Shown here: one piece after another, positions 1-62,321 of the stretch
Layout of the letters: the number at the start of each line of letters is the position of its first letter
Position numbering within the stretch: position 1 is the first letter of the stretch
Source: Actinomycetota bacterium
GTDB taxonomy: Bacteria > Actinomycetota > Acidimicrobiia > Spongiisociales > ZC4RG35
Direction of reading: 5' to 3'
NCBI GenBank assembly: GCA_052390035.1
Contig: JBQTHI010000047.1
Location: forward strand, 1-62,321
DNA: 62,321 nucleotides
The notes under the pieces: generated by a model
The model's input: the letters and a program-made list of their open reading frames with translations, nothing else
What the model was told of the DNA's origin: nothing
Database searches by the model: none
Program-made: the position numbers and the translations under genes

Positions 1-354
1 GTTCATGTCATCTTGTGTGTGTCGGAGGGCGCCTACCACCGCCGGTATCAGGAGGCCGACAAACTCGATCCCGACGGAAAAGAAATGGAGTGGCCCATTC
101 CCTATTGGTGGATCGACGGAGGTGCGGCGATGATGCTCCTCCTCATGGCGGCGGTGAACGAAGGCCTGGCGGCCGGTTTCTTCGGCACCCACGCTTTGGA
201 GGGATTACGAAGTCTGCTACAGATTCCCGAAGACCACACCCCGTTTGGCATCGTCACCATCGGCAGGTCGGCGCCCGACCGGCGGTCTGGTTCGCTGAAA
301 CGTGGTTGGAAACCGTCTGGCACGGTGATCCGCCGGGAATCCTGGTCAGGTTAA
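1..354 (+). CDS. Nitroreductase family protein, 5'-truncated by window edge
   Basis: Frame open from base 1 (VHVILCVSEGAY...). PYWWIDGGAAMMLLLMAAVNEGLAAGFFG and GIVTIG match the C-terminal half of nitroreductase-family proteins. Confidence 0.75.
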   Translation, partial: VHVILCVSEGAYHRRYQEADKLDPDGKEMEWPIPYWWIDGGAAMMLLLMAAVNEGLAAGFFGTHALEGLRSLLQIPEDHTPFGIVTIGRSAPDRRSGSLKRGWKPSGTVIRRESWSG

Positions 355-399
355 AGAGTTGTAACGCCGATAATCCAGGTAAGACTTTGGTTTTGAAGC

Positions 400-1098
400 A
401 TGAAGCACCGATCAGACCCAAGCCAAGACCTGCGGAGCCTGGCCGATCATCTCCGGGCCCGGACCCGTCCGGAGGCGGCGGCGCAGGCGGCCTCGGTCGC
501 GGTCAAGAGCCGCGCCAAGCCTCCGATTCGGCCGCATCGGGTGATACTTGCCGCCGCCCTCGTGGTCGTCCTTTCCAATGTCGGGGTGGCGGCCCTCGCC
601 AACTCGGCGGTTCCCGGGGACTTCTGGTATGGGCAAGATCGCGGGTACGAATGGCTGCTCGACCACTTTGTCCCATCCGATCATGCCGACGAGCGGCTCG
701 CCGAGGCGAGGGTACTGGCCGAGCGGGGCGACTCGGAAGAAGCGTTGAGCCTGGTCGCCGAGGTGGTCGGCCAGTCGGTGGGCCAGTCGGCGGGCCAGTC
801 GGTTTCGGTGGAAAGCGTGCGAGCGGCGGCGTCGCTGGCTGCCAACGCCCAGAGCTCGGCGGTTCAGATCGAGGTTTTGGAACTAATAGAAACCGCCACC
901 GACCTGAGAAACGTGGCCAAGTCCGGCAACCTCTTGGCACTCAAAGAAGCCATCGAGCAGCTTCATGACGCCGCCAGAGATGTCGCCGAGACCGCCAGCG
1001 ACGGCAAGGCCGGTGGACGACGGAACGAGACTGGTCGGCCGGGAGGTCCCCCCGGCAGCCCCGGGCGGGGCAATTCGCCCAACAGCCAGCAGCCATAA
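400..1098 (+). CDS. Membrane-anchored DUF5667-like protein, putative anti-sigma factor
   Basis: Short N-terminus, a single TM segment (VILAAALVVVLSNVGVAALA), then SAVPGDFWYGQDRGYE resembling the DUF5667 (S/A)LPGDxLYxxKR motif. Adjacent to an ECF sigma factor. Confidence 0.55.
   Translation: MKHRSDPSQDLRSLADHLRARTRPEAAAQAASVAVKSRAKPPIRPHRVILAAALVVVLSNVGVAALANSAVPGDFWYGQDRGYEWLLDHFVPSDHADERLAEARVLAERGDSEEALSLVAEVVGQSVGQSAGQSVSVESVRAAASLAANAQSSAVQIEVLELIETATDLRNVAKSGNLLALKEAIEQLHDAARDVAETASDGKAGGRRNETGRPGGPPGSPGRGNSPNSQQP
769..804 (+). repeat. Three 12-bp-period tandem units (core GGCCAGTCGG) encoding VGQS-VGQS-AGQS
   Basis: GGCCAGTCGG at 769, 781 and 793. Confidence 0.8.
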
Positions 1099-1126
1099 GC
1101 TGTCCCGGATGATCGGGCGGAGGGGG

Positions 1127-1693
1127 ATGAGGTCAGAACCACCTCCAACCGAGACGGTCAGATGGCCCCCAGTCGCCTCACGCGTGGCGGCCGCCGTATC
1201 CGGCGATCCGGAGGCCCTCACCGAGATCCTGGCGACCGGCTACCCCCGGGTGGTGGCTTTTTATCTAGGAGCCGGGCTCGACAGCCATGCAGCCGACGAG
1301 TTGGCGGCCGAAACGGCCGAAGCGGTGGTGGCGGGGATAAGGCGGTTGCGGGCGCCGCAAGCGTTTGAAGCCTGGTTCTGGTCCGTGGCCCGCAACAAGC
1401 TCCGCACCCTATTCCGGAAGAGGAGGAACACAGAGCCGATCGAAGCGATGATCTCCCCGCCCAGCCCGGAAGAGCTGTCGATCGAACGTGAGGAGCACCG
1501 AAGGATCATCGCCGCCCTGAATCGTCTCTCCACCAAGGACCGTGTCCTTCTTTGGTTACGCGAGGTCGAGGGACTTGATTATCAAGAGATCGGTGGTCGG
1601 ATGGGATTCACCGCTGGCACCGTCCGAGTGGCGGTACATCGGGCGCGCCGCCGGCTGGAGGCCATCTACCTGGAGGAAGAGCCGCCCGGGTGA
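1127..1693 (+). CDS. ECF RNA polymerase sigma-70 factor
   Basis: Region 2 (AFEAWFWSVARNKLR) and region 4 (LREVEGLDYQEIG...GTVRVAVHRARRRL). ATG at 1127 follows GGAGGGGG. Confidence 0.9.
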   Translation: MRSEPPPTETVRWPPVASRVAAAVSGDPEALTEILATGYPRVVAFYLGAGLDSHAADELAAETAEAVVAGIRRLRAPQAFEAWFWSVARNKLRTLFRKRRNTEPIEAMISPPSPEELSIEREEHRRIIAALNRLSTKDRVLLWLREVEGLDYQEIGGRMGFTAGTVRVAVHRARRRLEAIYLEEEPPG

Positions 1694-2442
1694 TCACCTC
1701 GGCCTCCAACCCGGAGATCAGAGCCGTCGCTTCACTCCATCGACGGTCCGAACGGGACAAAACCAAAACGTTTCTGATCGAAGGCGCCAGAGAAATCGAC
1801 CAGGCGCTGGCCGCCGGACTCGACCTCCTTGAGGTCTACTTCCTACCCGGCGTGAAAGTGCCGACCGGCATCGGAAGGGCGGTCGAAGTTGGACCAGCGG
1901 CCTTCGAGAAGATCGCCTACGGACGGGATGGAATCGTGGCCGTGGCGAAACAGCCCGTCTGGAATCTCGAAATGCTCGAGCTCGCCGCACCCGCGCTGGT
2001 GCTGGTGGCCGAAGCCATCGAGAAGCCCGGCAACCTTGGGGCCATCATGCGGACGGCGGAGGCCGCCGGGGCATCGGTGATCGTCGCCAACCCCTTGACC
2101 GACTTAGGCAATCCCAACGTTGTGAGAGCATCGCTGGGGGGGTTGTTCAGCATTCCCGTGGCCCAATCGTCGACCGAAGACGCCATCGACTATCTACGTT
2201 CCCATGGCGTCGCCATCGCCGCCGCCATACCCGATGGTGGCCACCCCCCCTGGCAAGAGGACCTTCGAGGGCCCATCGCCCTGGTAGTGGGCAGTGAAGA
2301 CCGGGGTTTGTCCCCGCCATGGCTGGAGGTGGCTTCGGTGAAGCTGACCATTCCCATCTCCGGCCGGCTCGATTCCTTGAACACCTCGGTGGCCGCCGCC
2401 GTCCTCCTTTACGAGGTGGTGCGGCAGCGTCAGCGAATGTGA
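1690..2442 (+). CDS. TrmH/SpoU family RNA 2'-O-methyltransferase
   Basis: ITSASNP N-terminus; IEKPGNLGAIMRTAEAAG, VGSEDRG and DSLNTSVAAAVLLYE SPOUT motifs. Confidence 0.92.
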   Translation: MITSASNPEIRAVASLHRRSERDKTKTFLIEGAREIDQALAAGLDLLEVYFLPGVKVPTGIGRAVEVGPAAFEKIAYGRDGIVAVAKQPVWNLEMLELAAPALVLVAEAIEKPGNLGAIMRTAEAAGASVIVANPLTDLGNPNVVRASLGGLFSIPVAQSSTEDAIDYLRSHGVAIAAAIPDGGHPPWQEDLRGPIALVVGSEDRGLSPPWLEVASVKLTIPISGRLDSLNTSVAAAVLLYEVVRQRQRM

Positions 2443-2456
2443 GCCCTCCGGTGAGC

Positions 2457-2506
2457 CGAACCCAGGGCTCCAGCCAACGAGATCATTGGCTGGAGCCCAG
2501 GGTTCG
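2457..2506. terminator. 21-bp inverted repeat (1 mismatch, 8-nt loop): terminator-like or REP-like hairpin
   Basis: CGAACCCAGGGCTCCAGCCAA (2457-2477) / TTGGCTGGAGCCCAGGGTTCG (2486-2506), just downstream of the TrmH stop. No clear U-tract. Confidence 0.55.
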
Positions 2507-2521
2507 CTGGAAAGCTTGAAA

Positions 2522-2537
2522 TCGAACGCCTGTTCGG
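2522..2537. promoter_or_regulatory. LexA (SOS) box
   Basis: TCGAAC-GCCT-GTTCGG matches the actinobacterial consensus TCGAAC-N4-GTTCGA. It lies 15 bp upstream of a DNA-repair nuclease gene. Confidence 0.8.
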
Positions 2538-2552
2538 CCTAGCCTCTTTCCA

Positions 2553-4205
2553 GTGGGCATCGCCGGCCATACCAGTCTCCCAAGTCTTGACCTCGAAGAT
2601 GGTGGCAAACCGCTTTACGACGTGTCGTTTTGTGTGCTCGACCTGGAAACCACCGGAGGATCGCCGCGCGACTGCGCTATCACCGAAATCGGGGCCGTGA
2701 AGTACCGAGGCGGTGAGGTGACCGGGACATTTCAGACGCTGGTCAATCCCGGTGTGGGCATCCCCCCATTTATCACCATCCTGACCGGCATCACCGAAGT
2801 CATGGTCCGCGAGGCTCCTGGGTTGGCGGCGGTCCTCCCAACCTTTCTCGAATTCTGCCGTGGTGCCGTCCTGGTCGGTCACAACATCAGCTTCGACCTG
2901 TCATTTCTCGACACCGCCTCCCGCCGTCTCGGTTACCCACTGGCAGGTTCGGAACCAGAGGGCCGGCGCAGCGTTGACACGGTCCGCCTGGCGCGCCGGC
3001 TGATCCGCCCGGAGGTTCGTGACCTCACGCTGGCGACACTCGCCACCCACTTCCGCTCGCCGGTGCCGCCCATCCACCGGGCGCTCGACGATGCCAGGGC
3101 AACTGCCCATGTCTTTCACTCGCTCTTGGAAGTGGCGGGGACGTTGGGGGTAACCGGCTTGGACGATTTACTTCAACTCCCCACCGCCCGCGGTGCGTCC
3201 CATTACTCGAAAATCTCCCTCGCCGATGGTCTGCCGCGTCGAGCAGGGGTTTATTTGTTCCTCGACCGGGACGGTGAGGTCATCTACGTTGGAAAGGCAG
3301 ACAATCTTCGTACCCGTGTACGCAGTTATTTCTATGGCGATGAGCGGCGGCGGGTCGCCGACATGCTCCGCCAGCTGCACCGTATCGAGCACCGGGCCTG
3401 CGTCAATTCGCTGGAGGCCGAAGTCACCGAGCTGAGACTGATCCATGCCTATCGCCCCCGGTTCAACCAACGTTCCCGCCCACCCCGGCGCGAGCTCTTT
3501 CTCAAGTTGACCGACGAGAGATATCCCCGCTTCAGTCTTGTCCACAAGTTTGGGGTTAACGCCCTCTGGTGGCTCGGACCGTTCCGAAGCAAGGCCGCCG
3601 GCGATCTCGTGTTGGAAGCGGTATGGGCGGCCACCCCGGTGAGGAGATGCCGGGGTGGCACCGGTTCCCGGACCGGGCTGTGTGCACCGGCCCAGCTCGG
3701 AGTGGCTTCCTGCCCTTGTACAGGTGAAGTAGACGCCGTTGCCTATCGGGCAATGGTGGACGAACTCATCCGCTGGTCCACCCATGCCCCTGGGCGCCTG
3801 CTCGAACCACTCGAGCTCAAGATGCGGCGATTGGCGGCCGACCGTCGATTCGAGGAGGCAGCGTCCATGCGCGACCGTCACCGGGCGCTCGCCCGGGCCC
3901 TGGAACGGAGGCTCGCCTGGCAGTCGCTGGTCGGTGCCGGGCGGATCGAATTGGAAGGAATCGACGGCGATCGGGTGCTGGTAGAACAGGGGCGGCTGAC
4001 GGGCGCGTGGAGGTTTACCGATCAGCCGCCTCTGATCGGACCGGAACATCACGGTCCACCCGACCCGGTGCCACCCACCGTGGGAACCGCGGAAGAAGCC
4101 CATCTGATCTGGAAGTGGATGACCGCAGGTGGCGTCCGGGTCATTGATTCGAGCGGACCACTGTTTCTCCCCGCTTCGCCGATCCCTCATCTGCGGGCGG
4201 CATGA
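2553..4205 (+). CDS. DEDDh 3'-5' exonuclease (DnaQ-like) fused to GIY-YIG/UvrC-like endonuclease (Rv2191-like)
   Basis: VLDLETTG, GHNISFD and HRALDDA exonuclease motifs; GVYLF...IYVGKADNLRTRVRSYF GIY-YIG; UVR-like LAADRRFEEAASMRDR. Confidence 0.9.
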   Translation: MGIAGHTSLPSLDLEDGGKPLYDVSFCVLDLETTGGSPRDCAITEIGAVKYRGGEVTGTFQTLVNPGVGIPPFITILTGITEVMVREAPGLAAVLPTFLEFCRGAVLVGHNISFDLSFLDTASRRLGYPLAGSEPEGRRSVDTVRLARRLIRPEVRDLTLATLATHFRSPVPPIHRALDDARATAHVFHSLLEVAGTLGVTGLDDLLQLPTARGASHYSKISLADGLPRRAGVYLFLDRDGEVIYVGKADNLRTRVRSYFYGDERRRVADMLRQLHRIEHRACVNSLEAEVTELRLIHAYRPRFNQRSRPPRRELFLKLTDERYPRFSLVHKFGVNALWWLGPFRSKAAGDLVLEAVWAATPVRRCRGGTGSRTGLCAPAQLGVASCPCTGEVDAVAYRAMVDELIRWSTHAPGRLLEPLELKMRRLAADRRFEEAASMRDRHRALARALERRLAWQSLVGAGRIELEGIDGDRVLVEQGRLTGAWRFTDQPPLIGPEHHGPPDPVPPTVGTAEEAHLIWKWMTAGGVRVIDSSGPLFLPASPIPHLRAA

Positions 4206-4254
4206 GCGACCGGCCCGAAGGGGGGCAACCACGGGCACCTACCATCGCCCGTCC

Positions 4255-6300
4255 ATGCGTTTTGTCGTCAGGAAAGGGACGGATCCGGTCGCCCGCGCCG
4301 ACGGAACCCTTCTCAAAGCCCTGGGTCTGCCCTTTGGCGGCGTCTTGAAGGTGGGCAAGACCCATGTGCTCGTCCGGGCAGGAGCAACCTCGGAGTCAAC
4401 CGCCATCTATCTCGGTCCGTTCAGCCTGAGCAACTCCGGTACAAGCGAAGGGCAGCCGGTCGATGGGGTGAGGGCGGTATTAGGGGCGGCCAGCGTCGTC
4501 GTTGTGGATGGCGATCAGCTGCCCATCGATGGCAAGGTGTTGGTCCGCAGCCTGCAAGGCCGTCCCCTCACCAGTGGCGACAGGGTCGAAGTCGACGGGT
4601 CGTATCTGGGAAGGAGCGAGCCGCTCCCCTTGTCGATTCGATCCGTGGAACCCGGCGGGGCGGGCCTGGTCGGAGCCGGGACCCGGTTCATCGGGAGCAA
4701 AGAGCCGCTACCTCTTGGCGAGAAGCCGACAACGACAGCGCCCGCCCAAGCCGACCGGGAGCAGCCAGCGCAGGCCATCACACCCCCGGCTCCCGCCGGC
4801 CCCACCACCGCCGAGGCGTTACTGGCGGGTCTTGATGCCGAGCGAGACCTCCTCGGTGGATGGCTATCTCTGCTCACCTCCCATGAGAATCTTCCGGCCG
4901 CCTGGGGTCTGCCGCGGGTGGCGGGCATCATCCTCGAGGGGCGGCAGGGCTGCGGGAAGTCGGAACTGGTGGAGGCCGCCGCCCTCGAATGTGGGGTCAA
5001 GGTTCACGAGATCGTGGTCGACACCGTGTTCAAACCGGAGCGGTTGTTAGACCTGCTCGAGGCGGCGGTGAAGATTCCCGGTCCCGCCGTCATCTTCGTT
5101 GACCGTCTGGAGGCGGTGGCTGGGGACGAGGGATTAGCGCCGTTCCGCACCCAGGTGGGAGCCGTGTTGCGATGGTTCCTCGACGCCGTCGCCGAGAAGG
5201 TGGGTCTGGCCTGTGTGCTAGGGGTCACGTCGAAATCGAACCTCGACCCGGCGATCGCCGCCAGTCCGCTCCTTCCCCGTTCGCTGTCCATTCCCCCGCC
5301 CGACCTGAACCGTCGAAGGCTCCTCTTCGAAGCCGCCCTGGCCCGGGTTCCCACCGACGACATCGACTTTGACATGCTGGCCGGGCGGTCGGCGGGGTTC
5401 TCGGGCACCGATGTCATCGCCAGCGTGATCCACGCCTCCACCCGCCTGGCCCGAGCCGGAGGAAAGCTCTCCACCGACGACCTGGTCGAGGCGATCCGGG
5501 ACACCACGCCGTCGCTCGGCTCTCTCTCCCTTGGAGAGATGCCGAACTATGGCTTTGACAAGGTCGCCAATCTGGCCGAGGTCAAACAGCGGCTGATCGA
5601 GGCGGTGGTCTGGCCGATCACCGAGCCGGGACGGTTCGAAGCAATGGGTATCGACCCTCCCCGGGGAATCCTCCTTTACGGCCCACCAGGCACCGGCAAG
5701 ACGTTTGTGGTGCGAGCGCTTGCCCACGAGGCGGGTGCCGCCTTTTTCCCGGTCAAAGGTGCCGAGCTGCTCGACAAATACGTCGGCGAGTCCGAGCGGG
5801 GTGTGCGAGAGGTGTTCACCAGGGCGCGGGCCGCCGCCCCCTCGATCATCTTCTTCGACGAGATCGATGCGCTGGCTCCGGTGCGCGGGCGCTCGACGAC
5901 CAACGTCACCGACTCGGTGGTTGCAGCCCTGTTGACCGAGATGGATGGGATCACCGATCGGGGCAACGTCGCGGTGATCGGCGCCACCAACCGCGCCGAC
6001 CTCATCGATCCGGCTCTGCTCCGGGCGGGTCGCTTTGAGACGCAGATCGAGTTGGGCCTACCCGATGAAGAGGCGAGGCGCGCCCTGATCGAGCTCTCCG
6101 ACGTGCCGTTTGACCCCGAGGTTGACCGCCAGCGGCTGGCAAGTGTCACCGAAGGCATGTCGATGGCGGACCTTGCCGGTGTCCTGCGCGAGGCGGCGCT
6201 CACTGCTCTTCGCCAGGATCGCAACGCCCGCCAGGTTTCGTGGCCCCACCTGGTCGCCTCCATCGAAAGATGGCAGCGAGGCAAGGCCGCCGCCGGCTGA
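4255..6300 (+). CDS. Cdc48/p97-like tandem AAA+ ATPase (actinobacterial Cpa-like)
   Basis: N-domain plus two AAA modules: D1 GRQGCGKS with degenerate Walker B (VIFVDRLE); D2 GPPGTGKT, IIFFDEID and SRH ATNRADLIDPALLRAGRF. Confidence 0.85.
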   Translation: MRFVVRKGTDPVARADGTLLKALGLPFGGVLKVGKTHVLVRAGATSESTAIYLGPFSLSNSGTSEGQPVDGVRAVLGAASVVVVDGDQLPIDGKVLVRSLQGRPLTSGDRVEVDGSYLGRSEPLPLSIRSVEPGGAGLVGAGTRFIGSKEPLPLGEKPTTTAPAQADREQPAQAITPPAPAGPTTAEALLAGLDAERDLLGGWLSLLTSHENLPAAWGLPRVAGIILEGRQGCGKSELVEAAALECGVKVHEIVVDTVFKPERLLDLLEAAVKIPGPAVIFVDRLEAVAGDEGLAPFRTQVGAVLRWFLDAVAEKVGLACVLGVTSKSNLDPAIAASPLLPRSLSIPPPDLNRRRLLFEAALARVPTDDIDFDMLAGRSAGFSGTDVIASVIHASTRLARAGGKLSTDDLVEAIRDTTPSLGSLSLGEMPNYGFDKVANLAEVKQRLIEAVVWPITEPGRFEAMGIDPPRGILLYGPPGTGKTFVVRALAHEAGAAFFPVKGAELLDKYVGESERGVREVFTRARAAAPSIIFFDEIDALAPVRGRSTTNVTDSVVAALLTEMDGITDRGNVAVIGATNRADLIDPALLRAGRFETQIELGLPDEEARRALIELSDVPFDPEVDRQRLASVTEGMSMADLAGVLREAALTALRQDRNARQVSWPHLVASIERWQRGKAAAG

Positions 6301-6345
6301 ACGACCCTCTCCCGATAACCACCGACGGCCGATACCTTGGTCCCG

Positions 6346-7335
6346 ATGGAGAGGTCGAATCGCTGGCCCACCTCGGCCTTAGCCGTCAGCCTGACGGTGG
6401 CGGTCTTGCTCATCCTGTCACTGGTGGCCGGAGCGATCGCCTTCTGGCGGGTGGGGCGGGTGAACGCCGAGCTCGACTCGTTGCGCACCGAACTGGCCGC
6501 CGCCGAAGATCGGATCGCCTCACTCGAGTCAGAATTGGAGGCGTCCGGCACCCGGGGGAGCCCCGGTTGGGGGCTGGAGGACCTGCTGGGTGGGCTCTTG
6601 GGTGATGGCGATCTATCGGGGATCGAGGATCTCTTGCGGGGACTGCTCGGTGGCGAGGACGGGAGCTCGAGCGGTGGATTGGGCGACCTGGGTGGGCTGT
6701 TAGGAGGCGACCTGGCCTCCTGCCTCCTCGGAAGTGGCACCAGATACGAGATCAGCAACGCCGGCATCGACCTTCAAGTCGCAGAGGTGACCAAGGCCAT
6801 CGAAGAGATCCGCGCCCTCGAGTTCCCGAGCCCGGTGGTCCCGACGTTCGTTTCGTCCAAGGAGATGGCAGATCGCATCCGCCGGCTGATCACCGAGACC
6901 TACCCGGCGGAGCTGGTGGAGTTCGATACCCGGCTGCTGACAGCACTGCGGATGCTCGAGCCGGGTTATGACCTTCTGGCCGCCCAAATCGACCTGCTCG
7001 ACACGGGAGTGGCCGGCTATTACGACCAGGCCACCGGTGAACTGGTCGTGGCCACTCCCAGCCTCGACAATTCGCCCGCCGATTCGTTGGGCGCCATCGA
7101 TCAACTCACGCTGGCGCACGAGCTCATCCACGCTTTGACCGACTCTCGGCTCGATTTTCCCGCCATCATCGACAACCCGCTTGCCGATCCCGACCAGGCT
7201 CGCGCAGTGCAGGCATTGATCGAGGGCGACGCCACGCTCGGCATGCAGCGGTTTTCGCTGGCCGCCCTCGATCCCGCCGACCAAATCGGCATGATGTTCG
7301 ACCCGAGGGTGACCGGGGCGAAAATTGGAGAGTGA
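6346..7335 (+). CDS. Membrane-anchored putative zinc metalloprotease (HExxH), N-terminal part of a frameshifted gene
   Basis: TM segment, coiled coil, Leu/Gly-rich linker, then VAGYYD...LTLAHELIHALTD...ALIEGDAT. Confidence 0.65.
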   Translation: MERSNRWPTSALAVSLTVAVLLILSLVAGAIAFWRVGRVNAELDSLRTELAAAEDRIASLESELEASGTRGSPGWGLEDLLGGLLGDGDLSGIEDLLRGLLGGEDGSSSGGLGDLGGLLGGDLASCLLGSGTRYEISNAGIDLQVAEVTKAIEEIRALEFPSPVVPTFVSSKEMADRIRRLITETYPAELVEFDTRLLTALRMLEPGYDLLAAQIDLLDTGVAGYYDQATGELVVATPSLDNSPADSLGAIDQLTLAHELIHALTDSRLDFPAIIDNPLADPDQARAVQALIEGDATLGMQRFSLAALDPADQIGMMFDPRVTGAKIGE

Positions 7336-7897
7336 ATCGGTTCCGTACGTGCTGTCGAGCGCCCTCCAGCTCCCCTACCTCGAGGGCATGAGCTTCGCCT
7401 GTTCTCTCTTCGCCGCCGGCGGTTGGGAGAAGGTCGATTCTGCTTACGACCGGCCTCCCACCACCACTGCCCATGTCCTGTTCCCCGAGCTTTATCTCAC
7501 GGGTTGGCAACCGGCCCAACCGGCGACGGCGGGGTCCCCGGGTGCCGGCTGGACCGAGCTTCGAACAACAAATTTCGGCGCCATCGACCTTCTGGTGCTC
7601 TTCTCTGCCCCCGGTGACGATCCCTCCCTCCACCTGTCCGGTGCCCGGGACCGGGTCAAAAGTTGGGGCGGTGGAGAGGTGGCGGTGTGGACCCGCGGCG
7701 ACGAGACGGCCGTTTCGGTGTCCCTCATCGACCGCGGCGAGGGCCCGGTGCCCCTGTGCGATTCGATGCGGACGTGGGCCGAAGCCGCCTTTCATACGCC
7801 GGGAGGATCGGTTGAGGTCGAGTGCGACCGGACCCAGATTCTGGTCGGGATCGGACCCGACCAATCCATCGCCGCTGGCTTCGACCTTCGCTCCTGA
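7325..7897 (+). CDS. C-terminal part of the frameshifted metalloprotease
   Basis: PYVLSSALQLPYLEGMSF...YDRPPTTTAHVLFPELY is the usual continuation of this family after the EGDAT motif. It overlaps the upstream ORF in another frame at an A4 run. Confidence 0.6.
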   Translation: MESESVPYVLSSALQLPYLEGMSFACSLFAAGGWEKVDSAYDRPPTTTAHVLFPELYLTGWQPAQPATAGSPGAGWTELRTTNFGAIDLLVLFSAPGDDPSLHLSGARDRVKSWGGGEVAVWTRGDETAVSVSLIDRGEGPVPLCDSMRTWAEAAFHTPGGSVEVECDRTQILVGIGPDQSIAAGFDLRS

Positions 7898-7909
7898 CGA
7901 GGCGGGAAG

Positions 7910-8611
7910 CTATCCCGCTACGGCCAGCGCCTCGCCCAAGGTGAATCTGTCCTCGTAGAGCGCCCGCCCGATGACGACCGCGTCACAACCAGCGGCAACA
8001 AGCTCGCCCAGGTCGTCCAGACCGCCCACTCCCCCGGAGGCGATGATCGAAAACTCGGGTGCGCTGCTGCGGACCTCGTTGATCAGGTCGAGGTCGGGTC
8101 CCTCCAGGGTGCCATCGCGAGCGATGGCCGTCACCAGCACCCGACCGATTCCCGCCTCCCGGATCCCGGCGATTACCCGGCCCAGGTCGTTTCCCTGGCC
8201 CGCCCAGCCGTGCCCCCGGGCCTCTCCTTCGGCCACATCGACTGCGGCGATGACCCGGTCGGGATCACCTACCTCGGCCAGCAGCCGCGGCCGGTGCACC
8301 GCCGTGGTTCCCATCACCACCCGGATCGCCCCGGCGGCGAGGGCGCTTCGGGCGGTCGCCACCTCCCTGATCCCGCCGCCCACCTGGAACGGCACCCCGG
8401 CACGCGCCATTCGATGCCACAGGGCCGGGTCCGGCGACCCTTTTCGCGCCCCGGCCAGGTCGACGAGGTGAACCAGCGACGCACCTTGCGCGATCCACTC
8501 CGAGGCGGCCGCCACCGGATCTTCTCGGTAGACGGTGACGGCATCAAATGAGCCGCGGAGCAAGCGGACGACGCGTCCATCGAGCACATCGACAGCCGGT
8601 ATGACATCCAC
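7910..8611 (-). CDS. hisA: ProFAR isomerase HisA
   Basis: VIPAVDVLDGRVVRLLRG, HLVDLAGA, QVGGGIR, TAIARDGTLEGPD and IASGGV motifs. Confidence 0.92.
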   Translation of the reverse strand: MDVIPAVDVLDGRVVRLLRGSFDAVTVYREDPVAAASEWIAQGASLVHLVDLAGARKGSPDPALWHRMARAGVPFQVGGGIREVATARSALAAGAIRVVMGTTAVHRPRLLAEVGDPDRVIAAVDVAEGEARGHGWAGQGNDLGRVIAGIREAGIGRVLVTAIARDGTLEGPDLDLINEVRSSAPEFSIIASGGVGGLDDLGELVAAGCDAVVIGRALYEDRFTLGEALAVAG

Positions 8612-8614
8612 CCG

Positions 8615-9364
8615 TTAATGGGTTCCCCTCAGCCCGCCCCCGTCGAGATGCAGCACACCGCCGTGCATCAGGTCGGCCTCCGGTTCGAGAAGCAGCATCA
8701 CCGCCCAGACGATCTCATTGATGGTTGCGAGCCGGCGCAGCGAGGTCTCATTTACATACTCTGCATACACCTCGTCGAAGCCGACCCCTCGCTCGGCGGC
8801 GACGTTGGTCAGGAGGCGGCGCAACCGGGGTGTATCGGTTGGCCCCGGAGCGATGGTGTGCACGGTGACCCCCTTTGGTCCGTAAAGCATCGAAATCTGG
8901 CGCATCAGGTTGAGCACGGCGGCGTTAATCGCCCCCGGCCCCGCCTCGTGCGGCCTTGGTTCGATTCCGAGGGTCCCGGCGAACGTGACGAAGCGCGAAC
9001 TGCGGGTGAGGTGGTCGCGGACCGCGTGAAGGAGGCGGACCAGGCCGGCCACCTTGATGTTGGCCCCGAGCACCAGGGCATCGGGGTCGGTGGTCTCGAC
9101 CGAGCCCCGGACCGGAAGTCCGGCAGCGAAAACCGCCATCCGCACCGGACCATCGAGCATCCCTTTGATGGAGTTGATAGCGGAGTTGTCGGCGATGTCG
9201 GCCACACAGGGGTCGATCAGGGGTGAGCGCCTGGCCAGTTCGTTCAACTGGTGCTCGGTCCGCGCCACGGCCACGATCCGCAACCCTCGTCCGACCAACC
9301 TCTCGGCGATGGCGGCGCCGATTGCACCCGTGGCGCCGACCACCACGGCTGTTTCAAGTGCCAT
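8615..9364 (-). CDS. Atypical SDR family oxidoreductase (no YxxxK)
   Basis: VVGATGAIG Rossmann motif, VHTIAPGPTDTPRL and LHLDGG. Catalytic segment reads AGPGAINAA. Confidence 0.8.
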   Translation of the reverse strand: MALETAVVVGATGAIGAAIAERLVGRGLRIVAVARTEHQLNELARRSPLIDPCVADIADNSAINSIKGMLDGPVRMAVFAAGLPVRGSVETTDPDALVLGANIKVAGLVRLLHAVRDHLTRSSRFVTFAGTLGIEPRPHEAGPGAINAAVLNLMRQISMLYGPKGVTVHTIAPGPTDTPRLRRLLTNVAAERGVGFDEVYAEYVNETSLRRLATINEIVWAVMLLLEPEADLMHGGVLHLDGGGLRGTH

Positions 9365-9947
9365 CGAGGGCCACTTCAATCCGTTCGATGCTGCCGGCGA
9401 CATCCGTCACATCAAACCAAACGGTTCTCATTCCCACCGCCGAGGCTCCAACGAGGTTGTTGGGCTGATCGTCGACGAAAAGAACGTCCTCGGCGCGATG
9501 TCCGAGCGTTGCCAATGCGAACTCAAACGCCTTGGGATCTGGTTTGAGGAAGGGTTTGTGTGACAGGTCGATCAGCGGTTCGAATCGGCTGAGGATCGTC
9601 ATCCGCGCGACCCACTCCGGCGAATGGAACCTCGCCATGTCATTGGTCAACGAGGCGGGGCGATCGACCTTTGCCAGAAGACCAATCATCTCCGGCCGCA
9701 CCACCTCCTCCTCCGCGTGGTCCAGCACGACCCGGAACAGTTCCTTTACTGGATCATCACCTTCGAAAACCTCACGGGCTCGCTTCTCCCAATAATCGCG
9801 TTCAGTGATCTGAAGGCGCTGCATCTTCTGCCACAACGGGTCTGCGTCCGGGTCGAAAGGCCCGTGCCAGGGAGGGCTGCCGATCCAGCTCAGCATCTCG
9901 AACGGGGTTCTGATAACCACACCGCCGAGATCGAGGAGGAGCCTCAA
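9354..9947 (-). CDS. HAD-IA family hydrolase/phosphatase
   Basis: LLLDLGGV (motif I), SLTND (II), KPDP (III), LFVDDQPNNL (IV). Confidence 0.85.
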   Translation of the reverse strand: MRLLLDLGGVVIRTPFEMLSWIGSPPWHGPFDPDADPLWQKMQRLQITERDYWEKRAREVFEGDDPVKELFRVVLDHAEEEVVRPEMIGLLAKVDRPASLTNDMARFHSPEWVARMTILSRFEPLIDLSHKPFLKPDPKAFEFALATLGHRAEDVLFVDDQPNNLVGASAVGMRTVWFDVTDVAGSIERIEVALDGT

Positions 9948-10240
9948 TGTTCGGCTTCGTGCCCGACTAGTCGATGGACCCGGGTTATATCACCCGCCCA
10001 GCCACAACCGTGACACCATGTGTGATAGATGCGATGCTCGGCCTCCCAGTACTCCACCGATATCCCACCGCTCCCAACAACGGCGGAACCACAGTTGGGA
10101 CAGAACCTGGGAAGGTCGTCAAGGTGGCTGAGTCGGTCCGGATCCCACCAGTGGACCCCAGAGAGGCGCCGGCCCCTGACCGGCTCCTCGGCTTCGACAT
10201 GGTTGGGATAATCCGACTGAGTCGGGCGGTTCAGCTTCAT
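9944..10240 (-). CDS. Small hypothetical protein with two CxxC motifs (zinc-ribbon/rubredoxin-like)
   Basis: FCPNCG...WCHGCGW. Fills the gap between the Rieske oxygenase (11 bp away) and the HAD gene (4-bp overlap). Confidence 0.7.
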   Translation of the reverse strand: MKLNRPTQSDYPNHVEAEEPVRGRRLSGVHWWDPDRLSHLDDLPRFCPNCGSAVVGSGGISVEYWEAEHRIYHTWCHGCGWAGDITRVHRLVGHEAEH

Positions 10241-10251
10241 ACCGATCCCCG

Positions 10252-11556
10252 TTACTGGCCGGGGACTTCCCCGTAGGGATTGGACGGCTCGCCGTCCTGG
10301 CCGGGCAGTTGGCCGCGGGCGGCGGCGGCGTCGATATGAACTTTTCTGATCATGTCAAGGGCGGGTGAATACCGCGTCGAGCCCATGTCCGCCCAGGCGA
10401 GGGCAAAGTCGAGCCAGTTAACCCCGAACTTGTCTTTCTCACACGGGAGGGGGATCCGATCATGCTCGTACCGGACGAAATTGACCGTGGGTTCTTGACC
10501 CGCCTCGACCAGGGCCATCTGCTCGCGGAACATCCGCCGGAGCATGATCACGCCGCTGTCGGACTTTCCAATGTGCTCGGCGGTTCGGTCGGCGATGTCA
10601 CCCTGGGTGACCCAGGCCATAATGTCCTGGCCCTCGATGTAGTCGACGATGTGTTTGCCCCTCTCATCGAGCCAGGGTATTTCGTAGCTCTCGGGATAGA
10701 TCTGTTCGGGGAACACGCTCAACCCGGGCGGTTGGTGACTTGTGTAGAAGAGCACCCAGGCGTGGGTGTCGTCGATCGGCACCCGCATTTGCATCTGCTC
10801 GATACCGCCCCCGCCGACTCGCATCGAGAAGGGAAACACCAGGGGATGGCCCACCTTCCAGTCGTCCATTTCTTCGGTGTTTCCCTCCAGCACGCGGCGT
10901 TTGAGAATGCCCCACTCGATCGGGTCGAAACCGACCTTCTGGTGTCGCTTCTGGAAGGAGGGCGGAGCGAGGAAGCCCTTCTGCTCGCCGACGAACTGGA
11001 AATAGCGACCGTGCAGCCACTCGACGTGGTGTGGATCGACCGAGTTCTCCATGATCTGCAGCCAGTTGCAGGGAAGGGTCGCATAGCTGACGTCTTTGAA
11101 TCCGGGATCGACAAAGACGTCGAAACGGGGTAATTCGGGAGCGGGATCGGGGCCGATGTAGGCCCAGATCATTCCGCCCAGCGCCTGGGCCTTGCCGGCG
11201 AAGGCGCGGATTTTGGTCTTGAACACCGAGTTCTCCGGCTCGGCCGGTTGGTCGAGACAGGTGCCGGTGTTGTCGAAGAGCCATCCGTGATAGCCGCAGC
11301 GGATGCCTTGCTCTTCGACCACCCCGTACACCAGTGAGGCGCTGCGATGGGGGCACTTCTCTTGGACGATGCCGTAGCCACCCTGCGCCGTTTTCCATAG
11401 GGCGAGGTCTTCTGTGAGCAGCCGCACCTTCTTGATGGGCCACTCGTCCAGATCCTTCTGGAAGGCGACCGGGTACCAGTAACGGCGGAGCAACTCGCCC
11501 ATCGGGGTCCCGGGGCCCACCCGGGTCAATGACTCGTTCTGCTCCTTGCTTAGCAT
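10252..11556 (-). CDS. Rieske non-heme iron aromatic oxygenase alpha subunit (phthalate dioxygenase/LigXa-like family)
   Basis: LTRVGPGTPMGELLRRYWYP N-terminus, Rieske CPHR...CGYHGW, mononuclear Fe motif ENSVDPHHVEWLH, and QD. Start at ATG 11556 after AAGGAGAGG. Confidence 0.9.
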   Translation of the reverse strand: MLSKEQNESLTRVGPGTPMGELLRRYWYPVAFQKDLDEWPIKKVRLLTEDLALWKTAQGGYGIVQEKCPHRSASLVYGVVEEQGIRCGYHGWLFDNTGTCLDQPAEPENSVFKTKIRAFAGKAQALGGMIWAYIGPDPAPELPRFDVFVDPGFKDVSYATLPCNWLQIMENSVDPHHVEWLHGRYFQFVGEQKGFLAPPSFQKRHQKVGFDPIEWGILKRRVLEGNTEEMDDWKVGHPLVFPFSMRVGGGGIEQMQMRVPIDDTHAWVLFYTSHQPPGLSVFPEQIYPESYEIPWLDERGKHIVDYIEGQDIMAWVTQGDIADRTAEHIGKSDSGVIMLRRMFREQMALVEAGQEPTVNFVRYEHDRIPLPCEKDKFGVNWLDFALAWADMGSTRYSPALDMIRKVHIDAAAARGQLPGQDGEPSNPYGEVPGQ

Positions 11557-11573
11557 TGGCCTCTCCTTGATTT

Positions 11574-13385
11574 CTACTGGTCGAGGATGGTCACAGTTCC
11601 GGCGTTTCCATCGACGCGAATCATCGTCCCATTCTTGATTTCTCGCGTCCCGTAAGCGGTTCCGGTCACGGCGGGGACTCCGTATTCGCGACAGACTATG
11701 GCGGCATGGCTCATCACCCCGCCGATGTCGGTTACGCAAGCCTTGATCTTGGGGAACACCGGCGCCCACGAAGGGGCGGTTATCGTCGCTACCAGGATCT
11801 CGCCGTCTTGCACCGAGCCGATGTCGTCGGCGGAGAACACCAGGCGGGCGGGGCCTTCTGCCAGCCCCGGCGAGGCGGCCATGCCCTTGAGTTCGCCCGC
11901 CCCTTCCGGAGCGCTCAGCCAGGTGTTGACCGAGTCAGTGGTGATTCCCCACAACATTATCGTGAACGGTTCGGTCACAACCTCCGGCGCCGGTCCGAGC
12001 GCCTTGGGCGCCTTGAAGCCCCTGAGCGCCTCGTAAATTGCCCTTCGCTTCTTGATGATCTGCGGCCAGTAGTAGGGGCCGGCGGCGGGAGCATTCACCG
12101 CCCAGTTGCCGTAGAGGTCAGACAGCGCTTCGTCGACTTCGTCTCGACGGAGGAAGAAGATGTCCTCCTCGGATTCGAAGAACCCCTCCTTGGCGAATAC
12201 CCGTCCAAGATCCCGGCCCTTGCGCCAGAACACCGACATTCCCCAGTGTTCGATGTAGAAGTTGTGGTTCTCAACGTAGGGGAAAACGGTTCGCGCCAGC
12301 CCGAGCTTGCCCTGAAACGTCGCCCGATCCTCGTCGGTCTGCAACAGTTCGGCATATTCGGCCACGATGCGGTCGCGCTCGGCGATGATCTGATCGATCG
12401 GGCGGGCGATACTCTCCCCGGCTTCGATCTTGGTGACGTAGTCGCGGAGGAAGGCGTACGGGATCTCCGGGTTGTCGATCCACGTTTTGTCGAAGTAATA
12501 AAAGCCGGTGCCGGAGGAGAAATTGAACCAGGGCTCCTTCACCTCGTCCCACGCCACCTGCCATTTGCGACCGGGGTCGCTTCGGAGACCGGCCTGGACC
12601 TTTTCCGGATCGTCGGAGTCGAAGACCCGGGCGATGCCGAGATCAACGGCGAGGTGCGCCAGCTTCTTCAGCTCCTCGTTGGGCCGGAACAGGTCGACCT
12701 CGATCCCGGCCACCGTTTTGGCGATGGCCAGGTCGGGGATTCCCGGGAAGGCTTGCTTGCAGAAGCCGAAGAAGTCGAGATAGGCGGCGTATCCGAGGTT
12801 GAGGAATTCAAAATGCAGCTGCCAGATCTTTAGGGCCAGATCCTTGAACCGGTGATACTCCTCCTGGATCTGGTAGCCGGATCCGGTTCCCCATCCTTCG
12901 GTCACTACTTTGGCCTCTTCCATCTCTGGCAAGGGCTCGAACTTGATGCTGGCCATCTGCCCGATGGCCTCTTTTATCTTGCCCAACCAGTTCTGATAGA
13001 GGTTGTCCCAGTTTTGGAAGTAGAAGCCGGCCCGTTCCATGAAGAGCGGCACCCGGGCTTCGATCCTGGTGGGATCTTCCACTCCCACCGGGGAGAAATA
13101 GGGATAGCCGTAGAGGACCCGCACGTCGAGTCCATCGGCCGGGGGGATCATGTAGTGACGGCTGTTGTACTGGCTCAACGAGAAGAGGGCGTGCTCCAGA
13201 TGGGTGGCGTCCCACGGTGTCATCGCCCAGCCCCAGTGCATGCTGTCCTGGAACCAGAAGCGGTTGTCCTCGTACTCCCGCCTCCCCTCGCTAAAGGGAA
13301 GGTTGTAGGTGTAGAGCTGCTCCCAACCTTCAGCGCCTTTAGGCACCGCGATATCAAATGGGCTGGGGAATCGGTGGTCTGCCAT
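11574..13385 (-). CDS. Phenylphosphate synthase alpha-like subunit (PpsA/CreH-like), substrate-binding plus phospho-His domain
   Basis: N-terminus FPSPFDIAVPKGAEGWEQLY...FWFQDSMH resembles phenylphosphate synthase subunit A. C-terminal PEP-utiliser mobile domain GGVMSHAAIVCREYGVPAV. Confidence 0.8.
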   Translation of the reverse strand: MADHRFPSPFDIAVPKGAEGWEQLYTYNLPFSEGRREYEDNRFWFQDSMHWGWAMTPWDATHLEHALFSLSQYNSRHYMIPPADGLDVRVLYGYPYFSPVGVEDPTRIEARVPLFMERAGFYFQNWDNLYQNWLGKIKEAIGQMASIKFEPLPEMEEAKVVTEGWGTGSGYQIQEEYHRFKDLALKIWQLHFEFLNLGYAAYLDFFGFCKQAFPGIPDLAIAKTVAGIEVDLFRPNEELKKLAHLAVDLGIARVFDSDDPEKVQAGLRSDPGRKWQVAWDEVKEPWFNFSSGTGFYYFDKTWIDNPEIPYAFLRDYVTKIEAGESIARPIDQIIAERDRIVAEYAELLQTDEDRATFQGKLGLARTVFPYVENHNFYIEHWGMSVFWRKGRDLGRVFAKEGFFESEEDIFFLRRDEVDEALSDLYGNWAVNAPAAGPYYWPQIIKKRRAIYEALRGFKAPKALGPAPEVVTEPFTIMLWGITTDSVNTWLSAPEGAGELKGMAASPGLAEGPARLVFSADDIGSVQDGEILVATITAPSWAPVFPKIKACVTDIGGVMSHAAIVCREYGVPAVTGTAYGTREIKNGTMIRVDGNAGTVTILDQ

Positions 13386-13414
13386 GCATCCTCCTCTGAT
13401 TTGGCGGTCCGCCG

Positions 13415-14515
13415 CTACTTACTTGTTTCCGGATTGAGTTCTTCTGGCCCCTTGGTGTGGATCGGCGACATCAAGGTGGCGAGGATCGATGCCATCTGAT
13501 CGCCTGCCTGGCCGATCGGTTGGGGCTTTTTACGCGACCACACCGTTTCGGGGCGAGCCTGCAGCAAGAGCACGTTCTCGCCAGCCGGCAAGTACCGGTC
13601 AATCGCCCACTCCAAGTCCTGGGGCCGCCCGTAATGCCTCTCGGCTCGCCGGGCCATGGCAGCCACCGCCTTGACCTCGTCATCGCTAAGGCACTGAATC
13701 GTCTGGCGCTCCTCCTCGACATCGAACTTCTCGACGGTGTTGGCATCGTTGACCCGGTACTCGATCGCTTTGGGGGAGATGATTCGGCCAACAATCTGCT
13801 GGATGACCTTGTCGACCAGGAAGTTGTCAGGGGTGACCTCGCCCCCTACGACGGCCTCACCCAAACCCCAGGAGGCGTCGATGGCCACTTGTGACCGATC
13901 ACCGTTCATCGGGTTGAGAGTGAAGGCCACCCCGGCCGCCCTGGGGTCGACCATCTTTTGGATCGCTACCGCCATCGAGACGATCTCGTCTCCGAAGCCC
14001 ATCTCGCGCCGGTAGGCAATTGCCCGGTCGGTGAACAGCGACGACCAGCACTTCTTGACATGTTCGACGACGGACTCGCCGCCGGTCACCCACAGATAGG
14101 TGTCTTGCTGGCCGGCAAAGCTGGCGTCGGGCAGATCTTCGGCCGTAGCCGACGAGCGAACCGCAACCGGGATGTTGTCAATGCCGCACCGGGCGGACAA
14201 CGCTTGGTATGCCTCTTCGATGTCGGCGGCGATCTGCGAGTCGACCACGATGCCTTCGATCAGTTTCCGGACATCTTTGGAGATCTGGCGGAGTCCGACC
14301 GGATCCGAAAAGTCGGCGCTATCCAGGAGCTCGTTGACCCGCCCCCTGGTCTCGCGGTCGGCGCGGAGGGAATCGAAAGCGTCGGTCGTGACCGCGAACC
14401 CTGGTGGGACCGGCAGACCAGCCTTCATCATCGTGCCGAGGCTGGCGCATTTCCCCCCCACCCGCGACCGCTGGTCCTCTTCATAATGCTCAAACCAGAG
14501 GATGTATTCAGGCAT
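13415..14515 (-). CDS. Phenylphosphate synthase beta-like subunit (PpsB/CreI-like), stand-alone ATP-binding domain of the PEP synthase family
   Basis: VGGKCASLG, VAVRSSATAEDLPDASFAGQQDT, WGLGEAVV, DLEWAID and LLQARPET. No His or pyruvate-binding domain. Confidence 0.85.
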   Translation of the reverse strand: MPEYILWFEHYEEDQRSRVGGKCASLGTMMKAGLPVPPGFAVTTDAFDSLRADRETRGRVNELLDSADFSDPVGLRQISKDVRKLIEGIVVDSQIAADIEEAYQALSARCGIDNIPVAVRSSATAEDLPDASFAGQQDTYLWVTGGESVVEHVKKCWSSLFTDRAIAYRREMGFGDEIVSMAVAIQKMVDPRAAGVAFTLNPMNGDRSQVAIDASWGLGEAVVGGEVTPDNFLVDKVIQQIVGRIISPKAIEYRVNDANTVEKFDVEEERQTIQCLSDDEVKAVAAMARRAERHYGRPQDLEWAIDRYLPAGENVLLLQARPETVWSRKKPQPIGQAGDQMASILATLMSPIHTKGPEELNPETSK

Positions 14516-14548
14516 CGATGGAGCTCCAGGGGCCAGGTTGCGGCGTGC

Positions 14549-15625
14549 TCATCTCGGCTCCCACTCCTCGTCGAGCTGCCAAGTGGGCAAGGTGTCGATC
14601 TCGGGGACGTGGATCTCTTGGACTCGATTGCGATAGCTGACCAGGGCCTCGTGTCCTCCCTCCCGGAGCTTGACACGAACATGTTCCGTGTTGTACGGCT
14701 CGCCCGGGTCATAACCGAAGGCGGTGATGGCGAATGCCCGAATCGGCCCGGAGTGGGTGGTAATGAGAAGCCGCCCCCCGGGATGTTCCTCGGCGAGCCG
14801 GCGGATGCCCAGCCAGAACCGGCGCACAACCAACGCCGGCGGTTCGAAGTGCATCATCGGGATGGTGAGCCAATGCTGGATAGGGTCGGAACCGCCGCTC
14901 TGGGTTCGCCAGAAGCGATCGACCTCGACCAGCCACATGGGTCGGTCGCCGAGACTGGTCCGCTCGAACTCTTCGAGCTTGGCGTAGTACTGACGGAACG
15001 CAGAGGTGACATCGCGCAAGCCGTCGGGAGTGGCCACCGCGAAGTTGCGGAACTCCTCCATCGGGGCGGGCTCGAAAACCTTCACCTCCTTTTCGAACAT
15101 GGCCAGACCGTCGACCAACCCACGGTGGACATTGTCGGCGGTCTGGGCGGCCCGGTTGGTGGCGGCGTGGCGGATGACGACGGTTTCACCGTTGGAAACC
15201 CGTTTGGACACGGCATGTCCGTAGGTGTGGGCCTGCCAGGTTCCCAGAGGAGTCAGTCCCGCCTCGGTGGAGTATCCCTGGGTTTCCGCATGCCGGATCA
15301 GGTAGATGTCGGCGGCCAGTTTCATCCGCGCCTCCGGAGGCGCCGAGATCTCTTTGGTCCGGTTGTCCTCTGACAAGGACTGCTGCATTCCCAGCCCAAC
15401 CCGTTGGTAGAGGGGTGGCGCCTTGTCGGTGGTCGAAAGGTTCTCCCGCCGTTGACGGAACTGCCTCAGGTAGAGAGGGGTGCTGGCGTCGGCTTCGGGC
15501 TGCCCGCGGTCGGCAGGTCGATCCCTCTCCTGGCGTTGGCGATACTTGGCGAGATAGAGCGGCGCCTCATATCGATCGGTGCGAGGAAGCGCCACTTCGG
15601 GCGGAGGAGGGAGATCGTCGCTCAT
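14549..15625 (-). CDS. Histidine phosphatase family protein with repeated N-terminal extension
   Basis: IYLIRHAETQ (RHG-like motif), RAAQTA and ITTHSGPIR. Start ATG overlaps the upstream stop (ATGA). Confidence 0.75.
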   Translation of the reverse strand: MSDDLPPPPEVALPRTDRYEAPLYLAKYRQRQERDRPADRGQPEADASTPLYLRQFRQRRENLSTTDKAPPLYQRVGLGMQQSLSEDNRTKEISAPPEARMKLAADIYLIRHAETQGYSTEAGLTPLGTWQAHTYGHAVSKRVSNGETVVIRHAATNRAAQTADNVHRGLVDGLAMFEKEVKVFEPAPMEEFRNFAVATPDGLRDVTSAFRQYYAKLEEFERTSLGDRPMWLVEVDRFWRTQSGGSDPIQHWLTIPMMHFEPPALVVRRFWLGIRRLAEEHPGGRLLITTHSGPIRAFAITAFGYDPGEPYNTEHVRVKLREGGHEALVSYRNRVQEIHVPEIDTLPTWQLDEEWEPR

Positions 15626-16533
15626 GAGTGAACCGTCAGGAAGTCCTGGTCGACCACACCCTGGTAGTAGAAAATCGCCCGGCCCATCTCGGCCTCCGTC
15701 CAAGTGATCGGCTCTCGATCCGGGTCTGCCCAATACCCGCCCGTGTACACCTCGTTGCGGTTGCCGGCTGGGTCGAAGAAGTACAACCCCCAGCCACGGG
15801 TGGCGCCGTGCCGGGTGGGACCTGCGTCAATCCTCACTCCATTGAACGAGAGCAGGTCGGCCGCCCGACGCAGGTCGTTCCAGTCGTCCACCCAGAAGGC
15901 AACGTGGTGGAAGCCGCCGTTTGGTCCGGTTAGGAAAGCGAGGTCGTGAGCGGTGTGGGTGCGTTCCAGGAAGGCGACCAGCAGATGGCCGTCGTCGGAA
16001 ATGATCTGCTCGGTGAGGCGGAAATCGAGCACGCTCCGGAAGAAGGCGGTTGCCCCGTCGACGTCTTCGCACATCACGAAGATGTGGTCGATTCTCGGCG
16101 GTGCGATCCCCACCAATCCCTGCGGCTGGGGAGGGGGGTTGATCAGGGGCAGCATGTTGCCGACCTGCTCCATTCCCCAGATCAAATCGACGGTGTGGCC
16201 GCTCGGCGCCTGAAACCGCACCGTTTCGCCCCCTCCCGGGCCGAGCTCGCCGGCAGATAAGCGCTTGGTAGACACTCCCACTGCCTCGATCCGTTCCTGG
16301 AAAGAGTCGAGATCGGATTGGTTCTGAACCTTGAACCCCATCGCTTCCAGACCGTAGATAGGCGCGTATTGGAGAACGATGGAGTGGTGCTGATGTTCGT
16401 CCCAAGCCTTCAAGTAGACTCGCTCCGGCTCGCGGGCGACCTCGATCAGCCCGAGGACCTCCGAGTAATAGGCGGTGGCCAGTTCGAGATCGGGAACTTT
16501 GATCTCGGCGTGCGAGAGCCGGAGGACTCCCAT
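15622..16533 (-). CDS. xylE: Catechol 2,3-dioxygenase (type I extradiol), copy 2
   Basis: RIDH, AHDLA, FHHVAFW, GPTRHG and YFFDPAGNRNEV: all XylE metal and catalytic residues present. Confidence 0.9.
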   Translation of the reverse strand: MGVLRLSHAEIKVPDLELATAYYSEVLGLIEVAREPERVYLKAWDEHQHHSIVLQYAPIYGLEAMGFKVQNQSDLDSFQERIEAVGVSTKRLSAGELGPGGGETVRFQAPSGHTVDLIWGMEQVGNMLPLINPPPQPQGLVGIAPPRIDHIFVMCEDVDGATAFFRSVLDFRLTEQIISDDGHLLVAFLERTHTAHDLAFLTGPNGGFHHVAFWVDDWNDLRRAADLLSFNGVRIDAGPTRHGATRGWGLYFFDPAGNRNEVYTGGYWADPDREPITWTEAEMGRAIFYYQGVVDQDFLTVHS

Positions 16534-17441
16534 CAGGTGTGCACCTTGATGAAGCGCTCATTGACCTCGTTCTCGTAGTAGAAGAGTCCGCGTCCGAAGT
16601 TGTCTTCGGTCCAGGTGATGGTGGGAAAGTCGGGATCGGGCCGGTAACCGCCGGTGAAGACCTCGTTGCGGGTGCCCATCGGATCGAAGAAATAGATGGT
16701 GTTTCCGCGGGTTATGCCGTGACGGGTAGGACCGACGTCGATCTGGATCGCGTTGTAGGCCAGGATGTCGGCCGCCTTACGGACATGGTCCCAATCGTCG
16801 AGCCAGAAGGCGAAGTGGTGCAGGGCGCCGTTCGGTCCGTTAACGACGGCCAGATCGTGAGGCGAATGAGACCGTTCGAGCCAAACACCGATCTGGTGGC
16901 CATCGCTGCCCAGTAGCTGCTCGGTGAGGCGAAAGCCCAGCACCTGCATGTAGAACCTGGTGGCCTCGCCGACTTCTTCGGCGTTGACCAGCAGATGGTC
17001 GATACGGGGAGGGGCGATGCCCTTGAAGGCGTCGGGATCGAAGTAAGGGTTGAGCTTGCCGTATCTTCCCCCGACCTTCTCCACGTCGTAGACGAGTTCC
17101 ATCTCATGTCCCGATGGCGTTTCGAATCGGATCGATTCACCCTGGCCGATCTCCTCGCGGCCACCGACCCGATGGACAGCAAACCCGTAGTTCTCCACTC
17201 TGCGTTCGAAATCGTCGAGGTCCTCCTCGGATTCGACCTTGAAGGTGAAACGGTCGATACCCACCCGCGGGTCGTAACGGACGGTCAGCGAATGATGATC
17301 CTCCTCGTCCCAACATTTGAAGAACAGACGGTCGTCGGTCCGCTCGGTGATGTCGAGGCCGAGGACCTCGCTGTAGTAGGCCGCAGCCAGGTCGAGATCG
17401 GGAACCTTGATGTCGACGTGGCTCAAACGCAAGATGCCCAT
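16533..17441 (-). CDS. xylE: Catechol 2,3-dioxygenase (type I extradiol), copy 1
   Basis: MGILRLSHV, RIDH, PHDLA, LHHFAFW and GPTRHGITRGNTIYFFDPMGTRNEVF. Confidence 0.92.
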   Translation of the reverse strand: MGILRLSHVDIKVPDLDLAAAYYSEVLGLDITERTDDRLFFKCWDEEDHHSLTVRYDPRVGIDRFTFKVESEEDLDDFERRVENYGFAVHRVGGREEIGQGESIRFETPSGHEMELVYDVEKVGGRYGKLNPYFDPDAFKGIAPPRIDHLLVNAEEVGEATRFYMQVLGFRLTEQLLGSDGHQIGVWLERSHSPHDLAVVNGPNGALHHFAFWLDDWDHVRKAADILAYNAIQIDVGPTRHGITRGNTIYFFDPMGTRNEVFTGGYRPDPDFPTITWTEDNFGRGLFYYENEVNERFIKVHT

Positions 17442-17478
17442 GTCGGCCGAACGTATCAGACCCTTCCCGTTTCGAGGG

Positions 17479-17502
17479 CCACCGTCCCGCCATGCGGAAC
17501 GG
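17479..17502. promoter_or_regulatory. Palindromic operator in the divergent promoter, probable IclR-family site
   Basis: CCGTCCCGC-CAT-GCGGAACGG imperfect palindrome. Near-identical copy at 22581-22602. Confidence 0.65.
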
Positions 17503-17583
17503 CCCCTGGTTGAGAGATTGCACCCCGTTCCGGATGGAGGGAAGGCGGTCCACAAGAAGGAACGGCCCCGCTAGTTTTCGGGG

Positions 17584-18288
17584 ATGGGCGCCTCGGAGCC
17601 GACCACGCCGACAGGGAACGAACCCGAGCAGATGCGCCGGCTGGTCAACGATTACATACGCACCGTCCACCTCGCTTACACGTCCCAGGCGAAGACCCAG
17701 CCACCCGCGGTGCAAGGCCGGATGTTGCTGCTCGGCGACGCTTTCACAGTGGTGGCGGCCGCGGTCCGCAACCTCCACGTGATAGCCACCCGCGAGCGCC
17801 TCGGCCCTCTCCACGGTCAGGAAGTGGAGTGGCAAGAGTCGACCGAGTCGCTGTCCTGGACGATTCGGTTCTTCGATCCGATCGTCCTGCCCGCACTGGG
17901 TTTCATCGACGAGTCGGTCGCACCCGCTCCCGACATGGTGAGGCGGGCGCTGGGGATCACCACCCATCTCTACCACCTGATCGTCCAGCCTGGCAGTCAG
18001 CTCACCCCCCACCACGCCGGCCATGCCGGCTCAGGGCTGGCCAATTCCCACGTGTCGGCTGCCCGTGACTTCGTGGCGATCCGGGCGGTGGCCAAGGGTC
18101 GAGAGAGCTTGGTCGACGAGATGGAGGGAGCGGCCGGCGCCGGCCTGATACGGGCGCAGGCCCTCCTGGCCCGGCAAATTGTCCCCCACGACCCGGAAGT
18201 CGGGCGGCTCGCCGAGAATCCAATGCCCGACGCCGATGTGGTGCGGAAGGCGCTGCTGTCCGCGGTCAGAGGGCCGGGAAGTGCCTGA
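17584..18288 (+). CDS. Hypothetical protein, first gene of the rightward catabolic operon (start could be 17632)
   Basis: Long ORF with typical codon usage, overlapping the IclR start. No motif recognised. Confidence 0.7.
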   Translation: MGASEPTTPTGNEPEQMRRLVNDYIRTVHLAYTSQAKTQPPAVQGRMLLLGDAFTVVAAAVRNLHVIATRERLGPLHGQEVEWQESTESLSWTIRFFDPIVLPALGFIDESVAPAPDMVRRALGITTHLYHLIVQPGSQLTPHHAGHAGSGLANSHVSAARDFVAIRAVAKGRESLVDEMEGAAGAGLIRAQALLARQIVPHDPEVGRLAENPMPDADVVRKALLSAVRGPGSA

Positions 18289-19063
18289 GTCCACCGCACT
18301 CTCGTCGGTGCGGAATGCCGTCCGGGTACTGAAAGCGTTTACCGGAGCCCGGCGGTATTTCGGCGTGTCGGAGCTCGCCAGACATCTCGGGCTTTCGAGC
18401 TCAACGGTTCACCGGCTGCTGACAACCCTCGAGTCCGAGCATCTGATCGAGCAGGACGAGGCTACCGGCAAATATGGGCTTGGGCTGGCGGTGTTCGACA
18501 TCGCCGCCGCCGCCGCCCCCGGCTACGACCTGTCCAACGCCCTCTTGGCTCCGATGACGATCCTCCGCAACCGCACAGGTGAGACTGTCCACGTGGCGGT
18601 GCTCGACGGACGACAGGTGGTGTACATCGAGCGCCTCGACAGCCCCCACACCCTTCGATACTTTCTGGAACAAATCGGCCGGCGAAATTGGGCTCATTGC
18701 ACATCGACCGGCAAGGTGTTGCTCTCCTATCTGCCGGAGACGGTGCTCGATCGCCTGCTCGACGGCTGGGAGCTACCGGCCCTGACCCCGCACACCATCA
18801 CCGACCGCGAACTTCTCAAGAAAGAACTGGCCGAGGCGCGAGACCTCGGCTACGCCCAGAACAATGGCGAGTCAGAGCCTGAGACGATGAGCATCGGAGC
18901 CCCGATCCGCGACTCGGCCGGTCGGGTGATCGCCGCCATGAGTGTCGCCGGTCCGGCGGGCCGCATGTTCCCCGAGGCTCGGGCGCTTCGGTTCGCAGTC
19001 CTGGAAGCAGCCGGGGCGGCGTCGCGCCGACTCGGTTATCAGCCACGAAGGACACTCAGATGA
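18281..19063 (+). CDS. IclR family transcriptional regulator
   Basis: LSSVRNAVRVL, wHTH GVSELARHLGLSSSTVHRLL, TGETVH, HCTSTGKVLL and SIGAPI. Confidence 0.93.
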   Translation: MPESTALSSVRNAVRVLKAFTGARRYFGVSELARHLGLSSSTVHRLLTTLESEHLIEQDEATGKYGLGLAVFDIAAAAAPGYDLSNALLAPMTILRNRTGETVHVAVLDGRQVVYIERLDSPHTLRYFLEQIGRRNWAHCTSTGKVLLSYLPETVLDRLLDGWELPALTPHTITDRELLKKELAEARDLGYAQNNGESEPETMSIGAPIRDSAGRVIAAMSVAGPAGRMFPEARALRFAVLEAAGAASRRLGYQPRRTLR

Positions 19064-19836
19064 AGACTTCGACCCCGTGGGCAGAGATCCTCTACGAGGC
19101 CTGGGCCCAGCGCGCTCCGATCGATCCGCTGACCGAGTCCGAGCCAGGCCTCGACGTGGCGGAGGCGTATCGGATCCAGCAGGAATACGTCTCGCTGCTC
19201 GCCGGCAAGCAAGGAGCGGTGATCGGCTACAAGCTGGGGCTCACCTCCCGGCCGATGCAGGAGATGATGGAGGTCGACCAGCCCGACTTCGGGCCGGTGC
19301 TATCCAACATGGTCTTCGCCGATGGGGTGACAGTCGACCTCGACAGATACATCCAGCCCCGAGTAGAAGCGGAGATCGCCCTCTATCTATCGGCGCCGTT
19401 GGAGGGGCCGGGAGTGACCACCTCCGCCGCCGCCGCCGCCATCACCGGGGCGGTGGGGGCAATCGAGATGGTCGACAGTCGCATCAAAGACTGGAAGATC
19501 CGCCTCGTCGACACCATCGCCGACCTGGCCAGCTCGGCCGCCACAGTTCTTTCGTCGCGGATTGTGGCGATTGACGGATGGGACCCACGACTGTGCGGGA
19601 TGGCCATTTCGAAGAACGGCGTGACAGTCGACACCGGAGCAGGCGCTGCCGCGCTCGGCAACCCGGTGGCCGCCGTGGCCTGGCTGGCCAACACCCTGGC
19701 TCCTTTCGAAGTATCCCTGCAACCCGGCTGGTTCGTGATGACCGGTGCGCTCCATCGGGCCTTTCCAGTGGCGAAGGGAGACGAAGTGACGGCCGAGTTC
19801 GACCGACTCGGCCCGGTCACGATGAGCTTTGTCTGA
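19060..19836 (+). CDS. mhpD: 2-keto-4-pentenoate (2-hydroxypenta-2,4-dienoate) hydratase
   Basis: GYKLGLTS, QPDFG, PRVEAEIA, DSRIKDWKI and DTIAD; meta-pathway context. Confidence 0.85.
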   Translation: MKTSTPWAEILYEAWAQRAPIDPLTESEPGLDVAEAYRIQQEYVSLLAGKQGAVIGYKLGLTSRPMQEMMEVDQPDFGPVLSNMVFADGVTVDLDRYIQPRVEAEIALYLSAPLEGPGVTTSAAAAAITGAVGAIEMVDSRIKDWKIRLVDTIADLASSAATVLSSRIVAIDGWDPRLCGMAISKNGVTVDTGAGAAALGNPVAAVAWLANTLAPFEVSLQPGWFVMTGALHRAFPVAKGDEVTAEFDRLGPVTMSFV

Positions 19837-19863
19837 TGACAGTCCGTTGATCAAGGAGACCAA

Positions 19864-20712
19864 TTGACCAAGGTAGGTTGCGCCATTGTCGGGTCGGGCA
19901 ACATCGGTACCGACCTCATGTTCAAACTCACCCGGTCCCCGATCCTCGATTTGAGGGCGTTGGTCGGGGTCGATCCCGATTCGGAGGGGCTGGCCATGGC
20001 CCGCTCGCTCGGGATCGATGCCACCCACGAGGGGGTCGACTGGCTGATGGACCGAGCCGGCGAGTACCGCATCGTGTTCGAGGCCACCTCGGCATGGGTG
20101 CATCGGACCAACGCCCCCCGCTACCAAGAGGCGGGGCTGCGGGCGGTGGACCTCACTCCCGCCAAACTCGGTCCGCTGGTTGTGCCCCCGGTCAATCTCG
20201 AGCGTCACCTCGACGCCCCCAACGTGAACCTCATCACCTGCGGCGGCCAGGCGACGACGCCCATCGTCTATGCGGTGTCCCGAGTATGCGAAGTGCCATA
20301 CGCCGAAATCGTCTCGACCGTGGCCTCCACTTCGGCCGGTCCGGGAACCCGCCAGAACATCGACGAGTTCACCAAGACGACCTCCGCCGCCCTGGTCGAG
20401 GTCGGGGGAGCTCGCCATGGAAAGGCGATCATGGTCCTCAACCCCGCCGAGCCCCCCATCCTCATGCGTAACACGGTCTTCTGTGCTCTCGGCGACGGTC
20501 ATGACCGGGAGGAGGTGGCTCAATCCATCCTCGATATGGTCGAAGAGGTGGCGTTCTACGTGCCCGGTTACCGGATGAAAAACGCGCCGGTCTTCGACGA
20601 GGACCTGTTCTCGACTCCGGGAGGTGAGGTCAAAGCCCGAGTGGTGGCGTTGCTCGAGGTGGAAGGAGCGGGTGACTACTTCCCGCCTTACGCCGGCAAC
20701 TCGACATCATGA
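19864..20712 (+). CDS. dmpF: Acylating acetaldehyde dehydrogenase. A 1-nt deletion near 20700 truncates it; the intact gene would end at 20774.
   Basis: [19 protein letters not shown] and [13 protein letters not shown]. After YAGN the conserved DIMTASA continues in another frame. Confidence 0.9.
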
Positions 20713-20770
20713 CCGCCTCGGCGATGCGGGTCGGTGAGGCCATCGCCCAAAGCCTCGATGGAGGAGCGCG

Positions 20771-21802
20771 ATGAACCCTCGCTTTCGGCTGACCGACTCG
20801 ACCCTCCGCGACGGCTCCCACGCCGTCGCCCACCAGTTCAATGAGCAACAGGTCCGCCGAGTAGTGCGGGCGCTCGATGCGGCGGGGGTGCCGGTGATCG
20901 AGGTGTCCCATGGAGATGGGGTGGGGGGTTCGTCCTTCAACTACGGGTTCAGCCATACCAACGAGATGGATCTGATCAAAGCGGCGGTGGCCGAGACGGA
21001 GCAGGCCAAGATCGCGGTTCTGATGGTGCCGGGGATCGGGACCAAACAGGACCTGCGGGCGGCTGCTCAGGCCGGGGCCAGGGTGGCGCGGATCGCCACC
21101 CACTGCACCGAGGCCGACATCTCCCAACAGCACCTGGCCCTCGCCCACGAACTGGGGATGGAGGCGGTCGGTTTTCTGATGATGGCTTCGATGATCGACC
21201 CGAAACGGCTCGCCGAGGAAGCGAAAAAGATGGAGTCCTACGGAGCCGACGCGGTCTACGTGGTCGACTCCGCTGGTGCGATGACAATCGACGACGCCCG
21301 CCGCCGGGTGTCGGCGGTGAAGGCCGCGGTCGGCTGCCAGGTGGGGATCCACGCCCACAACAACCTCTCCCTGGCCGTGGCCAACAGCCTGGCCGCATTG
21401 GAGGAGGGGGCCGACCAGGTCGACGGGTGTACCACCGGCCTCGGGGCCGGTGCAGGCAACTGCCCCACCGAGGCGTTGGTGGCGGCCTGCGAGAAGTCGG
21501 GCATCCCCACCGGGATCGACACCCTGCGAATCATGGACGCGGCCGAGGAGGCGGTGCGACCGCTGCGGCCCGAACAGGGGGTGCTCGATCGGGATGGGCT
21601 GCTGCTCGGTTACGCCGGCGTCTACGGGTCGTTCCTGCTTCACGCCAAACGCGCCGCCGATCGTTACGGAGTCGACTCCAAAGAGATCCTGCTCGAGCTG
21701 GGACGCCGAAAGGTGGTCGGGGGCCAAGAGGACATGATCATCGACGTGGCCGTCGAACTGCAGAGGAAGGCGGCCGCCGCCCACGACGCGTCTCTCCCGT
21801 GA
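20771..21802 (+). CDS. dmpG: 4-hydroxy-2-oxovalerate aldolase
   Basis: [28 protein letters not shown] and [10 protein letters not shown]. Confidence 0.95.
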
Positions 21803-21812
21803 CTCAACTCTG

Positions 21813-22577
21813 ATGACATCCGAAGCCGCCCTCAACGACTTGGCCGATCGCCTGGTCTGGGCGGTGCGAAGCCGAACCGCTCTCGACCCCGGCGACTCGG
21901 AACTGTCGCCCGACGATGCCTACGAGGTCCAGGACCGGGTGATTGCCGCCCTCGGGGGCGGAGTGGAGGCGGCCAAGCTCGGGCTGACTTCGCGTGCGAA
22001 GCAGGAGCAGATGAAGGTCTCCGAGCCGAGCTACGGGTGGCTGCTTGCGGGTTCGCGGATCGAGCCCGCCCGACCGCTCATCGCTGCCGAACTGATTCAG
22101 CCCCGGGCCGAGCCGGAGATCGCATTCCGGATCGGCCGGAACCTCCACGGTCCGGAGATGACCGCGAATGAGGTGCTCGACGCCACCGAGGCGGTGATGC
22201 CGGCGATCGACATCCTCGACTCCCGCTACGCAGGGTACCGGTTCACGCTGCCCGATGTCATCGCCGACAACGCCTCGGCCGCCCGTTATGCCGTGGGCCC
22301 AGGGCGGCCGGTCGACGAGGTCGATCTGCGCCTGGTGGGCTGTGTCTTCACCAAGAACGGCCAGCTCCAGGCGACCGCCGCCGGAGCGGCGGTCCTCGAT
22401 CATCCGGCGGCGGCGGTGGCCTGGTTCGTGAGAAAACTCTGGGAGCGGAGGCGGCGGCTGGCGCCGGGGGCATTGGTGCTCTCCGGAGCCCTGACCGCGG
22501 CGGTGGCCATCGCTCCCGGCGACGTGGTCACCGTTGAAATCGACCGGGTCGGATCGGTGGAGGTCGAAGTGCGATGA
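21813..22577 (+). CDS. dmpH: 4-oxalocrotonate decarboxylase
   Basis: KLGLTSRAKQEQM, DSRYAGYRFTLPDVIADNAS and AAGAAVLDHPA. Confidence 0.85.
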   Translation: MTSEAALNDLADRLVWAVRSRTALDPGDSELSPDDAYEVQDRVIAALGGGVEAAKLGLTSRAKQEQMKVSEPSYGWLLAGSRIEPARPLIAAELIQPRAEPEIAFRIGRNLHGPEMTANEVLDATEAVMPAIDILDSRYAGYRFTLPDVIADNASAARYAVGPGRPVDEVDLRLVGCVFTKNGQLQATAAGAAVLDHPAAAVAWFVRKLWERRRRLAPGALVLSGALTAAVAIAPGDVVTVEIDRVGSVEVEVR

Positions 22578-22580
22578 TCC

Positions 22581-22602
22581 CCACCGTCCCGCATAGCGGA
22601 AC
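22581..22602. promoter_or_regulatory. Second copy of the palindromic operator, upstream of the tautomerase
   Basis: CCACCGTCCCGC-ATA-GCGGAAC, identical to 17479-17500 except the 3-nt spacer. Confidence 0.65.
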
Positions 22603-22656
22603 CTCACTCCCCTATTTGGGAAGGGAAGGGTACCTTCGAGGCGAGAAAGGATCTCG

Positions 22657-22881
22657 ATGCCACTGGTCTACATCAACCTGATGGAGGGAAGACCTCCCGC
22701 CAAAATAGAGAAAATGATCACCGCCGTGTCCGAGGCGATCGCCTCTTCTTTGGAAGCTCCCATCGACACAGTGAGAGTGATGGTCTACGAGATGGCGCCA
22801 CACCAATACGGGGTCGGGGGTAAGCCCTTCACCGAGGTCATAGCGGAAAGAGCAGCCAAGGGCTCTGAGGGCGATCCATGA
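22657..22881 (+). CDS. dmpI: 4-oxalocrotonate tautomerase
   Basis: N-terminal Pro-1 (MPLVYINLMEGR), VRV and YGVGG; 74 aa. Confidence 0.9.
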   Translation: MPLVYINLMEGRPPAKIEKMITAVSEAIASSLEAPIDTVRVMVYEMAPHQYGVGGKPFTEVIAERAAKGSEGDP

Positions 22882-24326
22882 AAACCATTCTCCACTTCAT
22901 CGGTGGCGAGTTCGTCGAATCGGCTGACGGTGGCGCCTTCCCTTCGATCAGCCCGATTGATAACACTCAGATCGCCGAAGTGGCGGAGGGCGGTGGACCC
23001 GATGTCGAGCGGGCGGTGGCCTCCGCCCGGGATGCGTTCGAAGCTTGGGCAGTGACAAACCCGACCGCCCGCAAGCGGATATTGCAGAAGGTCGCCGACG
23101 GCATCGAGGCACGTGCCGACGAGTTGTCGGAATGGGAGACCCGCGACATGGGGAAACCCATTTCCGACGCTTTGGGCAAAGACGTCCCGCGGGCTGCCTA
23201 CAACTTCCGTTTCTTTGCGGACTACGCCGAGCACGCCGGCACCCGCGCCTACGACAAGGGCTGGGACAACACGTTCGGCTACGAGCTGCGCGAGCCGATC
23301 GGGGTGGTGGCGGCGATCTCCCCGTGGAACTTCCCGCTGATGCTGCTCACCTGGAAGGTGGCGCCCGCGCTTGCTTTTGGTTGCACGGTCGTGGCCAAAC
23401 CGGCCGAGCAATCCCCGATCACGGCGTCGATCCTCGCCGAAATCTGCGCCGAGGCCGGGGTGCCCGATGGGGTGTTCAACGTGGTCCACGGCTTCGGGCC
23501 AGAGGCCGCAGGGGAGGCATTGACCAGACACCCCGATGTCGCCGCCATCACCTTTACCGGTGAGTCCAATACCGGTAAGGCGATCATGTCGGCGGCGGCC
23601 GCCGGGCTGAAGAAGCTGTCTTTCGAGCTGGGAGGAAAGTCGGCTTCGATTGTTTGCGCCGACGCCGATCTCGACGCCGCCGTGACCGGTTCCCTCGAAG
23701 GGGTGTTTCTGAACCAGGGTGAGATCTGCCTCGCCGGCTCCCGGATTTTCGTGCAACGCCCGGTTTACGAGGAGTTCTGCGCTCGGTTCGTGGAGGGCGC
23801 CGAGTCGTGGAAGGTCGGCGATCCCCTCGACCCCACCACCCGCATGGGCCCGCTTGTCTCCTCTGAACACATTGACAAGGTGCTCTCCTACATCGACCTT
23901 GCCCAGCGGGAGGGGGCCAAGATGCTCACCGGAGGCCATCGGCTTACAGATGGAAAGCTGGCCCGTGGCAACTTTCTTGCCCCGACGGTCTTCGCTGACG
24001 TCGACAACTCGATGCGGGCGGCGCGTGAGGAGATCTTTGGCCCGGTGGCCGTCGTCTTGCCCTTCGACGAAACCGACGAGGCAGTTGCCGCTGCCAACGA
24101 CTCCCCTTACGGACTGGCCGGAATGGTATGGACCAAGAACCTTGACACGGCACATCGCTTGGCCCGTGGGGTGAAAGCCGGCAATATCTGGGTCAACTGC
24201 TTCTTCGTTCGTGACCTGCGCCTACCCTTCGGCGGCTACAAAGACTCGGGGGTGGGACGAGAGGGCGGGGAATACTCCTACGAGTTCTTCACCGAGTCGA
24301 AGGCCGTAGTCATCAAGCTCGACTGA
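22878..24326 (+). CDS. dmpC: 2-hydroxymuconic semialdehyde dehydrogenase
   Basis: ALDH motifs ISPWNFPLMLLTWKVAPAL, FTGES, FELGGK, NQGEICL and VRDLRLPFGG. Confidence 0.9.
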   Translation: MKTILHFIGGEFVESADGGAFPSISPIDNTQIAEVAEGGGPDVERAVASARDAFEAWAVTNPTARKRILQKVADGIEARADELSEWETRDMGKPISDALGKDVPRAAYNFRFFADYAEHAGTRAYDKGWDNTFGYELREPIGVVAAISPWNFPLMLLTWKVAPALAFGCTVVAKPAEQSPITASILAEICAEAGVPDGVFNVVHGFGPEAAGEALTRHPDVAAITFTGESNTGKAIMSAAAAGLKKLSFELGGKSASIVCADADLDAAVTGSLEGVFLNQGEICLAGSRIFVQRPVYEEFCARFVEGAESWKVGDPLDPTTRMGPLVSSEHIDKVLSYIDLAQREGAKMLTGGHRLTDGKLARGNFLAPTVFADVDNSMRAAREEIFGPVAVVLPFDETDEAVAAANDSPYGLAGMVWTKNLDTAHRLARGVKAGNIWVNCFFVRDLRLPFGGYKDSGVGREGGEYSYEFFTESKAVVIKLD

Positions 24327-24327
24327 G

Positions 24328-24690
24328 ATGCGTATCGGGGCGGGGCCGGTCGAAGCAATTCCAACCAAACACTGCGTCGCCGTTGGCGACGGCAAGGCCG
24401 TGGTAGTGAGAATCCGGGGAGAGGTGGTCGCCTTCCCCAACCGCTGCCTCCACCAGAACTCACCATTGGCGGACGGTGTTGTGCTCGACGGGATTCTCAT
24501 CTGCCCGATGCACTTCTGGAGATACCGGCTTCCCGAGGGAACCCATATCGGCAGCGGGAGCAGGCTGGCGGCCTATCCGGTCGAGATCGTCGGCGGCGAG
24601 GTGTTCATCGAGGTGCCCGATCCGGAGCCCAAGCTTTCCATGCGCGACCTCCTCCTCAAGCACGCCCGGGAGTGGGCGCCCAATCGATAG
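24328..24690 (+). CDS. Rieske [2Fe-2S] ferredoxin
   Basis: NRCLHQ...LICPMHFW Rieske motif; 120 aa. Confidence 0.85.
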   Translation: MRIGAGPVEAIPTKHCVAVGDGKAVVVRIRGEVVAFPNRCLHQNSPLADGVVLDGILICPMHFWRYRLPEGTHIGSGSRLAAYPVEIVGGEVFIEVPDPEPKLSMRDLLLKHAREWAPNR

Positions 24691-24757
24691 AGCCGCAGCA
24701 ATTGGTCGGCCAGCCAATCCATCCGGCCGATCGCTGGCAGTCTTGTACCCCTTGGAG

Positions 24758-24802
24758 TTGGCGATGTTCACATGCGGTGATAATATTTTAACACACTACT
24801 AC
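24758..24802 (+). promoter_or_regulatory. Housekeeping sigma-type promoter of the his operon with adjacent candidate operator
   Basis: TTGGCG (24758-24763), N17, TAATAT (24781-24786) with extended -10 TG. Followed by AT-rich TTTTAACACACTACTAC. Confidence 0.55.
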
Positions 24803-24813
24803 AACGGATAGGC

Positions 24814-25110
24814 ATGACACTGGCAGACGACTGGCAGAACGAACAAACCACCGAGCTGTTCCGGGCAATTCTGGCTCTCCGCACCGGGGCCGAGGCGGCC
24901 GCTTTCTTCCGAGACCTTTGCACCCTTAAGGAGCTGGCCGATCTATCCCATCGCTGGGAAGTGGCCCAGCTGCTCGACGAGGGGCTGGCGTATCGCCAGA
25001 TCGCCGAACAGACCGGGGCCTCCACCGCCACGATCACCCGGATCAATCATTGGCTCCAGCATGGCGCCGGTGGCTACCGGCTGGTCCTCAACCGACTGAA
25101 GAAACGATGA
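24814..25110 (+). CDS. YerC/YecD family TrpR-related repressor (putative HisR)
   Basis: FFRDLCTLKEL...RWEVAQLL...YRQIAEQTGASTATITRI; first gene of the his operon. Confidence 0.88.
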   Translation: MTLADDWQNEQTTELFRAILALRTGAEAAAFFRDLCTLKELADLSHRWEVAQLLDEGLAYRQIAEQTGASTATITRINHWLQHGAGGYRLVLNRLKKR

Positions 25111-25946
25111 TCCGCCTGGCGCTCCCCAATAAGGGACGGCTGCAAGTCCCCACCGTCGAACTGCTACGAACTGCCGGCCTCGCATTCGAGGTTACCGACC
25201 GGGCACTGGCGGTGACCGCCCACAACGCTGACATCGAACTCCTCTTCGTACGGACCGAGGATGTGCCTGAGTTGGTGGCCGACGGCGTAGCCGACCTCGG
25301 GATAACCGGTCGCGACCTCCTGGCCGAGGCCGAGACACCGCTCATCGTCGTGGCCGAACTCGGTTACGGGCAATGCCGGCTGGCGGCTGCCGTGCCGGTG
25401 GCGTCGCCGGTGGAGAAGCTCGAGGACCTGGGCGGACATCGGGTGGCGACCGCGCATCCCCGGGCCACCTCCCGTTTCTTCCATGATCTGTCGATCCAGG
25501 TGAAGGTGATCCCCCTGCGGGGTTCGGTCGAGGTAGCACCAAAGCTGGGGGTCGCCGACGCCATCGTGGATCTGGTTTCGACCGGCTCGACCATGCTGGT
25601 CAACGGCCTCCGTGAAGTCGGGCTGGTGCTTGCTTCCCAGGCTGTATTGATCTCTAGCACTTCGGGTAATGGTATGGCCGGCCGGGTGGCGACTGCCCTG
25701 CGGGCGGTGGTGGCCGCTCGTCGCAAACGATATGTCTTGCTAAACGCACCGGGTTCGGCGGTTGAGCGGCTTTCTCGTCTCATTCCCGGGCTGGCTGCCC
25801 CAACCGTCGTACCGCTGGCCGAATCGGGGATGGTGGCGATGCATTCGGTGGTGGATGTCGACGAGATATGGAACCTGCTCCCCCACCTCGAGGAAGCAGG
25901 CGGCAGAGGCATCCTGGTCCTCCCCATCGAGCAGCTCGTGCCGTGA
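25107..25946 (+). CDS. hisG: ATP phosphoribosyltransferase (long form)
   Basis: LALPNKGRL, GSVEVAP, DAIVDLVSTGST and C-terminal regulatory domain. Confidence 0.93.
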   Translation: MIRLALPNKGRLQVPTVELLRTAGLAFEVTDRALAVTAHNADIELLFVRTEDVPELVADGVADLGITGRDLLAEAETPLIVVAELGYGQCRLAAAVPVASPVEKLEDLGGHRVATAHPRATSRFFHDLSIQVKVIPLRGSVEVAPKLGVADAIVDLVSTGSTMLVNGLREVGLVLASQAVLISSTSGNGMAGRVATALRAVVAARRKRYVLLNAPGSAVERLSRLIPGLAAPTVVPLAESGMVAMHSVVDVDEIWNLLPHLEEAGGRGILVLPIEQLVP

Positions 25947-27223
25947 GAGTCGTAACACTCGCCGACCTCAGCCAAACCGAGCTGGCTGCACTCACCCGCC
26001 GGTCGGCGGTGCCGGATCCCGATGTGCGGCGCAAGGCCGCCGAGATCTGCGACGAGGTTCGGCGTCGGGGAGGTGACGCCGTAGCCGACTACGCCGCCAC
26101 CTTCGGGGGTGGGTTCGCCAGGATCGATGTCGCCCAGATTGCCAACGCCGTTTCCGGCCTCGACCCCGAGGTCCGCGCCGCGATCGATGCGGCGATCCGA
26201 GCGATCGAACTTTTCCAGCGATCGCGCATGCCGGAAGACTCCGCGGTGGAGACGACCACGGGGGTGGAGATCGCCAGCCGCTGGACGCCGCTTCATCGGG
26301 TCGGGATCTATGTCCCTTCCGGGAGCGCCCCACTTCCTTCGACGGCTCTCATGACGGTGATTCCTGCCCGGCTCGCCGGCGTCGAGGAGATCGTCGTCGC
26401 CAGCCCGGCCGCGCCGAACGGTGAGGCTCATCCGCTCGTCGTGGCCGCAGCCGTCCTGGCCGGCGCCACCGAGATCTGGACGCTCGGCGGCGCTCAGGCG
26501 ATTGCCGCCCTTGCCTACGGGGCGGGTGGGCTTGGTGCGGTGGAGAAGATCGTCGGGCCGGGAAACGCCTGGGTCACCGCAGCCAAGCTGGCTGTGTTCG
26601 GCGACGTGGCGATCGATCTCCCCGCCGGTCCCTCGGAAGTGTTGGCGCTGGCGGACAGCACCGCTGACCCGACGCTGGTGGCGATCGATCTGCTCTGCCA
26701 GGCCGAACACGGACCGGACTCGCCGGCGGTGCTGGTGACCACCGATCCCGCGTTGCCGGAGATGGTCCTTACCGAAATCGGAAATTTGCTGAGCCGACTC
26801 GACCGCCGCCGGATACTCGAGGAAACCCTCGCCAACCATGGGCTGATGGTCGTGGCCGACGACCCTGGCGCTGCCATCGCCTTCGCCCAGGCCTATGCCG
26901 CCGAGCACGTCAGCATCCATACCGCCGATCCGGAGGCCGACGGTGCCTTGATCACCTCGGCAGGGTCGGTCTTCATCGGGCCGTTCGCTGCCGAGTCGGC
27001 CGGCGACTACGCCACCGGCGCCAACCATGTCCTGCCTACCGGCGGCTTGGCCCGCTCCTCCAATCCCTTATCGGTGGTTGACTTCGGCTCCTGGCGCCAG
27101 GAGCAACGCGTCACCCGCCAGGGACTCTCGTCTCTTCGGCGCACCATCACCACCCTGGCATTGGCCGAAGGGCTCGACGCTCATGCCCTCGCCGCCGAGC
27201 TGCGCTTTCGGGCCCCGCTATGA
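25943..27223 (+). CDS. hisD: Histidinol dehydrogenase
   Basis: GIYVP, KIVGPGNAWV, IDLPAGPSE, QAEH and GDYATGANHVLPT. Confidence 0.95.
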   Translation: MRVVTLADLSQTELAALTRRSAVPDPDVRRKAAEICDEVRRRGGDAVADYAATFGGGFARIDVAQIANAVSGLDPEVRAAIDAAIRAIELFQRSRMPEDSAVETTTGVEIASRWTPLHRVGIYVPSGSAPLPSTALMTVIPARLAGVEEIVVASPAAPNGEAHPLVVAAAVLAGATEIWTLGGAQAIAALAYGAGGLGAVEKIVGPGNAWVTAAKLAVFGDVAIDLPAGPSEVLALADSTADPTLVAIDLLCQAEHGPDSPAVLVTTDPALPEMVLTEIGNLLSRLDRRRILEETLANHGLMVVADDPGAAIAFAQAYAAEHVSIHTADPEADGALITSAGSVFIGPFAAESAGDYATGANHVLPTGGLARSSNPLSVVDFGSWRQEQRVTRQGLSSLRRTITTLALAEGLDAHALAAELRFRAPL

Positions 27224-27236
27224 AACGCACCACTCC

Positions 27237-27821
27237 ATGACTCGGAAGGCTTTTATCGCGCGCACCACCCGGGAGACCACCGTCGAGGTCAACCTTGACC
27301 TTGATGGAACCGGGCGGGCCCAGGTCGATACAGGCGTCGGCTTTCTTGATCACTTGCTGGGATCGTTCGCCTATCACGCCCTCTTCGACCTCGAGGTGAG
27401 CGGCCAGGGTGACCTCGCCATCGACGACCATCATCTCGTCGAAGACATCGCCTTGGTATTGGGCCAGGCGATTTCCGAGGCGCTCTCGGATCGGGTGGGG
27501 ATCACCCGTTTCGGTCATGCGGTCGTGCCGATGGACGAGGCTCGGGCCGAGGCAGCCGTCGACCTCTCGGGGCGGCCGTTTTCACTTGCCAGGTTCGACC
27601 TGCGCAACGAACGGATCGGCAATCTGACCACTCAAAACCTTCCCCATTTCCTCGAGGCCCTGGCCGCGTCGGGCGCGCTCACCCTCCATCTCAGCGCCAC
27701 CGGATCCAACGACCACCACATTGCCGAGGCAGGCTTCAAGGCGCTCGCCAGAGCCATGCGACATGCTGTGGAGATCGATCCGCGGCGCTCGGGCATACCT
27801 TCGACCAAGGGAACCTTGTGA
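27237..27821 (+). CDS. hisB: Imidazoleglycerol-phosphate dehydratase (monofunctional)
   Basis: RTTRET, IDDHHLVED, PMDEA, NDHHIAEA and PSTKG. Confidence 0.95.
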   Translation: MTRKAFIARTTRETTVEVNLDLDGTGRAQVDTGVGFLDHLLGSFAYHALFDLEVSGQGDLAIDDHHLVEDIALVLGQAISEALSDRVGITRFGHAVVPMDEARAEAAVDLSGRPFSLARFDLRNERIGNLTTQNLPHFLEALAASGALTLHLSATGSNDHHIAEAGFKALARAMRHAVEIDPRRSGIPSTKGTL

Positions 27822-28423
27822 CTCGGATCCTGGTAATCGACCACGGGGCGGGGAATCTGGTGTCGATCGGGCACGGGCTGGCCGCGGCCGGGGCCGAGGT
27901 TCAAACCACGTCGAATCCTTCCGACCTGGATCGCACCGACGGAGTGGTCCTCCCCGGGGTGGGTGCCTCCGGGGCCGTGATGTCGCGGTTGATCGACACC
28001 GGCTTCGTCGAGCCGCTCCGCAACCTTGGGGTCCCCTTGCTTGGCATCTGTGTAGGGATGCAGATCTTGTTTGACGGGTCCGAGGAGGGCGACGGCCCCT
28101 GCCTGGGGCTGATCTCGGGGCAATCCGAGCGCCTCCACCACGCTCCCCGTCTACCTCATATCGGTTGGAACGACGTGGAAGGGGACCATCCGTTGCTGGA
28201 GGGGGCAGGCGGACTCTTTTACTTCGTCCACTCCTACGCGCCGGTACCCGATGACCAGTCGGTGAGTGTCGGATGGACCGAGTACGGAAGCCGCTTCGTT
28301 TCGACGGTCGCCACCGGTCAGATATTCGGCGTGCAATTCCACCCGGAGCGAAGCGGCCGGGGAGGGCTGCGGTTGTTGAGCAACTTCGTGGCGATCTGCA
28401 GCCGAGTGACCCATGCTACGTAA
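27818..28423 (+). CDS. hisH: Imidazole glycerol phosphate synthase, glutaminase subunit
   Basis: LPGVG, GICVGMQ, PHIGWN, YFVHSY and QFHPE. Confidence 0.95.
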
Positions 28424-29171
28424 GCGTGTGATCCCCTGCCTCGATGTGATCCGGGGACGGGTGGTGAAGGGGGTTAAGTTTCTCGACCTCCGCGATGAGG
28501 GTGACCCAGTCGAGCTGGCAGCGCACTATGCCTTGGACGGCGCCGACGAGATCACCTTCCTCGACATCGGTGCCACGCCCGAGGCGCGAGCGACGACCCT
28601 CGAGGTGGTGCGGGCCACGGCTTCTCGGGTCTTCGTGCCGTTGACAGTGGGTGGGGGGGTTCGCAGCCCTGAGGACATGAAGGCCGCATTGCGGGCGGGC
28701 GCCGACAAGGTAAGCATCAATACGGCCGCCGTCCGCAATCCCGAGCTCATCTCCAAGTGTGCCGGCCACTTCGGAGAACAGTGCGTGGTGGTGGCCATTG
28801 ACGCCCGGAGAACTGCGGGCGGTTTTGAGGTGATGGTGGCGGGGGGTCGCCAGGCGACGGGACTCGACGCCGTCGAATGGGCATGCCGGGCGGTGAGACT
28901 CGGCGCCGGGGAGATCCTGCTTACGTCAATCGACTCCGACGGAACTCAGAAGGGCTACAACCTCGAGCTGATCCGGTCGGTCTCCAAGGCGGTGGAGGTG
29001 CCTGTCATAGCCTCGGGGGGAGCGGGGATGCCGGCCGACTTCGTTTCGGCCGTGGAGGCAGGTGCCGAGGCGGTTCTGGCTGCCTCAGTCTTTCACCGCC
29101 GCCAACTGTCGATCCGGGCGGCAAAAGATGCTCTCGCCGCGGCTGGGATACCGGTTCGGGTGACAGAGTGA
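28413..29171 (+). CDS. hisF: Imidazole glycerol phosphate synthase, cyclase subunit
   Basis: KRVIPCLDV...[19 protein letters not shown] and GEILLTSID. Confidence 0.95.
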
Positions 29172-29752
29172 ACCCCGATCTGATCCCGGGGATCGTTCAG
29201 GACCACCGCACCGGCCAGGTGTTGATGCTGGGGTACCTCAATCAGGAGTCACTCCACCTCACCAAAACCACCGGGCTCGTCCACTTCTTCTCGCGTAGCC
29301 GTCAGCGGATTTGGCGGAAGGGGGAGACCAGCGGCAACACCCTCACCGTCGTTTCGATCGACGACGACTGCGACGGCGACGCCCTCCTTATACGGGTCAT
29401 CCCGGCCGGACCCGCCTGTCACACCGGAGCGGGCAGCTGCTTTTCTGAAGGCAACGCTGACACCATGACGCGGCTATGGGAGACGATTCTGGCTCGTGCA
29501 CACGACCGGCCGAGCGGCTCGTACACCACCTCTCTCCTCGACGGTGGGATTGACACCATCGGCCGCAAAGTGATCGAGGAAGCGGTCGAGGTCCTGCTGG
29601 CAGCCCGCGACCACCCATCCGAAGCCCCGGAAACGGTGTGCGAAGAGGCGGCCGACACCGTCTACCACCTGCTGGTCCTTCTCGCCGCGGTCGGTGCGTC
29701 TTGGAACTCGGTGCTGGACGTGTTGGATCGGAGAGCGAGTTTGGCCGGCTAA
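29168..29752 (+). CDS. hisIE: Bifunctional phosphoribosyl-AMP cyclohydrolase / phosphoribosyl-ATP pyrophosphatase
   Basis: KGETSGN, DCDGD, ACHTG, SYT and KVIEEAVE...EAAD. Confidence 0.92.
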
Positions 29753-29773
29753 AGCGGCACAATGGGGTGGCCG

Positions 29774-30247
29774 ATGCGACGGTTCCTCTCCCTGGCGTTG
29801 GTCCTAGCCGCCTGCTCGACCCCTGCCCGTATGGGGACCGAAGCCGCACCCATTCCTGAAACGAACCCGGCCGCCTTTCGTCAGATCCTCGCCGACCTCG
29901 ATCGGCCGGCGGTGGTCAACGTCTGGGCGGCGTGGTGCCTCCCCTGCCGGGCCGAGGCTGCGCTGTTCGAGCGTGCCCATCAGCAGTACGGTGACCGAAT
30001 CGAGTTCATCGGCCTCGACTTCGAGGACGCCCAGAATGCCGCCCGGCAGTTCCTCGACGAATTCGGGCTCACCTTCACCCAATATTTTGACCCGACCGGG
30101 GCCGTGGCCGCCGACTTAGGCGGAATCGGCGTGCCCCGAACGTTTTTCTTTGCCCCTGGCGGCGATCTGGTCAGGACCCACAACGGGATCATCGACGAAC
30201 AGACCCTGGCCCTATTCATCGACGAGCTGCTTGCTCCCTCCCCATGA
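29774..30247 (+). CDS. TlpA/ResA-like thioredoxin-fold lipoprotein
   Basis: Lipobox LAAC, VNVWAAWCLPC and GVPRTFF. Confidence 0.85.
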   Translation: MRRFLSLALVLAACSTPARMGTEAAPIPETNPAAFRQILADLDRPAVVNVWAAWCLPCRAEAALFERAHQQYGDRIEFIGLDFEDAQNAARQFLDEFGLTFTQYFDPTGAVAADLGGIGVPRTFFFAPGGDLVRTHNGIIDEQTLALFIDELLAPSP

Positions 30248-32085
30248 CCGACGGAGTCGATTCGACCGTCACCGTCTTCGAAGCCCAGGCCCGGGAGGAC
30301 GTCAAGGTCGACATCCGTCGGCTGCCCGGCCTCGCTAGGCGGGCCCTGGGCTTGGTCGTTGCCGCCGGGAGGCGCGAGTTCGCCCTCTCGACCGGCCTCC
30401 AGGTGTTGACCGGGCTGGCGATCGCCGCCGAGTTGGTGGTGGGAAAGGGAGCGCTGCAGGCATTGTTGGCGGCGGGCGCCGGCAATGGCGGCCTGGCAGT
30501 GGTAACGCCTTGGGCGATGGCCCTCGCTGGTCTCACCGTGGTCGTGGGCTTCACCTCGGCGGTGCAAAGGGAGCAACAACAGATCCTCGGCGAGTTGGTG
30601 GGCCGGCACATGGAGGGCAGCACCCTGACGATTTCGGGTCTGGTGCCCCTCGACGAGTTCGAGCGGCCGGACTTCCACAACCGTCTGCAGCGGGTGTCGG
30701 CGGGCCTCCAGCAACCGCTCAACATGGTTTATGGCCTGAGCGGGCTGATATCCGCCCTGATCGGGGTGATGGGGGTGGCGGTGGCCCTCGTCTCGATCGA
30801 GCCGCTGTTGATTCCCTTGGTGCTGACCGTGCTGATTCCCGCCTGGATGGCTGCCTCACGGCGAGGGTCGGCATTCTGGCGGTTCTTTTGGCGAATGACC
30901 CCACGGGACCGGGAGCGTCGGTACATCGCCGAACTACTGAGCGGTCGTGACCAAGCGAAAGAGGTGAGGGCATTCGGTCTCGGCCGCTTCCTCCTGGAAA
31001 GGTGGCATCGACTCTTCGACGAACGTCTGGTCGAACTGCGTAGGGTGGCTCGCCGCCAGCTCGTCTTCACCCTGGCCTCGACGGCGGTGATCGGGGCGAT
31101 GCTGGGAGCGATCCTGCTCCTCATCGGCTACCTGGCGTCAAGCGGGCGAGTCACCTTGGCCGAAGCCGGGGTCGCGGTCGCCGGTATCGCAGTCGTGGGA
31201 TCTCGCTTGGCAGGCGCCGGGTGGGCCGCCAGCAGCCTGTCCGAAGCCGGGTTCTACCTGGACGACTACACCATCTTTACCACGCTGGCGGCGACCGAGC
31301 GTGGGCGCCATGGAACTGCACCCACGGCGATCGGCCGTGTTACCGCCGATCTGGTCACCTTCACATATCCCAGTGCCGAACAGCCCGCGCTGACCGACGT
31401 CTCCCTTCATATCGAAGGAGGGGAGGTGGTGGCGCTGGTCGGCGAGAACGGCTCGGGTAAGTCGACCTTGGCCAAGCTTCTGGCCGGCCTCTATCGCCCA
31501 GACTCGGGAGCGATCCGCTGGGACGGAATCAACATCGTCGACGTTGATCAGACTCACTTGAGCAGCCTGGTGGCTGTGATCTTCCAGGATTTCATCCGTT
31601 ATCACCTGGCGGCGGCCGACAACATCGGTCTGGGCAACTATCAGGCGGCGGGCCATCGTGCTGGCCTGCGGGCGGCAGCCATCCAGGCCGGCGCCGACGA
31701 ATTCATCGAGCGCCTTCCAGATGGGTACGACACGTTGCTCGGGCCCGAGTTCGTGGGCGGCGTCGACCTGTCGGTGGGTCAATGGCAGCGCATCGCCCTC
31801 GCCCGGGCCTTCTTTCGCAGCGCGCCGTTCGTGATCCTCGACGAGCCGACCGCCGCCCTCGACGCCAAGGCCGAACACGAACTCTTCGAGCGCATCCGCG
31901 GGCTGCTGAAGGGTCGAACGGTGCTTCTGATCTCTCATCGCTTTTCGTCCGTCCGGACCGCCGATCGGATTTACGTCCTGCACGACGGCCGCATCGTCGA
32001 ACACGGAACCCACCGCGAGCTCGTCGACGGCGGAGGCCGTTATGCCGAGTTGTTCACGTTGCAGGCCGCCGCCTATCAGGATTAG
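30244..32085 (+). CDS. Fused permease/ATP-binding ABC exporter
   Basis: TM domain, GENGSGKST, LSVGQWQR signature, ILDEPT and SHRFS. Confidence 0.9.
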   Translation: MTDGVDSTVTVFEAQAREDVKVDIRRLPGLARRALGLVVAAGRREFALSTGLQVLTGLAIAAELVVGKGALQALLAAGAGNGGLAVVTPWAMALAGLTVVVGFTSAVQREQQQILGELVGRHMEGSTLTISGLVPLDEFERPDFHNRLQRVSAGLQQPLNMVYGLSGLISALIGVMGVAVALVSIEPLLIPLVLTVLIPAWMAASRRGSAFWRFFWRMTPRDRERRYIAELLSGRDQAKEVRAFGLGRFLLERWHRLFDERLVELRRVARRQLVFTLASTAVIGAMLGAILLLIGYLASSGRVTLAEAGVAVAGIAVVGSRLAGAGWAASSLSEAGFYLDDYTIFTTLAATERGRHGTAPTAIGRVTADLVTFTYPSAEQPALTDVSLHIEGGEVVALVGENGSGKSTLAKLLAGLYRPDSGAIRWDGINIVDVDQTHLSSLVAVIFQDFIRYHLAAADNIGLGNYQAAGHRAGLRAAAIQAGADEFIERLPDGYDTLLGPEFVGGVDLSVGQWQRIALARAFFRSAPFVILDEPTAALDAKAEHELFERIRGLLKGRTVLLISHRFSSVRTADRIYVLHDGRIVEHGTHRELVDGGGRYAELFTLQAAAYQD

Positions 32086-32096
32086 CTTTGTAGGAC

Positions 32097-33542
32097 CTAC
32101 CCGAGCTGGGACCGCAGCTCCTCGTTGACCAGTTTGGGGTCCGCCTTGCCACCGGTGGCCCGCATGACCTGGCCGACCAGGAAACCGAGCACTTTGCCTT
32201 CCCCCGCCCGGTATCGGGCGATGGCCTCGGGTTGGGAGGCGAGCACCTGGGTCACGGCTGCTTCGATCACCGAACGGTCGGACACCTGCAACAGATCACG
32301 ATTTGCCGCCACCTCCCTGGGGCTGCCCTCGCCTCTGATCACTCCGGTCAGCACATCTTTGGCTGCCGAGGAGGAAAGCAGACCATCTCCGACCATCGAC
32401 AGCAGATCGGCCAGCCCCGCCCCGGTGAGGGGGGTGTCGTCGAGGCTTTGGCCGGCCCGGCGGACCGCGGCTATGACCTCGCCTGTGATCCAGTTGGCGG
32501 CGACCGCCACATCCGAACCTGCCTCCACGGTCAGATCGAACAGACCGCGAAGGCTGGAATCGCTCGCCGCCAAAACCGCCACCGCGTGTTCGTCGAGGCC
32601 CATCGCTGCATAACGGCGTCGGCGGTCGGCGGGAAGCTCGGGGAGGTCGCTCTGGAGCAAACGAACCGAGTCGGCGTCGAAGGCGAGTGGAACCAGATCC
32701 GGCTCGGCGAAATACCGGTAGTCCGAACTTCCCTCCTTGGTACGCATGCTATGGGTGACCCCGGCGTCCTCATCCCAGTGACGGGTCTCCTGGATGACCG
32801 TCTCGCCGCGCTCGCCCAAACCGACCTGGCGGTCGATCTCTGCGGCGATCGCTCTCTCCAGGGACCGGAAAGAGTTCATGTTCTTGATCTCGACCTTGGT
32901 CCCGAGTTCGGCGCTGCCGTAAGGCCGCACGGAAACGTTGGCGTCGAAGCGGATCGACCCTTCCTCCATGCGAGCGTCGGATACACCCAATTCGGCCACC
33001 AGCGCTCGCAGATCCTGGGCATACGCCCTGGCCTGGGCCGGCGACCGGATATCCGGACGCGAAACGATTTCGACCAGTGGCACTCCCGATCGGTTGAAGT
33101 CGAGCAGGGTGGCTGTTGCCGCATGAATCCTTCCGCCTTCCCCTTGATGAAGGCTCTTACCGGTGTCCTCCTCCATGTGGGCTCGTTCGATTCCGACCCG
33201 CAACTCTTCCCCATCGACGGTGACGTCGAACGACCCGTTGATGGCCACCGGCAAGTCGTATTGGCTGATTTGATAATTCTTGGGAAGGTCGGCGTAGAAA
33301 TAGTTCTTGCGATGGAACACCGAGTGGGAGGTGATTTCGCATCGGAGGGCCAGGCCGATGCGGATGATCCAATCCATGGCGGTGGCGTTGATCACGGGCA
33401 GCGCCCCCGGCAGACCCAGGCAGGTGGGACACACGTTGGTGTTGGGATCTTCTCCAAATGAGACGGCGCAACCACAAAACATTTTCGAGGCCGTGCGCAG
33501 CTCGACATGGACCTCGATGCCGATGACCGGCTCCCAGTTCAC
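32097..33542 (-). CDS. gatB: Asp/Glu-tRNA amidotransferase subunit B
   Basis: [36 protein letters not shown] and EIKNMNS. Confidence 0.96.
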
Positions 33543-35035
33543 GAACGACCCACCATCGCCGGGCGGGCTTTGAACTCGGCGAGCCGCTCGACTGCGGCTG
33601 CTACCCGGAAGAGCCGCGGCTCCCCCAGGGCCGGTGCCATGACTTGAAATCCGATTGGCAGCCCATCTGGATCGAGGCCGATAGGAACGGAGATAGCCGG
33701 ATGCCCGGACAAGTTGGAAGGGATCGTGCACACGTCGGCGAGATACATCGACAATGGGTCTTGGGTCTTCGCACCCAGGGCAAAGGCGGTGGTCGGGCTG
33801 GCCGGGGAGACCAGCACGTCCACGTTCCGGTAGGCGTCGTTGAGTTCGTTGATGAGGAGGGTGCGAACCCGTTGAGCCTGGCCATAGAAGGCGTCGTAGT
33901 AGCCGGCCGAAAGTGCGTAAGTGCCGAGGAGGATCCGTCTCGTCACCTCGGGCCCAAAGCCTTCGGCGCGGGTAAGGGCCATCATTTCTTCGACGGTCGA
34001 CCCGCCAACGCGCAATCCGTACCTGACCCCGTCGAACCGGGCCAGGTTGGCCGAACACTCGGCGGGAGCTATCAGGTAGTAGGCGGAGAGGGCAACCTCA
34101 AAGCTGGGCAGCGACACTTCGGAGACCTCGGCTCCCTCCTTCTCCAACCGGGCCATCATGTCGCCCACCGCCGCCGACACCGCCGGTTCGTAGCCCTCGC
34201 CTCCCAGTTCTTCCACCAGGCCCACCCTGAGACCCTCCATCCCGCGGTCCAGGTGGGAGCGGATATCAGGCAACGGCTCGGGGTAAGAGGTGGCATCGAG
34301 CGGATCGGGTCCGGCCACCGCTTCGAACAGATCGAGGGCGTCGGAAACGGTGCGTCCGAGGGGGCCTATCTGATCGAGGCTCGAAGCGAAGGCGACCAGT
34401 CCATACCGGCTCACCAGACCATAAGTTGGTTTCATGCCGACGACCCCGCAGAGAGCGGCCGGCTGACGGATCGAACCACCGGTATCGGAACCGAAAGCTC
34501 CCAGGACCGAGCCGATCGCCACCGCTGCTGCCGAGCCCCCTGAGCTGCCCCCGGGCACCCGGCTGGGATCCCAGGGGTTGCGGGTCGGGCCAAACGCCGA
34601 GTTCTCGGTCGACGAGCCCATGGCGAACTCGTCGAGGTTGGTCTTGCCGACGAGGACGGCTCCCGCCTGCCGAAGCCGGGTGACAACGGTGGCGTCGTAG
34701 GGCGGTCGGTAACCGGCGAGGATCTGTGACGAGCAGGTGGTGGCCAGCCCTCGGGTGCAGAAGTTGTCTTTGACCGCCACCGGGATCCCGTCAAGCTGAC
34801 CCAAAGGCCGGCCGGCGGCCAGGCGGTCGTCGGCGGCGGCTGCTGCGGTCCGGGCGCCCTCGTGATCGATGGTTAGAAAACAATGCAGCTCCGCCTCGGT
34901 CATCGACGCCCGGTCCAGCACCACCTCGAGCAGGCCGGAGGATGTGAGACTCCGGGAACGAAGGCGGGTGGCGGCTTCGCCAATGGTTAGATCGTCGGTC
35001 TCGTGACTCCCCGAACCCGGCGAGTGTCCGGCCAT
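33539..35035 (-). CDS. gatA: Asp/Glu-tRNA amidotransferase subunit A
   Basis: Amidase signature [17 protein letters not shown] and ANLARFDG. Confidence 0.96.
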
Positions 35036-35322
35036 CAGGTATCCATCGCCGGCGGCACCACGAAGAATCCTTCACGGGCTAAAGGGGCGGCCGCCAGCAC
35101 CTCCGACCGGTCGAGAGAAGGACGCACCTCATCGGGACGGAAGCGGTTGACGAGCCCGAGGGGATGTGCGGTCGGTTCGATCCCACTGGTCTCGAGCGCC
35201 TGTACCCGAGCGGCATGCTCGAGGATCACTTCCAGTTGTGCCTGATACACGCTGAGTTCTGCCTCGCTGAGAGCGAGGCGCGCCAGCCGAGCAACATGTT
35301 GGATGTCGATTTCGATCGGCAT
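35035..35322 (-). CDS. gatC: Asp/Glu-tRNA amidotransferase subunit C
   Basis: HVARLARL...FFVVP; position upstream of gatA. Confidence 0.93.
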
Positions 35323-35383
35323 GACGGCGCGGAGTGTAGGTACAGATGGCCTCCGTTCCTCCCCGGTTTTCTACCCTGGCGAG

Positions 35384-35665
35384 GTGACCATCCGGCCCGT
35401 GTTGGGCATCGTCGCTCTCGCCCTGGCGGGACTCGGTGGCTGGCTGTGGATCGAAGATGACCAGGCCACCGGCGGAATATTCCTTCGGGTGGGGCTGGTC
35501 CTAGGGGCCTTGTGGCTGGCGGCGCCCAGCCTGCGCCGGCTCGATGGGCGCCGGCTCCTTCCGATCGCCATTGCCGTCGCGCTTGCGGCCGCTCGGCCTG
35601 CGCTGCTTATCTGGCTCGGGCCGGCGCTGCTCGCCTGGGTGCTCGTCAGGCGCCGCCGGATGTGA
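35384..35665 (+). CDS. Small integral membrane hypothetical protein
   Basis: Several hydrophobic segments and a basic C-terminus. Start uncertain. Confidence 0.55.
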   Translation: MTIRPVLGIVALALAGLGGWLWIEDDQATGGIFLRVGLVLGALWLAAPSLRRLDGRRLLPIAIAVALAAARPALLIWLGPALLAWVLVRRRRM

Positions 35666-35686
35666 ACCCCGACCTCGGAGGGGAAG

Positions 35687-36829
35687 ATGCTCAAGACCGG
35701 AGTCCTCTCGGCCGACACCAGAGGGATGGAGTCCAGGGGAGGTACCCGCGTCTTCGGCCTGGCACTGACCGGGGCAATTCTGCTCGCTCTTCCGGGTCAG
35801 GCCGTCGCCCAGACCGCCCCCTTCGACCCCAACCAGATCGTCTTCCCGGTCGTCGGCGAGCCGGTGTACTACATCGACGACTTCTCCCAGCCTCGTTCCG
35901 GTGGCCGCACCCACGGGGCAATCGACATCATGACCAACGGCATCAAAGGATGGCCGGTGGTCGCCGCTGCCGATGGCGTAGTCACCTGGATCGGCTCGAC
36001 CTGCTGCTATCTCGGCATCGATCACGGGGGCGGATACGAGACCTGGTACATCCACCTGAACAACGACAACCCCGGAACCGACGACGGCCTTGCCTGGGGC
36101 ATCGCCCCCGGCATCGTCGACGGGGCGCCCGTTGCCAGAGGTCAGCTGATCGGATGGGTGGGCGACTCCGGGAATGCCGAATGGGTCGGTCCTCATCTCC
36201 ATTTCGAGATCCGTCTATACGGCACCCCGGTCGATCCTTACCCGTACCTGCTGGCGGCTCCACATCTGACCTCTCCGGGTGGTTCGCCGGTGACGCCTCC
36301 CTCGGGGGTCAACACCTTCACCGATGACGACGGCAATCCCCATGAAGCCAACATCGAGATCCTCTACGCCCACGGCATCACCGCCGGATGTGGGGTTCAG
36401 GTCTACTGCCCGGAGGCCAATATCACCCGCGGGCAGATGGCGTTGTTCATCTATCGGCAACTCGATCTGGCTGCCTCCACGACCGACTTCTACGACGACG
36501 ACAACGGCTCGATCTACGAGGAGGCGGCCAACGCCGTGACGGCAGTCGGGATCGGCTTTCCATGTGGCGAGCGGGCCTTTTGTGAGGACCAGCCCCTGCT
36601 CCGGGAGGAGATGGCAGAGCTGCTGTCCCGTACGTTCAGTGTGGCGCCGTCATCGACCGACTGGTTTCACGATGACGATGGCTCACAGTTCGAGGCGGCC
36701 ATCAATGCCATCAGGGCGGCGGGCATCAGCATCGGCTGTGATCCGGCCGACCCCGGACATTTCTGTCCCGATCGTCTCCTCACCCGGGGGGAGATGGCAA
36801 CCTTCTTCGTGAGGGCAATGGGCCTGTAG
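35687..36829 (+). CDS. Secreted M23 family peptidase with C-terminal SLH-like repeats
   Basis: Signal peptide, HGAID (HxxxD) and HLHFE, then three FxDD...G(C)...(F/Y)C...R repeats. Confidence 0.85.
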   Translation: MLKTGVLSADTRGMESRGGTRVFGLALTGAILLALPGQAVAQTAPFDPNQIVFPVVGEPVYYIDDFSQPRSGGRTHGAIDIMTNGIKGWPVVAAADGVVTWIGSTCCYLGIDHGGGYETWYIHLNNDNPGTDDGLAWGIAPGIVDGAPVARGQLIGWVGDSGNAEWVGPHLHFEIRLYGTPVDPYPYLLAAPHLTSPGGSPVTPPSGVNTFTDDDGNPHEANIEILYAHGITAGCGVQVYCPEANITRGQMALFIYRQLDLAASTTDFYDDDNGSIYEEAANAVTAVGIGFPCGERAFCEDQPLLREEMAELLSRTFSVAPSSTDWFHDDDGSQFEAAINAIRAAGISIGCDPADPGHFCPDRLLTRGEMATFFVRAMGL

Positions 36830-36869
36830 CCGGCCTTGGCCGTTCTGAGCCTCCGGTACGGTAAAGGTT

Positions 36870-38252
36870 GTGACCGTGACCCCGGTGGCCATACCCGCCA
36901 CCACCGCCGATGTCGAGCCTCTTCTTCGCCGCGCCGGCGGCTTTCCCATTGCGATCAGGCTGCCCGGCCACTTCCTGGCCGAGCTGGACCCCGCCACCAT
37001 GGAGGGACTGTCCCGAGCGCCATGGACGTTCCTAGTCGGTGGTTGGTCGAGCCCAGTTCTGGCATCGCTCCCCGCCGGCTCGCGGCGGCTGCAGATCGAA
37101 AAGGAGCTGGACGCTCTGCGATCGGCCGGAGCGACCCGCTTCGCCGGTTACGTCGACATTGGCTGGGAGCCCGGTTTGGTGGACGTTTTTCTGGCGACCG
37201 GCCTGCCCGACGTCTTCCTCACCTGGCCTGCACCCCACCCGCTCCGTCCCGTCATTACCGACCACTTGGGCGAAGTGGTAGTCGTGTTTCCGGTCGGCTC
37301 ACCCATCTGTCCGATCTTCACCACCGATACCAGGCTCGAGGGTGAAGCGATATCTCCCGACCTGCTGCGAGCCGCCGGAACTGTCGGAAGGAGCGAGCCC
37401 GCCACCGACCGCACTTGGATGGCCCGCCTCGAAGCCGATCCCGAAGGCGCCTTGTTGTATCGGAAGATGTTGCGGCTTGCCAGTCGTCTACCCGAACGCC
37501 TCCCGCCCGAAGCCGCCGAGTGGCTGATGCTCGCCCAAGCCGGGCATTGGTTTCGAGAGCCGGACGATCGAAGCGCCGCCCACCACGCTCTGGCCACCGC
37601 CCGTCACCGGCTCGATCTAGCTCGCCGTCGATCCAGTGAGTGGGTTCGTTTGAGCCGGCTCGATTGGGATGCCGATGGCGCAGATGAACATCAGGTGGAA
37701 ACTGCCGACCTTTCGCTGGTGGTTGATCACGCCGCCTGCTCGGTTCTCTACGTCGATCACAAGTCGGCCGAGCGAACCGTTTCATATCTGCCGGGTGAGC
37801 CTTCGTGGCATCTGGCCCGGGTGCTGGCAGGTGACCGGCCGGCATGGCTCCAGGCCAAGCTGGTCGAGGCGGTTGCTGAAAAGGAATCGGCGAAGGTGGC
37901 CATGGCTGCTGACGGACTCGACATCGAAGTTTGGGTGACGGGTGGTGAGCTCTCCCTCGCCTACCGGCCGAAGCCCGGTTTCGCCTACGACCTCGTTGGT
38001 CCGGAAATATCGCTCGCCTTCGAGGGCCCGGTTACCTTGAGAGTGGACGGAGGTGATTGGCAGGAGACCAGCCAGGCTCTCGCCGTTTCCGGCCACCGCT
38101 TCCGTCTGAGTGACGGCCGCCATCAGGTGTTGCTCTCGATGGACCAACCGGGTGCCCTCTTTTCGCGTCCAGCCGTGGGCGGAACAGTGTTGTGGTTGAA
38201 CTGGCAACCGACCGGCACCGACTATCGGGTGCTGGTCAGGTTCGAGAGATGA
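36870..38252 (+). CDS. Hypothetical protein, apparently a degenerate GH57 (4-alpha-glucanotransferase-like) homolog
   Basis: QIEKE, GWEPG, LYRKML and DWDADGADE segments echo the GH57 WEP, HKRML and DFDFDG motifs. Confidence 0.45.
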   Translation: MTVTPVAIPATTADVEPLLRRAGGFPIAIRLPGHFLAELDPATMEGLSRAPWTFLVGGWSSPVLASLPAGSRRLQIEKELDALRSAGATRFAGYVDIGWEPGLVDVFLATGLPDVFLTWPAPHPLRPVITDHLGEVVVVFPVGSPICPIFTTDTRLEGEAISPDLLRAAGTVGRSEPATDRTWMARLEADPEGALLYRKMLRLASRLPERLPPEAAEWLMLAQAGHWFREPDDRSAAHHALATARHRLDLARRRSSEWVRLSRLDWDADGADEHQVETADLSLVVDHAACSVLYVDHKSAERTVSYLPGEPSWHLARVLAGDRPAWLQAKLVEAVAEKESAKVAMAADGLDIEVWVTGGELSLAYRPKPGFAYDLVGPEISLAFEGPVTLRVDGGDWQETSQALAVSGHRFRLSDGRHQVLLSMDQPGALFSRPAVGGTVLWLNWQPTGTDYRVLVRFER

Positions 38253-38279
38253 GAACCAAACGTTGGCGCAGGACGTCTA
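38252..38279 (+). promoter_or_regulatory. Candidate ECF sigma promoter (autoregulatory)
   Basis: AGAACC-N16-CGTCTA, the AAC/CGT pattern typical of ECF promoters, 23 bp upstream of an ECF gene. Confidence 0.55.
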
Positions 38280-38302
38280 CTACCCGTGGTGGAAGTCCAT
38301 CG

Positions 38303-38809
38303 ATGATGATGATCGACACGGGCGAGGTGCCGGTGGTGCGGATGCATCACGCGAACTTCGAGGACTACTACCGACTGCAGCGACAGCACATCTTTCGGGC
38401 GCTCGCCCTCACCCTCGGCGATCGGGACCTGGCCGCCGACGCGGTCGATGAAGCAATGGCACGTTCCTATCAACATTGGCGAACGGTCGCCACCTATGAC
38501 AATCAGGCCGGATGGACCTACCGGGTTGGCCTCAATTGGGCACGTTCACGGCTGCGCAAGCGGCGTAGAGAGTTTCTCACCGAGACACTCCCGGAGACAC
38601 CGACCGAGATCCAGTTTTCTGATCCCGATCTCGACCGGGCAGTGAAGAGCCTCGGCCTCGAAAGCCGGGCGGTGGTGGTCCTCCGCCATTACCTCGATTG
38701 GAGCACCGAAGATGTGGCCCGGGCCCTCCAGATACGTCCTGGGACGGTGAAAAGCCGGCTGCACCGAGCGATGAACGAGTTGCGCGCCAGATTGGAAGAT
38801 CAGTCGTGA
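38303..38809 (+). CDS. ECF RNA polymerase sigma factor (SigE-like)
   Basis: DLAADAVDEAMAR, WTYRVGLN and VVLRHYLDWSTEDVARALQIRPGTVKSRLHRA. Confidence 0.9.
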   Translation: MMMIDTGEVPVVRMHHANFEDYYRLQRQHIFRALALTLGDRDLAADAVDEAMARSYQHWRTVATYDNQAGWTYRVGLNWARSRLRKRRREFLTETLPETPTEIQFSDPDLDRAVKSLGLESRAVVVLRHYLDWSTEDVARALQIRPGTVKSRLHRAMNELRARLEDQS

Positions 38810-40305
38810 AACTAGAGGAGAGGCTTCGTCGACAGCTGACCGACACTGCCGAACATTTGATCATCTCCCCGGGCGCATACGAGGAAACGATCCGCAGAGG
38901 AAAAAGGCGTCGTTGGGCCGTGGTCACCTCGACTGTTGCCGGGACGGTGGCGGTCGGCGCCGTCGTGCTCGGTTTGGTTTCTTTCCGACCACCCGCTCCG
39001 ATCGCGCCCTCGGCAACAACAACCACTGGCGTCCCGGCGCCCGTCGAGATAGCCGGTGTCGCCGTCGCTGGCCCGGAAGGTGTCACCGTCCTGTCATATG
39101 ACGGCCAGCAGGTCGACCTCGCCTCCGATGCCAACTACGAGGGTATTGCCTGGGTGGTCGGTGATGGCATCGGCGGGCTGATATTCACCCACGAGGTGAC
39201 CCCACTCCCCTGGCCCCAAGGAAGCATCATGCGTCTCCGGGCCGGAGCCACCGCCCCACTGGTAATAGTGGCGGCGAAGGCCGGGGAACACCTCCGTCCG
39301 CTGGCCGTCGAGCAAGGTCTGCTCCTTTACCGCCACGATCTGGAGGGGGTCTCCCGGATTCTCACCTTCGACCTGTCGACCGGGTCCACAACCGAAGTGG
39401 TGCCCCCTTCCGAACGGCTCGTGGCGGCGTCTGCTGCCAGCGGCCTCGTCGTCGTGGCGTTTGGCGGAGACTGTGGCCGTCTCGCCTATCACCATCTCGA
39501 TGGGACCGATGCCCCGGTTCCTCCCTGGGACGGCGGGGGTTGTCTCCCGGCCTCGTTGAACGACCTCGCTTTTACCGGCGAGCACCTCTACACCCTGGAG
39601 GACTCCGACATCCGGCGACTGGTTCGCCGCGACTTCTCGACCGGCGAGAGCCTGGCGATCGAAGCCGGCGATGCGTGGGCGGTGGATGCTTTGCCGGATG
39701 GCACCGTCGCCCTCGGGGGGGCCGAGGTGGTGGTGGGCCGGGTCAACTCCGAGCGCTTCGATCCGATTGTCCGGGTGCCGAGCGCCAACTCCTTCGACCT
39801 GGTCACTGTCGGTGCCTTCGGTGAAAACGCCACGCTGGGCTCGGGATTGGGCGAGCTGCCCTGCAACCCGCTCGACCTCCCCGCCCCCGGGCCCCAGGGC
39901 CTCCCTTCCGCTGTTGAGACCCGACGAGCGGAGCTCTTCACATTGGCGGCCGACTGCCAGATGGAGCACCTCGCCGAGATTGCCCGGGCCGAAGCGACCG
40001 CGTTCAGCTTTGGAGGCGAAACCGATCCGCTGCGGTCATGGATTCGGAGCGCCCGGCTTGGCTTTGACGTGATGACCATGATGGTGCGGATCTTCGGTGC
40101 CACCCCGGTGCAAGGTGCCGATGGGGTTTATGCCTGGCCCGCCGTCCACGTCACCAATGCCGAGACCGACTGGCAAGAACTCTCGGGCATCTTGTCCGCC
40201 GCCGAATACGAACAGCTCCACGGGTTGGCCGACAGCGGCTACCTCGGGCTCCGGATCGGCATCGCCCCCGACGGGGACTGGGAATACGTGATCGCCGGGG
40301 ACTAG
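38806..40305 (+). CDS. Single-pass membrane protein with large extracytoplasmic domain, putative anti-sigma factor
   Basis: LEERLRRQL N-terminus, RRGKRRR followed by TM, Pro/Thr linker. GTGA overlap with the sigma gene. Confidence 0.65.
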   Translation: MKLEERLRRQLTDTAEHLIISPGAYEETIRRGKRRRWAVVTSTVAGTVAVGAVVLGLVSFRPPAPIAPSATTTTGVPAPVEIAGVAVAGPEGVTVLSYDGQQVDLASDANYEGIAWVVGDGIGGLIFTHEVTPLPWPQGSIMRLRAGATAPLVIVAAKAGEHLRPLAVEQGLLLYRHDLEGVSRILTFDLSTGSTTEVVPPSERLVAASAASGLVVVAFGGDCGRLAYHHLDGTDAPVPPWDGGGCLPASLNDLAFTGEHLYTLEDSDIRRLVRRDFSTGESLAIEAGDAWAVDALPDGTVALGGAEVVVGRVNSERFDPIVRVPSANSFDLVTVGAFGENATLGSGLGELPCNPLDLPAPGPQGLPSAVETRRAELFTLAADCQMEHLAEIARAEATAFSFGGETDPLRSWIRSARLGFDVMTMMVRIFGATPVQGADGVYAWPAVHVTNAETDWQELSGILSAAEYEQLHGLADSGYLGLRIGIAPDGDWEYVIAGD

Positions 40306-41351
40306 GTGGGCGCCACGATGGCCGCCAGAATCGTGTCGAAAGCCTTTTCCAGGTCGGCCAGCGCCACACTCTCCTCCGCCTGGTGGGCCTCTCCGGTCTC
40401 CCCCGGCCCGTAGTTGACTGCGGCGATGCCGTAGGCGGCGAAGCGGGCGACGTCGGTCCACCCCTGTTTGGCCGTCATCGATGAACCGGAGACCCCGGCC
40501 AGCTTGGCGAGGAAGGCCGCTTCGGTATCAACCGGGCCGGCGGGAGCGGCATCGACGATCTCCAATTGGTTGGCTGGGGCGCACACTTCTGCGATGAGAG
40601 CTCTCGCCTCTTCCAGCGATCGCCCGGGGGCGAACCTGTAGTTGAGGTTGAGATTGAAGGTCGGGGGGATGACGTTGTTGGCAATGCCACCGGCGGCTCG
40701 GGTGACAGACATCACCTCGTGATAGATGAGGCCGGCAATCTCGAACGGCTCGGGTGCGCGGCTATGCATATCCGCCAGCCACCGGCCCGCCTTCGATATG
40801 GCGTTCTCGCCCAGCCAGGGACGAGCCGAATGCGCCGACTTTCCTTCGAATGTCACCCGGGCGTTGATGATCCCGTTGCAGCCGACCTGAAGCTCCCCGT
40901 CCGAAGGTTCGAGTACTACGGCAAACTCGGCGTCGTACACCCAGGTCGCCTCTCGCAGGACCAGTTCAAGCTCATTGCCGTGCGACGGTCCCTCCTCGCC
41001 TGCATAGAAAATGCCCACCACGTCGTATGGCCCGAGCAGCACCCGAGGGTCCTCGAGCAAATGGATCATCACCGCCAAGCCGGCCTTCATGTCCGACGCT
41101 CCCAGGCCGTGAAGCCGACCGTCCTCGACCCGGGCTTGACCCTGGCCCTGGGACGGGACGGTGTCCAGATGCCCGGCCAGGATCAGCAAAGGCCGTCCCA
41201 TCCGTCGACCGGTGATCAAAGAGTTTCCGATCCGGTCGATTGCATCCCTTCCGACGCTTTCGTAGAGGCGGGCCGCCACCTCGGTACAGATCCGCCCTTC
41301 ATCACCGGTGACCGAGGGGATGTCGACCAGCCAGCCGAGAGTCTCGGTCAT
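40302..41351 (-). CDS. dapE: Succinyl-diaminopimelate desuccinylase
   Basis: AGHLDTVP, GASDMK, EE, AHSARPW, GWTDVARF and GPG..AH. Confidence 0.92.
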   Translation of the reverse strand: MTETLGWLVDIPSVTGDEGRICTEVAARLYESVGRDAIDRIGNSLITGRRMGRPLLILAGHLDTVPSQGQGQARVEDGRLHGLGASDMKAGLAVMIHLLEDPRVLLGPYDVVGIFYAGEEGPSHGNELELVLREATWVYDAEFAVVLEPSDGELQVGCNGIINARVTFEGKSAHSARPWLGENAISKAGRWLADMHSRAPEPFEIAGLIYHEVMSVTRAAGGIANNVIPPTFNLNLNYRFAPGRSLEEARALIAEVCAPANQLEIVDAAPAGPVDTEAAFLAKLAGVSGSSMTAKQGWTDVARFAAYGIAAVNYGPGETGEAHQAEESVALADLEKAFDTILAAIVAPT

Positions 41352-41356
41352 ACCGG

Positions 41357-42160
41357 TCAAAGGTCGACTCCAAGCTCGCGGAGGTATCGGTTCAGGTTGG
41401 TTTTCTCCTCGGTCGCTTCGGTGCGGCTCCCGATGATGAGGGCGCAACCGAGTTGGTAGGTGCCGGCTGGGAACCGTTTGGGCCTGGTGCCGGGAACGAC
41501 CACCGATCCGGCCGGGACCCTGCCCCGGTATTCGATCGGCTCCGGACCGGTGACATCAATGATCGGCGTGTTGGCGGCGATGACGGTGTGGGCCCCGATC
41601 ACCGCCTTCTCCTCCACTATGGCTCCTTCGACCACGATCGAACGACTGCCTATGAATGCCCCGTCTTCGATGATGACCGGCCGAAGTCCCGGTGGTTCCA
41701 ACACCCCACCAATCCCCACCCCACCGGAAAGGTGGACATTGCGGCCGATCTGGGCGCACGAACCGACCGTCGCCCAGGTGTCCACCATGGTTCCGGCCCC
41801 TACCCGTGCTCCGATGTTGACGTAGCCAGGCATGACGATCACCCCCGGCTCGCAAAAGGCGCCGTACCGAACGGTTCCAGGAGGCACCACCCTCACTCCT
41901 TGTCCCGCCAGGTCGGTCTTCAATGGGATCTTGTCGTGGTATTCGAAGGGCCCGACGCGCATGGTCTCCATCCCCCGGAGCCGGAAGTAGAGAAGGATGG
42001 CCTCCATCAACCAACCGTTGACCCGCCATTCACCATCAACCTTCTCGGCCACCCGGAGGCTGCCCTTGTCAAGTCCTTCGATCGCTTCTTCGACGGCCTG
42101 CGTTGCCTCCGCCAGCGGGATGGCGCCCGAGAATGCCGCCTCGATTACCTCCCGAGACAT
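41357..42160 (-). CDS. dapD: Tetrahydrodipicolinate N-succinyltransferase
   Basis: DKIPLK, RVVPP and VDTWATVGSCAQIGRNVHLSGGVGIGGVLEP. Confidence 0.95.
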   Translation of the reverse strand: MSREVIEAAFSGAIPLAEATQAVEEAIEGLDKGSLRVAEKVDGEWRVNGWLMEAILLYFRLRGMETMRVGPFEYHDKIPLKTDLAGQGVRVVPPGTVRYGAFCEPGVIVMPGYVNIGARVGAGTMVDTWATVGSCAQIGRNVHLSGGVGIGGVLEPPGLRPVIIEDGAFIGSRSIVVEGAIVEEKAVIGAHTVIAANTPIIDVTGPEPIEYRGRVPAGSVVVPGTRPKRFPAGTYQLGCALIIGSRTEATEEKTNLNRYLRELGVDL

Positions 42161-43287
42161 AGCACCAGCGCCTCGGCGGCGTCGTCACATTCGTCGAGAG
42201 TGGGCACTAGAGCCAGCCGTATGTGGCCTTCACCGCCGGCGCCAAAGCCTCGACCGGGGGTCACCAGGATTCCATCCTCCAGCAGGCGTTCAGAGGTGGC
42301 CAGGTCGTCATCGACCCGGACCCACAGATAGATCCCGGCCACCGAGCCAACCACCTCGTAGCCGAGAGAGGCGAAAGCTTTGCCGATGATCAGTCGTTTG
42401 CGCCGGAATATTTCACGGCGTTCTTCGACGTGACGGTCATCACTCCACGCAACGATCGCCGCCTCCTGGACAAATTCGGGTGAGGCAGTACCGGTGGACG
42501 AACGCAGCGATTTGATCAGGGTGATCGCCTCCGCATCCCCGACGATCGCTCCGGAGCGATAGCCGGTCAATCCAGACCTCTTGGAAAGAGAGAAGAAGGC
42601 GAGGCAACCGACCGAACCCGCCCGCGCCACCTGCAATATCGAAGCCGGCGGAGCCTCATCGTAGAGGTCGGCGTAACACTCATCGGAGCAGAGCAGCGCC
42701 CCGTAGGTGCGAGCGGCGGCATAGAGAGCGGTCAGCTCCTCGGCCGTGGTGACCGAACCCGCCGGGTTGTGCGGCGTGCAGGTCCACACCATCGAAGCTT
42801 TCGCCCAATCCGCCGCCGGAAGATCAGATGCATGAAACACGAAGTCCGATCCGAGCTTGACCGGTCGGGGCACGGCGCCGGCCAGCAACGCACCCCTTTC
42901 GTAAATGGGATAACCGGGAGTGGGCCACGCCACCAGGTCACCGCGGCTTCGATCGACGAAGGCGAGATGGGTGGAGAAGATCGCCTCTTTGGAACCGGAA
43001 GTGGGCATGACCTGAGTCTCGGGATCGACCTCTACTCCAAAGCGTCGGACGACATACGAGGCGACTGCCCGGCGAAGGCCCGGGAGTCCTGAGGTGGTCG
43101 GGTACTGCGACACCTCGGGTACCGCGGCTTTCAGGGCGGCCGGGATGGTGGGGTGGGTCGGCTCGCGAGGGTCGCCGATGGAGAAATCGAGTACCCGGCG
43201 GCCGGACCCCCTCAAGGTTCTGGCCTTTTCCTGGAGTCGGCCGATGGGATATTCGCCCAGGGCGAGGAGGGCCGGGTTGATTCGCAT
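42145..43287 (-). CDS. dapC: N-succinyldiaminopimelate aminotransferase
   Basis: Class I/II PLP motifs (PHNPAG, SDECY, SLSKRSGLTGYRSG); operon with dapD and dapE. Confidence 0.85.
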   Translation of the reverse strand: MRINPALLALGEYPIGRLQEKARTLRGSGRRVLDFSIGDPREPTHPTIPAALKAAVPEVSQYPTTSGLPGLRRAVASYVVRRFGVEVDPETQVMPTSGSKEAIFSTHLAFVDRSRGDLVAWPTPGYPIYERGALLAGAVPRPVKLGSDFVFHASDLPAADWAKASMVWTCTPHNPAGSVTTAEELTALYAAARTYGALLCSDECYADLYDEAPPASILQVARAGSVGCLAFFSLSKRSGLTGYRSGAIVGDAEAITLIKSLRSSTGTASPEFVQEAAIVAWSDDRHVEERREIFRRKRLIIGKAFASLGYEVVGSVAGIYLWVRVDDDLATSERLLEDGILVTPGRGFGAGGEGHIRLALVPTLDECDDAAEALVLCLGR

Positions 43288-43376
43288 CACAGGCAACGGT
43301 AGTGGGGCGTCCTTGCCGATTTTCGCGCCGTGGCGGTGCGGAAATCGTCACAGAACCGGGGAGTTAGGCTCGAAGG

Positions 43377-43790
43377 GTGGAACCTCGCCGCGCGTTTCTC
43401 TACCGGCTGATCTACCTCGGGATCGGACTGACGGCCCTTGCGGCGATCGCCCTCGGGGCGGCCTTCGGAGGCGAAGGGGAGCCGGCGCCGCTCCCCGCTC
43501 CGCTTGAGTCGATCAGCCCTGCACCTCACGAGTCCGCCCTGGCTCAGGCCTTGATTGAAGTAGACCTCGCCACTGGATTCGTGGCCGAGATCTTCGTCGA
43601 CGGGTTCCCCATCCCTCCCTCCGAAGTCTCGTTTGTCGAAGCGACCGGGGTTCATAGCTGGCAGCCCCACCCGGAGAGTGTGGTGTTCTCCGCTTGGACC
43701 CCCGGCACCCACGAAGTGAGAGTTGTCTGGGACACCATCGCCGGTCTTCCGCAACCCGGCGAATACAGCTGGACGTTCCGGGTGCAATGA
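43377..43790 (+). CDS. Membrane-anchored hypothetical protein
   Basis: N-terminal TM, beta-rich C-terminus ending YSWTFRVQ. Confidence 0.6.
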   Translation: MEPRRAFLYRLIYLGIGLTALAAIALGAAFGGEGEPAPLPAPLESISPAPHESALAQALIEVDLATGFVAEIFVDGFPIPPSEVSFVEATGVHSWQPHPESVVFSAWTPGTHEVRVVWDTIAGLPQPGEYSWTFRVQ

Positions 43791-43791
43791 T

Positions 43792-46292
<2,501 letters not shown>

Positions 46293-46535
46293 TCAGGCCC
46301 TTCGATCGGAACGAAGCGTTCGGGCTGCCGCCAGGGTGACCAACTCGTAACGGCGCAGATCCAAGTTGGCGCGAATGGTGAGGATCAGCCGGGACCAGGC
46401 GTCATGGACCTCCGGCCGGTTCGACAACATAGCCACGTAATTCGGCAGGTAGCCATTGGCCTTCCTGGCTTTCTCGTACTGCTCGGCCACCAGGCCGGCG
46501 GCTTCGGACTCGGCGACTGTGGTCAGAAACGACAT
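46293..46535 (-). pseudogene. Truncated AhpD/carboxymuconolactone decarboxylase-like (peroxidase-related) gene
   Basis: GYLPNY...RRYELVTLAAARTLRS matches the family N-terminal half but stops where the Cys/His motif should follow. Confidence 0.55.
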
Positions 46536-46544
46536 GATCTCTCC

Positions 46545-47594
46545 TCAGTGGGTGGCGGTGACGATGCCGCTGCCGAGCACAGTGTCGCCGGAATAGAGGG
46601 CTGCCGTCTGCCCGGTGGCGATGGCCGTTTGCTTGGCGACGAAGTCGACCCGGCCGTCGGCCCACACCGCGGCGACAGCCTGTCCGTGCGCCCGATATTG
46701 GACATCCACTTCGGCTCCATCCACCGGGGGTTGGTCGACCCAGGTGACCTGTTCCAGATCCAGCCGACCGACCTGCAACAGAGCTCGTTCACCCACCACC
46801 ACGGTTCGGGTTGCTGGTCGAACCTCGATCACGTATCGCCGCTCCCCCAACGCCACTCCCACCCCGCGGCGCTGGCCGATCGTAAAGCCGGCCACGCCCT
46901 GGTGGGTTCCAAGCTGTCGACCGGTGGTGTCAACGATCGCTCCGGGAGCCAAGCTCGATGGATCAACCTGGCGGAGGAAGTCGCGGTAGTGGCGCCGGCC
47001 CACAAAACATATGTCCTGGCTATCCGGCTTGTGGGCGGTCCTCAGTCCCAACCGGGCAGCAATCTGTCGAGTTTCACTCTTGTCAAGCTCACCAACCGGG
47101 AGGCGAAGCACGGCCAGTTCTTTCTGGGTCAACATCGAAAGGACATACGACTGGTCTTTAGCCCGGTCTTTGCCCCGTCGCAGCCGATAACCGCCTTGGT
47201 CCCGATCGACCCTGGCGTAGTGACCGGTCACCAGGAGCTCGCACCCGAAGTCGACGGCGTGAGCGATCAGCTTGTCGAACTTGACCGTGCGATTGCATTC
47301 GATGCAGGGGTTGGGGGTGCGGCCGTGGCGGTAGTCGTCGACAAAACCGTCGACCACCCCCGCCCGGAAGTGGTCGGTGTAATCCAGGACGTAGTAGGGA
47401 ATATCTAATTGAGCGGCGACCCGGCGGGCGTCTTCTGCGTCTCCGACCGTGCAGCAACCGGCGGCGGGAACCTCCCCGCCGGGACCTGTCCACAGTCTGA
47501 GGGTGACCCCCATCACGTCATGGCCTTCGCCTTTCATGAGGGCGGCGGCTACCGACGAGTCCACTCCGCCTGACATGGCCACCAGCACCCTCAC
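46545..47594 (-). CDS. mnmA: tRNA 2-thiouridylase
   Basis: AMSGGVDS, TPNPCIECN, TGHYAR, KDQSYVL and DSQDICF. Confidence 0.96.
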   Translation of the reverse strand: MRVLVAMSGGVDSSVAAALMKGEGHDVMGVTLRLWTGPGGEVPAAGCCTVGDAEDARRVAAQLDIPYYVLDYTDHFRAGVVDGFVDDYRHGRTPNPCIECNRTVKFDKLIAHAVDFGCELLVTGHYARVDRDQGGYRLRRGKDRAKDQSYVLSMLTQKELAVLRLPVGELDKSETRQIAARLGLRTAHKPDSQDICFVGRRHYRDFLRQVDPSSLAPGAIVDTTGRQLGTHQGVAGFTIGQRRGVGVALGERRYVIEVRPATRTVVVGERALLQVGRLDLEQVTWVDQPPVDGAEVDVQYRAHGQAVAAVWADGRVDFVAKQTAIATGQTAALYSGDTVLGSGIVTATH

Positions 47595-48709
47595 GACCGA
47601 CCCTCCAGAGCTTTCAGCACCAATTCGGCGGCCTCTTCTGCCTCTGCCGGCCGGGAGGTCCACCCGAACGAAAATCTCAATGAGTGTCTGGCCTCGGTGG
47701 CCTCGAGCCCCATCGCCGTCAGGACGTGGGAAACCGTGGCGGCCCCCGATGAACACGCCGAGCCGGCCGAGGCCGCCAGGCCGAGGCGGTCGAGTCGGAC
47801 CAGCATGGTGTCGGCCTCGACCGGTAGCCGGAGATGGCAGTGCTGGGGCGAGGTGAGGTCATCCGGTACGGTGCGCTCGGCGCGATCGGACAGTTTCGCC
47901 TCGAACCGGCGGCGGGCTTCGGTCACCGTGGCGACGTAGGAGGCGCGGTCGGCCGCCGCTTCCATTGCCGCCACCATGCCCAGAATCCCGGCGACGTTGT
48001 GGGTTCCGCTTCTACGCCCCAGTTCCTGACCGCCGCCATGAAGCACGGGCTCCAGCCCAACCCCGGAGCGGACATACAACAGACCAACCCCCTGCGGCCC
48101 GCCGAACTTGTGGGCGCCAAGCGAGAGCAGGTCGACTCCCAGCCGCCCGACTCCCAGGTCAACGGCGGGATAGGCCTGGATGGCGTCGGTGTGGACCAGG
48201 GTTGCCGGATTAGCTCCTTTGACCGTTTCAACCACGTCGGCAACCGGTTGGATCGTTCCGGTCTCATTGTTGACCGTCATCACCGAAACGACTGCCGTGT
48301 CCGTATTGACCAGATCCGCCAACTGCTCGGGGTCCACCACCCCGAACCTATCCACCCCGGCAACGTTGGTCGGGCAGCCGAGTTTGGCCAGGAAGGAGGT
48401 CGTCTCGAGGACGGCCTCGTGTTCGGTGGCGACCGTCACCACCCCCCTCCGGCCGCCCGCGTTGAGGGCCGGGCCCAGCAGGGCCAAGGTGTCCGCCTCG
48501 GTTCCGCCGCCGGTGAAAACGATCTCCGTCGGCTGTGCGCCAATCAGGGCGGCGGCGCGTTCCCTAGCCTCCTCTAAGGCGTTTTTCACCCGCCGGCTGA
48601 CCCCGTGGCTACCGGAGGTGTTCCCGAAGGCCCCCTCGAGGAATGGTCTCATCGCCGCGGCTGCTTCCGGGCGGAGCGGAGTGGTAGCGGCGTGGTCGAG
48701 ATAGATCAC
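47591..48709 (-). CDS. iscS: Cysteine desulfurase (IscS/NifS-like)
   Basis: YLDHAATTP, NNETG, HTDAIQ, AHKFGGP and SAGSACSS. Confidence 0.9.
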   Translation of the reverse strand: MIYLDHAATTPLRPEAAAAMRPFLEGAFGNTSGSHGVSRRVKNALEEARERAAALIGAQPTEIVFTGGGTEADTLALLGPALNAGGRRGVVTVATEHEAVLETTSFLAKLGCPTNVAGVDRFGVVDPEQLADLVNTDTAVVSVMTVNNETGTIQPVADVVETVKGANPATLVHTDAIQAYPAVDLGVGRLGVDLLSLGAHKFGGPQGVGLLYVRSGVGLEPVLHGGGQELGRRSGTHNVAGILGMVAAMEAAADRASYVATVTEARRRFEAKLSDRAERTVPDDLTSPQHCHLRLPVEADTMLVRLDRLGLAASAGSACSSGAATVSHVLTAMGLEATEARHSLRFSFGWTSRPAEAEEAAELVLKALEGRS

Positions 48710-48731
48710 GGCTGGATTGTCGCACGGCCGC

Positions 48732-49556
48732 TCACCCTCCCAGTCCGGGGAGGATCTCTTCTGTGAACTGGTCCAGCCGCCGCTTGCCCTCCGTCGGCCA
48801 ACCAACGATCAGGTAACCGACCCCGAGTCCGGCCAGCTTCTCATAAGCGCTCTTGACCCCGTCCCATGGTTCGGAGATCGAGAGACTCGAGGACCGCAGG
48901 ATTCGATCCGGGTCGCGGTCCGCCTTCTCCGCCGAGCGCCGGACGATGTCCCATTTGGCCTGGTAATCCCGCGACCATCCGTGCCAGGCGTCGGCCTGTC
49001 GCCCAACCAAAGGGAGACCGAGTTGGCGACCGTTGGCACCGATCCAGATCGGCGGATGTGGGCGTTGCACCGGAAGCGGCCGGTATCGCGCCCGGTCGAG
49101 GCGGTAATGCCGGCCCTCAAAGGAGACCCGATCGCCGGTGGTGAGCAGCCTGAAAACCTCGACCGCCTCCTCCAGGCGCTGCATGCGCTCTTTGGTCGGG
49201 GGTAGAGATATGCCGAGCGATCTGTGCTCGTTTTCGTTCCAGGCGGCGCCAACGGCGAACTCAAGACGGCCGTTGCTCACATGATCGACTGTCACCGCCT
49301 CGGTGGTGAGAACGGATGGGTGCCGGTGGGTGATCCCGGTGACCAGAGTCCCCAGCCGTATCCGGCGGGTGCTGGCCGCCAACGCTGCCAGGAGCGTCCA
49401 ACCTTCCAGACACGGCCCCAATGGATCCCCATAGAGAGCGGTGAAGTGATCAAAGACCCAGGCGCCGTCGAATCCTGCCTCCTCGGCAAAACGGACCCGA
49501 GCGAGGAGTTCGTCCCAGGTGAGCTGATGTTGGGAGACGTCGAGACCGAGCCGCAT
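48732..49556 (-). CDS. LLM class (probably F420-dependent) oxidoreductase
   Basis: WVFDHF, EGWTLLAALA, RLGTLVTG, VDHVSNGR and PPIWIG. Confidence 0.85.
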   Translation of the reverse strand: MRLGLDVSQHQLTWDELLARVRFAEEAGFDGAWVFDHFTALYGDPLGPCLEGWTLLAALAASTRRIRLGTLVTGITHRHPSVLTTEAVTVDHVSNGRLEFAVGAAWNENEHRSLGISLPPTKERMQRLEEAVEVFRLLTTGDRVSFEGRHYRLDRARYRPLPVQRPHPPIWIGANGRQLGLPLVGRQADAWHGWSRDYQAKWDIVRRSAEKADRDPDRILRSSSLSISEPWDGVKSAYEKLAGLGVGYLIVGWPTEGKRRLDQFTEEILPGLGG

Positions 49557-49565
49557 CCGTGGACC

Positions 49566-50495
49566 TTAGAGCGGCTCCGCCAGCAGATCGGCGAGCAGCC
49601 AAGCCGAGCGAATCCCATAGTCGGCGTAACAATTGTTCATCAGGGCATGGACCGAGTCGGCCTGTTCGGCGAGTGCCAACACCTTGGGCACCCACTCAGC
49701 CAGCTCCGCAGGCGTATATTCGTACCGGAAACGTTCGGCGGCGGTTATCCCCTTCTTCTCCCAGTTTTCGGCGTTGCGACCGTGGAAGCGGATCTCGGCT
49801 ACCGGGGCGGTGACCGCCACCACCGGGGTAACCGAGCTGTTAAACCCTTGCGGTTCGTCGACGCACACATACGCCATTTGATGGCGCTCGAGAAAACTGA
49901 GCGTGTCATCGATGTGGTCGGGGTCGAGCCATCGCCCATTGCGAAACTCGACGGCCAGCTGAAATTCTTCGAGATGCCGAGCGACCCAGGAGAGATAGCC
50001 GAAGCTACCCCTGGTTGGATAGACGAAAGGGGGCAGCTGAAACAACACCACGCCCAGCTTGCCGGCCGAATGGAGCGGCATCAGGGCATCGCGGAACATC
50101 TTGACTGCCTCCGTCTGGATGTCTCGGGGCAGGTCGCGCATGTAGATGTTGGGTTTTTCCGCCAGTGCAGCCGGGAGCCTTTCCCGGAAGTCCTTCCACA
50201 AGGAGGAAGGAGGGGTGGGGTGTTGGGTGAGAAGTCGGAAGGCCTTGATGTCGAAGGTGAACTCGGCCGGGGTTCGCTCGACCCACAGGCCAACAACCTT
50301 CTCGGACGGTGGGGCGTAATAGGTGGCATCCACCTCGACGATCGGGAAATGGCTGGCATAAAAGGAGAGGCGCTCTTCGGCGGTCATCTTCTCCGCCGGA
50401 TAGAAGCCGCCTCCTTTGATCAGGGTTGGATCGGTCCAAGAGCAGGTGCCGATTCGGATTCCGTCCCCGCCAACCTGTTCCACCGCGGCCCGCAT
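49566..50495 (-). CDS. DUF72 (YecE-like) family protein
   Basis: IRIGTCSW, VEVDATYY, LFQLPP, AVEFR and RFHGRN. Confidence 0.88.
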   Translation of the reverse strand: MRAAVEQVGGDGIRIGTCSWTDPTLIKGGGFYPAEKMTAEERLSFYASHFPIVEVDATYYAPPSEKVVGLWVERTPAEFTFDIKAFRLLTQHPTPPSSLWKDFRERLPAALAEKPNIYMRDLPRDIQTEAVKMFRDALMPLHSAGKLGVVLFQLPPFVYPTRGSFGYLSWVARHLEEFQLAVEFRNGRWLDPDHIDDTLSFLERHQMAYVCVDEPQGFNSSVTPVVAVTAPVAEIRFHGRNAENWEKKGITAAERFRYEYTPAELAEWVPKVLALAEQADSVHALMNNCYADYGIRSAWLLADLLAEPL

Positions 50496-50512
50496 ACCGG
50501 CACAATAGGAAG

Positions 50513-50956
50513 ATGAGCCGGGTGGAGGTCCAAGTCGACATCGACGCTCCGCTTCGCACGGTGTGGGAGGCGGCCGCCGATTTCACCTCCCACCAGGAAT
50601 GGATGAGGGACGTCGAGTCGATGGTCTTCGAGACCGATCAGCAGGTGGGAGAGGGGACCACCCTACGGGTGGCCACCAGAGTCGGACCCTTCCGCACGAC
50701 CGACATTTTGCTCGTGACCGCCTGGACGCCGCTTCGAAGCATCGTTGTCGAACATCGGGGGCTGGTGAAGGGGCGGGGCGAGTTCGCCCTGGCGCCGATC
50801 GGGGGCGCCACCCGGTTCACCTGGAGCGAGAATCTACGTTTTCCTTGGTTCTACGGCGGGCCGATCGGGGCAGCGCTGGCCCGTCCGCTCTTCGTCTGGA
50901 TCTGGCGCCAAAATCTGGCGGCGCTCAAACGGAGATTGGAGGAGAAGGGCGCTTAG
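50513..50956 (+). CDS. SRPBCC/polyketide cyclase family protein
   Basis: IDAPLRTVW...W pattern and C-terminal helix NLAALKRRLE. Confidence 0.8.
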   Translation: MSRVEVQVDIDAPLRTVWEAAADFTSHQEWMRDVESMVFETDQQVGEGTTLRVATRVGPFRTTDILLVTAWTPLRSIVVEHRGLVKGRGEFALAPIGGATRFTWSENLRFPWFYGGPIGAALARPLFVWIWRQNLAALKRRLEEKGA

Positions 50957-51726
50957 CTTCCTCTAAAACTCGCCTTCCGCTTGTCGATAAAGGCCGCCAC
51001 CCCCTCCTGGGCATCCTCCGTCCAGAAGGCCTCGCGAAAGGAGGCGGCTTCGACCGCCATCCCCTCGGCGAGTGGTCTCCCCCACCCGCCGGCCAACGCC
51101 TTTTTCGCCGCGGACATGGCCCGGGTTGGTCCGGCGGCCAACTCGGCCGCGGCCGCCAACGCCCGGTCGAGGAGTTCGTTCGTGGGATACACCCGATCGG
51201 CGAGCCCAATCGCCGTCGCTTCCTCGGCGCCAACTTGCCGGCCGCTGTACACAAGGTCTTTCGCTCGCTGAAAGCCGACGATCCGGGCTAGGCGTTGGGT
51301 CCCCCCTGCCCCCGGGATGAGGCCGAGCAGTATCTCGGGTTGACCCACCTTGGCGTCCTCGGACAGATAGCGGAAGTCGCATCCCATGGCCAGTTCCAAA
51401 CCGCCGCCGAGGGCAAAACCGTGGACGGCGGCGATGCTCGGCTTCTCCAGGGACTCCAGCGCCTGGATCGCTTCGACCAGGGCGCTGGCCAGGGACTCCT
51501 GGCGGTCACCCGATTGGTAGGTCGCTTGGAATCCCTTTATATCGGCCCCGGCCGCGAAGTGAGGCTGACCGGTTATAACCACCGCCCGCACCGTCGGGTG
51601 GGCCGCTTGCTGAAAAGCCGCGAGGAGGTCGGCGGAGAGTTCGCTCGACAGGGCATTGACCGGCGGCCGGTTCAGACGGACCAGGGCAACCGCCCCTTCG
51701 GTGGAGTAGTCGACGAGTGAAGCCAT
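50953..51726 (-). CDS. Enoyl-CoA hydratase/isomerase
   Basis: LNRPPVNAL, FAAGADI, ALGGGLE and QPEILLGLIPGAGGTQRL. Confidence 0.92.
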   Translation of the reverse strand: MASLVDYSTEGAVALVRLNRPPVNALSSELSADLLAAFQQAAHPTVRAVVITGQPHFAAGADIKGFQATYQSGDRQESLASALVEAIQALESLEKPSIAAVHGFALGGGLELAMGCDFRYLSEDAKVGQPEILLGLIPGAGGTQRLARIVGFQRAKDLVYSGRQVGAEEATAIGLADRVYPTNELLDRALAAAAELAAGPTRAMSAAKKALAGGWGRPLAEGMAVEAASFREAFWTEDAQEGVAAFIDKRKASFRGS

Positions 51727-51815
51727 TACCCGGAGGGTAGGTCCCCCCCCGTTCTGACGCGGCAGGACCGTGCCATAGCGCCATAACGGCGCGCCAAAAC
51801 GGGAAACTCAGGGGA

Positions 51816-52462
51816 TCAGAGCACGGCCGTCGTCATCACCACCGATGAGATGACGACGATGATGAGAAGCGACGCTAGGTCACGGCTCCGGGGCGACGAT
51901 TCGGTAAAGGTGTCCAGGTCCCAGATCACCTTGTACGACACGAGCAATGCAGCCAGCCATACCAGTCCGGTCACAGCCCACCCACGCCTTGCCCTCCTGG
52001 GACAGAATTTACTCGCCCCAGGCCTCACGCACCACCCCAAACTTCGGTTGGTGCCGGCCGAAACTAGTCGGCGGCCAGACGGGCGCTCACCTGTCGCCTC
52101 CAGCAACGCCGACTGGGTGCGGGGGGTGGCGCGGTTGATCTCGTCGGCCAGTAACACGTTGGTGAACACCGGTCCCGCCTCGAAGCGGAATTCGGCGGTG
52201 CGAGGGTCGAAGACCCTGACTCCGGTGACGTCGCTCGGGAGCACGTCGGGAGTGCTTGCAATCGGCGGAAACCCACCCCGAGCGAAGCGGCGAAGCTGCG
52301 GGCCAGCATGGTCTTGCCGGTGCCCGGCACGTCGTCGATCAACACGTGGCCCCCGCAGAGGGCGGTCACGGCCACCAGTTCGATCTGTTGGCGTTTGCCG
52401 ACGATCACCCGCTCAACATTGGTGATCAACCCGTCAACCGATGCCTGCAACCCGGCCATCAC
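51816..52462 (-). pseudogene. moxR: Frameshifted, truncated MoxR AAA+ ATPase remnant
   Basis: DVPGTGKT in one frame; [11 protein letters not shown]...[19 protein letters not shown] in another (shift near 52255). Homology ends after ALLEATGER. Confidence 0.8.
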
Positions 52463-52492
52463 CCTCCTCTGCCGGACCCGAGGCTAGAGCGT

Positions 52493-54379
52493 CTATGTCA
52501 ACGGGTATCCGCAGTTGACTGTTGGCTGGTACACCCAATTGGTTTTGGTGGCATTGGACACGCAGTAGCTCATCACGGTCGAGCCGCGGGGGAAGGTGTA
52601 GCTGAGGGTGAGGGTGCCCGAACTGTTGGTGACCCCCGCCTGGTTGACCGTGCGGGTCTGGCCGCGCCGGTTGGTGTAGGTCCAGGTGCCGGTGATGTTG
52701 ACACCCGGCACCCCGGTTCCGTTCGCATCAAGCGCATCCATCGAGATCGTCGCCGTTCGGCCGTTGGCAGCGATCAGAATCGGATACACCGCCACGGTCA
52801 TCACCGGATTGGCCGGTTCGGTCACCGTTACCGAACTGGTGGCGACATCGGTCAGGTTGCCGTCGTTGGCGGTGAGGTTGACCACATAACTCCCGCCGGC
52901 GGGGAACGTGTGGGTGGGGCTGGTTGCGTTGGAGCCGGCAGTACCATCGCCGAAGTCCCAGGTGAATGCCAGCGGGTCGCCGTTCGGGTCGGTCGATGTG
53001 TTGGTGAAGGCGCAGGTCAGGTCGGTGCAGGAATAGGTGAAGCCTGCCACCGGCGGTTGGTTGGGAGGAGGCGGCGGAGGTGGGCTACCGTTGCAGACAC
53101 CCGTTCCACCAAACAGCGCCGAGTTGAGGTAGAGCAAGGGCTCCGGGTTCGAGTCGGGGTCTCCGGAGAAACCGCATGCCGAGCTCTGAGCGGCCCCGGC
53201 GCCTATCACCGCCGATCGGATCGCCATGACATCGGCGCGGTTGTTGGTGGCGAGCCCGTTCTGGGCGATGTACCGCGCCACCGCCCCTGCCACGTAGGGG
53301 GAGGCCATGCTGGTCCCGCTATAGGTGCCGAGATAGCCGTCGTTGAGGAATGTTGAGTAGATGCATACCCCGGGGGCTGCCATCTCCACCAGCGGCCCGT
53401 AGTTGGAGAAGTCGGCGAGGGTGTCATCGACGTCGGGGCGGCAAGTGGGTGCGCCCAGCCCACCCGGCTGGCCGTCGAAGTCGGCAAGGGCCGAAACGGT
53501 GATCACATCGGGATGGGCGGCGGGACTGAACTGTGAGGCATCGATGGCGTCGTTGCCGGCCGCCACCACAAACACCACCCCGGCGCTCACCGCGTTGGCG
53601 ATGGACGTGTCGAGGGCGGCCGAGGAGCCGACGAAGCCGAGGCTCATGTTGGCCACTTCGATCGAGGCGGCCTGGGCAGCGACAAAGTCGATACCGGCCA
53701 GGATCGAGCCCATGTATCCCGTCCCGTCGGCGTTGAGCACCTTCACCGACCACAACACCGCCCCGGGGGCGGTACCGATCGAACCAAAGTCGTTGTCTTT
53801 GGCGGCGGCGATCCCGGCGACATGGGTGCCGTGCCCGTTTTCATCCTGGAAGTTGCCCGAACCCGAGCAGCCACCAAACGTCGGATAGAAGATGGCCTGG
53901 GTGCAATCGGTTACGTAAACCAGGTTGAGGTCGAGGTGGGATCGAGCCTGCCCGGTGGGAGTGGTTCCGATGTAGACCCCGGTGTCGATGATGGCGATGT
54001 CGACGTTCATCGGGGACGCCGGCGGGTTGAGATCGGCGTCGACCCGGTCGACACCGGTCGGGGTCACCTGGCCGCCGGTCTGGGCTATGGCGACCGCCAC
54101 ATCGGGCTCGATGTAGGCCACCAGCGGATGATGGCGGAGGCCTTCCAGCGCCGGGCCGGGCACGGTCATGCTGAATCCCTGTAGGGCGGTCTGATAGACG
54201 AAGCCGACGGTGCCACCGAAGGCTTGGGCCAACCCCTTGGCGGCCTCCTCCGCCGGTCCCGAATCGGGCTGCAGAACCACGATCACCCGTTCCAAAGGAG
54301 GGGCCGCTTCCGCGATGGGGACCATCGCCAGGAACAGGCTCAGGCCTGCCACAACCAGTCCAGATCTGCGCTTCATCAC
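52493..54379 (-). CDS. Secreted S8 subtilase with I9 propeptide and PKD domain
   Basis: Signal peptide; catalytic IIDTG, HGTHVAG and GTSMASP; poly-Pro linker; PKD WDFGDG. Confidence 0.92.
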   Translation of the reverse strand: MMKRRSGLVVAGLSLFLAMVPIAEAAPPLERVIVVLQPDSGPAEEAAKGLAQAFGGTVGFVYQTALQGFSMTVPGPALEGLRHHPLVAYIEPDVAVAIAQTGGQVTPTGVDRVDADLNPPASPMNVDIAIIDTGVYIGTTPTGQARSHLDLNLVYVTDCTQAIFYPTFGGCSGSGNFQDENGHGTHVAGIAAAKDNDFGSIGTAPGAVLWSVKVLNADGTGYMGSILAGIDFVAAQAASIEVANMSLGFVGSSAALDTSIANAVSAGVVFVVAAGNDAIDASQFSPAAHPDVITVSALADFDGQPGGLGAPTCRPDVDDTLADFSNYGPLVEMAAPGVCIYSTFLNDGYLGTYSGTSMASPYVAGAVARYIAQNGLATNNRADVMAIRSAVIGAGAAQSSACGFSGDPDSNPEPLLYLNSALFGGTGVCNGSPPPPPPPNQPPVAGFTYSCTDLTCAFTNTSTDPNGDPLAFTWDFGDGTAGSNATSPTHTFPAGGSYVVNLTANDGNLTDVATSSVTVTEPANPVMTVAVYPILIAANGRTATISMDALDANGTGVPGVNITGTWTYTNRRGQTRTVNQAGVTNSSGTLTLSYTFPRGSTVMSYCVSNATKTNWVYQPTVNCGYPLT

Positions 54380-54454
54380 CGCACTCCCCTGTAGTCGGTT
54401 TTCACAGAAAGCTAGCCGCCCGATCCGGCCGGTAGAAGGGCCTCTCGGCCCTGA

Positions 54455-56188
54455 TCAAAGTCCGATCCGGATGTGATCCTCGTAGGGAAAGATGTCGATC
54501 ATCTCCCCGGTTGCCACCCGGCGTTGCACTTGTTGCCACCACCCGGCCGAGAGCAGCTCGGAATGTTTGTCCATGAATGCCGAGCGGAGATCGCCGTCTA
54601 CGCCGAGAAAGCGGGAGAACTCCTCGGGAAAGACGTCGTCGGGGCCGACGGTGAACCAGGGTTCGGCCGCCATTTCGTCGATCGGGTCGCTCGACTCCGG
54701 CAACTCCTTAAAAACGCAGCGGTCGATGGTGGACAGCTCGTCGTAGTCGTAGAAAACCACCCTCCCGTGCCGGGTGACCCCGAAGTTCTTCAGGAGCAGA
54801 TCGCCCGGAAAGATTCCGGAGGCGGCCAATTCTTTGATGGCGGCGCCGTAGTCGACGATGGCGGCGAGGGCGAGGTCGGGATCGGCGTCGCGAAGATAGA
54901 TATCGAGCGGGATCACCCTGCGCTCGATGTAGGCGTGCTGGATCACCGTCCCTTGCTCATCATGGACAACCGAACGGCCGCACTCAGCGTCGAGTATCTC
55001 AGCCAACTCCTTGGTAAAGCGGCTCCGATCGAACTGCAGGTATTCGAACTCCTGGGCATCGACCAGTCGTCCCGCCCGATCCGCCCGAAACACCATCCGG
55101 TAGCGTTCCCGCACTTCCCCCCGGGTGGTTGTCTTGGGAGCCGGGAAGCGGTCTTTTATCACCTTTACCACCACGTCGAATCCGGGAAGGGTGAACACCG
55201 CCATCACCAGCCCGGCGGTGCCCCTGGCGACCGTGAACTGTTCCCCCGTTCCGGCCAGGTGCTCGAGCAGCTCGCGGTACAACGCAGTCTTGCCGTGTTT
55301 GTGCTGACCGATCGAGATGTAAAGCTCGGAGAGCCGCTTGCGGGGCATCAGCGAGCGGAGGAAGCGGACCAGGTCATAGGGCCGTTCCAGATCGACATGG
55401 AAATAGGAACGGGCAAAAGAGAAGAGGATCGACACCTGGTTCTCCGTGAGGAGGACGGCATCGAGGGTTACACCATCCACCGGATGGAGGAGGGCCAGCA
55501 CCAGCGGTATCACGTGAGATCCGCTGTAGAGGCGCCCCACCAGATAGGCGGCCTTACCGCGGTAGAAGACCGAGTCGACGACTTCGGCGCGGTCGATGAC
55601 CCGCAGAGCTCCGATTCGGTGGAGGTGCTCGCCGATCTTCACCGCCGCCTTTTGACAGTCGGCGGCGAGCGACCGATAGGCCACGTCGTGTCCGGTGGCG
55701 GTAATCATCGCTGACAGCAGCCCGGCAATGTTCGGAGGGTCGATATACGAGCGGTAAACGGCACGGTGGGCTTCGTGGGGCGGTGAGTCGAAGTCGGTGT
55801 CCACGAATTCGATATTGGAGTCCACCCCCACCGTGACAAAGATTCTGCGAGTGACCGAGTTGAAGAAGGTCTCCGCCAGCTCCCAGTCGTTCCGCTCCGA
55901 GATCAACCCCGAATAGACCGCCTTCATCGCCGTCCATACCAGCCGCTCGGAGAGTCGGTCACCCATCAGGTGTCGTACCCCACTCACGGCGTCGTCGAGG
56001 GCATGACCGTATATGTCGAAGCGCTGACGAGCGTCGGCCGCCATGCCCTTCCAGTCCCGCTCTTCGAACCGTATCCGGGCTCGACGGGTGACAATTCGGA
56101 ACCTTCCATCGAACGCCCCGTACGCTTCGGCGATCACCCGGGCGGCCATGTTCGCCAGACGCGAGTCGGAGAGGGCCGGGGTGGTCAT
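54455..56188 (-). CDS. aceK: Bifunctional isocitrate dehydrogenase kinase/phosphatase
   Basis: AETFFNSV, FYRGKAAY, KHGKT, GTAGLVM, VIKDRF, DRAGRLVDAQEF and IFPGDLLLKNFGVTRHGRVVFYDYDE. Confidence 0.93.
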   Translation of the reverse strand: MTTPALSDSRLANMAARVIAEAYGAFDGRFRIVTRRARIRFEERDWKGMAADARQRFDIYGHALDDAVSGVRHLMGDRLSERLVWTAMKAVYSGLISERNDWELAETFFNSVTRRIFVTVGVDSNIEFVDTDFDSPPHEAHRAVYRSYIDPPNIAGLLSAMITATGHDVAYRSLAADCQKAAVKIGEHLHRIGALRVIDRAEVVDSVFYRGKAAYLVGRLYSGSHVIPLVLALLHPVDGVTLDAVLLTENQVSILFSFARSYFHVDLERPYDLVRFLRSLMPRKRLSELYISIGQHKHGKTALYRELLEHLAGTGEQFTVARGTAGLVMAVFTLPGFDVVVKVIKDRFPAPKTTTRGEVRERYRMVFRADRAGRLVDAQEFEYLQFDRSRFTKELAEILDAECGRSVVHDEQGTVIQHAYIERRVIPLDIYLRDADPDLALAAIVDYGAAIKELAASGIFPGDLLLKNFGVTRHGRVVFYDYDELSTIDRCVFKELPESSDPIDEMAAEPWFTVGPDDVFPEEFSRFLGVDGDLRSAFMDKHSELLSAGWWQQVQRRVATGEMIDIFPYEDHIRIGL

Positions 56189-59181
56189 CCGGTCGCTTTC
56201 GAAGTCAGCAGTTTGGAAAGGCGGTCCTGCTCGACGACCAACTCGTGTTGGGTTGCCAGGGCCCAGGCCCGATCGCGCCACCCGGCGGCGTCCTCGGCCC
56301 CGGCCGCAGCCAGCAGACGCAAGGCCTGGACCCGTTGGGTCACATAGCCCTGGCGTTCGGAGAGGGTGAGGGCGGCGGCGGCATCGGCTCGCGCCCTGTC
56401 CTGATCGCCGGTCGCCAGGGCCAGCTCGGCCCGGGCGATCGCCGCCCAGGCGGCGAACAGCGGGTGCTCCTCCCAGGCCGGGTAGTGCTCGATGATCCCA
56501 GCACCCTCCTCGGTTCTGCCCTGATTCGCCAGCGCCTCGGCGAGCACCGGTCTCACCCAGGCTTGATGAAGGGCGATGTCGTGTTCGATCGCCTCCCGCA
56601 GAGCCTCGGCCAGGAAGGTGATGGCAGCGTCGCTTTCTCCTCGCAGGTGATCGACCAGACCCCGGCAGTACAACGCGTAGGTCAGGTCGAAGGGTCGCTG
56701 CGATTCGGCGGCGATCTGGTAAGCACGACCGGTGTAGGAGGCCGCCCGATCGAAATCGCCCAGGGCGGCGTAGGCCGATCCGAGATGGGCGAGGGCATAC
56801 ACCGAGCGGATGCCGGTCTGGCCATGCCGGTCAAAACGCGCGTTCTCCACCCAGTACTCGACATCCGGGGTCAAGAGCTCTATCACCGCCCGAGGGGGCC
56901 CGGAGAACACGTACATCTGGCTGTTGGCGAGCCGCGCCTCGGCCAGGGCCAGGCGATCGTCTCCGGCCAAGAGGCCAATGGCCTCCTCGGCGGCAGCTAG
57001 GGATTCGGCCCGCCTCCCGACCATGCTGAAGTGATAGGCCTGGTGGGTCTTGACATCGGCCAAGGCCCGGTGCCCGGGGAGTCGTCTGGCCAGCCGCTCA
57101 GCGTCCTCCAAATGACGCGCCGCCCTCCAAAACGAGCCTCTCGCCCCGTAAGCGGGACGCAGCTGGGTGCGTACTTCCACACCGGCCCGCAGGTTCTCCT
57201 CCGTCTCGGGCAGGTGGTCGAGGCATTCGATGGCGAGCTCGAAGAGTCGAGCGGCCTCCCGATATGCCGAGCGATCGAGCGCCTTCTCCCCCGCCGACCG
57301 AGCAAAACGAACACCGCTCTCCCACTCTGCGCCGGCGGCGGCGTGCTGAGCCAGAAGCTCGAGCCGCTCGGGCTGGCCCTTCACGCCTTCCTTGAGGGCC
57401 CGCACCGCCGCCCGGTGCAGCATTCGCCGATCACGCAGCGGCAATGACCCGTAAGCGGCGTCCCTGATCAGGGCATGTTTCATCCTGAACTCGGGGATCG
57501 GAAGTTTCCGAGTCTCGTAGACGAAGTCTGCCCTCCGAAGCTCGTCGAGTTGCTCCTTCAAGGCCTCCTCCGGCTCGGCCAGCATCTGGGCGAGGATCGG
57601 GCGGGAGAACTCGATGCCCAACACCGCAGCAGTCTGGAGGACCCGTTTGGTCTGTGGCTCGAGACGATCGATGCGGGCAGTGATCACGCTGTCAACGGTC
57701 TCGGGCATGTCGATAACCAGCTCGGAGGTCGTGGTCCGGTAGGCCCCCGGCTCGCCCTGGAGGACCCCGGTATCGGCCAGCCCGCGGACGGTCTCTTCGA
57801 CAAATAGGGGCACGCCCCCGGTCCGGGCGAGTATCGATGCCTTCAGCTCCCCGACGCTTTGGTCAGCACCAACCAGGTCGTCGACCAGCGCCGCCGCCTG
57901 ATCGGGTTCGAGGCCTTCCAGGCTGATCCTGGTGTGGTTGGGAAGCCCGGTCCAGGGATCGTCGAACTCGGGCCGGTAAGTGATCACCAGGAGAAGGCTG
58001 GACTCTCTGAACGATTTGAGCAGGTCGTCGAGAACGGCCAAGGTCTCGGTGTCTGCCCAATGCAGGTCTTCGACCAAGAGCACCACCAGCCCCCGGCCGG
58101 CCGCTCCCAACAACAGTCCGACGATCGCCTGGCGGGTGCGCCGGCGGCGCACGTCGGGGGCGAGCTCAGACCACTCCTTGCTTTCGAAACCGAGCAATGC
58201 CCGCAGGGCGGGTATGACGACGGCGGGATTCTCGGCAGTGGTCGCCAATTCCTCGGTAATGCGGTCATCCGCCCCGGGATCTTCGAACCATCGCTCGATG
58301 AGATCGCGGAACGGCGCGTAGGCCACGGTTTCGTCGTAGGGGGAGGCTTCCGCCTCGAGGATCCTCGTATCTGGCGGGAGGAAGTTGAGGAGTTCATGGA
58401 CGAGACGCGACTTGCCCATGCCGGGTCCGGCCATCACCGCCGCGACCTGGCCGGCGCCTGCCTGCGCCCGGGCTGCGGCACGCCTGAGATGCGCCATCTC
58501 GACCTCCCGGCCGACGAAGGTGGCCAGCGGCCTGCCGACTCGCACATCCCAACGGTGAGTGGTGGTGGCGCCTTCGAGAACGTAGACGTCGATCGGCTCG
58601 ATCACCCCCCGCAGCTCGCGCGGTCCGAGCGGAGTCACCTTGACGTAACCGTCGGCCAACCGTCGGGTGCTGTCGGTCAGCAGGATCTGGCCGGGGCCGG
58701 CCAGTTGTTGCATGCGGGCGGCAACGTGCACGGCCAGCCCGAGGGGTTTGCCATCGCGAATAAACGCCTCTCCAGTGTTGAGCCCTACCCGCATCTCGAT
58801 CCGGCCATTCGAGACGGCCGACACCAGCGCCGGGATCTCGAGGGCGGCGAGACATGCGCGCACCGCATGATCCTCATAGGCGAGTGGGGCTCCGAACACG
58901 GCCATGATCCCGTCGCCGAGGACATCGGTGACAGTGCCCTGGTAACGGGCCACCGCTCCCATCATCGCTTCGACGGCTGGGGTTACCAGGTCGGCTGCCT
59001 CCTCGGGATCAATCGCTCCGATCAACGAGGTCGAGCCGACGATGTCGGCGAACAGGATGGTTACTCGCTTGCGCTCGGAGGCCGACGATCGGATAGTGTC
59101 ATCCGCCTGTAGGGGTGCGCCGCATTCCGAGCAGAAACGGTCTCCGACATCGGTCGGGGCCCCGCATCGCGGACAACGCAT
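56185..59181 (-). CDS. Zn-ribbon + class III nucleotide cyclase + AAA/STAND NTPase + TPR-like protein
   Basis: CPRCG...CSECG; LFADIVGST, GDGIMAVFG and AARMQ; FVGRE, GPGMGKSRL and VEDLHWAD; helical C-terminus. Confidence 0.88.
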   Translation of the reverse strand: MRCPRCGAPTDVGDRFCSECGAPLQADDTIRSSASERKRVTILFADIVGSTSLIGAIDPEEAADLVTPAVEAMMGAVARYQGTVTDVLGDGIMAVFGAPLAYEDHAVRACLAALEIPALVSAVSNGRIEMRVGLNTGEAFIRDGKPLGLAVHVAARMQQLAGPGQILLTDSTRRLADGYVKVTPLGPRELRGVIEPIDVYVLEGATTTHRWDVRVGRPLATFVGREVEMAHLRRAAARAQAGAGQVAAVMAGPGMGKSRLVHELLNFLPPDTRILEAEASPYDETVAYAPFRDLIERWFEDPGADDRITEELATTAENPAVVIPALRALLGFESKEWSELAPDVRRRRTRQAIVGLLLGAAGRGLVVLLVEDLHWADTETLAVLDDLLKSFRESSLLLVITYRPEFDDPWTGLPNHTRISLEGLEPDQAAALVDDLVGADQSVGELKASILARTGGVPLFVEETVRGLADTGVLQGEPGAYRTTTSELVIDMPETVDSVITARIDRLEPQTKRVLQTAAVLGIEFSRPILAQMLAEPEEALKEQLDELRRADFVYETRKLPIPEFRMKHALIRDAAYGSLPLRDRRMLHRAAVRALKEGVKGQPERLELLAQHAAAGAEWESGVRFARSAGEKALDRSAYREAARLFELAIECLDHLPETEENLRAGVEVRTQLRPAYGARGSFWRAARHLEDAERLARRLPGHRALADVKTHQAYHFSMVGRRAESLAAAEEAIGLLAGDDRLALAEARLANSQMYVFSGPPRAVIELLTPDVEYWVENARFDRHGQTGIRSVYALAHLGSAYAALGDFDRAASYTGRAYQIAAESQRPFDLTYALYCRGLVDHLRGESDAAITFLAEALREAIEHDIALHQAWVRPVLAEALANQGRTEEGAGIIEHYPAWEEHPLFAAWAAIARAELALATGDQDRARADAAAALTLSERQGYVTQRVQALRLLAAAGAEDAAGWRDRAWALATQHELVVEQDRLSKLLTSKATG

Positions 59182-59308
59182 CAGCGAGGAACCGCAGCTC
59201 GAGCAATAGGCGGCGCCCTCGCGGTTGGCGTGGCCGCAGGTGGGACAGAACAGTATCAGTCCACGGTATCAGCCGCTTGAGGGCGTCCGAAAGCCGGTCG
59301 ATAATGGG

Positions 59309-59337
59309 GGAACCGCTACGAAGCAACCCCACGTCGA
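59309..59337 (+). promoter_or_regulatory. Candidate ECF sigma promoter
   Basis: GGAACC-N17-CGTCGA upstream of the DUF4349 gene, similar to 38252-38279. Confidence 0.4.
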
Positions 59338-59362
59338 ACCTGCAACGACCTGGAAGGGAACC

Positions 59363-60733
59363 ATGCATCGCGTATTCGGTGGGAAATCGGTTCTGTTGAT
59401 CGTCGTTCTTGTCGGGGTGGCGACCGCCTGCTCCGGCAGTGGCGCCGCCACCACCGCCGCATTCGAGACGGTCGGTGACGAACTCGGTGTGGCAGGTGCG
59501 CCGGCCACCACCGCCGCCGGCGCCTTTGAAACCACCGCTCCTGCGGCGTCTGAGGAGGGTGACTTGTCCCGCGGGGGACCAACCGCCCTCGGAACCGGAG
59601 GAGTGGCCCAGGTGACCACCGACCCGGTGGACCTCGGGCGCGACATCGTATTCACCGCCGAGGTGATCGTGGCGGCGACCGATGTTATGACCGCCGGTGA
59701 GGAGGCCAGCCGGATCATTCAGAGTCTCGGCGGCCTCGTTTTCGGTCAGAGGACCGTCGGCCCACCCGAGCCGCAGACGGTGCTGGTTTTTAAAGTGTTC
59801 CCGGAGGATTTCCAAACCGCGCTCGACCGGCTCGGCGCCATCGGCGAGCTCCGCTCGCAAAACATCTCAGCCGACGACGTAACCGAACGGGTGGTCGACC
59901 TCGAAAGCCGGGTCAACACTGCTCAAGCGTCGGTGGAGAGGCTGCGAGGATTCCTCGCCAACGCCCAAGCCATCGACGTAATCGCCGAGATCGAAAACCA
60001 GCTGCTCGTCCGGGAGACCGAGCTCGAAACCCTGCGCGGGCAGTTGCGCACCCTGGAGGATGCTGTAGCGCTGGCCACCATCACGCTCACCATCACCGAG
60101 GCGAGCAGCCGGCCCGAGCTCAGGCTTGATGTGACCGCCTACCCCGGACATGATGGTGCGGGGCTGTCTTGCCCGGGCAGTGCCGGGCTCGAGGTGGAGG
60201 AGGGTGGAGCATTCACCCTCTGCCTCGAAGTGACAAACGTCGGTGATACGTTGTTGAAAGGCTTTGAGGTGCGGGACCCCATCCTCGACATCGAGCTCGA
60301 TGATCTCATCGTGGTGTTCGGCGACCCCGCCGCCACCATCGAGCCCGGTCAGTCGATCCTGTTCGCCTACGAAGCGCTCGCCGAGCGGGACATCCGCACC
60401 CAGACGACGGTCACGGCCCAACCGGTAGCCGAAGACGGAACTCCGCTACCCGGACGGGAGGCCGCGGCCACTGTGTCGATCTTCATCAACGCCGTCGACC
60501 CCGGTGGCATCCCCACATTCGCCGAAGGCCTGGAGGCGAGCTGGGAGCTATTGATCCGGTTTGGTCAGGTAACCCTCCTCATCCTCGGATCGTTGCTGCC
60601 CTTCGTGTGGGTGCCGATCGGGCTCTTGCTCTTGGCCCGCTGGCGGCGCACCCAGAAGACGAAGGCGACCGTCGCTCCCCCGCCGGATGCCGCGGCTCGA
60701 GAGCCGATCGGAGTGGGCAGCCGCGACGAGTAG
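59363..60733 (+). CDS. DUF4349-domain lipoprotein with C-terminal TM
   Basis: Lipobox ATAC, DVTERVVDLESR...IENQL...ELETLRGQLRTL coiled coil, C-terminal hydrophobic segment. Confidence 0.8.
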   Translation: MHRVFGGKSVLLIVVLVGVATACSGSGAATTAAFETVGDELGVAGAPATTAAGAFETTAPAASEEGDLSRGGPTALGTGGVAQVTTDPVDLGRDIVFTAEVIVAATDVMTAGEEASRIIQSLGGLVFGQRTVGPPEPQTVLVFKVFPEDFQTALDRLGAIGELRSQNISADDVTERVVDLESRVNTAQASVERLRGFLANAQAIDVIAEIENQLLVRETELETLRGQLRTLEDAVALATITLTITEASSRPELRLDVTAYPGHDGAGLSCPGSAGLEVEEGGAFTLCLEVTNVGDTLLKGFEVRDPILDIELDDLIVVFGDPAATIEPGQSILFAYEALAERDIRTQTTVTAQPVAEDGTPLPGREAAATVSIFINAVDPGGIPTFAEGLEASWELLIRFGQVTLLILGSLLPFVWVPIGLLLLARWRRTQKTKATVAPPPDAAAREPIGVGSRDE

Positions 60734-61014
60734 GTAGCGTCTCCGGGGTGGAACCGATCACCTTTCGGGGATGGGGCGGTAAGGAGCTGGCTCCATCGAT
60801 CCGTCCATCCGAGGGGTGGAGTCCTGCTGGACGTGCTCTCCGGTGAAGCCGTTCGGCGGTAACGGCAACCGAGCCCGGTGCGGAGCTCGTGCTTCGGATG
60901 ACCGATGTGGTCGTCGACCTCGAGGAATGTGAGAAGGAGGAGCCTCCGGCCTCGGAAGATCCCTGTGATTTGGGGCTGTGCGGCCCGCGCCGCACTTTGT
61001 GACCCGCGTCTCTG

Positions 61015-62321
61015 TCAGCTGAAGCCGAACACCGGCGGGAGAGCGGCGACCACGGTCGCCGCCCAGAGGGCGAAGATTGGGAGGTAGGAGGTCTGCCATC
61101 GCTCGAGGCGGCGGAAGACGATCCCGCCCCTGAGAAACCGTATTGAGAGCCAGCCGGTCCCCACCAGGTTCACCAACAGGACGAGGTTGAGGCCGAGCGC
61201 GGCCACGCGGTTCGGGGTGAACCCGAGGTCACCGATCCGGGCCACCATCGCCCCGAGCACCATCACGTCGAGCAACAGGGCGCCGGCGACCGCCACCAGT
61301 TGGACCCGGTCTGCCATCCCAGGCGGCAGGTCCGGCTCGCGGGCGGACATCGAATAGAGGACGAGCCCGAGCACGACCACCATGAGGGCGTCAAACACTC
61401 CGAGTAGCTCGCGATCGAACGCGCCGTCGCGGCCCGACACGACGTAGGCGGCCGAGGCCACGGTCAGCATCACGGCGAACAGCGGAGTGAAGAGCTTGGT
61501 GAGCACCGGAGCCATGTTCTCCACCACGCGCTGCTTGGACTCGACGAGCCACCCCGCCACGATCGCGGCACCGGCGGCACCGGACGGCAGGACCCACTCG
61601 ATCACCCTTTCGGCGAGGAAATGCCCGATCGGCTCGAGGATGAGCGCGGTGAGCAGGAGCAGCACGCCGCCGCCTAGGGCGATGAGCACGTAGTAGATGA
61701 CCCACTCGCCGGTGAAGCGGACGAAGTCCATGCGCCGCTCGTGCGCTCGGATCGTGCCGCCCATGTACGGGTAGGCGACGACGAACCAGAGCGCGACGGG
61801 CAGGTAGAGGATGACGAGCGCCTCGGTGTCCGAGTCCGTCCCGAAGACCTCGGTGCCGGAGCCCCCACTCCACGGGTAGAGGTTGACCACGAGGGCAGCG
61901 AGTACGAACGGTGCCGCCATCAGCACGCAGCGCCGATTGTCGAGCTGCCGTTGGCGAGCGAAGTACGCGGCGAGGAACGCCAACACGATCAGGCTGGCGT
62001 TACGCGCGAGCCAGCCCGGCTCCTCGTCGGGGAAGCCGGCAGCGAGGCGTGCGACCTGGATCGCGACGGCCGCGCCGACCGCGAAGGCGAGCGCCGCGAG
62101 CCAGCCGCCGGACGCCCGCGCCGGCGCGTCCTCGCCGCCCAGGATGAGCTGCTTCCACAGTCGGCCGCTGTGCTCGCGGGCGAACTCCCGAGACAGAGCG
62201 TCGAGGTCGCCCATGCGTTTCACTGCGACCAGGAACGCCTCGTCGGGTGCGAGGCCGACGGCGTGCAGCTCGGCGATCTGGTGTCGAAGATGATCCTCCA
62301 GCTCGTCGACGTCGTGGCCGT
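61015..62321 (-). CDS. Multi-pass membrane protein with 'permease prefix' N-terminal domain, 5'-truncated by window edge
   Basis: Frame open to the window end (DELEDHLRHQIAELHAVGLAPDEAFLVAVKRMG), many TM segments, GFTPNR motif. Confidence 0.8.
   Translation of the reverse strand, partial: GHDVDELEDHLRHQIAELHAVGLAPDEAFLVAVKRMGDLDALSREFAREHSGRLWKQLILGGEDAPARASGGWLAALAFAVGAAVAIQVARLAAGFPDEEPGWLARNASLIVLAFLAAYFARQRQLDNRRCVLMAAPFVLAALVVNLYPWSGGSGTEVFGTDSDTEALVILYLPVALWFVVAYPYMGGTIRAHERRMDFVRFTGEWVIYYVLIALGGGVLLLLTALILEPIGHFLAERVIEWVLPSGAAGAAIVAGWLVESKQRVVENMAPVLTKLFTPLFAVMLTVASAAYVVSGRDGAFDRELLGVFDALMVVVLGLVLYSMSAREPDLPPGMADRVQLVAVAGALLLDVMVLGAMVARIGDLGFTPNRVAALGLNLVLLVNLVGTGWLSIRFLRGGIVFRRLERWQTSYLPIFALWAATVVAALPPVFGFS

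Follow-up and report, generated by a model that had tools for sequence, protein, structure and literature searches.

A conserved actinobacterial gene cluster for a proposed ATP-primed Rieske route from phenols to catechol meta-cleavage

The window (i.e. the whole stretch of 62,321 nucleotides that was analysed) carries two divergent operons. The leftward one, on the minus strand, contains all nine genes that the original prediction had listed as one tightly packed unit, in the order claimed and with intergenic gaps of −11 to +33 bp. It opens with two catechol 2,3-dioxygenase genes: xylE1 (16533..17441; XylE/LapB type, 371 bits with TIGR03211 at a cut-off of 320), whose metal and active-site motifs are intact on inspection and whose closest solved chains are the catechol 2,3-dioxygenases 3hpv, 5znh and 1mpy, and xylE2 (15622..16533; 362 bits, also above the cut-off), which is 52% identical to it. 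They are followed by a branch 1 histidine phosphatase (14549..15625; PF00300), the CreI/PpsB/HpeI-like ATP-grasp subunit (13415..14515; PF01326) and the CreH/PpsA/HpeH-like substrate-binding and phospho-His swivel subunit (11574..13385; PRK08296 models above cut-off) of a two-component phenolic dikinase, the 434-residue alpha subunit of a Rieske oxygenase (RO; 10252..11556, with Rieske and LigXa_C domains), a CxxC...CxxC mini-protein (9944..10240), a HAD-IA hydrolase (9354..9947; TIGR01509 above cut-off) and an atypical SDR (8615..9364, with its start at about 9364; adh_short).

The divergent operon, on the plus strand, begins with a conserved orphan protein of 234 residues with a His-rich motif (17584..18288) and an IclR-family regulator (18281..19063; PF01614 and PF09339). 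Then come a 2-oxopent-4-enoate hydratase-like protein (DmpE; 19060..19836, best model TIGR03220, below cut-off), acylating acetaldehyde dehydrogenase (DmpF; 19864..20770, TIGR03215 above cut-off), 4-hydroxy-2-oxovalerate aldolase (DmpG; 20771..21802, TIGR03217 above cut-off), a 4-oxalocrotonate decarboxylase-like protein (DmpH; 21813..22577, best model TIGR03218, below cut-off), 4-oxalocrotonate tautomerase (22657..22881; PF01361 above cut-off) and a 2-hydroxymuconic semialdehyde dehydrogenase-like protein (22878..24326; TIGR02299 and TIGR03216 best, both below cut-off). Compared with two relatives, the DmpF frame is shortened by a one-base frameshift near 20700, which is either a sequencing error or a real lesion. 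As predicted, this meta-cleavage operon closes with a Rieske-type ferredoxin (24328..24690; PF00355); its ligand motifs are intact, it was found in all 11 upstream stretches (L110-L120), and it is probably the electron donor to the RO. The orphan and tautomerase genes were absent from the original prediction.

Both operons share a 17-bp palindrome, GTYCCGC-N3-GCGGRAC, with one exact copy in the divergent promoter (17484..17500) and a second upstream of the tautomerase-dehydrogenase-ferredoxin genes (22586..22602). These are the only exact matches in the whole genome, while a weaker extra copy lies at about 17527. With at most two mismatches, the pattern (itself derived from those same spacers) occurs in 34 of 39 relatives' spacers, versus 0.4% of shuffles and none of 195 coding controls, and it also precedes kinB in two split clusters. 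It is probably a binding site of the IclR regulator, i.e. a putative operator.

The ATP-grasp subunit of the dikinase is 53% identical to the Cre type, 49% to the Pps type and 42-43% to the Acv/Hpe type, and the swivel subunit 53% to the Cre type and 45-48% to the Pps and Acv/Hpe types. The phospho-His of the latter subunit is His560, in a T-x-x-GG-x-M-S-H motif, and a Met takes the place of the regulatory Thr, as has been described for phenolic kinases. The presumed kinship with PpsAB and CreHI holds as far as homology is concerned, the Cre type being nearest, but the window kinases form a clade of their own, separate from the Cre type in trees where that type is represented by the L105 and G205 (L245) clusters and the Corynebacterium glutamicum proteins themselves are left out. 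One tree places them as sister to P450/HD-linked kinases, a relation that is missing from the first, quick tree.

Judged from its sequence, the RO belongs to the subfamily of phthalate/isophthalate dioxygenases and LigXa; the JGI automatic name for its clade is LigXa-type O-demethylase. Its Rieske ligands (C68/H70/C87/H90) and Fe ligands (H177/H182/D311) are invariant, and the cluster holds no beta subunit gene for it. The predicted structure (pLDDT 85.8) matches phthalate and isophthalate dioxygenases with Z 30-32, versus 24 for the guaiacol demethylase 7qwt. All 168 RO rows share, without exception, the basic and polar residues K219, R221, H237, Q256 and R258, of which K219 is aligned to Arg231 on the anion face of phthalate dioxygenase; the two essential clamp residues of the nearest solved enzymes, Arg207 and Arg244, correspond to A197 and V235, in a region where the alignment is of low confidence. 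The CxxC protein, whose four Cys are invariant in 55 sequences and which matched no named family, is probably a zinc-ribbon or rubredoxin-like accessory factor of the RO. Its gene follows that of the RO in all 76 loci with room downstream, and also lies beside sister ROs without a kinase, so that it tracks the RO subfamily rather than the kinase.

The cluster is tightly conserved, its hosts being mostly uncultured actinobacteria from soil, freshwater and the sea. Gene order, as well as the expected co-localisation of PpsA/PpsB homologues with a Rieske alpha subunit and xylE, recurs among the 80 best GTDB loci (which are kin, several being present twice under different ids): the kinase adjoins the RO in 79, and in 76 of 76 where more than 300 bp lie upstream, while of the tandem xylE pair xylE2 is found in 56 and xylE1 in 53, i.e. 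in nearly all loci reaching far enough. Reciprocally, in a sample of 401 genomes each of the 14 kinases with 63% identity or more immediately precedes an RO, and one set of 15 genomes holds RO clade, histidine phosphatase and kinase together. Among ROs from an independent set of metagenomes, the kinase accompanies all 16 with 61-70% identity versus none of the 63 with 43-55%, and in the RO tree the kinase-linked ROs make up one side of a branch with 100% support. The kinase-linked clade is without a dihydrodiol dehydrogenase, whereas sister ROs (43-55% identity) often lie beside one: Gfo/Idh/MocA dehydrogenases adjoin 25 of the 63 sister ROs versus none of the 80 kinase-linked GTDB loci. At L030 and G071 the kinase of an equivalent cluster has been replaced by one of a different clade, and in the split operons of L068, L071 and L073 the phosphatase stays with the xylE pair.

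The histidine phosphatase, with R111, H112, R158 and H291 invariant in 33 sequences and an N-terminal extension of two similar helical motifs, is present in 15 of the 401 genomes, the very ones that carry the RO clade, and we propose that it is a catechol-monophosphate phosphatase. The HAD, probably a second phosphatase, occurs in 34 of the 80 best GTDB loci at a position that varies among relatives, and one or two HADs are present in 13 of 17 extended clusters. The SDR, originally counted as an operon member, occurs at 5 of the 80 best GTDB loci and does not belong to the conserved core; it has no Tyr-x-x-x-Lys at the expected place and is accessory only. The orphan protein is specific to this cluster: its gene occurs in 46 of 49 loci with room and in 14 of the 401 genomes, all carrying the RO clade, its 171 representatives revealed no distant family, and it had no match in Pfam, PDB or the Atlas.

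Gene order, reciprocal co-occurrence, the operator-like site, the replacement of the kinase clade and the lack of a dihydrodiol dehydrogenase together support the predicted core of phosphorylation, oxygenation, dephosphorylation and meta-cleavage, which agreed with all comparative tests run. We therefore infer, with moderate confidence, a route from phenol via aryl phosphate and catechol monophosphate to catechol and meta-cleavage. The dikinase would trap a small neutral phenol as its aryl phosphate (ATP being converted to AMP via His560); this chemistry is known for the family, and the phenol is the presumed substrate. The phosphate may then be an anionic handle replacing the carboxylate usual for this RO subfamily, and the RO, with electrons from the Rieske ferredoxin and from a reductase presumably encoded elsewhere, would oxygenate the ortho position to catechol monophosphate, which is aromatic, so that no dehydrogenase would be needed. 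The histidine phosphatase would free catechol beside the two XylE enzymes, and ring cleavage followed by the dehydrogenase-tautomerase-decarboxylase branch would, going by family annotation, yield pyruvate and acetyl- or propionyl-CoA, while aryl phosphates unsuitable for the RO are probably recycled by the HAD. Such dependence on the phosphate has precedents: CreHI yields the phosphorylated intermediate required for 4-cresol oxidation, and HpeCBA takes phosphorylated substrate only.

If this route is correct, ring hydroxylation of phenyl or 4-cresyl phosphate by the RO has slightly better than an even chance, although we know of no RO that hydroxylates the ring of an aryl phosphate, which counts against it, and in the nearest solved enzymes the oxygenated site is remote from the anchoring anion rather than ortho to it. 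O-demethylation of guaiacyl or 4-methylguaiacyl phosphate falls just short of an even chance; the surroundings of the cluster hold no conserved gene for handling formaldehyde (a formyl transferase occurs once only, in L026), which is weak evidence against it. As for other sources of catechol, the predicted lack of a carboxylase, P450 or multicomponent phenol hydroxylase in the window agrees with the 61 window ORFs scanned. In the genome, which is 96.9% complete, the P450, UbiD and HpaB families had no match (search controls positive), a family search for a multicomponent hydroxylase gave none either (nor did its control), and toluene-monooxygenase subunits as tblastn queries gave zero matches. 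The genome yielded no other enzyme that clearly forms catechol, which counts for the proposed route, but weak matches to the flavin-monooxygenase family count against it. The two XylEs, together with the two HADs and the third gene of the hydratase/decarboxylase family often found in relatives' clusters, hint at chemistry beyond this simple scheme.

The original prediction also allowed for dioxygenation of the phosphate-bearing carbon and its neighbour (ipso/ortho, or 1,2), after which phosphate would leave spontaneously to give catechol and the phosphatases would only proofread dead-end aryl phosphates. This would make a dehydrogenase unnecessary, as fits the 80 loci without Gfo/Idh/MocA enzymes; the closest structures and the sister clade are dioxygenases, and with sulfonates and halides dioxygenation is known to be followed by loss of the leaving group. 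Phthalate dioxygenase even attacks C1 and C2 of terephthalate, but there it is the distal carboxylate that anchors the substrate. We consider this reading unlikely and less favoured, because the dedicated histidine phosphatase, found only with this RO clade, is strictly conserved and goes with the xylE pair in split operons.

Attack distal to the phosphate seems just as doubtful: the monophosphate of hydroquinone, resorcinol or a 4-substituted (halo, methoxy or amino) phenol would be dioxygenated at C3-C4 and lose water or the substituent, and the resulting 3,4-dihydroxyphenyl phosphate (a protected hydroxyquinol) would be cleaved by one XylE before or after dephosphorylation. It matches the meta/para regiochemistry of phthalate and isophthalate dioxygenases, requires no dehydrogenase and would give work to both XylEs, to two or three phosphatases and to the additional gene of the hydratase/decarboxylase family; moreover, halophenols are common in sponges, and the cluster is also found in sponge-associated Spongiisociaceae. 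However, the conserved lower pathway is the classical catechol/4-methylcatechol set, both XylEs have the scores of ordinary catechol 2,3-dioxygenases, and the window copy has neither the extra hydratase/decarboxylase gene nor a second HAD. Both distal attack and O-demethylation of guaiacyl phosphate lay outside the readings first considered.

It is quite improbable that the kinase is merely a scavenging trap, holding phenol in the cell until the phosphatase releases it for an RO acting on the free phenol. The sub-micromolar Km of HpeHI has led to the proposal that it serves in scavenging, and a guaiacol Rieske O-demethylase has been solved (7qwt), but the RO falls in the anion-binding subfamily (Z 30-32 versus 24), keeping the cationic residues of its sisters, the next enzyme in the Cre and Hpe pathways requires the phosphate, and a futile cycle leaves the kinase-RO linkage, as opposed to a phosphatase moving with xylE, unexplained. 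Least probable is a Cre pathway with a Rieske enzyme in place of the P450, oxidising the methyl group of 4-cresyl phosphate towards 4-hydroxybenzoate: the kinase is nearest the Cre type (53%) and sister to P450/HD-linked kinases in one tree (though not in the first), and the Rieske enzyme TsaM oxidises the methyl group of toluenesulfonate, but a CreG/CreC-type alcohol/aldehyde dehydrogenase pair, HD phosphatase and 4-hydroxybenzoate route are not conserved in the 80 loci, and the downstream enzymes use catechols, not protocatechuate.

The proposed route via aryl phosphate and catechol monophosphate would be an ATP-primed aerobic path from phenol to catechol, apparently an undescribed variant of the 'phosphorylate first' strategy; our literature search found no description of this kinase-Rieske combination. 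The closest known system is the 4-cresol pathway of Corynebacterium glutamicum (CreHI kinase, CreJEF P450 system, CreG, CreC and CreD phosphohydrolase; PMC7764795), compared here through clusters with the same gene set from a Rhodococcus oxybenzonivorans plasmid (L105) and G205 (L245). Both systems are aerobic, have an IclR regulator and proceed, as we propose for the window cluster, from a two-component dikinase via an oxygenase acting on the phosphorylated phenol to a phosphatase. They differ in the oxygenase (P450 versus Rieske), in the phosphatase (an HD-domain protein in Cre-type clusters versus histidine phosphatase plus HAD) and in the product, which goes to 4-hydroxybenzoate in Cre and would enter catechol meta-cleavage in the window cluster, where CreG and CreC are lacking. 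CreD had been taken for a HAD, whereas the gene at its position in these two clusters encodes an HD-domain protein.

PpsAB of Thauera, Aromatoleum and Azoarcus (L109) is a homologous kinase pair (45% and 49%) with the same phospho-His motif, but it works anaerobically and is followed by a UbiD-type carboxylase and a CBS-domain third protein; UbiD had no match in the 80 loci either. The acetovanillone pathway (HpeHI or AcvAB, a biotin carboxylase and a HAD phosphatase; a MarK variant exists) is aerobic, phosphorylates first and has a next enzyme that requires the phosphate, and AcvAB can phosphorylate guaiacol. It employs a carboxylase instead of an oxygenase (the 80 loci hold no carboxylase genes), and its kinases, 42-48% identical, belong to another clade. 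The phthalate 4,5-dioxygenase and isophthalate dioxygenase of Comamonas testosteroni KF1 (7fjl/7v25 and 9ina/9ioy) share with the RO an alpha-only Rieske fold, the metal ligands and the Arg231 equivalent, but identity is only about 28-30%, the Arg207/Arg244 clamps are not retained in the alignment, the window cluster has no PDR-type reductase, dihydrodiol dehydrogenase or decarboxylase, and the substrate anion of the window RO would be made inside the cell. Finally, in the Rhodococcus Agc/Aph pathways for alkylguaiacols and alkylphenols, phenols and guaiacols likewise converge on a catechol cleaved by an extradiol dioxygenase, and the lower enzymes of the dmp/xyl meta-cleavage pathway are the same as those of the window cluster, whereas in all of these a P450, flavin or diiron hydroxylase acts on the free phenol without an ATP step.

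The window is one complete contig of a 2.6-Mb genome (96.9% complete), and all genes named in the original prediction were found there in the order stated (spacing −11 to +33 bp): a leftward operon xylE1-xylE2-His phosphatase-kinase-Rieske oxygenase-CxxC protein-HAD-SDR, divergent from an operon with IclR, the meta-cleavage genes and a Rieske ferredoxin. Two genes had been overlooked, namely a tautomerase and a 234-aa orphan gene that starts the divergent operon. The module is real and strictly conserved, and apparently without prior characterisation; it would combine a new oxygenase with phenol catabolism of the kind that begins with phosphorylation.

A GTDB scan with the oxygenase alignment gave at least 593 relatives, and among the best 80 of these (61-92% identity; loci related by descent, with some duplicate genomes) the gene order on which the original prediction depended is conserved, the large kinase subunit standing beside the oxygenase in 79 of the 80 loci. 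The counts for the other genes are 78 (CxxC protein), 64 (small kinase subunit), 61 (His phosphatase), 56 (xylE2), 53 (xylE1), 48 (orphan gene) and 34 (HAD). When only loci of sufficient reach are counted, these figures become 76/76 for the large subunit, 64/64 for the small subunit, 61/63 for the phosphatase, 46/49 for the orphan gene and 76/76 for the CxxC protein. The SDR, which had been counted as part of the module, does not belong to it, being present in only 5 of the 80 loci; a role as dihydrodiol dehydrogenase is excluded by this scarcity and by its missing catalytic motif. Chance or local clustering of the genes is excluded by the conservation across relatives. The all-against-all comparison of loci used a simple, error-prone gene caller.

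In an even sample of the phylum (401 genomes, including the window's), the oxygenase has a match in 16 genomes, the window's among them, and a kinase of at least 63% identity lies directly upstream in 14 of these 16. The phosphatase and orphan-protein profiles match 15 and 14 of the 401 genomes, respectively, all inside the oxygenase set, while kinases of the oxygenase-linked clade occur nowhere else in the sample. One unpublished genome also appeared among the kinase matches and supports none of these claims. Co-localisation of PpsA/PpsB homologues with Rieske alpha subunits, which had been proposed as a check, is seen in both the best 80 loci and the wider sample. Among relatives, the oxygenase is present in 10 of 60. 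Genome G071 has a contig break, with the oxygenase at one contig's end and the CxxC protein and kinase pair opening another. It was rejected as a kinase-less exception, since the first contig ends within the oxygenase gene (the join being inferred). Genome G330 carries a sister oxygenase (52% identity) without a kinase. At L122 (G207), a divergent Acidimicrobiia locus with an oxygenase of 56% identity, the CxxC protein and orphan gene are absent from the examined stretch and the lower pathway sits downstream of the oxygenase. In many relatives (L110-L115, L126), the ferredoxin is followed by a further HAD and by a third gene of the hydratase/decarboxylase family, neither of which is in the window.

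The kinase consists of an adjacent pair, a stand-alone ATP-grasp subunit (13415..14515, minus strand; PF01326, a PPDK_N protein of 366 aa) and a substrate-binding/swivel subunit (11574..13385, minus strand; PRK08296, 603 aa) whose His560 sits in the phospho-His motif known from phenolic dikinases. The T/S-x-x-GG-x-x-x-H swivel motif is present, with Met replacing the regulatory Thr in 74 of 75 rows, and in the available part of PMC12167813 Met at this position defines the two-component phenolic dikinases. By subunit layout and motif, the pair is a dikinase of the PpsAB/CreHI/HpeHI/AcvAB kind, and it is predicted to phosphorylate a phenolic hydroxyl while converting ATP to AMP. Identity is 53% for both subunits to a Cre-type cluster, 45% and 49% to Pps, and 42-48% to the Acv/Hpe types, these types being assigned from annotated neighbours. 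The kinase phylogenies that had been proposed as a check place the oxygenase-linked kinases in a separate clade, with support of 96 (quick IQ-TREE, 44 rows) and 99 (FastTree, 36 rows); only in the FastTree is this clade sister to the P450/HD-linked kinases. Locus L030 and genome G071 have a kinase of a different clade (47-48% identity) with reversed subunit order. Since the L030 oxygenase is nested among ordinary Acidimicrobiia oxygenases, the kinase has probably been exchanged on one or more occasions with the link retained, which argues that the oxygenase depends on a kinase function rather than just having inherited a neighbour.

A second, lone large kinase subunit (46-47%) is found in three related genomes (L241:3086-7794; L242:4700-6568; L079:14195-16063; L243:11-1837). 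In two of these it adjoins the cluster, with a HAD beside it and no neighbouring small subunit, and at L241 it is accompanied by two genes of LigB type. Such a lone subunit may use the existing ATP-grasp subunit in common with the first and so broaden the substrate range. A separate kinase-plus-Rieske combination occurs on a haloarchaeal plasmid of Natribaculum luteum (L107:5033-13709), where a distant kinase pair (40%) is found with an alpha/beta Rieske dioxygenase, an aldehyde dehydrogenase, a metallophosphoesterase, a HAD and a cupin. Other kinase contexts are a Cre-like cluster in which two HD genes lie in tandem (L245:10328-11523, genome G205), kinase subunits beside molybdenum-hydroxylase-like genes (L246, genome G280), and a kinase pair beside biotin carboxylase and xanthine-dehydrogenase-family genes on a Thermomicrobium roseum plasmid (L106).

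The oxygenase (10252..11556, minus strand; start at 11556, 434 aa) has complete Rieske and mononuclear iron ligands, a LigXa_C-type catalytic domain and no beta subunit, which places it in the alpha-only phthalate-dioxygenase/LigXa subfamily; this holds both dioxygenases and the O-demethylase LigXa (by Pfam name and a JGI automatic label). Its structural model (pLDDT 85.8) best matches phthalate and isophthalate dioxygenases (Z 30-32), followed by guaiacol and dicamba demethylases (Z ~24). All 101 kinase-linked and all 67 sister rows keep K219, R221, H237, Q256 and R258 without exception, while H176, M245, Q254, M255, H274, E308 and H328 mark the kinase-linked clade. In the profile alignment, K219 and Q256 correspond to Arg231 and Asn266 of phthalate dioxygenase, and the positions of Arg207 and Arg244 to A197 and V235, the latter two in a low-confidence stretch. 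According to the available part of PMC8649396, Arg231 and Asn266 lie at the anion-binding side of phthalate dioxygenase, and Arg207 and Arg244 are its essential carboxylate clamps. The proteobacterial phthalate 4,5-dioxygenases have a linked dihydrodiol dehydrogenase, decarboxylase and PDR reductase, whereas none of these is linked at the 80 window-type loci, although they are found beside sister oxygenases. As for electron supply, the Rieske ferredoxin is a steady cluster member, followed in 11 of the 80 loci by a flavoreductase, which we take to resemble FprA and which is a feature of Nanopelagicales-type clusters. That flavoreductase is missing from the window's genome, where a different contig encodes an HcaD/AndAa-like reductase.

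When the sister oxygenase of G330 was used to seed a metagenome scan, 79 loci were obtained. The kinase is present at 16/16 loci whose oxygenase is 61-70% identical to that of the window, while kinase, phosphatase and XylE are found at 0/63 loci with 43-55% identity, sister loci which are shorter on average and of which 9 have at most 300 bp upstream. Conversely, a Gfo/Idh/MocA dehydrogenase lies beside the oxygenase in 25/63 sister loci, versus 1/16 kinase-linked metagenome loci and 0/80 GTDB loci. Plasmid-borne sister clusters also carry anion transporters, reductases and phthalate-type decarboxylases. Queries with transporters of the sister clusters matched 6/63 sister loci and no kinase-linked locus, a weak contrast. 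In a FastTree built from 64 of the 168 oxygenase rows (midpoint-rooted only, with G071 and edge-truncated loci labelled as kinase-linked), a branch with 100% support separates the kinase-linked sequences from all others. Following these contexts and this branch, the clade appears to derive from aromatic-acid dioxygenases by loss of the dehydrogenase and gain of kinase and phosphatase. The CxxC mini-protein (9944..10240, minus strand) was rejected as a kinase partner, because it also follows kinase-less oxygenases. The large sister group itself (L102-L104, L123, L132-L210; 43-55% identity) is apparently uncharacterised, and its neighbours include Gfo/Idh/MocA dehydrogenases, class II aldolases, transporters of tricarboxylate or chromate type and genes resembling dihydroxyphthalate decarboxylase; in some cases the CxxC protein is also present.

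XylE1 and XylE2 both exceed the TIGR03211 catechol 2,3-dioxygenase equivalog cut-off, with metal ligands and active-site motifs intact. The meta pathway is represented by the dehydrogenase branch only: a 2-hydroxymuconic semialdehyde hydrolase is absent from the window, the 80 loci contain a single hydrolase-like match, and the best match in the genome is 30% (with an uncharacterised hydrolase as query). A lower pathway of this kind speaks for catechol or its 4-substituted derivatives as the compounds cleaved, and against 3-alkylcatechols. Within the genome, P450, HpaB-type and UbiD queries had no match (controls worked), no diiron hydroxylase was detected, flavin monooxygenase matches are weak and partial, and the one other annotated Rieske alpha subunit sits in an amine-oxidation context, so that, as far as this incomplete genome shows, the module is the one evident route into the meta pathway. 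The acetaldehyde dehydrogenase has a one-base deletion at ~20700 relative to two close relatives, which is either a sequencing error or a real lesion. The orphan His-rich protein (17584-18288) belongs to a family limited to this cluster (171 representatives) and had no match in Pfam, NCBIfam, Atlas or PDB profile searches.

The His phosphatase (PF00300, branch 1) keeps all its catalytic residues (R111-H112, R158 and H291 are invariant) and forms a family of its own, with only weak PDB matches, to PGAM5. In the split operons L068, L071 and L073 it stays with the xylE pair, while kinase, oxygenase and CxxC protein stay together, which suggests that the phosphatase passes a catechol on to the dioxygenases. 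Of the 17 clusters that were extended, 13 have one or two flanking HADs. A 17-bp palindrome has exactly two copies in the genome (17484 and 22586) and occurs, with at most two mismatches, in 34 of 39 divergent spacers of relatives versus 0.4% of shuffles and 0/195 coding stretches, the pattern having been fitted after inspection of these spacers. Its support comes from position and conservation and not from frequency, since the whole window holds two matches at this threshold, no excess over shuffles (mean 4.0). It also precedes the kinase in two of five split clusters (L073 and L089, not L068, L069 and L071). The palindrome is probably the IclR operator, and as such would unite upper and lower genes in one regulon.

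From gene content, intact motifs, co-occurrence and clade structure we infer both the reaction order and the substrate. In the most economical scheme, the kinase would phosphorylate a phenol to its aryl phosphate, the oxygenase would convert this to a catechol monophosphate, and the latter would yield catechol for meta-cleavage. We regard this scheme as fairly probable. It accounts for the presence of a kinase, the kept cationic residues, the lack of a dehydrogenase and the place where the phosphatase is found. Its two versions, hydroxylation of the ring at the ortho position (phenol or p-cresol) and O-demethylation (guaiacols), have almost equal odds; O-demethylation has the stronger chemical precedent, but is without linked formaldehyde genes. 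That the enzyme is the first Rieske oxygenase with a phosphate ester as natural substrate, attacking the ring itself, has a chance somewhat short of even. If so, kinase, oxygenase and phosphatase would form an ATP-driven phenol hydroxylase of a new kind, unrelated to flavin, diiron and P450 enzymes, by which oligotrophic actinobacteria harvest trace phenols. The boldest form of this reading would have phosphorylated catechols or hydroxyquinols enter ring cleavage, with roles for both XylEs, the additional phosphatases and the orphan protein.

Ipso attack with loss of the phosphate, set beside a phosphatase that stays with the xylE pair, seems unlikely. Distal 3,4-attack, giving a phospho-hydroxyquinol, is just as improbable. 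A kinase with a purely trapping role has a slim chance. Cre-like methyl oxidation would fit the Cre-type resemblance of the kinase, but is very improbable.

The literature search returned papers on the Cre, Pps, Hpe, Acv and MarK systems, besides unrelated work. The window's cluster would work like the Cre pathway, where the oxygenase acts on the phosphorylated phenol, as the window's oxygenase would, yet it is no member of it, lacking the P450, the HD phosphatase and the CreG/CreC pair. The class I P450 system CreJEF lies beside the Cre kinase, whereas a P450 is absent from the window's genome (control worked) and from all 80 loci. Cre further employs the CreD phosphohydrolase and the CreG/CreC dehydrogenases, while CreG-like matches occur in 2 of the 80 loci and the HD-domain protein of locus L105, as query, matched neither the window's genome nor the 80 loci. 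The anaerobic Pps/Ppc route has a UbiD-type phenylphosphate carboxylase, absent from the genome and the 80 loci, and the Hpe/Acv routes have biotin-dependent carboxylase genes beside the kinase, absent from the window and the 80 loci; with the carboxylase missing, neither route applies. In agreement with the statement in the original prediction that no such combination was known to be characterised, a full-text literature search found no kinase-Rieske-XylE cluster, although subscription journals, figures and datasets could still mention one. None is described in the available parts of PMC12167813, PMC9618137, PMC8649396, PMC12624787, PMC13101465, PMC13599478, bioRxiv 10.1101/2022.04.28.489975 and PMC7764795.

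Why aerobes spend two ATP equivalents on phenol phosphorylation is named as an open question in the available parts of PMC12167813 and PMC9618137. The cluster offers a testable answer, in which the phosphate would be an anionic handle for a neutral phenol, as a carboxylate-binding Rieske scaffold needs, and would also trap the phenol when it is scarce. The cluster is widespread (in Acidimicrobiia, Nanopelagicales, Nitriliruptoraceae and further actinobacteria, most of them uncultured, with oxygenase relatives in at least 593 GTDB stretches) and was found in 15 of the 401 sampled genomes, and may therefore be an overlooked sink for phenols from lignin and humic matter in soils, lakes, sediments and sponges. 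Among the oxygenase matches listed, the closest cluster-bearing relatives are labelled Acidimicrobiia, and a single isolate name, Nocardioides agariphilus, occurs among 240, its match covering the oxygenase alone. Automatic database labels (dehydrodivanillate O-demethylase for the oxygenase, PEP-utilising for the kinase) make the route invisible in annotations. For lignin valorisation, it would supply a new guaiacol demethylase or phenol hydroxylase.

Next to the cluster, hisA (7910-8611, minus strand) lies 3 bp behind the SDR, while the remaining his operon is at 25050-29752, beyond the aromatic cluster, with no hisA between hisH and hisF. This layout suggests that an insertion or inversion took place at this point; hisA had no match in the 80 related loci. 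An Hvo_1808-like surface-protein gene (6337-7897) is seemingly broken up into overlapping frames, one of 332 aa and one of 190 aa. Further along, genes for the isocitrate dehydrogenase kinase/phosphatase AceK, which is unusual in an actinobacterium, and a large adenylate cyclase-AAA protein adjoin each other (54455-56281 and 56185-59181).
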